From: Sphaeroforma arctica JP610
Lineage: Eukaryota
Assembly (NCBI RefSeq): GCF_001186125.1
Contig: NW_014040514.1
Coordinates: forward strand, 156,087 to 192,263
Length of the DNA: 36,177 nucleotides
Direction: 5' to 3'
Shown here piece by piece: positions 1-36,177 of the stretch. A program made the position numbers and the translations under genes. Position 1 is the stretch's first letter. Every line of letters starts with the position of its first letter. A model generated the notes under the pieces. That model was not told the origin of the DNA and ran no database searches. It worked only from the letters and a program-made list of their open reading frames with translations.

Positions 1-40
1 CCGTATTTCTACACTATGAGTATTATTTCTAGCCCACGTT

Positions 41-290
41 TGTAAAAGCCGGGCCTCCACATTTCATCCGACCAGATGTGCCAGTCTGATGAAGGCTAAG
101 TCGGTAATTCTTGATAAGTGGCAAGTTATTGGCTAATGCAATAACTATGGACATCAAGAGTATTTTTCTTTTTCTCTTTTCTCCGAAGCGCTATTATAAA
201 GCTATTGGCCGAACATCAATTTACGCCATTGATATCTGCAGCCGCGAGATTGCGTATTTGCAATTCTAATTTGTTCAGCCAAAAATTGCA
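41..290 (+). mobile_element. Short solo LTR related to the G3 LTR family
   Basis: Starts TGTAAAAGCCGGGCCTCCACAT, identical to the G3 3' LTR start (32376). 71-160 matches G3 LTR ~32697-32786. Ends ...CCAAAAATTGCA, similar to the G3 LTR ends (CCAAAACTTGCA / CCGAAAATTACA). No TSD seen and the 3' end is inferred. Confidence 0.7.
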
Positions 291-362
291 ACTGGGGAAT
301 AACATCTCGACTCACTTGGGCACTAGAAAAGCAGTACTGTACAGACCGAGCGTGAACACTTT

Positions 363-636
363 AGCCAATCCAAACCCCAAATCCCAGAAAAATCAAATAT
401 TGAGTTTTGGAATTATGATTGGAATATTTCTGATATTAGAGTCATCAGAAATATTAGCGGTAAACCCTGTAAGCTATACGGGGACTCCGCGTGTGAGAGA
501 AACACTTAAGTAAATCCTGAAGTCTAGTGAAAACACAAATAAAGACTCAGTTTTCCTAGCTGAAATAACCGTACTTGAAAAGAGTTCTATTGTATTCTTT
601 TGTCTCGTACCTTTCAGCTACTCTCCATACTCTACA
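363..636 (+). mobile_element. Diverged LTR of the G2 family, opposite orientation to G2; 5' end not located
   Basis: Reverse complement aligns with the G2 LTR 18551-18883, e.g. GGGACTCCGCGTGTGAGAGAAACACTTAAG (481-510) and terminal ...CTACTCTCCATACTCTACA ending at 636. Confidence 0.85.
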
Positions 637-1800
637 CTCACGGAAATATTTGTTCACGCACGAATTGTATAACGCCTCGCACATATTTCGTGGCCTTGGT
701 GAACACCCGTAGTGCCAGTAACTTGGAGGTCTCAGTAACTGCCAATAACACAAACCTCCAGGTGCCCGAGAAAAGACCCAAAAAAAAATCCGTGGTTTAT
801 TGTGCTGAGACAACGACGACGCGTTCAGGTTGCTACAAGGGGAATAAGATTCAAGAGACGGTTGCCCGTACATCTGAGACGAGCCACAAACTTTGCCTGT
901 CATTTGGACTTGCTCCCTCTATCTTTGCCAACCTATGACATCCCAAATTAAATGCTGCAGCCGGGGCTGAGCAGCATGTACACACGCAAAATGCAAATAC
1001 TGGAGTGCTTTGACTACACGTATACCAATACGTTGTACACCCAACAATGCGCGAGAAGGACACGCCAGCAGAATCAGCCACGGGTCCACTGCTTGTTAAG
1101 TGGTCGTGCGTGAACGTTTTGTGCTGGGGTTCTAACACAGGGTATCGCATCTGGACATCCTCACTAAAACCAATCGATAGTGGGATCACCCTAGAAGCGT
1201 GCATCATCAGTGTAAACAAATTGTTTTTCAGGACGCGGCTCTACGAGTACTACAAAGCTAAGCAACAAGTCATTAAGTGCTCTAAATGCTTCTCGCTGCA
1301 GTGCTCCTCGCACAAAATCGGCCTTGTCCGCCTGCAACAGGGCAAATAGAAGAGTCAAGATGCGTGTAAAATTCGGGACATAGTCTGACCACCAGCCGAC
1401 TGTGTGGTACAACCATTTCAACAATTCATTGGAAGTAGGTTCGCTAAGTGTCAGTAGCGTCTCTAGATGCCCCATTTCGCTTGTCGAACCTCTGTATGTA
1501 GTCTACTAGTCTACCAAGTATGACGACTGATTTCATGCACTGCGCTACACTACATGTCGACAACCGTAACTGCAGAGCAAAGTACACACAACGTGGCAGG
1601 TCCAGTGTTCATACGAGGCTTTATTGTGGGCGCATGATATTTCATCTATATACCAGACAACATCTTGTAGCCCTGCATACACGTCATTAAACATTAGTAG
1701 GTCGAAATGCGTATCTACAAAGAAGAAAATATGTATCTGGCGCTGACATAATGTACCCTTGCCCGATGTTGACTGTGGTTGCCCAACGTACAACTTTCAA
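637..1800 (-). pseudogene. pol: Degenerate Ty3/Gypsy pol fragment G0 (RT, RNase H start, integrase start), internally deleted
   Basis: Minus-strand translation gives VVWYIDEI (YxDD-like), GWWSDYVPNFTRIL...QREAFRALNDLL...VLVEPRPEKQFVYTDDA (RT thumb/RNase H start), then TTDFFLGL..GTWRFVLLAVTETSKL (integrase core start). Truncated at the LTR ending at 636. Confidence 0.8.
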
Positions 1801-1975
1801 TGTAGACAGGTACACTCGTTCGGTGGGCATATAGTGTGGATCAGCTCGCGACTAAGTGCTTGCGCGTTTGACATTGATTCGATATTGCTAGTCATCTACT
1901 AACTACAGGGTTGACAGACCCATGGTTTCCTGTACACTAAATGTGAAGCCGAGCACCAGTCTGACTTATCTGAAG

Positions 1976-2090
1976 AAAGTCTCTAAATGTACATTGAAAA
2001 TGTGGAAAAGTCACTTGAAATATTGATCGAATATGCGTAAATGTACATTTAGCGACAATTCCACTTTTTTGGTGTACATTTATTGACTTT
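1976..2090. repeat. Array of an ~18-bp motif AAAGTCACTAAATGTACA, two forward and two inverted copies
   Basis: Forward AAAGTCTCTAAATGTACA (1976) and AAAGTCACTTGAAA (~2007); inverted TGTACATTTAGCGACAATT (~2042) and TGTACATTTATTGACTTT (~2073). Confidence 0.65.
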
Positions 2091-2371
2091 ATTGTGCAAA
2101 ATTCGCTTAAATTTGAATTAAAGAGCCGTCGGCTTTATGCTTTTTTACGAATTAATGTGTTGAGGGCGAGGATGTTGCTTTTACTAATTGGTATTGATAT
2201 ATGCTACTTCATTCAAGCTTACCTCACTGCCTGGCGCGCGACACACGTGGTCTGTGATGCTCTTTTACAGAAACATACGAGTATAGTGTTTCGGAAATCC
2301 ATTTTCGAATTCTGATGTCATGTTGTACACTTGTGACATAGTCGTGCGAAGACAAAGCCTCTAAATCATGC

Positions 2372-3246
2372 ACGAGCTATGGATTTTCTGATACTGCTCG
2401 AGCATAGGCACAAAGTAAAGCCCCACATCTAAAACTGTCGTATTGGAGTACACCGCCTACTCTAAGGCTGTATGTATGTCGATTTATCTGTGATGCAACA
2501 TTTCATCCATCGTACTATATAACTGAATTGTTTGTCAGCTCTAGCAGGACTTGCCATACCATCTAGAATGGTGACTGTAGCTTTTATTTTGTGCAGTGTA
2601 ACAATCGATAAGTTCCAATGTGCGTTCCTATGATTCCACGGGATCAGTATAGAGATCTTTTCGGACCCCTGTGCGGGTCCCCTAAGTCGTAAGCTTTCTG
2701 CCATACGATACTTGTGTACGAGCTATGGATTTTTCTGATACTGCTCTAGCATAGGCACAAACTAAAGCTCCACATCTAAAACTCTCGTATTGGGTTACAC
2801 CGCCTACTCTAAGGCTGTATGTAGGTAACCTTATCTGTAAGGCAACATTTCATCCATCGTACTATATAACTGAATCGTTTGTCAGCTCTAGCAGGACTTG
2901 GCATACTAACTAGAATGGTAACAGTGGCCTTTATATTGTACAATGTAACAATCGCTAAGTTCCAATGTGCGTTCCTATGATTCCACGGGATCAGTACAGA
3001 GATCCTTTCGGACACCTGTGCGGGTATCGTAGGTCGTAAACTTTCTGCCATACGATACATATGTGTATCAGCATCACAGAAACGAACAGCCCGGGAGGGT
3101 AATCGCGACAAATGGTAGAATACCTCAGATATAAGCAATCCTTTGATCCAGTCTCCTGATTCACAGCATTGTAATACATACAATGTTTTCCTGCAAGATC
3201 CAGTCGCCGATACAAAATGACTTCGGCTCAGATTGTTTTGTGTCAC
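2372..3246 (-). pseudogene. Ulp1/SENP-like C48 cysteine protease remnant; catalytic half tandemly duplicated (~346-bp unit)
   Basis: LIPWNHRNAHWNL(S/A)IV...TILD (His, Asp) and, after a frameshift, LQYDSFRCGALLCAYA (Gln, Cys). Units 2372-2717 and 2718-3064 are near-identical. Confidence 0.8.
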
Positions 3247-3490
3247 CGCTCAAAGTATATCTACTTACAGCTGTAGTTATGTGTAAAAGCTCTTAGCAGT
3301 ATAATGGTACGCAGACTAATTCTGTATGAATGTACTTTAGTGTGTAAGATTTTTTACTAGGTTTGAATTATCGAATTCACTATAAAACAAGTACCACGTA
3401 AAATACCGAACTGATGTTGAACCCTGGTGTCATTAAAAAAGTTACGAAATGGTGTCGAACCCTGGTGTCAAAAAATATATACTGCACTGA

Positions 3491-3675
3491 AAAGTCACTA
3501 AATGTACATAAAAAAGTCACTCAATGTACTTCCAAAACTTTATTCTAAATAGGTTTGAAAAAGAAAATAAATATCACATTCAACGAATTTAATTGGGCAA
3601 TTCGAAAACGTACCCGTAAATTTGTATGTACATTTTGTGACTTTCCCATGTAGGCCATGTACATTTAGAGTATTT
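3491..3675. repeat. Second array of the same ~18-bp motif, two forward and two inverted copies
   Basis: Forward AAAGTCACTAAATGTACA (3491) and AAAGTCACTCAATGTACT (~3513); inverted TGTACATTTTGTGACTTT (~3627) and TGTACATTTAGAGTATTT (~3658). Confidence 0.65.
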
Positions 3676-3750
3676 CCTCTATTTTTTACCTTCTGCATTC
3701 GACAGGCTCGTTCGGACGTTAGTTCGATCCCCTATATAATTTTTCTATTT

Positions 3751-4018
3751 TGTAAAGGCACTGCAAAGAGATACGTAAGTTCACATGTAAGGAGTTCGTA
3801 GGAGTCTTAGTTTACTGACCTATACAAGGTCGGTTGCATTGAGTCACGGTAAGAAAGTGAGCCATTGCAACCGATTCGTTCACTATTTATACCCCGGAGA
3901 ATGACCAGTAGCAATCCTGTTGGCCAACATAAAAGTGACGCGCTAAAAGGACAACGAAAATATTTCGGCAACGGTTGAGGTTTTCATCAGAGGTAGGCAG
4001 GGGCCACAAGGTTTTACA
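3751..4018 (-). repeat. G1 3' LTR (268 bp)
   Basis: TG...CA ends with a 6-bp terminal inverted repeat; homologous to 9545-9619 and 20903-21031. Confidence 0.88.
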
Positions 4019-4196
4019 ATCCCCATCCGATTTGGAAAGAATATCGGATTCTAGGAATCGGTGGCTTGGCTGGATAATGAAAAGGTGGCTTGGTCGGACA
4101 ATGACAAAGCCAAAGGTCTCTGTATTATATTACTGTGGATAATTTTGTAAATAATGAAGGATTTCATATGACGTAGTATTATGGTTATAGCAATGT

Positions 4197-5520
4197 CTAG
4201 TGCGACACAGTTGTAGCCTCAAACATAGTGCGCCAGTCAAGGTGTTGATAGGCTCTATAGTTAGGATCAGAAGCCAGTGCATACACAAATTTTAAGGCAG
4301 ACTTTAAAGTAGTAATACGTGAAGGAGGGAGGTGAGCCGTACGAAGGATAACATCAACATCACGGAAGGTAGTTTGATCAATGGCATGCTGATGAACAGC
4401 AGTCAAAAACGTGGAAGCTCGCAGAGCACCAATAGATTTGTAGTGGAATACAGTGGCAGCAGGCCTATTCTTAGAATCAGCAGCTAACCGAGTCTTGTCG
4501 TATTCAGGAGCATCCTTAAATGGGCTGAGATAAAATAGCCAACGTGTGTAGAATGAAATACCACATGTGCCAGGGTCATTTGGGGCAGGAGTACCGATGG
4601 ATCCTCGATAAGCCTTGATTTTAGATCGATGGACTCCAAACTATTTAAGAGTAGCACGATTCTGAATGACGTGCATGACCGAAGGTTGAAGTGGTGCCGG
4701 ACCGCCCTACAACATACGGTCAGAGAAGGGTGTTGGCTTCATTTTATAGAGGACGAGGCGATGAACAGCGACCATCGGGGCGTCATATCGGTGACGGGTT
4801 GCCTGAACAGCCTGTGAAGCCTTGGATTTACGATTTCGTTCCCGGACAGCCTTGTCAGCAGTAGTAGGCTGATGGAATAATGTAAAGAAATGTGCATCGG
4901 ATCCAAATACTCATTGAGAATGTCTTCTATGTCACGATTGGTTGGGTGATGAAGATTAAACTTTCCAAATCTCAAGTGGGTTGGACACCATTGCGCTCAA
5001 TCCACGCAGTATATGTGTCAATTATTTCTTTGACAAGGCCATTATGGTGTCTATGGTCGGCAGTGGATACAACACAATACTGAGTATCTTGTTCATTGCA
5101 CCAATCAGTAAGTAGTTAACTATTTACGGGGCTGTCAGCATCTGCAATGTATTCTGCAGTGTATGCCAATTGTTCAGGTTACTGTTTCAATTTTGGATGA
5201 CATCAAAAGCTGATCTCTCATTATCTCGCATCGAGGCACTGGTAACATGCCTCGTGTATGCATCAATGCAGAACTATTGATAGCGGAAGCCGCGGGAGGT
5301 CTCATTGAAATCGAGATGTCGTACAGCACCAAAGTAAGTACCTTTCGTTGGCTGAGTTAAAGGTCCCATGGCTGGACCTGGTCCATCACCTTTACGAGAA
5401 CACCCAGTACAAGTATTGAGAAGACGAAGTAAAAAATCTGGGGCAACCATCCAAGCGAAGCGGTCATAAAGCAACCGGACCAACCGGAGGCGACGTGAAT
5501 GACCTCGCTTGACCATAAAA
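4197..5520 (-). pseudogene. G1 integrase (zinc finger, rve core, GPY/F) with an unassigned C-terminal extension
   Basis: GHS...FAW...CTGC; HLDF...GFRYQ*FCIDAYTR; HNGLVKE; *PYVV (GPY/F with a stop in place of Gly); VHRSKIKAY. Several stops and frameshifts. Confidence 0.75.
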
Positions 5521-6329
5521 TGCTAGTAAAACGCGTAGTACCCTACTAAGGGCAATGGGACGACCATTGATTTTATACGAAACTTTGGACAGAGCGATAA
5601 AAGCTTAAGGGAGAGTAATTAATTCATTTCCAATAGAGTGTGCGGACGAGAGACCACAGTATGGGTAACGTGGAGCTTCGTAGTACGTTCATTTCCAGCG
5701 AGATCAGGTGAATTAATATAAAACGGCTCGCGATTAAGGGAGGTAGAATATAACCCAAAGAGGAAGGGGAAGGTGCAGATGGCTGAGCACAATCCGCCGG
5801 TAGAGGATCAAGATGTGAAGAAAAAGCTTCAAGGTCATCCATTGAAACACCTTTCAATACAGAGTCTCCGTCTGGTTCAGAAGTAGTGCTAGCCGACGAA
5901 GGAATAAGTTTATCTGAAGGTTTAATAGGATGTATACGGATCAAAGAGTCGGGAGAAGGTGCACCCGTGGAATAGAGTGGAGGAGGCTGGAACCCAACTG
6001 AAGTAGGGGTCACAGACATATATGGCTGCCCGATCAAGTACCAGGTTGCTCTGATCGGACAACGGCGTAGGCATCGAAGCAAAAGTATATGGTGAGGGCG
6101 AAGATGGTGAAAGTTGTCTCAGTAAAAGAGTCACGAAGAGCATTTCCCAAATAAACTTCTTGTTTAGGGTCCACTTCGCGTTACGATGGGTTGCATTTGG
6201 ATAGAATCGTCACTGATAGTGGTGGGTTAGATATAGGGTTGCGAATTCCAATAGAAGGACCAAGAGCACCCACGGATTGCCAAAATGTAAGAAGCAATGG
6301 CAAAGGAGTAGAAGGAGTAGGGGTGGATA

Positions 6330-6745
6330 AAAGGCCAGCAAGTGTATAGTCTTATGGTGGTAAACCCAATGTTTCATGTCCTTTCTTAAGAAACGTATTC
6401 ACAGCATTTGTGATTAGACATCAACAAGATGATGGAATAACTGAGGTAGATATGGTGAATAATTTTAGTAAGACAAGATAGCACTTGCCTTCGAGTTTGA
6501 AGCTTTTGTGAAACGTTGGAAGAATTAATTTATTATTGCAGTATATTTAGACCATCGTGGGATGACTAGGTAGTTCCCGTTGTCAAACAGGGCAGTTCAG
6601 CAGTAGAACTCATAGTGCCACCTTGTAGTGCCCAGTAGGTTCATAGACGGTGACCCTTTAGACTGGCATAGGGGTCTAATTGCGGGAACCCCTATTTTTA
6701 ACCCAATAGGCAAAACCACGCCGGGTTCAACATGAGATCCTCCGG
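6330..6745 (-). pseudogene. G1 degenerate Dam-like amino-methyltransferase domain
   Basis: Across stops and frameshifts: EDLMLNPAWF...GFPQLDPYAS..HRL*TYW...NYLVIPRWS...VNTFLKKGHETLGLPP*, collinear with the G2 and G3 MTase motifs. Confidence 0.65.
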
Positions 6746-6859
6746 ATAGGCAGTTGGATGCGTGCGAAGGAATGCGATGAACAAAGGTGGAGGTGTAGCA
6801 AGAGGTGTAGGCCAGGAGACTCGTTGGGTTGTGAACAGCATAATTGGGCCAATAGTTGC

Positions 6860-8960
6860 TGGAGCTCGTGACATCATATCAGCCTCAAAATTCCAGTCAC
6901 CCGGTATATGTCTGATATATATGTTGTGTCTTTGAACTTCCTCGACCAGGCGAAGAACCTGATCACCCCTAGTAGATACTGGGAATTTCATGTGTGGGTA
7001 GAAGAGAGATATAACGGACTTGTGATCAGTCCATACATTTAAAGGGTGGTAACTTGGTGTGATAGGGATTTCATCTTTATCAAAACCATATGCGATGGTT
7101 TCAAGGTCAAAGATACGATATCGAGACTGGGCAGGATTGGGCTTGGTAGAACGGTAAGTAACGGGGAAGAGTCAGTCGGCACCAGTAGTCTAAAACTTTT
7201 TCCTGGGTCAAGGAGAGGTTTTGAGTCCTGGTATAGTTATAGGACACGATAACTGTAGAGCTTTCTTTAAGTGAGTACTCTCGCGCCCTGAATGGTCAGG
7301 GCGACGTGCCGATTGACGCTTGGTAGGTGTTGGTCATCTGAGTGGCGGCTCCTTAGAAGAGGAAAGGATCTGCTGAAACATAAGATTGGCTTTCAAGGCA
7401 GAATCAGCTTGGTCCGCCCGTTTGGTACTGAGGGGCTGGTAATATCCATTTGGGAAAGCTTGGAAGGGGGTTCATCTTGACGCGGTATGCGCACGAAAAG
7501 TCCTGAACCAACATCAATGGGCCACACATCTACAAAGAGATGTAGATAATGGGAGGCTTCCGGAGTCAAAAGCATGATGACACCCTTAATGGCCTCTATA
7601 ACCTATCGGTAAGAAGCATATGTAGCAGCAGTGCATACGTAAGGTACCTTTTCCTTTGTCGAATCAGTGAGTGGCATAAAGATCGAAGCCATGTTTGGTA
7701 CAATGTACTGTGACTATCAAATCATGGTGGCACAGAACACTTAGACCGCCGGTCGAAGGGAGTTGAGGGCCTTTAAACGGACTTGACTAACAGCAGTATA
7801 TGTAGATGATGGGAGGCTTCCGGAGTCAAAAGCATGATGACACCCTTAATGGCCTCTATAACCTATCGGTAAGAAGCATATGTAGCAGCAGTGCATACGT
7901 AAGGTACCTTTTCCTTTGTCGAATCAGTGAGTGGCATAAAGATCGAAGCCATGTTTGGTACAATGTACTGTGACTATCAAATCATGGTGGCACAGAACAC
8001 TTAGACCGCCGGTCGAAGGGAGTTGAGGGCCTTTAAACGGACTTGACTAACAGCAGTATATGGATGTATTGTAACACGACAACAGTATGCTTTCATACTG
8101 TCACGTAAGAGACAAAGATGAGGTTTTGACGCACGTAAGCGTACACCAGCCTTGTAACAAATACGTACCTAAGTAGGCAAAAGATTTCTGTATCGAGTAC
8201 TTGCTCGTGTTCCCCAATGCGACATTGTACCGTAATCAACACGGTGGTGTAACACATCACGTAGGTGTTGGAAGGTCTCATCCTTGATAGACTGAAGTAT
8301 TAATGTCATCATCTCGACACCCAAAGTCCCGGTATTAGGACCAACCATCTTCTCCTGAGGTTATCCAGGTAAGATAATCTCTAGAGAATTCAGCGTGCAG
8401 GTTATATTCATTGTAGAAATGATGTCTGTCTCCACGACGTGTAGTAAACACATCAAAATACGATACTAAAACCTACTGAGTCTCCCTGAGGCTCAGTGCG
8501 GTGTATTTATTCTTATATTTGATTGTCTACGTGGTCTACAAATAATTCACCTCGTGTGAATTAATTGTAAACTAATTCTAACTCCACACTGATAGTGGTT
8601 TAAGGGGACTTTTACTACAGACGGATATGGTCATTTCATTCTTGTTTTGTTGGTAACGGGTAGGGATGTACATGAAAGTGTACATTATTGATTTTGAAAT
8701 TCTGGCAGTAGCGAATTTCCTTGGTAGAGGTAGGTATAACCCGAGGGTTGTTTTGGGCTAAGACTGCACTCGACATTCAGAGGCTATAAAAGTTTCCTTT
8801 TTCAATAATGCCTGGCTTGAAGTCTCGAGAACATATCATTTCTTCCTGTCAGCGTATAAGTTCTTGATTATTCTGTTTGTAGGTTTTACAATGAGTAGTA
8901 AAATTATCCACAAAAGGTATCTTAATTTCATACCCGTGAATACTATTGTAGTTATCTGGG
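6860..8960 (-). pseudogene. pol: G1 reverse transcriptase and RNase H remnants
   Basis: KPGIIEKG; KAGVRLRASK; YIVPNMASIFMPLTD; LHLFVD...VGSGLF; KPILCFSRS; VWTDHKS; IRHIPGDWNFEADMMSR. Confidence 0.8.
7541..8060. repeat. Near-perfect 260-bp tandem duplication inside G1 pol
   Basis: 7541-7800 and 7801-8060 are essentially identical; one difference seen near the start. Confidence 0.95.
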
Positions 8961-9544
8961 TTGTCAGGACGAATACAACACATACGATAAAATGAAAATT
9001 TTAGCTTTGGATTTGTTCACGTGTCTTATTGAGGATTACACGATCAACACCAGACCAGTCGTAAATTTTTACTTTCCCTGGTGTATCGCGGCACTTGCGG
9101 TGTAATTTCACAATTGATGCATCGTCAATCACCGCAGGAATCAAACACCCACATGAGGGATAAAAGCTGTCGAAGAAGTAGTAATTTGTTGTAACTCAAG
9201 ATGACTATCGATGACCTTTCGTCAGGAGATGTCGTGTTGGACATCATAGGTTCAATCAAATGCCAAGAGCCAGGGTCAACAAAGTCACAGGACGATTGAG
9301 ACAAGATGCGCGACTATAAGTGGTTCACGCACTGCTTCAATAGCTATTGAAAGTGCTTTTCCTTCATGGAACCAGTATTTTTCTTGGCCCAAAAATAAAC
9401 CGGGAGAGCATCATTGGAACGTAGGATCCACACATGAGATGAATCGAAATCGTTGTTGATGTTTCGAACCATCATGTAATTGAGAAGAGTCGTAAGTAGC
9501 TGAAAATCCCTATTCTCACTGTGAGAAGCAGCCTTTAGGTCAAT

Positions 9545-9619
9545 TGTAAAGGCACCGCAAATATTAAAAAATAAAATATGACATAGTATATATGTAAGCC
9601 ATTGCAACCAATTCACTCA
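9545..9619 (-). repeat. G1 5' LTR, left part
   Basis: TGTAAAGGCACCGCAAA...GCCATTGCAACCAATTCACTCA matches the 3751 LTR start and 3861-3882. Confidence 0.8.
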
Positions 9620-9698
9620 ATTACCAAGGCATACGACAAGGTGGCTCTCCCGCGCCTGTGGGTACTTCTGCGCCACCATGGAATACCCAAAAACTGGA

Positions 9699-9980
9699 TG
9701 TAGAGTTTGAGAGTAGCTCATAAGAAACGACCAGAAGAAACAATAGACCTCTTCTCAAGTGCGAATCCTACAGCTAGGTAAAGGTCCTAGGCTGAGATAT
9801 AATATTTTCTACACTAGACTCTCACACGAGTCCTGGTATCATCTACCGGTACTCCCGCTATATTTTTGATCACTCTATCATCAGAAATGTTGGATCCTAG
9901 ATCCAAAACTCAGTATTTGATGATCCTGGGGTTTGGATTTAGGATTGGCTGTTCTGATAATCTGGCCCCTGGATGCTACA
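9699..9980 (-). repeat. G2 3' LTR (282 bp, with small internal deletions)
   Basis: Direct repeat of 18551-18883 with TG...CA termini. Confidence 0.95.
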
Positions 9981-9990
9981 GCCCCCCAAC
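9981..9990 (-). other. G2 polypurine tract
   Basis: GTTGGGGGGC immediately precedes the 3' LTR in element orientation. Confidence 0.7.
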
Positions 9991-10255
9991 TTTATGCTTC
10001 TCAGCCTGCGTAGGAATAAAAAGTGACATCTTAAAGGACTGGATTATCTAGAGGTTGGTGTTTCGTACAGGGAAAAACTTGTCCCGTAGGGGGCATTGAA
10101 AAACCTGCCACCATTCTCTATTTTAACATATTACTTGTTAAATTAATTTATACTAAATAACAGGAGTACTCTACCACGCCCATCGGAGTCAGTCTTGACC
10201 TGTGCTCTCGGTCGATCTCAACTTGGCTTAGGGAAACACATCTCAACGGTGGCTC

Positions 10256-11660
10256 TCAACCGAGTCTTTGGTCCTTATACCTCTGGTGTGTGGGCAGAGC
10301 ATGCGTCAAGGTGAAAAAAGTGGGAGTGTCCTTTGGTGTCAGTGAAACTTGGCTAAGTTCCCGCCTCGTGCGCTGCCTGTTGCTCGCTGATCGTACATCA
10401 GTGCTGGTTGCTGTTGACTTCTTCGGCCTGGATTGCCTTCGCTTACGTCGTTTACTCTGTCGATATATCGTAAGAATATCTGGATCTGCGATGTCTGATT
10501 CATGTGTCCAGGTGCGCTCTCCATCTGTCCATTGCAGTAGGTAGTCCTGGGTTCCTCCGCCTCTTGTGGATTCTCTGTGGTCTAGTATGGAGGATAATTG
10601 AGTCTCTTCTGATGGTTGGACTTGATTGTTGGTAGTGAATTCTTCGGATTCGCTAGCCTTCTTGACTAACCCAATTAGCTCATCATTGACTGAGTTGGGA
10701 TATTCGGGGGCGCTAGTTCCATCAAGGTTACAGACGAAATATCCGTTGCCCTCTTTGCTTGCTATCTTGTATGGTCCTCCATATGGTGCTGTCATTTATC
10801 CATTTCACCTAGGCAACAAACCATCACAATATTCCCTTCTTGGAAGTGTACATACTTCTCTTGAAATTTTCGATCAAATGCTGCGCGCATTTTCTTTTGA
10901 TATTGTGCCACATTGGCGTCTAGTTGTGGTCGTATTGACTCTTCTAGATTCTATAGTCGTGTTTCCCATGGTGTTGTTGTACCCGGTGCATTGACTGTCG
11001 TGTCATAATTGGTGAGTTTGTTTTGTCGTCGCCCATAGTACACATTGAACCTTGGTGATTTGTGTCTGCGTGACGAACGGTGGTTGTGGCCCATTTGGAC
11101 AAATGGTAGGCGTGAGCACCAGCTGCCTGGATTTTGTTCAATAGAATTTCTTAGTAAAGGAATGAGGCCTCTGTGTGAGCGCTCCTTTGCTCCCATTACC
11201 TTGGGTTGATATGGTCTGGACACTAAGTGTTGTGACGGTGCCTGCTCAATGATTTTTGAGAGTATATCATTCACGTATTTTGTGCCCTGATCTGTCTGTA
11301 TGACTTGTGGAAATCAATGTTCACACATAATTGGAACTAGTGTTCGTGCAACAGTGGCTGCCGATTTGTCCATCATCGGTCTCAGTATAGCGTATGATGA
11401 ATACACATCTAGCCATACCAGGACGTACGTGTTGCCCATATTCGAGTCTACCAAGGGACCGATGGTATCCACTTGTATCCTATCGCCCGGGAATGCGGCT
11501 GTTATTGATTGTAAAGGGTGGAATCCTTTCTAGTGAATTTTTTTCTAGAGACATGGTACACAGCCCTCAATATATTGGTTGACATGTTCCTTCTGTCGAG
11601 ACCATGTGTGGCCATCTAGTGTGAGTTTGTTCACTGTTACTTCGGCAGTGTAGTGACCTA
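10256..11660 (-). pseudogene. G2 integrase with GPY/F motif and chromodomain (~10455-10600)
   Basis: IQVDTIGPL...YVLV; IQTDQGTKYVN; SRPYQPKVMGAKERSH; YGGPYKI; LSSILDHR...DYLLQWTDGERTWTHESDIADPDILTIY. Frameshifted. Confidence 0.9.
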
Positions 11661-11764
11661 CTGTGTAGAGCTATGAGTGTGGCTTTGTCTTCATACGTGA
11701 CTGTGTCTAGCTCTGCTGTTTCGTCCGCGATGTGTATGGGTGCAATGTTCACTGCTGGGTGTGT

Positions 11765-12159
11765 TAGTTTTTGGTCAAAATATGGAGACATGGTGTTTTG
11801 CCACAAGCTGCTGTGCCGTTCTTTAGGAATGTGTTGTTTGTGTTCTCGACTATCATCAGATCTTGTTCAAGTAATGACAAGAATTAAGGGAACCACGTTG
11901 CGCTTGGGTAGTATGGGACGCATATTGTAATGTATGTGGCTTCCTCTATGACTTTGTCTAACACGTCTGGTATAAGTTCCCAGGGAGGATTCGCCCATGC
12001 ATTTATTTCATCTGCCCACTTTTGTAGTAGCGCGTTTTGTACTTTGGTATAGAACTTTGCGGTCTGAGCATTGTGTGCAGCTGCAAATAAATCGATGGTG
12101 AATTTTTCAAACACGCGTTCTGCATCTTGAAAACCCCGTGGAGATAGTTTCCAGTCTAT
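11765..12159 (-). pseudogene. G2 Dam-like DNA amino-methyltransferase domain within pol
   Basis: In frame with RNase H: IDWKLSPRGF...FTIDLFAAAHNAQ..KFYT...NAL.Q.W...NAWANPPW (11980-11991)...ICVPYYPSATWFP*...NTFLKNGT..CGKTP. One internal TAA. Confidence 0.85.
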
Positions 12160-12269
12160 GGCAAACACTCGGATGGGCATGTTTGTTTCTAGGTCAGTGT
12201 ATTCTTGACCATTGTGTATGTGCTCATTGGCTTCTTTCAACACATTCGATGTTTTGATGTTGAATATGT

Positions 12270-14040
12270 CTTCATGTAATCGTGACAATTTGTCAGCTAC
12301 TTCATTATCTTTGCCTGGTACATGTATGATAGTGAAGTGGTGATGTAATGTTTTCGCTATCCATTTTGCGAGCATGGGATGCAGTGTTTGTTGTTTGTTC
12401 ATCTGGCATAACGCTTTGTGATCTGTCCACAATGTTATATCACCGCTCTTGATGTATTCCGAAAAAAATTACAGACTGTATACGAGTGCTAACAACTCTT
12501 TAGTATTTGTTCCATATCTTTGTTGTGCAGGGTTGAGACCTTTTGAGAAATAGAGTATATCTCTTCTGACTCCATCTGCAATTTGGAACAGATATCCTCC
12601 TATGCCATAGTCACTTGCGTCGTTCATGATCTGAAACGGTACTCCATCTACTGGGTACGCCAAAGTTGCTGAGCATGCAATGGCATGTTTGAGTTCTTCC
12701 CATTTCTTAATGAGTTCTGGTGTCCAAGGATTGGCTATGTTCTGATTATTTTTCCTTTTATGAGATTGTGGAAGTGTTTTGTTATGTGTGTGAACTGAGG
12801 TTTGTGGTCTCGCATGTAATTTGCTAGACCGACTGCTCGATGCAATTCTTGGCAGAGGCCAGTCAATCATGCGTTTCTGTTTCTCTGGGTCTGTTTTAAG
12901 CCCTTTGGTTGTTACTTTGACGCCTAGTATGTTGACTGTCTCGACTGCAAACGCACACTTGTTGTGATTTAGCCTGAAGTTGGCAGCATTAAGTCGTTTG
13001 ATGACTTCGCGTACTGTTTGTCTATGTTCTTCCTCTGTCATACTGGCAATGACCATGCCATCTGCATATACTTGTACTCCTTTAATGTCAATGAGGAGGT
13101 TGGCCATCACGCTTTGGAATTGTGCTGTTAATGAATGTAGTCCAAATGGAGCTGACTTGAACGAGTATTGTGCTCCTCTCCATGAAAATGTAAAGAAGTG
13201 TTGGCTATTCCCATGTACTTTATAGTGATGGAAGCCTCCAGTTAAGTCCAGTTTGGAAAAGAATTGTGCACCTTGTAGGTTGTGGAGTACTTCCTTTATT
13301 TTTGGTAATACGAATTTGTCTTGTTCATGTTAATAATTTACGTCTCGTAAGTCTAAACATGTGCGTACCTTCTTTAACAGACCTGTCTGTTCAAATTCTC
13401 CTATGGGTAGTAGTGGTAGATTCACTTGTGTGGATGTTGTTCTTTTATATATGTGTCCATCTTTGACCCATTTCTGACCGTTTTCATATGTTTGTGGTAT
13501 GTATTTGTGTTGAACAAAGTTCTCTTTAGCATGACGAATGTTCTTGGCTTTGACCTCAATCTTGATATCTCTACCACTGATCCTGGTAGATTGCAGTGTA
13601 CATCTGGTGGGACCTGACCATTTTGTTCTAGCAAGTCTGAGAGTGATTTTCTAAATCTTTCCTGTTCATGTTCAGGGTCTTCTTCATGTGGTGTGAGAAG
13701 TTATTCCCACTTGGCATCTGTTGGTATCAGTGGGTTGATTATCCCTGCTAGGTATATGCCTAAGTATGGTAGGATGTCCATACCTAATAGAATTGGTGAT
13801 TTCTTGTCTGGGAGGTCAAGTACCTCAAAGCAGTTTGACGTTTTTCTACCGCCGTAATTTATATCGCATACTTCTGTGGAACCTGTGTGTTGTACTCTTG
13901 CATCGGATTGTGCGAGTTGTATGTACCCAGGTTGTGCTTTTACAGATAAATGTAGTTCAGTTACTACACTTCGGTCCATACAAGAGCGTTGTGCTCCTGA
14001 GACTACTAGTGCATTCTATGTGGTGCCATTGATTTATATG
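12270..14040 (-). pseudogene. pol: G2 protease, reverse transcriptase and RNase H
   Basis: ALVVSGA (decayed DSG); ILLGMD; FSKLDLTGGFH; VYADG (YxDD-like); NDASDYGIGGYL; ELLALV; WTDHKAL; HVPGKDNEVADKLSR. Confidence 0.92.
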
Positions 14041-14099
14041 ACTATGTGCAATCTTTGGTCTCGTGGATTCGGAAGTAAAGAAATGGGTGTGTAAGCAAT

Positions 14100-15878
14100 A
14101 TCATTCGCATTTACTAACAACGTTTCTTCACCAGTGTGTGTGTTCACAATGTCTACCATGTTTATCATGTTAGCATCCGACCGCCAAGCTTTTCATCGAT
14201 CTTCATCCATCTCTTATACCTTATTGCCATTTGTAATGGCCAACTGGTCGATATGGACGGGTTGGTTTTGTCGCGCTGCTCGAGCTTCTGCCTTAAGGCG
14301 ATTGCTTTCGCCTTTGTTGGGGCATTTGCTGAACGCATGTGGTGAAGGGTTTATACCGCAGTGTGGGCAAGGTTGTGGTCCTCGCGATGCTGGGGTGTCA
14401 TTGGCCTGTCCTATGGAACGACCTCTGCCTTGCCCTCCTGGTGGACCTCCACCTCTTACCCCCTCTTGGTGATCTCCCCCTCTTGGTGATCTCCCCCTCT
14501 TGGTGATCTCCCCCTCTTGGTGATCTCCCCCTCTTGGTGATCTCCCCCTCTTGGGGATCTCCCCCCTCTGGGTGGACCTCCTGTAGGTATTTCTAGTCTT
14601 GGGCGAGTGGCTCGTGGTTCAAGAACAGTTGCGTTTCTCGCTCGCTCGTTTTCACGCTTGCGATTAGCTTGTAGTATTGTTGCTTGTCTGATCATGTCTT
14701 TAGTGAGATCATGAAACACCTTTTCTGAGATGTCAGACAAGTGTCCACTACTACCATCTGGTTTCGTCTGAGCTTTGATCAGTTGTCCGTTTCCGCTTGC
14801 AAACCGTACATGACTAGTACTTGGTAACGTGATGCTTTGAGGAATTGCCAATTGATAGCCACTCTCTCAGTAGTGCCCTTGTAGCGCTTCTCTAACTCAA
14901 ACATTGTGCGCCGCAACCGTGCTGCCCGTACTTTAACATTCATACGAGTGTCATATAAGTCGTTGAGCCACTTCTCTAGTAGATAGTCTACTGGAATGCG
15001 ACGCAGGTTGTCAATGATTAATATATTGTAGTCTTCCACATCAGTGAAGTCTTGCCAAAGCCTTTTGGTACTACGTATATTATTGAGTCTGACTGTCTGT
15101 CTGAGCAGCTCTTGTACTAGTGAGAGGCACTGTATTAGTGGCATGTTCGTGCTCGCGAACAGGTCTTTGGCTACAGATACAAACTCAATTGTGTCACGAC
15201 AATCAGCCATGCTGACATATTTGCCTACTGGCCACTTAGGGAACTCACTCATCTTGAGTAATTTGGAAGTTCTGGTTCTGATACTTTGTCCCCTGCGTGA
15301 GATCTAATTAGAGTTAACTCGCTCATAAAACTACTAATCGCAATGCACTCATCGTGATCACTTTTGTCGCAGTTCTTCATAGCTTTATTGTGTAGCTCTG
15401 CTAACCCCTCGTCTAATACTGGTATCACTCGCTTTGGTTGTTGGTCATGAACTACTTTGCGAAGTTTGTGGAGTGCTCGTATGTCAATGGGATCGTGTGC
15501 TGTTTGTGCATACAACTTGTCTACTAGTATGTCTACTATGTAGTAGTTGCACTCATAGATGGTCTTGTCCAAGACTATGTTGTACTTACTCATCGCTGGA
15601 TCCATTGGAGCTCTTGCTGGTGTGGACTCATCGTCCATGTGCATGTTGCCTTCTCTATTGGGTGGAGTGGTGGTACGAGAAGATGTCTGTGAAACTGGCA
15701 TCGTGTCTGCTTCTACCGGTCTTGTTCTGGCAGTGCGACTTGTGCTCCCCCGTGCGTGTGTACGACTTGAGCTTACTTGTGTGCGTAGGCTCCTTCGTGC
15801 TGCGTGTGTTCGTTGGTATAGCGCAGACGTCATTGACTGTTCTGTGTGATCAGTGTTCAATGCGATGTTAAAACTCAT
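14100..15878 (-). pseudogene. gag: G2 gag (frameshifted) with zinc knuckle
   Basis: Consecutive ORF pieces 15878-15249, 15252-14779 and 14851-14456 upstream of the protease; CPHCGINPSPHAFSKC knuckle at ~14325-14372. Confidence 0.75.
14459..14560. repeat. 17-bp minisatellite x6 (CCCCCTCTTGGTGATCT) in G2 gag
   Basis: Five exact units and one variant unit counted directly. Confidence 0.95.
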
Positions 15879-16698
15879 CGTATTCCCGAACTTATAATGT
15901 GTGGTTCGTTGGTAATGCGTTTGTTCTGTGTCAAAATCGATTTGTTACCTTGATGGGGCTTCCTCCGTGGTGTGCGGTGGCTGTGATGTACGCAGCGTGT
16001 ACCCCTGTTTGATTGAATTGACCGGAACCGTGGTACCTGGGTTTATTTTGGTTTTTTTTGGTTTGAGCTGATAAACTTTGGTTTCTGTCTCGAATTTGGG
16101 TATAAACTTGGTTGTCTGGTTTAGTCTTCTTGGTTTATGGTTTTTGTGTTTTTAAAATTTCTATGATTACGAAGATGCCAAAAATTCCTGGGCTTCTGGT
16201 TTTTTATTTCGTCCTATAGTCTTATACTGTGGTTGTACCGAACTTGGTTTTGTCTCTGTGCTTGTGCAGTATGCAATGTGTTGCATTTGGTTTGTGTACT
16301 TTCTATCACTATGTAGTCTGTTGTTGTTAGCATTGATGTCTTGTTCAAGACCGTCTGTTGTCCTTGTGTACTGTGACACTTGTGGTTATTGTATTGTGAT
16401 GCCTGTGCTTCTATATAATGTTTGGCGTTGTAATTTATTCAGCTCTTGTGTTTAGGCTATGCTGTACGTTGTGTGTGTGGCTTCATACGTCGTATATGTT
16501 TCTGATGTCTATGTTCTTACGATTGTGTATCGTATTCTTGAACTTGTGTGTCTATGGACTGTTGTGTCCCTGGACCGTGGACTGTGTTCTGTGATTGTGT
16601 GTGTTGATGCCACACCAAGGTGATTTCGTACTCAATTGTTGTACTTTGTTGTCCATGGAGTGTGGATCGTGCCTCTTAACCTTGTGTACTAGAGTAGA

Positions 16699-16818
16699 GC
16701 TTGGGATTGTGGAGTACAATACAAGTTATTTCGTGTAGCGCTTGTGATTGTGGAGTGCAACCCAAGTTATTTCGTGTAGCGCTTGTGATTGTGGAGTGCA
16801 ACCCAAGTTTATTTCGTG
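16699..16818. repeat. 41-bp tandem repeat x3 in the G2 leader
   Basis: Unit GCTTGTGATTGTGGAGTGCAACCCAAGTTATTTCGTGTAGC; a diverged copy lies near 17142. Confidence 0.9.
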
Positions 16819-18550
16819 CTCTTTGATATTGACACATACTTTTTCTATGATTCGTTGCGTTTTGCTGGTCCATGTGACTTTATGTTTTAAAACTAATTTA
16901 GCCGTTTGAATTTTTGAATGTCTGTGTCCATGGATTGTGGAGTGTGTTCTCGTAGTCATTACTGTTGTTCACACTACGTTTTTATGTGCACTTTATTCTT
17001 GTAAGTGAGTGGCCCTCGCGTGTGTACTAGTCTTCCTAGTTCTCACTGTGGCCAGAATTAAGCGTGAAGTGTACGCTATTGATGGATGCTAATGTCCATG
17101 GATTGTGGACTGTGTTTTCAATTCTTAGCTACGAGTGTATAGCTTGTGATTGCGGAGTTCAACCGAACTTACTTGTTCTCTCTTTAGCTTGGGGATTGTT
17201 ACTTTGTGACTTCCCCGTAATTAGTGGTGATTTGATGGTGTAGGTGATTTTATAGTGTGAATATGATGATTTCGCTTGAGTTTGGTGTTTCTAACCTTGT
17301 TTATGTCCGGCTACTTCTTTATCCTTGTTAGTTTCTGTGCTTGTTAGACACTGGTCCACTTTAGACGTCTGTATTCTGTGTTATGTTGTGTCTCTTGGTA
17401 TGAGATCGCACGATTTCTCCTCTGAGATGTTCAGTAAGATGCTCACCAGGTATGTGTGTGTCACCAGTTTGTTTGTTTCGTGCGAGTTGTTCTTTTCTTG
17501 GCTTGACGCGTTTTGTGTGCTTAATTCGTGTCGTAGTTTTAATTGAATTATGATTTGGTATATTTCATCGTTCTACATTTATGTACATCCGTTCTTCCCC
17601 GCTAGGTGTATACGTTGTATGACAAACGTAGGTTTTTTGTGTCTGATTTGAGGTTAGCCTGTTGATAAGTGAACTATTTTTCTTGTTCACGTATTGTGAT
17701 GTGATGTATATTACGTTAACTTCTTACTTCGCTTCTCTTGTCACCGTCTTGAAGTCTGATCACGTGTCTTGTCAAGTTCGAATTTGATTCTCCGTGCTCA
17801 TAGTTTGTTTTATATGTAGCTTTGTGTTTCCTTGTTCTACTAGTTCTTCTAACTTTAGTTGTCAATTCTTTAGTAGGATCTTTATGATATATTTTATAAT
17901 GTCTGCTTTTACTTAGTTGTGATTTCATATGTACAATCTAAGTTTAGCATGCCCCTAACCCGTACTTGAGTGTTGTTGCAGGCACCGTGAATTCCTCTTT
18001 GTAATTCTCCTGTGTTTTTGTCCTCTGACTTTGGTTCTTTGTGTCTCCCTAGCCCCTCTGTAGTTGAGTGTTAGTTAGTCTGGATACGTACAGAGCTTCT
18101 TTCTCTTGATAGTCTATAAAAATAAAGAAGATATCACTGTGACACTTTCTTGAACTTTCTACGTTCCCAACTTTGAACTTTGGTTTTATCTGTATATTAA
18201 GCAAGTTGTCACTGTGACACTTTTGTGTTTTTTTAATGTCTGAACATAAACAATAAGTTGGGTGCGCTGTTTCTAACGCTTGTTTTGCCAAGAGTACTTG
18301 CCTTAGCTCACCCTAGTCTTACTTACTTGTTTTGTGGCAGTGTGATATCTTAGGACGAGCTTGGCGTCTTGGACACTTAATCTTTTCGGTGAAGTTTCTC
18401 TTGTTCTTCCCTACTTCCTGTTGTGTTCTCCGTCCCTCCCTCTGATTGTTCTGCGGCTTCGATATCAAGTAGTCTTCAAGTTCTATCATTCTAGTTTTGT
18501 TAATATTCTTAACTATACTAGACTTACCGTGGTAAAGATATTGTTAAAAA

Positions 18551-18883
18551 TGTAGAGTTTGAGAGTAGTCCATAAGGTACGACCAGAAGAAACAATAGAT
18601 CTCTTCTCAAGTGCGAATCCTACAGCTAGGTAAAAGTCTTAGGCTGAAGGACTCGCATTGAGTCTTGTTTGGTGTTTAGTATTTTCTACACTAGACCCAA
18701 TATTTGCTTAAGTGTTTCTCTCACACGCGGGAGTCCCGGTATCATCTACAGGTATTCCCGTTATATGTCTGATCACTCTATCATCAGAAATATTGGATCC
18801 TAGATCCAAAACTCAGTATTTGATGATCCTGGGTTTTGGGTTTAGGATTGGTTTCTCTGATAATATGGCCCCTGGATGCTACA
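18551..18883 (-). repeat. G2 5' LTR (333 bp)
   Basis: Direct repeat of 9699-9980, followed by TSD TGGA. Confidence 0.95.
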
Positions 18884-20837
18884 TGGATCAACTGCATCCG
18901 CGCACTATTTGAGAGGGTCCCTACCCGAGTGACATTCCGCGACAAAAGCTCTCGCCTATATTTCATAGAACGAATGGCATCCTACAAGGCTGAATCGTTG
19001 GCCCCCAGCTCTGTATTGTCTACATGGATTCCTTGGCTGTCACGCTACCACAGTTCCGGCCCAAGCTTCCCCAGTCTTATCTATTTATCGACGACACACG
19101 GATCCAAGCCCCCCAACCGGTTCCACTCCAGCCCTTCTTAGACGACATTGATGCATGGGGACACAAATATGGCCTCGAACAGGGTGTCATCAAACTCTGG
19201 GTACGATCTACTGACTTGCGACCCGCGGCGCCAACCCTCCGCATAAAAGGTGAGCTTATCATACCGACGCTCGCCGATGCATCTTGGAACACACGTTACC
19301 TCCCCCCTGAAGATATTACCCGGAGTTCCCACTCCCCCACGAAATATCAGGGATCAATCTCGCCAGACATGGAATCCCTGATTGCAGCATTGTCTCTTGG
19401 TATCGCCTCCTTCCGCGCTTATGGCTTCCGTGGCTTCAGCTGGCGACACCCCTGCAATCGGCTGGTGCTGTTCAAAACATTCATTTTATCCACGGCTACA
19501 TATGGCCTGAACATTCTTGTCTGGGCTCCGCCTATATGGAAGGATGCGTTGGACCTCCTGTTCGAGCGCTATAACTCAGCACTCATACAAACAGCAGCCA
19601 TCATCACGGGCACTAAATATTCTAGGTTTTCCAAACATAAAAAGAACTTACTCCACTTTTGTGGCCTGCTCCCCACACGACCATTCGCGGACTACCTCGG
19701 AGGTTGCCTGGGAATACAACTCGACTCAATGGCCAGCATAAACCCACTCACCCCTCTGACGCAACCCGCCTGGGCCCACAACAAACCATCATTGCGCTTC
19801 CCGTACAGTATCTATGCCTACCTGAAAACTGTATACAAAACCACGGGCGGGCACACACCCGACCATGTAGCCATCCGCCGACGCTGTGACGACATTAGGA
19901 AAAACTCAACGAAACGATGGTCCAACAAGGAGATCGCGGCAGTTACCCGGCGCCAATACTACTACTAACTGGTCATGGGCAAATTGCCAACCTCAAATCG
20001 GGACAAAGCCAGACACGACTGCTTCAATCGCTGCTTCGAGCCTACACCAATCCGGCTATGTGCTGTCGATAGTTGTAACAAATACGTACATGTTGTATTC
20101 ACATTGATCGACTACCGCACCGACGGCTGTCTCTGCCCTGTCTGCCCCGGTGGCCCCAAATTCACCACCAGCCGCTTAACCTGCGCCCAGGAACTGATCC
20201 GACACACCCTGGTAGGTCCAAAACTGCTTCCCATTGGCCCCGACCTCTTCCAGCAATCACAGGGGCGCCAGGATTTCTACGGTATCTGGACCCTTTACAA
20301 ACACCTGGTATCCTTTCTAGCATGCAAAACAGCCTCCGTACCCACACTTGTCTCTGACACATCAACAAATGTTCCCCATACCCCGGCTAATCACGCTGTT
20401 GAAGTACTACTTCCAAATTTCGGTCTAAACCAAGTCATCGCGTCTGTTGATTCCGCCTATGATACTTCCGATCCAGGTCAACCAGCACATACCGAGTGCA
20501 TCCGTGGTCTGGTGCGGTATCGGTTCACTCCCAAACTCGCTCCTCAACCGAATTATGATGGATAACCTGGTCCTACTCGACATTTCGTACTCTGCACTAA
20601 CCCTTTCCACGGCACTACACGGTGCAGACCCGGTTCGTACCACAACACAAGGTGGGCACTCTACTTAGTAGGTCAGCAAGCGAATACGTGGCACACTCGA
20701 TGATGTCAGTTTTTTGTCAGCACCAGCCTGAATTGACCCAACGCATATCCTCCGTCGTCGACTCACTTGGCCCAAACTTCAAACGTGAATTTACTAACCA
20801 CTTCTTCTCATCGATCTTTCCCGAACCTCTACAATGA
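18884..20837 (+). pseudogene. Non-LTR RT ORF, C-terminal part (RT, thumb, Cys-rich region, extension)
   Basis: ORFs 19024-19968 and 19975-20565 in the same frame, separated by one stop; FIDD; LFKTFILSTATYG; CPVC. Confidence 0.8.
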
Positions 20838-20902
20838 CTGTGAGGGCATACCATATGTACAAACATTGTAACTTATCTCTTTTGAAATAAATATTATTAT
20901 CT

Positions 20903-21031
20903 CTATTTACACTCCAGAAGTCGACCATTAGCAATCCTGTTGGCCAACACAAAAGTGGCGCGCCAAAAGGTCAACGAAAGATTTTCGGAAACGGTTGTTG
21001 AGGTTTCTCAATCAGAGGTAGGCGGTTTTAA
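20903..21031 (-). repeat. G1 5' LTR, right part
   Basis: CTATTTAC...AGCAATCCTGTTGGCCAACA...ATCAGAGGTAGGC...GGTTTTA matches 3883-4018. Confidence 0.85.
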
Positions 21032-22474
21032 TATCTATTTTTCTGCTCGACTATTGGTTTTTAAATACGATTAACATCATATACTACACTCCTGCCCCAA
21101 GCATCTGTATAGTAATCATTTTCAAGTTTTGAATCCTATCGATTGTAATGAGCTCATTAGACCATTGTATAGTAGTCATGTTGTACGTTTGGACTGCCGG
21201 GCTGCTTCTTGCAAAATGTGCTGGTCAAAAACATAGTCACGGGGCAAGAGTCACAGAATAGTCAATTTTGTGCTCAATGAACACCATTAGATGCTACATA
21301 GGCTGCTAATTAGCAGAACGTGTATATCATCATCACGTCCTTACAAGTGATATCACCAACTACCCCTTTGACAATACTAATACTAGTGTGGTGGAAACAA
21401 TGACGAATCCACAACAGGTCAGCTCGGCCCATTTGACTAAATTTATCTACTCAATAGACTTCCAAGTAGCGCAGGGTCGCGAGCGAGAAAAGTGTGGTAC
21501 ACACAGTATCACAAAGTAAGTCGGCAACAACATGGGCCAAAGGAAGATATAGATCAAAACCGAGTAGGGATAAACGTACACAAGCAAACACATATATAGA
21601 TTCTATACAGCCGTGTGGACAAAGTACCCTAGACGGAGATTTAGGATCGTGCTAGAGGACCGGACCTATACGAAAATTTTAGGACTGGACCAGAGAACCA
21701 GACTTAAGTGAATTATTACAGGACCGCCTCAAAGGATGAATCTTCGGACGTCATCATAATTTAGTAACTAAGAGACCAGAACCATAGATATAAGTATTTT
21801 CACAATCACCCGTTGTTAGAGATAATTTTGCCCCATATAGGAACGTGATAAATAAATACAGCAGGCGCGCTATCCAAAATGGCACTTCCGACCGAGTTCA
21901 CTTATTTCAGACTTAACACTTTTTACTAAGCGTACTCGGTTTGTACTACAGACATATCCCGATGCATTAGTTGCAGTCGAATCGTGCGGTTATCGTGGTC
22001 CGTGCAAGTATCTCATCCATCCATAACTACGACCAATTCTCACATATTTAAATTTATTGCGTATCTTAGCAAAATGTGCTCTCTAGATAGCACTAACATC
22101 CAACCCGTCCGTCTCACTACATTCAACTCTAGGTTTCAACAATCACGTATTCAGATACTTCTGCTGGGAATGTATAGACATCACTAGGGTGGTATTTAGG
22201 TCTCCCTTTTTTATTGTGTAAAAAGTAGACCCCTTTGCGGTGATAGATTATGATCTAGCTGCCACGCAACAAGGCGGAAGTGACAACAATGGCAAAACTG
22301 GTGGTTCAGGTGGAACATATAGCAATGATAGTGGTGGAAACAATGAAATAATGGCTCCAATGGTCAAGACAGCGATAATGATTCATCGGATGATGACGAT
22401 GAGAATGTAGGAGGGGGGCAACAATCTAACCAACGAACAGAAAACCCATGTCAGCAGGCACGTCGGCAGCCTCC

Positions 22475-22536
22475 ATAAAGTTCGAACAACCCAGGTGGCG
22501 GTTCAATAAAGTTCGAACAACCCAAGTGGCGGTTCA
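22475..22536. repeat. 31-bp tandem repeat x2
   Basis: ATAAAGTTCGAACAACCCA(G/A)GTGGCGGTTCA occurs twice in tandem. Confidence 0.9.
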
Positions 22537-22916
22537 TCGCACGAACAAACCCTCCATTAAAGGTATCAATCTCAAAATCAAGGACCACCTGCTGATTTAT
22601 AGTATAGGCAAGCAGAACTTCGGCAGGTCAAGCGACTTATTGTAGAATTGGAAGATCACACCGAAGAAGTACACAAAAGAATAAGACTGGTGCAAGAGAA
22701 AAAAATCAATACCATATATTGAGCTGTGTTAACCGGCTACATACGCATTGGCTATAAAATGAGAGCTATAATAGTGGCTACAGAAAAGAAACTCTTAACA
22801 CCGTAACAATAATATTTCAAAAAACAAAAAGCAATGGGAAACCCCAAGAGACCTATTTATTTAAATTCATACACATATTTACAAGCAGTCAAAAGTCAAA
22901 CCCGAAAGCATATTTT

Positions 22917-22972
22917 AAAAAAACAAAAAAACAAAAACAAAAACAAAAACAAAAACAAAAACAAAAACAAAA
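22917..22972. repeat. (CAAAAA)n simple repeat
   Basis: Directly visible in the sequence. Confidence 0.95.
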
Positions 22973-23199
22973 TTCATAGCCCTCTAAATTGAACAAGTCA
23001 AACATCCTAGCCAATTCTATTTTTGGGGTACATTTTTTAGAGACTTGACAAACAACCTGGAAAACCAAATAATGTACCCTTTATTAAAATGATCTTCATT
23101 TAATGCCAGAATTTGTATACATAATAGATAGCAACACTTAAATAAACGCTTCTTTGAAGCTTGCATTAGCATAAACATGGATACACTCACGTTGGGTGA

Positions 23200-23300
23200 T
23201 ATTGACACTTCATGCAAGCGATACAACACACTCGGTATTTTGCCATATGAATGGGGATATTGTAGTAAATGCGAACAGGTGTGGCACATATATTGTTTAA
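23200..23300 (+). pseudogene. Partial PHD-finger-like remnant
   Basis: SCKR...EWGYCSKCEQVWHIYCL fits C-x2-C-x4-H-x2-C; the first and last ligand pairs are incomplete. Confidence 0.45.
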
Positions 23301-23493
23301 CTAGTGTAGGCGACGAACATTTGGATGGCGTAGATACAGACGTAAAAGGGGTTGTTGTTTCGGTAGAAATCCAAACTCTAACTGTCGTAGATGCAAGTGT
23401 CGCGATTCGGCCAAACGTACGTTACAGTTATAAGAATAGGTTGGGACGGCAGAAAAAGACGATTACGTTTATTACTAGGAACGTTACATCACT

Positions 23494-23806
23494 GATCATC
23501 ACTTGGGAGCATCGCATGCGTCGGTGAGTGATTTTTCAAAATGTTATATTTATGTTTATGACGGGAAGTAGAACGATGAACTAAATGAATAATTAAGATA
23601 TATTAGCAATTTCCTACACAAACACACTCATTTAAATTTATATAACACATAAATGTACACATATTTATTCAACATTCATACAGATCATCACTTGGAAGCA
23701 TCGCATGCGTCGGTGAATGATTTTTCAAAATGTTATATTTATGTTTATGACGGGAAGTTGAACGATAAACTAAATGAATAATTAGGATATATTAGCAATG
23801 TCCTAC
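23494..23806. repeat. 124-bp direct repeat (23494-23617, 23683-23806) abutting an assembly gap
   Basis: Two copies with a few substitutions, period 189 bp. Confidence 0.9.
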
Positions 23807-24184
23807 NNNNNNNNNNNNNNNNNNNNTATATTCATACGCATGCATAAAATACATCGAAAATTTTTATTATGTTATATGTATGTGTACAGTGTGTAGTCTT
23901 ATATTATTCCTCTCTTATAGCTGATATTATAGCATCATATGTTTGTCGTTTCGTGGGATCTAAGAGTACTCTGCTTATACTCTCTACCATGTATAGCTTT
24001 GATCCACGTGTTATACCGAGCTCATCGTACATACTGCGTGCCTTCTTAGTATTCCAATACAATACTTGACCTATTCCTAATTTTTGTAGGTCTTTCAACA
24101 GAATGTACCTTACACGCAGATAGGCAACAGAGTTCTGCACTGTTCAGATGTTCATCTTCCCGTATTGTCAACCTCCATTGTTGT

Positions 24185-24298
24185 TCATTGAATTGAAGTG
24201 ATTGTAGTGGGTTTGTTTACTATCTTGCTTGACTTGAGCATGCTGAGTGTGATCATAGTAGCTGCACATTTCTTATTTAATATTACGGAAAAATTATT
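24185..24298 (-). pseudogene. Probable displaced C-terminal tail of the P-like transposase
   Basis: Joining 33106 to 24298 gives in-frame MINTLH|NNFSVILNKK...SIQ*. Confidence 0.55.
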
Positions 24299-25034
24299 CC
24301 TCCACATTAGTATTTTGGAATATAAACGTACTCTTAAAAATACGTAAAACGTACTCTTAAAAGACGTAAACTTAGGTTTTCCTTAAATGGGTTTTAACGG
24401 TTTTTATTAATTAAATACATTTTCCAATTTACATATCAGATATTTGGACAAGGCCATTAAAAGGCCTCAGTAAAATACCAAATATAAGGTTTGTATTAGT
24501 TATATTAATAGAACTATATTTACCTTCCAAATCCATATCTGAATACTTCGGTAGCGAGATGGCTAAACTGAACATAGGTTTCTAAGGACTATTAGCGTTG
24601 CTTAGTTTATCCTCCGTTCAGCCAACAAGATGTGCCAGTCTGATGAAGGCCAAGTCGGTAATTCTTGATAACTGGCAAGTTAATGGTTAATGCAATAACA
24701 ATGGACATAAAGAGTTATATATAAAAATCTTCTCATGATAGGATTTTATCAGTTTCTCGGATTAGCCCCAACGAAATATACCATAATTTCTAATAGAGCG
24801 ACAACGAAAAACTAAATAAAATCCCTTCGGCGAAAACAGTACTGAGAGGATTATATGTAGGCAATGTCTCAGCCTCACAATCCCTCAGAGTATTGCTGTT
24901 TTCACGAGACATACCTAACTTTACTAAAAGACTCATTTCGTTTATTTACTCTTAAATTTTGATATCCTTAGACTTAACCTAAGAGTTTATTTACTCTAAG
25001 GCGTTAATATCCCCTTATTAGACCAAAACTTGCA
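24299..25034 (+). repeat. G3 5' LTR (5'-clipped)
   Basis: Direct repeat of 32389-33105. Confidence 0.92.
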
Positions 25035-25161
25035 CATTTTAAAGTTAGTAAAGGTATTAACTACTTAGACTACTTTAACGTAAAGGTAGATAACTACCAC
25101 GAAATTTTTCTTAAGCACAGTCATTCCTTAAAATAATAGACTGAAGTCATAAGTTAAGATT

Positions 25162-27400
25162 ATGACTGAGAAAGACAATACACCTGCAAAGAAACGCAAG
25201 GCCGAACGTAAGAAAATGGAGAGAGAAGCCGCTAGCGCTGCCGCAGAAGTAACCGCAGCTGCTGCCGATGCGTTTAACCGCACCGTAGCCGAAGCACTTG
25301 TGTCCGACAATAATAGCCAGGACAATGCTTCATATAAGGATGTAGCCACTCCGATTAAGAAGACTACTCCTACAGATGGAGCCCGAGGGCCAACTATTGC
25401 CTCAACTTCGAAGCTCACATTTGCGAAGCCAAGAAGTGAGACAAGGAACACGTCTCAAGACGCCCCAATCAACTATTCTGATGAAGCTCAGAAAGAAAAG
25501 TCCCCAATTATAGGGGACAAAGACGAATATCAGAAGGTACCTATACCGGAACCAGAAGAGGAGGCAAGCTCAAGTGGCAAACCCGAATCTACGTCCGAGA
25601 CAACTGAGCCAACGCGCATAAGTTAGTTAACTACTGAAAACACTGATCTGATGAATCAGTTAGCCGCCCTTATGAAAGGCATGCCTGTTGAACATGTAGA
25701 TCGAATGTATGGATCAGGAAAGCACGCACAGCACTTACGCGAGCATGTTTATCCGGACACTACTGAAGCCCTACAAAAGTGGACAGGACGTCGGCTGACA
25801 ATTACGCCCGAAAAGCGTAAGGACCTGAGCGCCAAACCTGTGGCAGATAACCCAGATGTGCTCAGCGTAACTATACCTTACGAGGAGCTACCACCAGATG
25901 TCCAGGAACTCTATTCGCCTGTTCTTTCACCCGGCCATGAGTAGCATGTCCTTGAGGGTATTATAGACCCAGAGGCAGGTAGAAACGCTCCGCCACCTTT
26001 ACCCAACTGGGATGACAATCGTCGGAAACCAGTTAAGACTGGGTATGTCATCCAGACGCATGAATCATCTAAGATTTTAATACCAACTGCTATCCAAGGA
26101 ACAGAGCACCGAAAGGCCTCGATCATGGACTTTACACGGGGTAATAAACATTCCCGTAAACGTGTTAACGATGTCGAATTTAATCGCTTCGATCGCACCG
26201 CCTTACACTAACCCGCAGAGGATTTCACTCTGACGAGGTGACCGAACTTAATAAATCGGTCAACGAGTACACCATTAAGATGGAAATCGCCCATGACGTG
26301 CACCGTGCCGATGACGTATCATATTTTACTATTATGATCGCGATTAAGCATAAGCGCATCGATCAACTACTTCAGGCCCAACGTGGACAAGACCGCCGGG
26401 ATAACCAGAAGTACAAGGGACAGATCAGTCGACTTAAGTCGAACTGGGATGCCAACAGTAAGCAGGTCGAGTTTATAAACAACCATGACCTCGACACGCT
26501 AACCCGTACGCTTAATACGTTTACGGTCATGCTGGAGACGAATGATATCGCTCCCCAGCAATGGATTTATGCTTTAATGCAATCGTTTGACCCTACGGAA
26601 CAAGTTACTTGATCCTGCAGCGACACCAGCTTGAGCTAGACACTTGTCGTGACTGACCGGCTGTGTGTTAGTTGGTTACGTCCTTATTAAGCAAGGACAT
26701 GCGCAGTGCAGTACTGATTTCAATCTTAACTGAACCAGTTGAAAATAATTGCATTCAGAGTTACATTCTGAAACTTGATGCTGACCTTAAACGTCCAGAT
26801 ATAACAAAGGACAAGGCTCAGCGATGGTACGAGTTCCTGGTTATGCATGTTTTCTGTAAGAACATAGAGAACAACGACCGTGAAAGTCTGTACACCGAGT
26901 TGCGACGTAAGTACGCAACTGAGGCTCGAGATAAGGGACATGAAACAAAGTTTCATCTATCCCGACTTACGTGGGAACAGTTTTATGATACTGTATCCAC
27001 TCTTTCCCCCGCACACCGAGTAACCTCGAAGGGAAAGGCGGTAAATAAGAAACCACACGAGCTCCCTGATCAAGGATACCTCTCACACCAGACGTCAGAT
27101 GATAAGCCTCATCAGACGCGTCCTAACCAGACACGTGCTTGCGACTCTACTCAATCAACGCGACCCAATAAACGGGCACGCGCGGAGCCGAAGAACAAGG
27201 AACCTCCATATAAGGATATTAAGAAATATGCCGACGCACAGTGTGGGTATGACATGTACCAATTGACCCCTAACGGTTATTGGAACGGAAGACATGCACC
27301 CACCTGTACACACTTGTTTATTTAGTGCGACAAGTGTGAGAAAACCAATGGCTACCAGACCAAGTCTTGCGACAAGAAGCCCGACATTAAGTTGGAGTGA
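25162..27400 (+). pseudogene. gag: G3 gag (long, fragmented)
   Basis: Chain of plus-strand ORF pieces from ATG 25162; decayed knuckle CDKCEKTNGYQTKSC just before the protease. Confidence 0.7.
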
Positions 27401-27474
27401 AAGTACTACCAGGTACAATCGCTACAAAGAAAATACGACTACTTAGATGAGCGTGTAATAATACCTATATATTA

Positions 27475-28545
27475 CAACGGAAATAAAGTCCTTGCATTGA
27501 TTGATCATGGTTCAGAAATTTCATGTACATCCGACCGCTTTGCATTAATGAAAGACATTGAAAGGCGAACTCGAACTACTCACCTAATTTTAGTAGATGA
27601 TTAAACTTCTATTTGTGATACCATGGTCACATATGTTAGAATCTCCATGGCCGATGATAGGAATATCACTACCCAAGCTGTGATCGTTAAGATGTCACAG
27701 AAGTACGACATTATAGTCGGAATGAGCGATTTGCTCACGTTAGGGGTAACCGTAACAGGCCTACCCAACAACATAGATCCATTAAAGGATCAGTCAGACG
27801 ATAGTTGTCTAAAACCATATACACCACCATCGGACACAGTCAAGGAACTAATTCCTGGCTTTGGCGATAAGATAATGGATCTTATATTAGTAAATAAGAA
27901 GATAAAAATGACCGACTGGGCGAATCAACGGAAATAAAGTCCTTGCATTGATTGATCATGGTTCAGAAATTTCATGTATATCCGACCGCTTTGCATTAAT
28001 GAAAGACATTGAAAGGCGAACTCGAACTACTCACCTAATTTTAGTAGATGATTAAACTTCTGTATGTGATACCATGGCCACATATGTTAGAATCTCCCTG
28101 GCCGAAGTCCTTGCATTGATTGATCATGGTTTAGAAATTTCATGTATATCCGACCGCTTTGCATTAATGAAAGACATTGAAAGGCAAACTCGAACTACTC
28201 ACCTAATTTTAGTAGATGATTAAACTTCTATATGTATTACCATGACCACATATGTTAGAATCTCCCTGGCCGATGATAGGAATATCACTACCAAAGCTGT
28301 GATCGTTAAGATGTCACAAAAGTACGACATTATAGTCGGAATGAGCGATTTGCTCACGTTAGGGATAACCGTAACAGGCCTACCCAACAATATAGATCCA
28401 TTAAAGGATCAGTCAGACGATAACTGTCTAAAATCATATACACCACCATCGGACACAGTCAAGGAACTAATTCCTGGCTTTGCCGATAAGATAATGGATC
28501 TTATATTAGTAAATAAGAAGATAAAAATGACCGACTGGGCGAATT
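27475..28545 (+). repeat. Triplicated protease region in G3 (copies start ~27475, ~27926, ~28105)
   Basis: VLALIDHG(S/L)EISC occurs three times, each followed by the same in-frame DD* stop. Confidence 0.9.
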
Positions 28546-30000
28546 TCCGGTGTAACGACGGATACGTCAGCCTTGACTTAACCAAGGTAGATTTTACTAC
28601 GCTCAAATGTCCTTCAAGAAGCTATGTTTCTTGGAGACACGAAGTTGTAGTTAAAGAACAAGTCGAGAAATCGTTATCTGATAGGGTAATCGAAATCAAT
28701 TGCCAACAAACGCCAGTTAACTTAGCATTATTGGCAGTTGATCAGCATAACTCTGACGGAACATTTAAGAAAGTCAGAGTATGTCTAGATATGAGCCCAA
28801 TAAATAAGTTATTGCCGACTCATAGTTTTCATCTCCCTCGTATAAACGAGTTACTGAGACGAATGGAAGGTGCTGACAAGGGTATCATCAATTGCAAATT
28901 TATGAACCCCATCGGAAGTACTTTAGTTTAACTTGGAAAGGTAAACAATACAGGTTTAGAGGAGCACCTTTGGGGTTGCGCTCTTTACCAGCATTTTTCC
29001 AACAAGTAACGGAGGAAATGTTTGCAGACATGCCTAACGTGCAAGTCTATATAGATAACATAGTCATCTTTTCTAAGACTAAGGGCGAACATACCGCATT
29101 AGTCAAACGAGCCCTTCAGAGACTCAACGAACAAACCTTCAAGATTAACGAGAAGAAATGTCACTTCGCAATGAGCGAAATAATGCTCTTAGGCTATCGT
29201 ATATCTGGGTAATGTATTAATATCGACCCTGGTAAGGTGGAACACCTGTTAGATTGATTAACACCAACTACAGGAAGAGATGTGAACAGCATGTGTGGGT
29301 TTGTAAACTTCTTTTCAGATGGAGTACCGCACTTAGCTGAATATCTTAAACCCTTTGGACATTTAAAATGTCATAAAGGCNNNNNNNNNNNNNNNNNNNN
29401 NNNNNNNNNNNNNNNNNNNNNNNNNNNNNNNNNNNNNNNNNNNNNNNNNNNNNNNNNNNNNNNNNNNNNNNNNNNNNNNNNNNNNNNNNNNNNNNNNNNN
29501 NNNNNNNNNNNNNNNNNNNNNNNNNNNNNNNNNNNNNNNNNNNNNNNNNNNNNNNNNNNNNNNNNNNNNNNNNNNNNNNNNNNNNNNNNNNNNNNNNNNN
29601 NNNNNNNNNNNNNNNNNNNCCAGTCGATGGCGTGCCTTTTGAAATAGCAACGGACGCATCAGACTTAGCACTCGGAGGAGTACTATACCAGGTTATAGAT
29701 AATAAACATAGGTATATACAATTCTTAAGCCGAGCAATGAATGCATCACAGTTGAATTACCCAAGTGTGAAGCAAGAGCTACTAGCCATAGTAGCAGCTT
29801 TAACACATTTCCACGATTACTTATACGGAACAGCATTTACGCTGATGTGTGATCCGAAATCTCTTCAATATATGAAAGAGATGAAACCCGACTCACAATT
29901 ACTGAGTCGCTGGCAAGATACAATATCAAAGTTTAATTTTGATATAAAACATCTGCCAGGAATATATAACCATTTGCCGGATATGTTATCACGCTTTGTA
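28242..30000 (+). pseudogene. pol: G3 reverse transcriptase and RNase H (spans an N gap)
   Basis: RVCLDMSPIN; YRFRGAPLGL; VYIDNIVIFS; TDASDLALGGVL; ELLAIV; HLPGIYNHLPDMLSR. Confidence 0.93.
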
Positions 30001-30036
30001 CCGGACTTTAATAAATCCATACGTGAGTTACTAGCC

Positions 30037-30440
30037 ACTGACTGGAAGTGTAATCCCAGGTGGTTTGAACTGGCTCAAAAGATATTTGGGCCACATACAA
30101 TTGACATGTTTGCTGTACATCATAATGCACAACTATCGAATTACAGGACTTTAAATCATCCTTTGGGAGACGCCTTTCAAATAGACCTCTCCAAACATAA
30201 TGCGTGGGCTAATCCACTATGGCAGTTAATTACCCAGCTATTAAATTATGATCATATACACAAAGCTACCATCACGTTGTGCTGCCCACTACAGAGTAAA
30301 GATCCATGGCTCAATAAATTGATAAGCATGATACAATGCGAGCCAATATATTTAGATAGGGAAGTAGATACTTTCCTATATCATGGTACCCGAGCCGTCC
30401 AGAAGACGCCCTGGAGACATACTATAATATGTCGTATAGG
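30037..30440 (+). CDS. G3 Dam-like DNA amino-methyltransferase domain, open and in frame with RNase H
   Basis: TDWKCNPRWF...FGPHTIDMFAVHHNAQLSNY...DAFQIDLS..NAWANPLW (30211-30222)...TLCCP....PW...DTFLYHGT...KTPW. Confidence 0.85.
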
Positions 30441-30889
30441 TCCCATTGGAACAACCAAATGGACCCCTTCTGAGACCTTCCTTAACAAGGTCAAGAATCA
30501 GAGATTCCACTCTACCCAATTGAACGTTAAGCAGTTCAAAGGCAACACAGCGCTTAAAGTCTGTGCACAAGAAATACAATCTACTAATGACACTGTTAAG
30601 TAGCGTCAGTCTCTAGCTAGGACTGTTTAATAACATAAAGTCCAAGCTCGAGGTCTTTCAAACCCTATTTTGAAAGGCATTAATGAAAGACAATCCTGAA
30701 GCGTATACACATATAATGCGACTATTTAATAAGTCAGGTGTATCTAACGAACATGAGCGCACTTATGACACTCATGCGAAAGAAGGACAGGAGTATGGAA
30801 ACACTACAGACTTAGGACCACGCAAGTGGATTCTCAACACCCTACCTTTATTCTGGAGGAATAGAATGATGAAAACATTCTTGCTTGGC

Positions 30890-32237
30890 TGACGCAAAAC
30901 CATAAGCTGAGGCACCAGAACGTAGTAGAAGCACTTAAAGATGCCAAGCGAAATGGGTTAGCGCACCCTAAGCTGGCAACTTTAGTGGATAAAGTATATC
31001 AGTTATGTACAGACTGTGATCCCAATCAGATCAAACGCTATGGGTTCGCACCACCTAAGAGTGTGACCGAAGATGTTCCATGACGCAGGGTCATCATCGA
31101 TCTGGTTGACCTGCCTACGTCCGAGTACACAGGCGACCGTTACGTATGCCACTTCTTTGATGTGACGTCACGGTTTAGCTTGCTCTATCCATTAAAGGAT
31201 GAGAATACGCGGACCGTGGCAGAATTACGTTGCCAAGTCTTTGCTGACCACGGGTGGCCGGGTATTATGTGCTCTGATAACGGTAGTGAGTTCTGCGATG
31301 ACGTAATGGAATCGCTAGTACTTGTATCGGGAATATGCCATAAGAGAGGTGTGCCATATAAACCGCAAACGCAAGGCGCGAATGAAACGCGCCATAGAAG
31401 ACTTAAGTTCTTCTTACGCACTGCATTAACGGATGATGCAGATGATTGGCCGTACCACCTTAAGTGGGTACAAACACAGATGAACGAGTGTAGCCTTTAA
31501 CGAGGACGAACCTGATCACCATGAGTTACCATGGTTAAAGAAGGTACAACGCATACACAACGTTGTATATCCTTGCTTGCGTGAGACACGTAATGTGGCC
31601 TTATTAAAAAGGCAAAATAGATGGAATGCTACCAAAAAGATAGCAGAGTATCAGGTTGGAGTCAGAGTTAACATCCGTCAACGTAATTCCGATGCTACTG
31701 TACTAACATCGAAATGGATAGGACCATACATAATCTCTGTAGCCGACACTAAAAGTGGAACTTATGAGGTTAATAACCCCGACGGTTCTAGTACTTTAAA
31801 TATAGGCACTAGTCGAATTCCGAACTGAGATTATTCTCGCAAGAAGACATGATTCTACTGCACCTCTTGACCGCTCCGAATTCAAAGATATTATATGGAG
31901 AACGGATAAAGGAGGATATACATATTATCGTTCACGCTTTATAGACGGTACAATCGCTGAGTTAACTTCAGACGCTTTTGACAATCAGGATTATTTAAAG
32001 GCCTTTAACAGAAAATAGCGGAAACGCTTACATAAGTCACAGGCTGAAAAAGATAGTATGTTCCTATCGTCTGCAGGCACGGAAGTTAAAACTTACCCGC
32101 CAATAGCACTTATCCCGAGCTTTACTGCTCATCCTTCGTATGTTCCAAAAACATTGAAGCGTAAGAAACATCCAGTCGACCACCACGGACCTACTGGACC
32201 TAAACCTAAATCTCACAGGGTAATCGAGAACGCTTAA
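30890..32237 (+). pseudogene. G3 integrase with GPY/F motif and a divergent chromodomain-like segment (~31878-32015)
   Basis: H...H...CTDC; IIDLVDLP; SDNGSEF; PYKPQTQGANE; WIGPYII; EFKDIIW...YYRSRFIDGT..LTSDAFDNQDYLKAF. Confidence 0.88.
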
Positions 32238-32363
32238 CTTCTCCGCCTGAGAAACATCAACTATAAGTTATGCTACTTAATGTTTTCGACCCGTTTTCCC
32301 TTCTCGCTTTTTGACCCATAATCAGCTTGAGTGAGCAACTAACCTCTCCTGGGTCTCAAAGCT

Positions 32364-32375
32364 GGGTGGGGGCTG
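32364..32375 (+). other. G3 polypurine tract
   Basis: GGGTGGGGGCTG lies directly before the 3' LTR. Confidence 0.7.
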
Positions 32376-33105
32376 TGTAAAAGCCGGGCCTCCACATTAA
32401 AATCTTGTAATATAAACGTACTCTTAATAGTTCGTAAACTTAAGTTTTCCTTAAATTTGTTTTAACGGTTTTTATTAATTAAAAATATTTTCCATTTTAC
32501 GTATCAGATATTTGGACAAGGCCATTAAAAGGCCCAAGTAAAATGCCAAATATAAGATTTGGTCTAGTTCTTTTCATAGAAATATATTTACCTTCCAAAT
32601 ATATTTATATCTGAATACTTCGGTAGCGAGATGGCTCAACTGAGCATAGGTTTCTAAGGACTATTAGCGTTGCTTAGTTTATCCTCCGTTCAGCCAACCA
32701 GATGTGCCAGTCTGATGAAGGCTAAATCGGTAGTTCTTGATAAGTGGCAAGTTATTGGTTAATGCAATAACTATGGACATAAAGAGTTATAAAAAAAATC
32801 TTCTCATGATAGGATTTTATCAGTTTCTCGGATTCGCCCCAACGAAATATACCATAATTTCTAATAGAGCGACAACGAAAAACTAAATAAAATCCCTTCG
32901 GCGAAAACAGTACTGAGAGGATTATATGTAGGCAATGTCTCAGCCTCACAATCCCTCAGAGTATTGCTGTTTTCACGAGGCATACCTAACTTTACTAAAA
33001 GACTCGTTTCATTTATTTACTTTTAAATTTTGATATACTTAGACTTAACCTAAGCGTTTATTTACTCTAACGTGTTAGTATCGCCTTATTAGACCGAAAA
33101 TTACA
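32376..33105 (+). repeat. G3 3' LTR (730 bp)
   Basis: TGTAA...TTACA termini; direct repeat of the 5' LTR. Confidence 0.95.
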
Positions 33106-35500
33106 GTGTAAAGTATTAATCATCGGTTCTGTCATCGCCGCATAGTTCGCAAGTTGACCTTATAGGTTGTAACAAGCTACAGTTGTTTAACCTCTAATTC
33201 ATAAAGTGTTTGATAGTTTTAAGTCCCACCCGACTTGCACCTGTGGATTGATTGAATTGGTCTAGTTTCGTGTTGTCATTGACTATCATATCAACAACAT
33301 TAATTACTATACCACTCATAGCAACAATAAATGTCGATGCCAAAGTCAGCCCTTTGCGATCCAATTCACTTATTAATGAGCTTTTGTTATCCACTAGGAG
33401 TATGTCATCTTCATCTAAGCCTTTTCCTAATGTGACAAAATCGGTGCATGCAATACAATTTATTTTGGAATTCTTGAGTAGCTTATGAACAACATACCCG
33501 GTAATGTGGATCTTCCATAAAATCGTACGCCAGTCTCGGACCAAAATGCTGAAGTGATACCCATAATGTGTACAACCGATCTATTTGTTTCATCTCCAGC
33601 AAGTCAGTTTTGTCCTATAGGCCTACGAAGAGCTGCTTAAAACTTTCCCGATTGTGGCTGCCATCTTCATTTTGACATATACTACATATAGCGCGTATGA
33701 GCAGTGTACGAGCACAGTATATATATGAACTGGTGTCTATATGCCTATTTCCTCCCACAATGGCTCGGGCAATGCTAAAACTTAACTCTATAGAATCAAT
33801 ATTCATACGTCCAGGCAGGACATACACGAACCCCAATTCATCAAGCAAGTATCTAATACACTGCGCAAGTGCTCTTAGTGTGTGAGATCATGTGAAGAAC
33901 GTTTCGGGTGATAATCCATCTTGTAGTGGTTTACACCCTCTCCTTTCTGTTTATGTATTATCTGGCTGTTTCTCATCCGCATGTATGTGTTCATCATCTT
34001 CACAATCGTCATCTTCTTCATCGAAAGAGTTTTGGGTAAAGCCTTCCTCCTCCGTGTTGCCGTTTAAGTCCAATCCCAAAAACTGATGCACAATATTGTC
34101 CATCTCGTTGATATCATCTGCGTTCGCTACTGACGTATCTTCATCTGTCGTATATCCATCATCGTTCTGCTGATCTTCGGAGAGGCTCGTATACCAGGCA
34201 TCTTGCAGCCAATCTGATATCTCCTCAGCTTCAAGTAATCGCAAATCAGCCGATGACGTAAAAGGTAGTGCACGATCAAGGTGCTTGTTCTTTCCTTTGG
34301 ATAAGCTGACTGTCAGAAATGGTTGTATCGCAAATGTGTTGATCATTTCAAGAAATAAATATGTTCCTTTTGCTGCCTCTCCAAATTCGCTTTTAAGAGC
34401 AGCTGTCAATTCTGGAGTGAATAAGAGGAGAGCGGGTGCGACCTGCTGTCTCTCCAAGTTCGACGGCCAAATGGTAACACGATTAATTCGTACTGGGGCA
34501 AATAACTTATTCTTATATAAATTATATAATTTTCGAATCCACTGAATATCACATATACCTGCTGGTAATGTATACCCTGTTGATAAATTCAATTCTGGAT
34601 ATCGAAAGATGTGCCCCTTTCTTATGAGATTATTTCGTATACATTTGACTATATGAACTAGACAAAATTGTGAAAATATTGTCTGACCATTAACAACTAC
34701 ACTAGTTGGCAACCGCTGTTGAGGCAGTGCCGAACGACAATCTAGCGGCTCCCATGTTGAACTTTGTAAAACAAGCATCCTCAAGGCCTTGCGATTAACC
34801 GCACAACCATCGAATATGACCGGCGCAACAACTACCCCAGCCTCTTGAGCTTTTTCTATTGCTGTTTTGGTATAATCGTACAGTTCTTTCCCAGTCTGCC
34901 GAGTGACATGATTAGACATTGGGTTCAGCGAGAGCTTACGGCCACTAAGGGGTGTCAAGAGGAAAACCTGCATGCTAGTAGCGAGTGCGTCTGGATTGTT
35001 ATGGGCCGGGCCGTAAAATCCAGACTGGTTAGAACAGTTATAAATTGGGCGTATATTGATTTCATCAATATGTAATGCAAACACCGAATTTCTAAGTCTC
35101 GCTTTTCTATCAGGCTCTTGAGTGATGTGTGGCTTCTTATATGAAATTTGGTTGGTAGGTTGCACGGAGATGCCCTGTTTGTCATATGATGAAGACATGT
35201 TGTCGTTTACACGTGCATGTATGATCGATAGTAATACTGCCGCAAGTGCAGAACCTGGTCCAGCAAATACACAATCTGCTGGAAGAGCATTGCTGTTTAC
35301 GAGCGTGAAAAATGTTCTTTATCTGATGGAAATACGAATGAAGAATTGTTTTTTATCCGTAAATAGTGCCCGGGTACTCTGGGATTAGGTGATGTGCATA
35401 CGCAAGTACAAATGAATTAACAGGAAACCGTCGCTTATGGCGACTAGTTTCAAGCATTTATACTTGCTGAGCTGCGTGGTAGTAAAATGCAGGTTTATGC
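33106..35500 (-). pseudogene. P-element/THAP9-like DDE transposase, frameshifted
   Basis: ALHIDEINI; IFDGCAVNR; FCLVHIVKCIRNN; ERQQVAPA; GLSPETF; YVLPGRMNIDSIELSFSIAR; ITGYVVHKL...CIAC...LDRKGL. TIRs and a THAP domain were not found. Confidence 0.85.
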
Positions 35501-35584
35501 TTGCCTGTCGCACTATCTGAAAAGAAACTCGCCCTTTTTCGCAATATTGAGCATTTCATAAGTTTGTACTGGATCACTGCATGA

Positions 35585-35665
35585 TGTGGTCAGATATACG
35601 ATTTAGGGTTATTAGGGTTTTTGTGATCAGATTATGATTTAGGGTTATTAGGGTCTATTTGTGGA
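35585..35665. repeat. ~36-bp tandem repeat x2 with telomere-like TTTAGGGTTATTAGGG core
   Basis: GATTTAGGGTTATTAGGGT at ~35600 and ~35636. Confidence 0.8.
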
Positions 35666-36177
35666 TCGGTCATAAACCCAGTTTAGAGTTCTGATACGAT
35701 TACGCACAATTGACCAGATATTAATCGAGTAATGTTCAATAAACAGCCAACGACTCACCTCCGATAAGGGGAGTACGTTGAGATATAGTTATTGACGCGT
35801 ATTTACCACATTTTTATCTAGCTTGAATATTGCTTGAAAATTCTCCTATTAAGTGGATTCGAACAAAAGAGATGCAAGAGGGTACTGGATGCATTGGCCG
35901 CTAGAGATGAAGAAAGGTGGCCCAATTGGTGCGCACGCCAAGGTGATATGACCTTGTTGATTACACATGATTTGATACACAGAGGTGTAGTGTATACTCG
36001 TCGTGGTGATCATAGTATGTTGTGCACTGGACCCAAAACACCGTTTTAGAAATTGTGAATAGCATAGCCTGGCTTGAACTTACATTGCTCGTGATAAAAT
36101 ATACATATATAATAGTATAAACACAAAAATATATGCCGATCTATATTTATGTAATATATATAATTACATGTATATGT

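Follow-up and report, generated by a model that had tools for sequence, protein, structure and literature searches.

The window analysed here, 36,177 nucleotides of a Sphaeroforma arctica JP610 contig (NW_014040514.1, positions 156,087 to 192,263), holds three LTR elements, G1, G2 and G3, and one LINE-like element. It is built of nested insertions and assembly gaps: G2 lies inside the LINE, which lies inside the 5′ LTR of G1, and the RT motifs of the LINE, read by eye, carry on across the G2 insertion. The G1, G2 and G3 copies are all dead, with stops and frameshifts, a state that, like the nesting of G2, the first-pass annotation does not mention. The features are as follows, in window coordinates.

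3751..4018, minus strand: G1 3′ LTR, 268 bp, TG..CA, purine tract just inside (LTR comparison)
5358..5567, minus: weak G1 integrase zinc-finger remnant (tblastn with P0111, E 0.025; no Pfam match)
6330..6748, minus: G1 probable Dam-like remnant, DLMLNPAWF..LDPYA..IPRW..NTFLKKG (frameshift-aware profile alignment)
6864..7171, minus: G1 RNase H (PF17917, E 3e-4, below cut-off)
8639..8812, minus: G1 RT N-terminal remnant (25.5 bits, a score that none of 60 shuffles reached)
9545..9625, minus: G1 5′ LTR, first piece, split off by the LINE (aligns to 3750-3893)
20900..21035, minus: G1 5′ LTR, second piece (matches 3880-4021 at 112 of 131 bases)
18884..20890, plus, with a short upstream piece at about 9620-9698: LINE-like non-LTR remnant, split by G2 (RVT_1, E 6e-4)
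9699-18883, minus: G2 whole, decayed Ty3/Gypsy
9699..9980, minus: G2 3′ LTR, TG..CA, polypurine tract inside (LTR pair comparison)
10439..10612, minus: G2 divergent chromodomain (PF00385, E 0.0015, below cut-off)
11007..11664, minus: G2 integrase with zinc finger and DDE core, interrupted by stops (217 bits with the clade profile; rve E 0.006)
11781..12168, minus: G2 Dam-like adenine methyltransferase domain, DLFA..NPPW (PF05869)
12273..14054, minus: G2 protease, RT and RNase H, broken by stops and frameshifts (Pfam and clade profiles)
18551..18883, minus: G2 5′ LTR, 333 bp (LTR pair comparison)
About 24299-33105, plus: G3 whole, decayed Ty3/Gypsy
24299..25045, plus: G3 5′ LTR, eroded at its 5′ end (match to 3′ LTR)
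27452..29995, plus: G3 protease with a local duplication, RT and RNase H (Pfam and clade profiles)
30031..30442, plus: G3 Dam-like domain, DMFA..NPLW, in the same open frame as RNase H (PF05869)
30874..31823, plus: G3 integrase, zinc finger, DDE core and GPY/F, with stops (rve E 6e-9)
32374..33105, plus: G3 3′ LTR, about 732 bp, TG..CA, preceded by a polypurine tract (self-blastn)

Self-blastn (E<1e-4) gave no cross-match among the LTRs of the three elements, which, together with LTR mapping (about 732 bp for G3), bears out the first-pass annotation in treating these LTRs (268, 333 and 730 bp) as unrelated. The G2 LTR pair is identical at 261 of 283 aligned bases and is flanked by a 4-bp target-site duplication (TSD), the sole one seen among the elements; the G3 pair is 92% identical over 704 bp. 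An assembly gap (29381-29619) falls in the protease-RT-RNase H stretch of G3. No match to C5-cytosine methyltransferases (DNMT) was found in the window frames scanned with Pfam.

G2 and G3 are decayed elements of Ty3/Gypsy type with the domain order PR-RT-RNase H-Dam-integrase. The Dam domain of G2 scored above the PF05869 cut-off of 28.1 (49.5-53.1 bits, E 5e-13), contains one in-frame stop and is identical to S. arctica SARC_09892 at 86 of 105 residues (82%). That of G3 scored below the cut-off (18.8 bits, E 0.0014) and reached 153 bits with the clade profile; it is 69% identical to the domain of P0023, an intact relative. The first-pass annotation had described a Dam-like domain after RNase H, followed by a DDE integrase, in all three elements. 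These scores and those of the two integrases uphold that description for G2 and G3; for G1 the methylase is weakly supported (20.1 bits, no Pfam match), and the integrase amounts to the weak zinc finger and core motifs after it that were read by eye only.

Relatives and lineage of G2 and G3

A preprint of May 2026 (Fernandez-Moreno et al., bioRxiv 10.64898/2026.05.21.726589) defines, in its available text, “DAM-LTRs” and includes an ichthyosporean lineage with Pirum gemmata, Abeoforma whisleri and S. arctica as hosts. G2 and G3 share a Dam domain within Pol, a DDE integrase, TG..CA direct LTRs and a polypurine tract, with the Asn-Pro-Pro triplet in G2 only, and they are almost certainly DAM-LTRs, that is, Ty3/Gypsy elements with Dam. 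Intact relatives were found among database proteins: P0001 and P0002 of the G2 family match PF05869 at 56.2 and 53.8 bits, and the G3 relative P0023 lies just below the cut-off (26.2 bits, E 7e-6). PF05869, rve and these single-frame relatives confirm the earlier proposal of a Dam-family methyltransferase inside an integrase-type Gypsy Pol. An origin of this architecture by nested insertion or misassembly, in which a piece of a DIRS element landed within Gypsy elements, is scarcely conceivable even in a window of nested insertions and gaps: in both G2 and G3 a single open frame runs through RNase H and Dam, 19 database proteins carry PR-RT-RH-Dam-IN-chromo in a single frame, and G1 6200-7300 was matched without difference by single contigs in three of four runs, the window's own source possibly among them. 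For G2 and G3 the intact single-frame relatives rule it out.

Phylogenetic trees of the methylase (68 rows) and the RT (43 rows), both quick searches without bootstrap, gave concordant placements. The methylase tree put G2 and G3 in a 30-row clade (SH-aLRT 93, below the starred level) that includes SARC_00333, SARC_09892 and A. whisleri Awhi_evm2s11263 and none of the 26 DIRS-like rows, a label given to RT-RH-Dam proteins lacking integrase, with tyrosine recombinase not part of the criterion; within it, G2 groups with SARC_00333 and SARC_09892 (support 99). The 21 rows of this clade that have an RT also form one clade in the RT tree (support 97), and the G2 and G3 RTs stand apart from 14 DIRS-like rows (support 99). 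RT and methylase phylogenies, a comparison suggested at first pass, thus agree in uniting G2 and G3. The Ty3/Gypsy assignment of the RT is based on the RT tree, which holds no Repbase references, together with the order PR-RT-RH-IN. The link to the lineage runs through S. arctica proteins in the methylase tree and, in both trees, through an A. whisleri protein; no Pirum protein was named among the database matches. The window holds no host gene, and named homologues, with the 82% identity to SARC_09892, point to an ichthyosporean host. Judged from these trees, in which the preprint's own sequences are not included, G2 and G3 very probably belong to the ichthyosporean DAM-LTR lineage.

The earlier suggestion of an old, diversified clade holds for G2 and G3: both trees unite them in one clade, although their identity is about 33-38% in the methylase, RT and RNase H. 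Identity between P0001 and P0023 is 47% in the methylase, 41% in RT, 39% in RNase H and 29% in integrase, so that, at the level of sequence, the Dam domain is conserved between the two families on par with the core enzymes. The clade probably goes back to a single ancient capture of a DIRS-type domain, with vertical diversification afterwards. Two Copia-type Pols carrying Dam were also found among the database proteins and would broaden the known range of Dam-bearing elements.

Further comparison of the clade's C-terminal segments, G2 included, revealed matches to PF00385 (Chromo) at E<0.1 in 12 of 14, the best at 2e-6. The corresponding profile matched HP1/CBX/cpSRP43 chromodomains (best E 9e-12); its matches at E<0.01 comprise 64 PDB sequences, the best 60 of which are all chromodomain proteins. 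By these profile matches, the Pol of the G2/G3 clade ends in a chromodomain, contrary to the preprint's remark, in its available text, that the ichthyosporean lineage lacks chromodomains (10.64898/2026.05.21.726589); the remark is descriptive, the lineage being delimited by the tree. Because the A. whisleri P0038 segment has the same motif, we read the missing chromodomain as one overlooked at the preprint's 1e-5 threshold, and the finding corrects the published description of the lineage.

The G1 remnant

The candidate methylase of G1 directly follows RNase H, and its motifs are spread over three frames. Aligned to a broad methylase profile with frameshifts allowed, the segment gave a collinear match of 20.1 bits over profile positions 6-137 of 166. 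In one test none of 40 shuffles and none of 52 other stretches of the window reached this score; in a larger one 13 of 300 shuffles did. Against the clade profile the segment scored 23.3 bits, above all 40 shuffles and all 52 other stretches. The DAM-LTR protein P0048 matches both ends of the segment in tblastn (E 0.08 and 0.001), and the two matches are spaced by 109 residues in P0048 and 111 codons in G1. From these alignments, the segment is probably a true Dam remnant.

Alternatively, the segment could be a decayed linker in which such motifs arose by chance, in which case Dam would be present in only two of the three elements. The 13 shuffles that scored as high are consistent with this, as are the lack of a Pfam Dam match in three frames across the segment and the non-intact motif in the catalytic position (IPRW rather than NPPW). 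Searches also found no intact relative of G1, and four runs yielded no further copy of the segment with at least 80% identity. We nevertheless consider a chance origin unlikely, given the position next to RNase H, the correct motif order, the spacing of the P0048 matches and the clade-profile score. Downstream, no Pfam integrase match was found in three frames, and the clade integrase profile found nothing on G1 (14.9 bits against a null mean of 15.9). G1 is probably a third DAM-bearing Ty3 copy, older and more distant, and it may represent a lineage separate from the G2/G3 clade.

Fold and substrate of the methylase domain

The AlphaFold model of the P0001 Dam domain (pLDDT 95.4) has SAM-dependent adenine methyltransferases as its top Foldseek matches. 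The closest solved structure is PCIF1/CAPAM (Z 10.9, rmsd 2.5 over 119 aligned residues; Foldseek E 2.5e-4). PCIF1/CAPAM structures score Z 10.0-10.9, the KsgA/Dim1/Erm RNA adenine methylases reach 9.6, and T4 Dam ranks 47th (Z 8.1). With matches at Z 8-11, the methyltransferase fold anticipated from sequence motifs is borne out; as modelled, the domain is a class I Rossmann amino-methyltransferase with a SAM-binding motif ahead of NPPW/F.

The likely role of the domain in active copies is to methylate adenines in what the element itself reverse-transcribes. As general Ty3 biology suggests, the methylase would be packaged in the particle as part of Pol and could carry out SAM-dependent N6-adenine methylation of the cDNA or the RNA:DNA hybrid. 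New insertions would then begin 6mA-marked and transcribed, and, in the model set out in the preprint's available text, 6mA would be maintained by host AMT1 after integration, mimicking host active chromatin, a function also proposed at first pass (10.64898/2026.05.21.726589). The same text reports that DAM-LTR copies of S. arctica and A. whisleri are more methylated and more expressed than other LTRs. We put such DNA self-marking in active copies at about an even chance. Counting against it are the preprint's E. coli expression test, in which 6mA did not rise, the closest solved structure, an RNA enzyme, the lower conservation of the domain relative to RT among close relatives (77% versus 94% between P0001 and P0002), and the correlative nature of the preprint's 6mA enrichment data.

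A lesser possibility is that the domain is a PCIF1-like RNA methyltransferase acting on cap-adjacent or internal adenines of the genomic RNA, or on the RNA strand of the hybrid, and aiding stability, packaging or reverse transcription; 6mA on DAM-LTR DNA would then be placed by host AMT1 in the wake of transcription. The structure ranking, with PCIF1/CAPAM first and KsgA/Dim1/Erm next, points this way, as do weak PCIF1_WW Pfam matches on the related P0090 and P0164, the placement of DIRS methylase domains in the PCIF1 clade in the consulted part of Iyer et al. (PMC4738411), and a domain of 135 residues without an evident DNA target-recognition module. According to the preprint's available text, moreover, the expression test in E. 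coli raised no 6mA (10.64898/2026.05.21.726589), and methylation of the element's own RNA genome in the particle would explain the failed DNA assay. However, fold likeness shows no substrate, T4 Dam differs from the RNA methylases by just 1-2 Z, the phage family PF05869 takes its name from DNA methylation, and DAM-LTRs and AMT1 co-occur in 9 of 13 species as given in the preprint. A compound account, in which a PCIF1-type enzyme modifies its own RNA genome in the particle, the chromodomain was overlooked and G1 is a second, independent capture of the Dam domain in the same host, appears distinctly improbable as a whole.

It is also rather unlikely that the domain is a non-catalytic module that binds nucleic acid or protein, or that structurally connects RNase H to integrase, and methylates nothing. 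The negative enzyme assay would fit, and Iyer et al. (PMC4738411), in the part consulted, call the DIRS copies likely inactive. Against this, 34 of the 37 database proteins that have an integrase carry NPPW or NPPF (a count with near-duplicates, in which the other three gave no match to the search pattern), DxFA is kept in most of them across families only 30-45% alike, and sequence comparison shows NPPW in other G3-family copies where the window copy has NPLW. If the domain marks cDNA with 6mA, these retrotransposons would themselves write an active-chromatin signal; if it modifies RNA, a new step would be added to the LTR life cycle. For the substrate question, P0001, P0002 and P0023 offer ready material as intact natural Pols.

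Comparison with known systems

The Dam-bearing Gypsy architecture is already known, having been new until May 2026. The possible novelty raised at first pass is not supported, because the preprint, in its available text, already catalogues the architecture for the same ichthyosporean lineage (10.64898/2026.05.21.726589). Like that lineage, G2 and G3 are Ty3/Gypsy elements with PF05869, a DDE integrase and the NPP triplet (NPLW in the G3 copy); they differ in the chromodomain of the G2 family and in that the window copies are dead, and G1 is not clearly in the clade. Our additions to the published picture are the clade chromodomain, PCIF1 as the closest solved fold, G1 as a possible separate lineage and the two Copia-type Dam Pols.

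The Chlorophyta DAM-chromovirus-like and Chloro-Ochrophyta DAM-LTR clades, described in the same text as separate captures, also carry Dam between RT and integrase, the first with a chromodomain; the best match of the G1 remnant, P0048, has the order RT-RH-Dam-IN-chromo and lies outside the G2/G3 clade. DIRS elements, in the available text of PMC3783388, have the same PF05869 domain immediately after RNase H but possess inverted terminal repeats and lack protease and DDE integrase, whereas G2 and G3 carry both of these domains between direct LTRs, with a TSD in G2. We therefore rejected G2 and G3 as DIRS retrotransposons. PCIF1/CAPAM, although the closest solved fold to the retrotransposon domain model, is only 12-18% identical, and the retrotransposon domain has neither its WW nor its helical domain. 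Gypsy-DNMT3 and DIRS-DNMT elements (de Mendoza et al. 2018, PMC5890265) likewise combine a retrotransposon Pol with a captured DNA methyltransferase, but theirs, as described in the part consulted, are C5-cytosine enzymes.

Element anatomy and the Dam domain of G2 and G3

Transposon debris makes up nearly all of the window, which contains no host gene and in which no tRNA genes were found. Three LTR elements of the Ty3/Gypsy type (G1, G2 and G3) were delimited as follows.

3751-4018, minus strand: G1 3′ LTR, 268 bp
9545-9625 and 20900-21035, minus strand: G1 5′ LTR, two pieces separated by a LINE-like remnant
9699-18883, minus strand: G2, with TG..CA LTRs and a 4-bp TSD
about 24299-25045 and 32374-33105, plus strand: G3 LTRs, 92% identity across 704 bp

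G2 lies inside the LINE-like remnant, which itself lies inside the G1 5′ LTR, and the G2 LTR pair is identical at 261 of 283 aligned bases. No mutual match was obtained among the three LTR types, in agreement with the first-pass annotation, which had described them as apparently unrelated. Stops and frameshifts break Pol in all three elements; in the G1 part at window positions 6200-7300 these breaks are not assembly errors, because single contigs from 3 of 4 runs, which may include the window's own source, match without a difference.

In G2, the Pfam adenine-methyltransferase profile PF05869 (Dam) matched directly after RNase H and in the RNase H frame, with 49.5 bits (E 5e-13; cut-off 28.1). 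The corresponding match in G3, also directly after RNase H and in its frame, reached 18.8 bits (E 0.0014), below the 28.1 cut-off, and the integrase follows Dam in both elements. The claim that all three elements carry a Dam-like domain thus holds for G2 and G3, and probably for G1. With the G2 domain as query, a protein search yielded 4 proteins out of 23 candidates, and two of the 4 are complete Pols of 1288 residues with 75-76% identity across the G2 query; in both, protease, RT, RNase H, Dam and integrase each scored above the Pfam cut-off. A profile search identified an intact G3 relative (P0023; 72% identity across the domain). Across 1.84 billion representatives, a full HMMER scan found 8103 matches at E ≤ 0.001, 16 of them at 1e-30, and the best 150 of the 8103 were inspected. 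The order protease, RT, RNase H, Dam, integrase, chromodomain occurred within one frame in 19 of 183 rows (180 proteins and 3 window frames), and NPPW or NPPF was kept in 34 of 37 integrase-bearing database proteins, near-duplicates counted. The NPLW of G3 is specific to this copy, since a loose-end row from other G3-family copies has NPPW in two runs. The G3 family is large; contigs of one run numbered 15,752 on 1.9 kb of G3 versus 2 on 1.1 kb of G1, counts that do not represent copy number. No RNA data carrying the G3 stretch were listed, and none of 38 pattern matches among viral contigs was confirmed.

Several further features accompany these elements. The G2 5′ region (15950-18550) forms a leader of 2.6 kb that shows strong strand skew and contains repeats of 41-42 bp; at the gag end (14442-14594) there is a 17-bp tandem array. 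The window start holds LTR fragments of the G3 family (about 90% identity) and the G2 family (71-75% identity) at 56-161 and 363-636, and a further Ty3 RT-RNase H remnant with weak profile matches lies at 1200-1700 (minus strand). At 1972-3679, imperfect 43-bp inverted repeats flank a 347-bp tandem duplication encoding what we take to be a Ulp1-protease-like motif, without a Pfam match; this is possibly a DNA transposon remnant. A 455-residue frame at 33954-35318 (minus strand) has a TNP-like RNase H N-terminal match (E 1.7e-5) and is likely, from its sequence, a P-element/THAP9-type transposase remnant.

The G1 segment

The methylase motifs of G1 are spread across three frames, with IPRW at the catalytic position, and Pfam detected Dam in none of the three frames covering the segment, integrase in none of the three downstream of it and RT in none of the three upstream. 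A frameshift-aware alignment to a broad methylase profile was collinear over positions 6-137 of 166. Its score of 20.1 bits exceeded those of all 40 shuffles and all 52 other stretches in a first test; in a second test, 13 of 300 shuffles scored as high. One database protein (P0048) matches both ends of the segment, correctly spaced (E 0.08 and 0.001), and the integrase zinc finger weakly matches another, P0111 (E 0.025). Profile tests for the integrase core and the chromodomain were null: 39 of 60 shuffles scored as high in the first case, and 268 of 300 did so in the second. No intact G1 relative was obtained from a search of proteins (no match at E ≤ 0.001 among 107 candidates), a metagenome scan (122 pattern matches, 0 confirmed) or the contigs of four runs (a 44-bp related piece only), each of which is weak as evidence. 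In the RNase H comparison, G2 and G3 belong to a 27-row group that excludes G1, which sits on a branch of 2.7, too long for it to be placed. We consider the segment to be probably a true Dam remnant.

Two other candidates in G1 were rejected: the frame at 4200-4640 as a tyrosine recombinase, having no Pfam match, and a 260-bp tandem duplication (7540-8062, 99.6% identity) as the G1 LTR. In three runs the contigs that span 6200-7300 stop at about 7578, as expected of a real repeat.

Fold, conservation and phylogeny of the domain

The AlphaFold model of the domain from P0001, an intact relative of G2, was built from a 40-row alignment and reached a pLDDT of 95.4. Foldseek ranked PCIF1/CAPAM, the cap-specific adenosine methyltransferases, first (E 2.5e-4, with a query TM of 0.66-0.73) and KsgA/Dim1 next; re-alignment of the top 1000 chains gave PCIF1 a Z of 10.9 (119 residues aligned at rmsd 2.5), with 9.6 for human DIMT1 and 8.1 for T4 Dam. 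A PDB sequence search with the methylase profile gave no match at E ≤ 1. The model and its matches bear out the proposed Rossmann-methyltransferase fold and place the domain, as predicted, among the amino-methyltransferases, from which a DNA substrate does not follow; an RNA substrate appears rather doubtful to us.

Conservation was assessed by per-domain protein identities in place of dN/dS. Of the 149 confirmed metagenome loci, the 80 kept show at most 39% identity over long matches and were unsuited to dN/dS. P0001 and P0023 share 47% identity in the methylase, 41% in RT, 39% in RNase H and 29% in the integrase, whereas P0001 and P0002, another intact G2 relative, share 77% in the methylase versus 94% in RT. 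In three of the four pairs compared, the methylase is more conserved than the linker joining RNase H to Dam, with a tie for P0001 and P0002. By this measure the domain is as conserved as the core enzymes at long distance and less conserved than RT at short distance, a pattern that fits purifying selection weaker than that on RT. According to the available text of Iyer et al. (PMC4738411), the DIRS domain belongs to the PCIF1 clade and is thought inactive; a non-catalytic module is, for the elements studied here, quite unlikely.

Trees were quick IQ-TREE reconstructions with SH-aLRT support only and midpoint roots. In the methylase tree (68 rows; six near-duplicate rows and most short matches omitted), G2 grouped with S. 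arctica SARC_00333 and SARC_09892 (support 99), sharing 86 of 105 domain residues with the latter, and G2 and G3 fell in a 30-row clade with A. whisleri Awhi_evm2s11263 (support 93). The identity to SARC_09892 makes Sphaeroforma or a close relative the likely host. The 30-row clade contains none of the 26 rows labeled DIRS-like, a label assigned from domain content. The 21 clade members having RT also formed one clade in the 43-row RT tree (support 97), and the two agreeing trees support the proposed diversified clade containing G2 and G3. On these sequences, its history fits one capture followed by vertical diversification.

Candidate mechanism and comparison with published DAM-LTRs

Beyond the architecture, fold, conserved motifs and clade established here, general Ty3 biology suggests that the Dam domain would be produced within Pol and packaged in the particle. 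The packaged domain would bind SAM and methylate adenine of the cDNA or hybrid, host AMT1 would then hold new copies in transcribed chromatin, and the chromodomain would contribute putative chromatin targeting. We give the whole chain, from Pol packaging to AMT1 upkeep of new copies, roughly even odds.

The possible novelty of Gypsy elements with Dam, raised in the first-pass annotation, did not stand: the architecture is already known, in this very lineage, from a preprint (bioRxiv 10.64898/2026.05.21.726589) whose main text presents it as the first account of Dam in LTR elements other than DIRS. It describes five lineages of such DAM-LTRs, one of them ichthyosporean (Pirum, Abeoforma, S. arctica). 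It reports that DAM-LTRs co-occur with AMT1 in 9 of 13 species, that their copies are more often 6mA-marked and more expressed than other LTRs and that an E. coli assay was negative; the model put forward is cDNA or hybrid methylation kept up by AMT1. In the literature searched, which most subscription journals lie outside, no earlier description of Gypsy elements carrying Dam was found. The accessible parts of two other papers describe the DIRS architecture with Dam (PMC3783388) and place Dam in DIRS, with cytosine methylases in both Gypsy and DIRS (PMC6338049).

Dam was also observed in other settings. Two Ty1/Copia-type polyproteins from the HMMER scan (P0128, Dam at 619-684; P0145, Dam at 656-727) with RVT_2, a retroviral SH3 and a zinc knuckle carry Dam above the cut-off with NPPW; in one of them Dam precedes the protease, and in the other it follows. 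The word "copia" is absent from the main text of the preprint, and these polyproteins are possibly an undescribed carrier class. Polyproteins P0050 and P0069 combine AP-endonuclease, Dam, RT, RNase H and an integrase zinc finger, and may correspond to the Euglena-type mixed elements of the preprint. In P0030, from Olpidium bornovanus, a Dam-like domain (NPPF) lies between a dUTPase and a protease-like tail. An integrase lies close to the Dam match in 13 of 80 metagenome loci. Dam occupies three different places in Pol, since it follows the integrase in 12 loci (L025, L026, L031, L062, L064, L065, L067, L070, L072, L074, L076 and L077), precedes RT in L048 and lies between RNase H and integrase in G2 and G3.

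The segments at the C-terminus of G2 and of 13 members of its clade, those available among 24 stored matches plus G2, align on a chromodomain pattern. Twelve of the 14 match PF00385 at E < 0.1, and a profile of the segments matches the cpSRP43, HP1 and CBX chromodomains with E down to 9e-12. By eye, we take the G2 family to keep only the middle residue of the aromatic cage, like group II chromovirus domains, and the P0003-like subfamily to keep three residues. A chromodomain remnant in G3 is not claimed: its 20.5 bits, without a null of its own, do not reach the maximum of 22.5 seen in the null for the G1 region. When clade members were scanned as whole proteins, Chromo scored below the Pfam cut-off, which would explain why the preprint missed the chromodomain at its threshold: its main text gives the chromodomain as absent from the ichthyosporean DAM-LTR lineage, whereas it is present in the clade described here.

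Follow-up and report, generated by a model that had tools for sequence, protein, structure and literature searches.

The 36,177-nt window analysed here, the whole stretch of Sphaeroforma arctica DNA that was examined, contains on its minus strand a 9.2-kb LTR retrotransposon, hereafter G2, which encloses the interval under study. The two LTRs of G2 are direct repeats that both start with TG and terminate in CA, 92–93% identical (repeat families D8 and D10) with indel differences besides, and this single pair, together with its target-site duplication, bounds all of the pol domains (Table 1). Within the gag-like region lies a tandem array of a 17-nt unit (14459-14574); neither the gag-like ORFs nor the ORFs at 18994-20562 match a Pfam family. 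Transposons are nested in one another across the window, which also includes two assembly gaps (N runs at 23807-23826 and 29381-29619).

Table 1. Features of the G2 element, in window coordinates. P0001 is an intact relative described in the text.
Feature	Position	Strand	Evidence and remarks
Target-site duplication TCCA, 4 bp	18884..18887 (upstream copy); 9695-9698 (downstream copy)	-	Flank sequence
5' LTR	18551..18883	-	TG...CA ends; LTR-vs-LTR alignment
gag-like region, three shifted frames	14217..15944	-	ORFs; Cys/His knuckle-like stretch inside
Aspartic protease	13704..14015	-	PF13975, E 6.3e-7
Reverse transcriptase	12913..13557	-	PF00078 (RVT_1), E 4.1e-20; alignment to P0001
Gypsy-type RNase H	12352..12726	-	PF17919, E 2.3e-19; PF17917, E 7.4e-13; stop 12471-12469
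Dam/PCIF1-like N6-adenine methyltransferase domain	11791..12162	-	PF05869, E 5.1e-13
Methyltransferase-integrase linker and integrase zinc-finger region	11530..11790	-	Alignment to P0001
Integrase catalytic core (rve)	10954..11529	-	PF00665, two halves around stop 11316-11314
Integrase C-terminal region	10592..10950	-	Stop 10953-51 just upstream; frameshift ~10795
Divergent chromodomain	10457..10591	-	W45 and TWT/TWE-like motif present; basic tail after
Purine-rich tract adjoining 3' LTR	9981..9997	-	Likely polypurine tract; role inferred
3' LTR	9699..9980	-	Shorter than 5' LTR through indels

The pol region of G2 is ordered as protease (PR), reverse transcriptase (RT), RNase H (RH), methyltransferase (MT), integrase (IN) and chromodomain. 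The interval to which the initial annotation drew attention, 12159-10455, agrees with the domain boundaries, the methyltransferase starting at about 12162 and the chromodomain ending at about 10457. That annotation had also counted only one TAA after the WFP motif, and here the sequence is considerably more damaged. More specifically, along the path homologous to P0001 this interval carries five in-frame stops (11886-84, 11547-45, 11532-30, 11316-14 and 10953-51) and three frameshifts (~11791, ~11660 and ~10795), placing the G2 chromodomain out of frame with the integrase core. The first stop, a TAA, falls in the methyltransferase, whose last conserved strand (about 10 codons) is lost at the ~11791 frameshift, and the next two stops fall, with the ~11791 and ~11660 frameshifts, in the linker and zinc-finger region; these two stops and a gap near 11789 are absent from the other contigs compared. 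PF17921 is matched in the relatives at E 3.1e-5 to 1.7e-3 (18.9–24.5 bits, under the 25.5-bit cut-off). The two PF00665 halves of the G2 integrase core are each below cut-off (E 2.6e-5 and 6.1e-3), and the rve domain of P0001 scores 47.3 bits. Matches in the ESM Atlas are chromoviral integrases only, from mixed taxa, all with scores <0.9.

Upstream of the methyltransferase, the reverse transcriptase is interrupted by a stop at 13332-13330 and its catalytic box reads YADG, compared with YVDD in relatives; alignment to P0001 places a shifted stretch near 12850-12750, and the N-terminal region that includes the protease is 63% identical to P0001. Given five stops, three frameshifts, a mutated RT motif and LTRs that are only 92–93% alike, G2 is dead, and none of the pol proteins can be produced from this copy. 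Its family is large: when the contigs of four public runs were compared with a 2.2-kb stretch of G2 (10259-12468), run X1 yielded 931 contig pieces with an identity of at least 85%, which indicates a high copy number. G2 itself is one decayed and non-coding member of this Ty3/gypsy-type LTR family.

Natural relatives of G2 have escaped this decay. P0001 and P0002 each consist of one 1288-aa ORF with the order PR-RT-RH-MT-IN-chromo, and they are 79% and 77% identical to G2, respectively, over the RH-MT ORF. A word-indexed search returned further long or intact ORFs of the same order, namely P0003, P0013 and, representing a second clade, P0005, P0006, P0008 and P0017. The full domain order is found in single uninterrupted ORFs of 995–1905 aa in P0001, P0002, P0003, P0043, P0046 and P0058. 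The window itself holds a second element of the same order on the plus strand (24365-33093), 31–36% identical to G2, in which NPLW replaces NPPW. The intact relatives bear out the architecture suggested by the initial annotation, since in them RNase H and integrase flank an amino-methyltransferase and the integrase ends in a chromodomain. They also displace G2 from the role it had been given as best template for reconstructing an active enzyme: the G2 copy is heavily broken, whereas P0001 and P0002 are natural intact ORFs.

To place the methyltransferase in a wider family, its G2 sequence was used as query in an exhaustive HMMER search, which retrieved 892 representative proteins at E <=0.001; the 150 nearest of these are proteins of retroelement type. 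Domains were scanned in 56 of these best 150 matches, those of at least 560 aa. DDE-integrase domains are present in 10 of the 56, a Chromo domain above the Pfam cut-off in three (P0046, P0058 and P0113), and a phage-integrase SAM-like domain, as in the DIRS type, in one; a further one is a copia-type polyprotein (P0133). Most of the other scanned matches are RT-RH-Dam ORFs of the DIRS type, about 600–700 aa long.

Elements of this design have been described recently. Fernandez-Moreno et al. (bioRxiv, May 2026; 10.64898/2026.05.21.726589) report 10,030 eukaryotic Dam proteins, mostly borne by retroelements, and use the name DAM-LTR for non-DIRS LTR elements with a Dam domain. According to the same preprint, DAM-LTRs fall into five lineages, chromodomain-bearing elements make up 30.9% of DAM-TEs, and elements combining Dam, DNMT and a chromodomain also exist. 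In two ichthyosporeans, the DAM-LTR copies are reported to exceed other LTR elements in both 6mA and expression, and RNA-DNA intermediates of reverse transcription are proposed as the substrate. Domains from DIRS, DAM-LTR and adintovirus sources were expressed there in dam-minus E. coli, with no rise in 6mA reported. The hypothesis of an element that both writes and reads chromatin is already put forward in that work (10.64898/2026.05.21.726589). Both the architecture and the functional idea being in the preprint, the design of G2 is not new.

G2 is almost certainly an element of the DAM-LTR type: it has direct LTRs with a target-site duplication, PF05869 within pol, gypsy-type RT and RNase H, and a DDE integrase. 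A DIRS identity was considered and rejected, as the LTRs are direct and no recombinase domain is present, a Pfam search of the G2 ORFs for a phage-integrase or tyrosine recombinase having found none.

The methyltransferase of G2 is encoded in a minus-strand ORF of 194 aa (12468-11887) that carries the C-terminal part of RNase H (PF17917) and the phage-type Dam family PF05869 in the same frame. The claim that intact DLFAA and NPPW motifs lie in frame with RNase H is thereby confirmed; they reside in TIDLFAAAHNAQ, which holds DLFAA, and in AWANPPWELIP. PF05869 is matched with 49.5 bits (cut-off 28.1), over profile positions 12-105 of 169 only, and with 58 bits in P0001. It is the only significant Pfam methyltransferase family for the G2 clade, and several other affiliations were set aside. 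A bacterial N6_N4 domain of the N4CMT type was rejected, PF05869 being the sole methyltransferase family matched in G2. Membership of PCIF1/CAPAM by sequence was likewise rejected, as the Pfam search of the G2 clade gave no match to PCIF1_WW (PF12237) and a WW domain was not found, leaving a likeness of fold only. The non-specific phage methyltransferases Hia5 and Hin1523 were dropped as PF05869-type relatives, since their motifs are DPPY and FxGxG (PMC3299994), which marks them as enzymes of another kind.

The initial annotation had staked its reading on NPPW being a feature of the family, and the motif is kept in G2 and in every G2-clade relative. In an alignment of 73 relatives, D occupies the acidic position of DLFA in 71, and the successive positions of motif IV hold N in 55, then P in 68, again P in 72, and an aromatic residue in 68. 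Identity between P0001 and P0003 amounts to 61% for the methyltransferase, compared with 59% for RT and 68% for RNase H. Nowhere in pol is conservation lower than in the 30-residue linker that joins the methyltransferase to the integrase, with 14% identity between P0001 and P0003 and 37% between P0001 and P0002. By these sequence comparisons, the methyltransferase is conserved as well as the reverse transcriptase, and the linker is not.

The AlphaFold model of the P0001 domain, built with the alignment of its relatives, reaches a pLDDT of 93.9 and shows a compact SAM-methyltransferase fold of about 140 aa with NPPW and the conserved acidic DLFA. The best solved match to this fold is PCIF1/CAPAM, which methylates adenosine at N6 in a cap-specific manner on mRNA (Foldseek E 1.5e-4, TM 0.65), and an independent all-against-all aligner also places PCIF1 at the top, with 135 of 149 residues superposed at an rmsd of 3.1 A (Z 10.5). 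The next solved folds are rRNA adenine methyltransferases (Z 8–9.3), followed by the Dam enzymes of T4 (8.1) and E. coli (8.0) and by M.TaqI (7.7). At the level of sequence, a search of PDB sequences with the single methyltransferase domain gave chance-level matches only, and the family profile found PCIF1 alone, weakly (E 0.029 and 0.071), at the motif F-(D/E)-x-F-A-S...N.

These likenesses give weight to the possibility that the domain is a PCIF1-clade enzyme working on RNA, in which case it would place m6A-type marks on the transcript or template of the element itself, altering the stability, translation or packaging of that RNA, and the 6mA seen in DNA would be a by-product of transcription. 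Both the top fold and the next-best folds are those of RNA-modifying enzymes, PCIF1 is the one PDB sequence that the profile finds, Iyer, Zhang and Aravind (2016; PMC4738411) assign the DIRS1 domain to the PCIF1 clade of M.EcoKI/M.TaqI-like enzymes, and the E. coli assays, as reported, did not find 6mA in DNA (10.64898/2026.05.21.726589). The sequence nonetheless favours PF05869, with PCIF1_WW absent or at E >=0.03, and since no PF05869 member seems to have been solved, a ranking by closest solved structure is biased. The 135 aligned residues are moreover spread over PCIF1 positions 233-652, so that a domain of this size has no room for the extra parts of PCIF1. Likeness of fold among N6-adenine methyltransferases cannot tell a DNA substrate from an RNA one. 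We regard this RNA reading as unlikely.

A second alternative is that the domain is catalytically inert and has become a binding or scaffolding module, for example a holder of template nucleic acid or a mimic of a host factor. Such a role was proposed for DIRS1 by Iyer et al. (2016; PMC4738411), who judged the DIRS1 copies likely to be inactive. Inspection of the sequence found no canonical FxGxG SAM loop in the domain, motif IV opens with a residue other than N in 18 of the 73 aligned relatives, and the E. coli assays reported in the preprint were negative (10.64898/2026.05.21.726589). An idle domain would sit poorly with the fact that the G2 clade, like its LTR relatives, keeps D-x-F-A and N-P-P-W, with the pattern of the remaining motif IV positions, which is typical of an active site in use, or with a degree of conservation equal to that of RT, and we consider this alternative improbable.

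That the methyltransferase and integrase are neighbours by artefact, through insertion of a DIRS fragment into a gypsy element or through mis-assembly, is barely credible and already close to refuted: the window does contain a transposon nest and assembly gaps, and the preprint flags chimeras in Euglena (10.64898/2026.05.21.726589), but the methyltransferase of G2 is in frame with RNase H, one LTR pair with its duplication encloses everything, the order is repeated in the divergent second element of the window, and the whole order recurs in single long ORFs from several sources.

The chromodomain of G2 is cryptic, with most of its aromatic cage gone. The Pfam Chromo model gives E 0.024 and 15 bits for G2, against a cut-off of 25.1 bits. 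Eight relatives scanned with this model are all below cut-off: six have matches in the same C-terminal place at E 3.3e-4 to 0.055, and two have no match. The best score among G2, P0001, P0002, P0003 and P0013 is 17.4 bits. Because the domain never attains the Pfam cut-off, a domain-based pipeline would likely file the G2 clade under 'non-chromodomain' DAM-LTRs.

A four-sequence profile of the G2 clade matches the chromodomains of CBX1/HP1 with a best E of 5.4e-6, and of the 33 matches listed at E <=1, all but one are chromodomain proteins, the other being the ribosomal protein eL14 at E 0.38; with a 10-sequence chromodomain profile, E is 1.6e-10. The predicted structure is a chromodomain fold of three strands and a helix, with a core pLDDT of about 90. 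Among the PDB matches listed by Foldseek, all are chromo or chromo-shadow domains, with rmsd of 1.3–2.9 A except for one row at 8.2 A; the best E is 2.5e-3 for this very small domain. The assertion in the initial annotation that the integrase ends in a chromodomain is thus upheld for the family by profile and predicted fold, while the Pfam score stays sub-threshold and, in the G2 copy itself, the domain is out of frame.

Of the three cage aromatics of HP1 (Y24, W45 and Y48), only the equivalent of W45 was found in the G2 clade. When the domain is aligned to CBX1 by HMMER, T or S stands opposite the first tyrosine and a deletion of three residues takes in the third aromatic, while W45 and the TW(T/E) strand are retained. 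The P0005-type clade retains a larger share of the cage. A group I ('classical') chromoviral chromodomain, such as that of MAGGY, which binds H3K9me2/3 (PMC3605345, PMC3350952), is ruled out by the absence of two of the three aromatics. The absence of both the first and the third cage residue instead likens the domain to the group II chromoviral chromodomains, for which PMC3350952 gives no known histone-mark partner. To describe the G2-clade chromodomain as a 'reader' is therefore a prediction from sequence, and the ligand is probably not a canonical methyl-lysine.

Taken together, the evidence is probably best explained if G2 is a decayed DAM-LTR whose intact kin methylate their own replication products, with the chromodomain tethering the integrase. 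In such intact members, the methyltransferase would place N6-methyl groups on adenines of the replication products of the element, namely the cDNA or RNA:DNA hybrid that the neighbouring RT-RNase H synthesises. In this way 6mA would come to lie on new insertions, where it may act as a permissive-chromatin mark in hosts that use 6mA. The integrase would be held to chromatin by the chromodomain, whose partner, given the incomplete cage, is probably not a canonical methyl-lysine. The parts of this model differ in strength. We lean slightly towards the domain being an active adenine methyltransferase in intact copies, and we propose only tentatively, at somewhat less than even confidence, that the substrate is the DNA or hybrid of the element and not RNA.

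The initial annotation had reasoned that, if the methyltransferase remained attached to the integrase after proteolysis, one complex could both read chromatin and mark the new insertion. This picture is weakened by the divergent linker and by the ORF order of DIRS elements, in which the homologous methyltransferase ends the RT-RNase H ORF. The poor conservation of the linker fits either a flexible connection or a cleavage site and proves neither. Against the main reading stand the identity of the closest solved structure, an RNA methyltransferase, the missing FxGxG loop, the two absent cage residues and the negative E. coli assay; the 6mA enrichment described in the preprint (10.64898/2026.05.21.726589) is in turn correlative and could follow from transcription.

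A bolder synthesis of these observations would make the retroelement 'Dam' not a Dam for DNA but a minimal adenosine methyltransferase of the PCIF1 clade, travelling with RT-RNase H and modifying the template RNA or the RNA:DNA hybrid while reverse transcription proceeds; it would likewise make the cage-less chromodomain a reader of something other than methyl-lysine, and the G2 clade a hidden chromodomain branch of the supposedly chromodomain-free DAM-LTRs. Action on the RNA template or hybrid, if true, would explain the silence of these domains on E. coli double-stranded DNA, yet we give the synthesis as a whole little credence and retain the methylation of replication products by intact kin as the preferred reading.

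Retrotransposons that carry both a chromatin writer and a reader of their own speak to how mobile DNA adapts to the host epigenome, a point already in print. What is added here is the PCIF1-like fold, the cryptic and cage-poor chromodomain, the natural intact relatives, and the conservation of the methyltransferase as opposed to the linker. The natural intact ORFs of the G2 clade provide a means to ask whether the domain is active and which of DNA, hybrid or RNA it would act on; its nearest solved relative is an RNA methyltransferase. Threshold-based domain calls, in addition, miss divergent chromodomains, which could shift the reported division of DAM-LTRs into those with and without a chromodomain.

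Several known systems share parts of this design. The initial annotation had drawn a parallel with N4CMT of bdelloid rotifers (PMC8885841), where a bacterial-type amino-methyltransferase and a chromodomain are likewise combined in one eukaryotic protein. This likeness stands, but N4CMT is described as a host gene outside any retroelement polyprotein, produces N4-methylcytosine and is of a different methyltransferase family, so that the parallel is one of analogy only. PCIF1/CAPAM (PDB 6irv-6is0) shares with the G2 domain its fold, the NPP-aromatic motif and F-(D/E)-x-F-A-S...N, and differs in being a host protein, about 700 aa long, that has large extra parts and a WW domain, at 15–17% identity. 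The group II chromoviruses, namely the plant Tekay, Reina and Galadriel elements, resemble G2 in their C-terminal chromodomain with W45 and a TWE-like strand and without the first and third cage aromatics; unlike G2, they are, in the accounts cited, reported from plants only and without a methyltransferase (PMC3605345, PMC3350952). DIRS1-type elements have a homologous methyltransferase in the same place after RNase H, but they use a tyrosine recombinase and inverted or split repeats, whereas G2 has direct LTRs, a target-site duplication, an aspartic protease, a DDE integrase and a chromodomain. The DAM-LTRs, as described in the preprint (10.64898/2026.05.21.726589), are like G2 in being of Ty3/gypsy type and in having a PF05869-type Dam domain that follows RT/RNase H and precedes a DDE integrase; many of them also have a chromodomain.

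A second LTR element in the window bears a methyltransferase, as does G2, the decayed minus-strand Ty3/gypsy-type element, and the two have in common the order reverse transcriptase (RT), RNase H, methyltransferase and integrase, with an identity of only 31–36%. An assembly gap (N run 29381–29619) falls within the RT of the second element. In its methyltransferase, motif IV reads NPLW and motif I reads IDMFAV, and the match to the Pfam Dam family reaches an E-value of only 1.4e-3. A putative chromo-like stretch lies at the C-terminus.

Features of the window, in window coordinates
Feature	Position	Strand	Remarks
Second LTR element	24365–33093	+	
Its LTRs	about 24365–25022 and 32433–33093	+	89–96% alike
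Tandem duplication, ~300 nt, three copies	27486–28404	+	protease region of second element; copies 68–96% alike
Chromo-like stretch (putative)	31806–32018	+	second element
G2 non-coding leader, 2.6 kb	15950–18550	-	5' LTR to gag
41-nt tandem array	16694–16818	-	G2 leader
17-nt tandem array	14459–14574	-	G2 gag-like region; 6.8 copies, 95% matches
Perfect tandem duplication, 260 nt	7540–8059		100% identical
Remnant of third gypsy-type RNase H	7171–6701	-	adjoins 260-nt duplication
455-aa open frame	33954–35318	-	PF21787 match (TNP-like RNase H N-terminal domain), E 1.7e-5
Pair of adjoining open frames, 324 aa and 198 aa	18994–20562	+	

The coding strand of the G2 leader is very A-rich, and its AT skew falls as low as -0.43. 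As the 17-nt unit of the other array is not divisible by 3, that array encodes one and the same Arg/Gly-rich peptide in each of the three frames.

Outside these two elements, the PF21787 match suggests that the 455-aa frame is a candidate P-element/THAP9-like DNA transposase. GC content in the window is highest over the two adjoining frames (0.49–0.53), and a Pfam search of both matched no family.

Among the proteins returned by the HMMER search with the methyltransferase piece of G2 is P0133, a polyprotein of copia type with the domains Retrotran_gag_2, zf-CCHC, Pol_BBD, rve and RVT_2. Its Dam match (PF05869, E 7e-11) has the protease region on one side and the integrase on the other. The Results and Discussion of the preprint on DAM-LTR elements make no mention of Dam in Ty1/copia elements (Fernandez-Moreno et al., 2026, 10.64898/2026.05.21.726589). 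The domain in P0133 could reflect another capture event or an insertion nested in the element.
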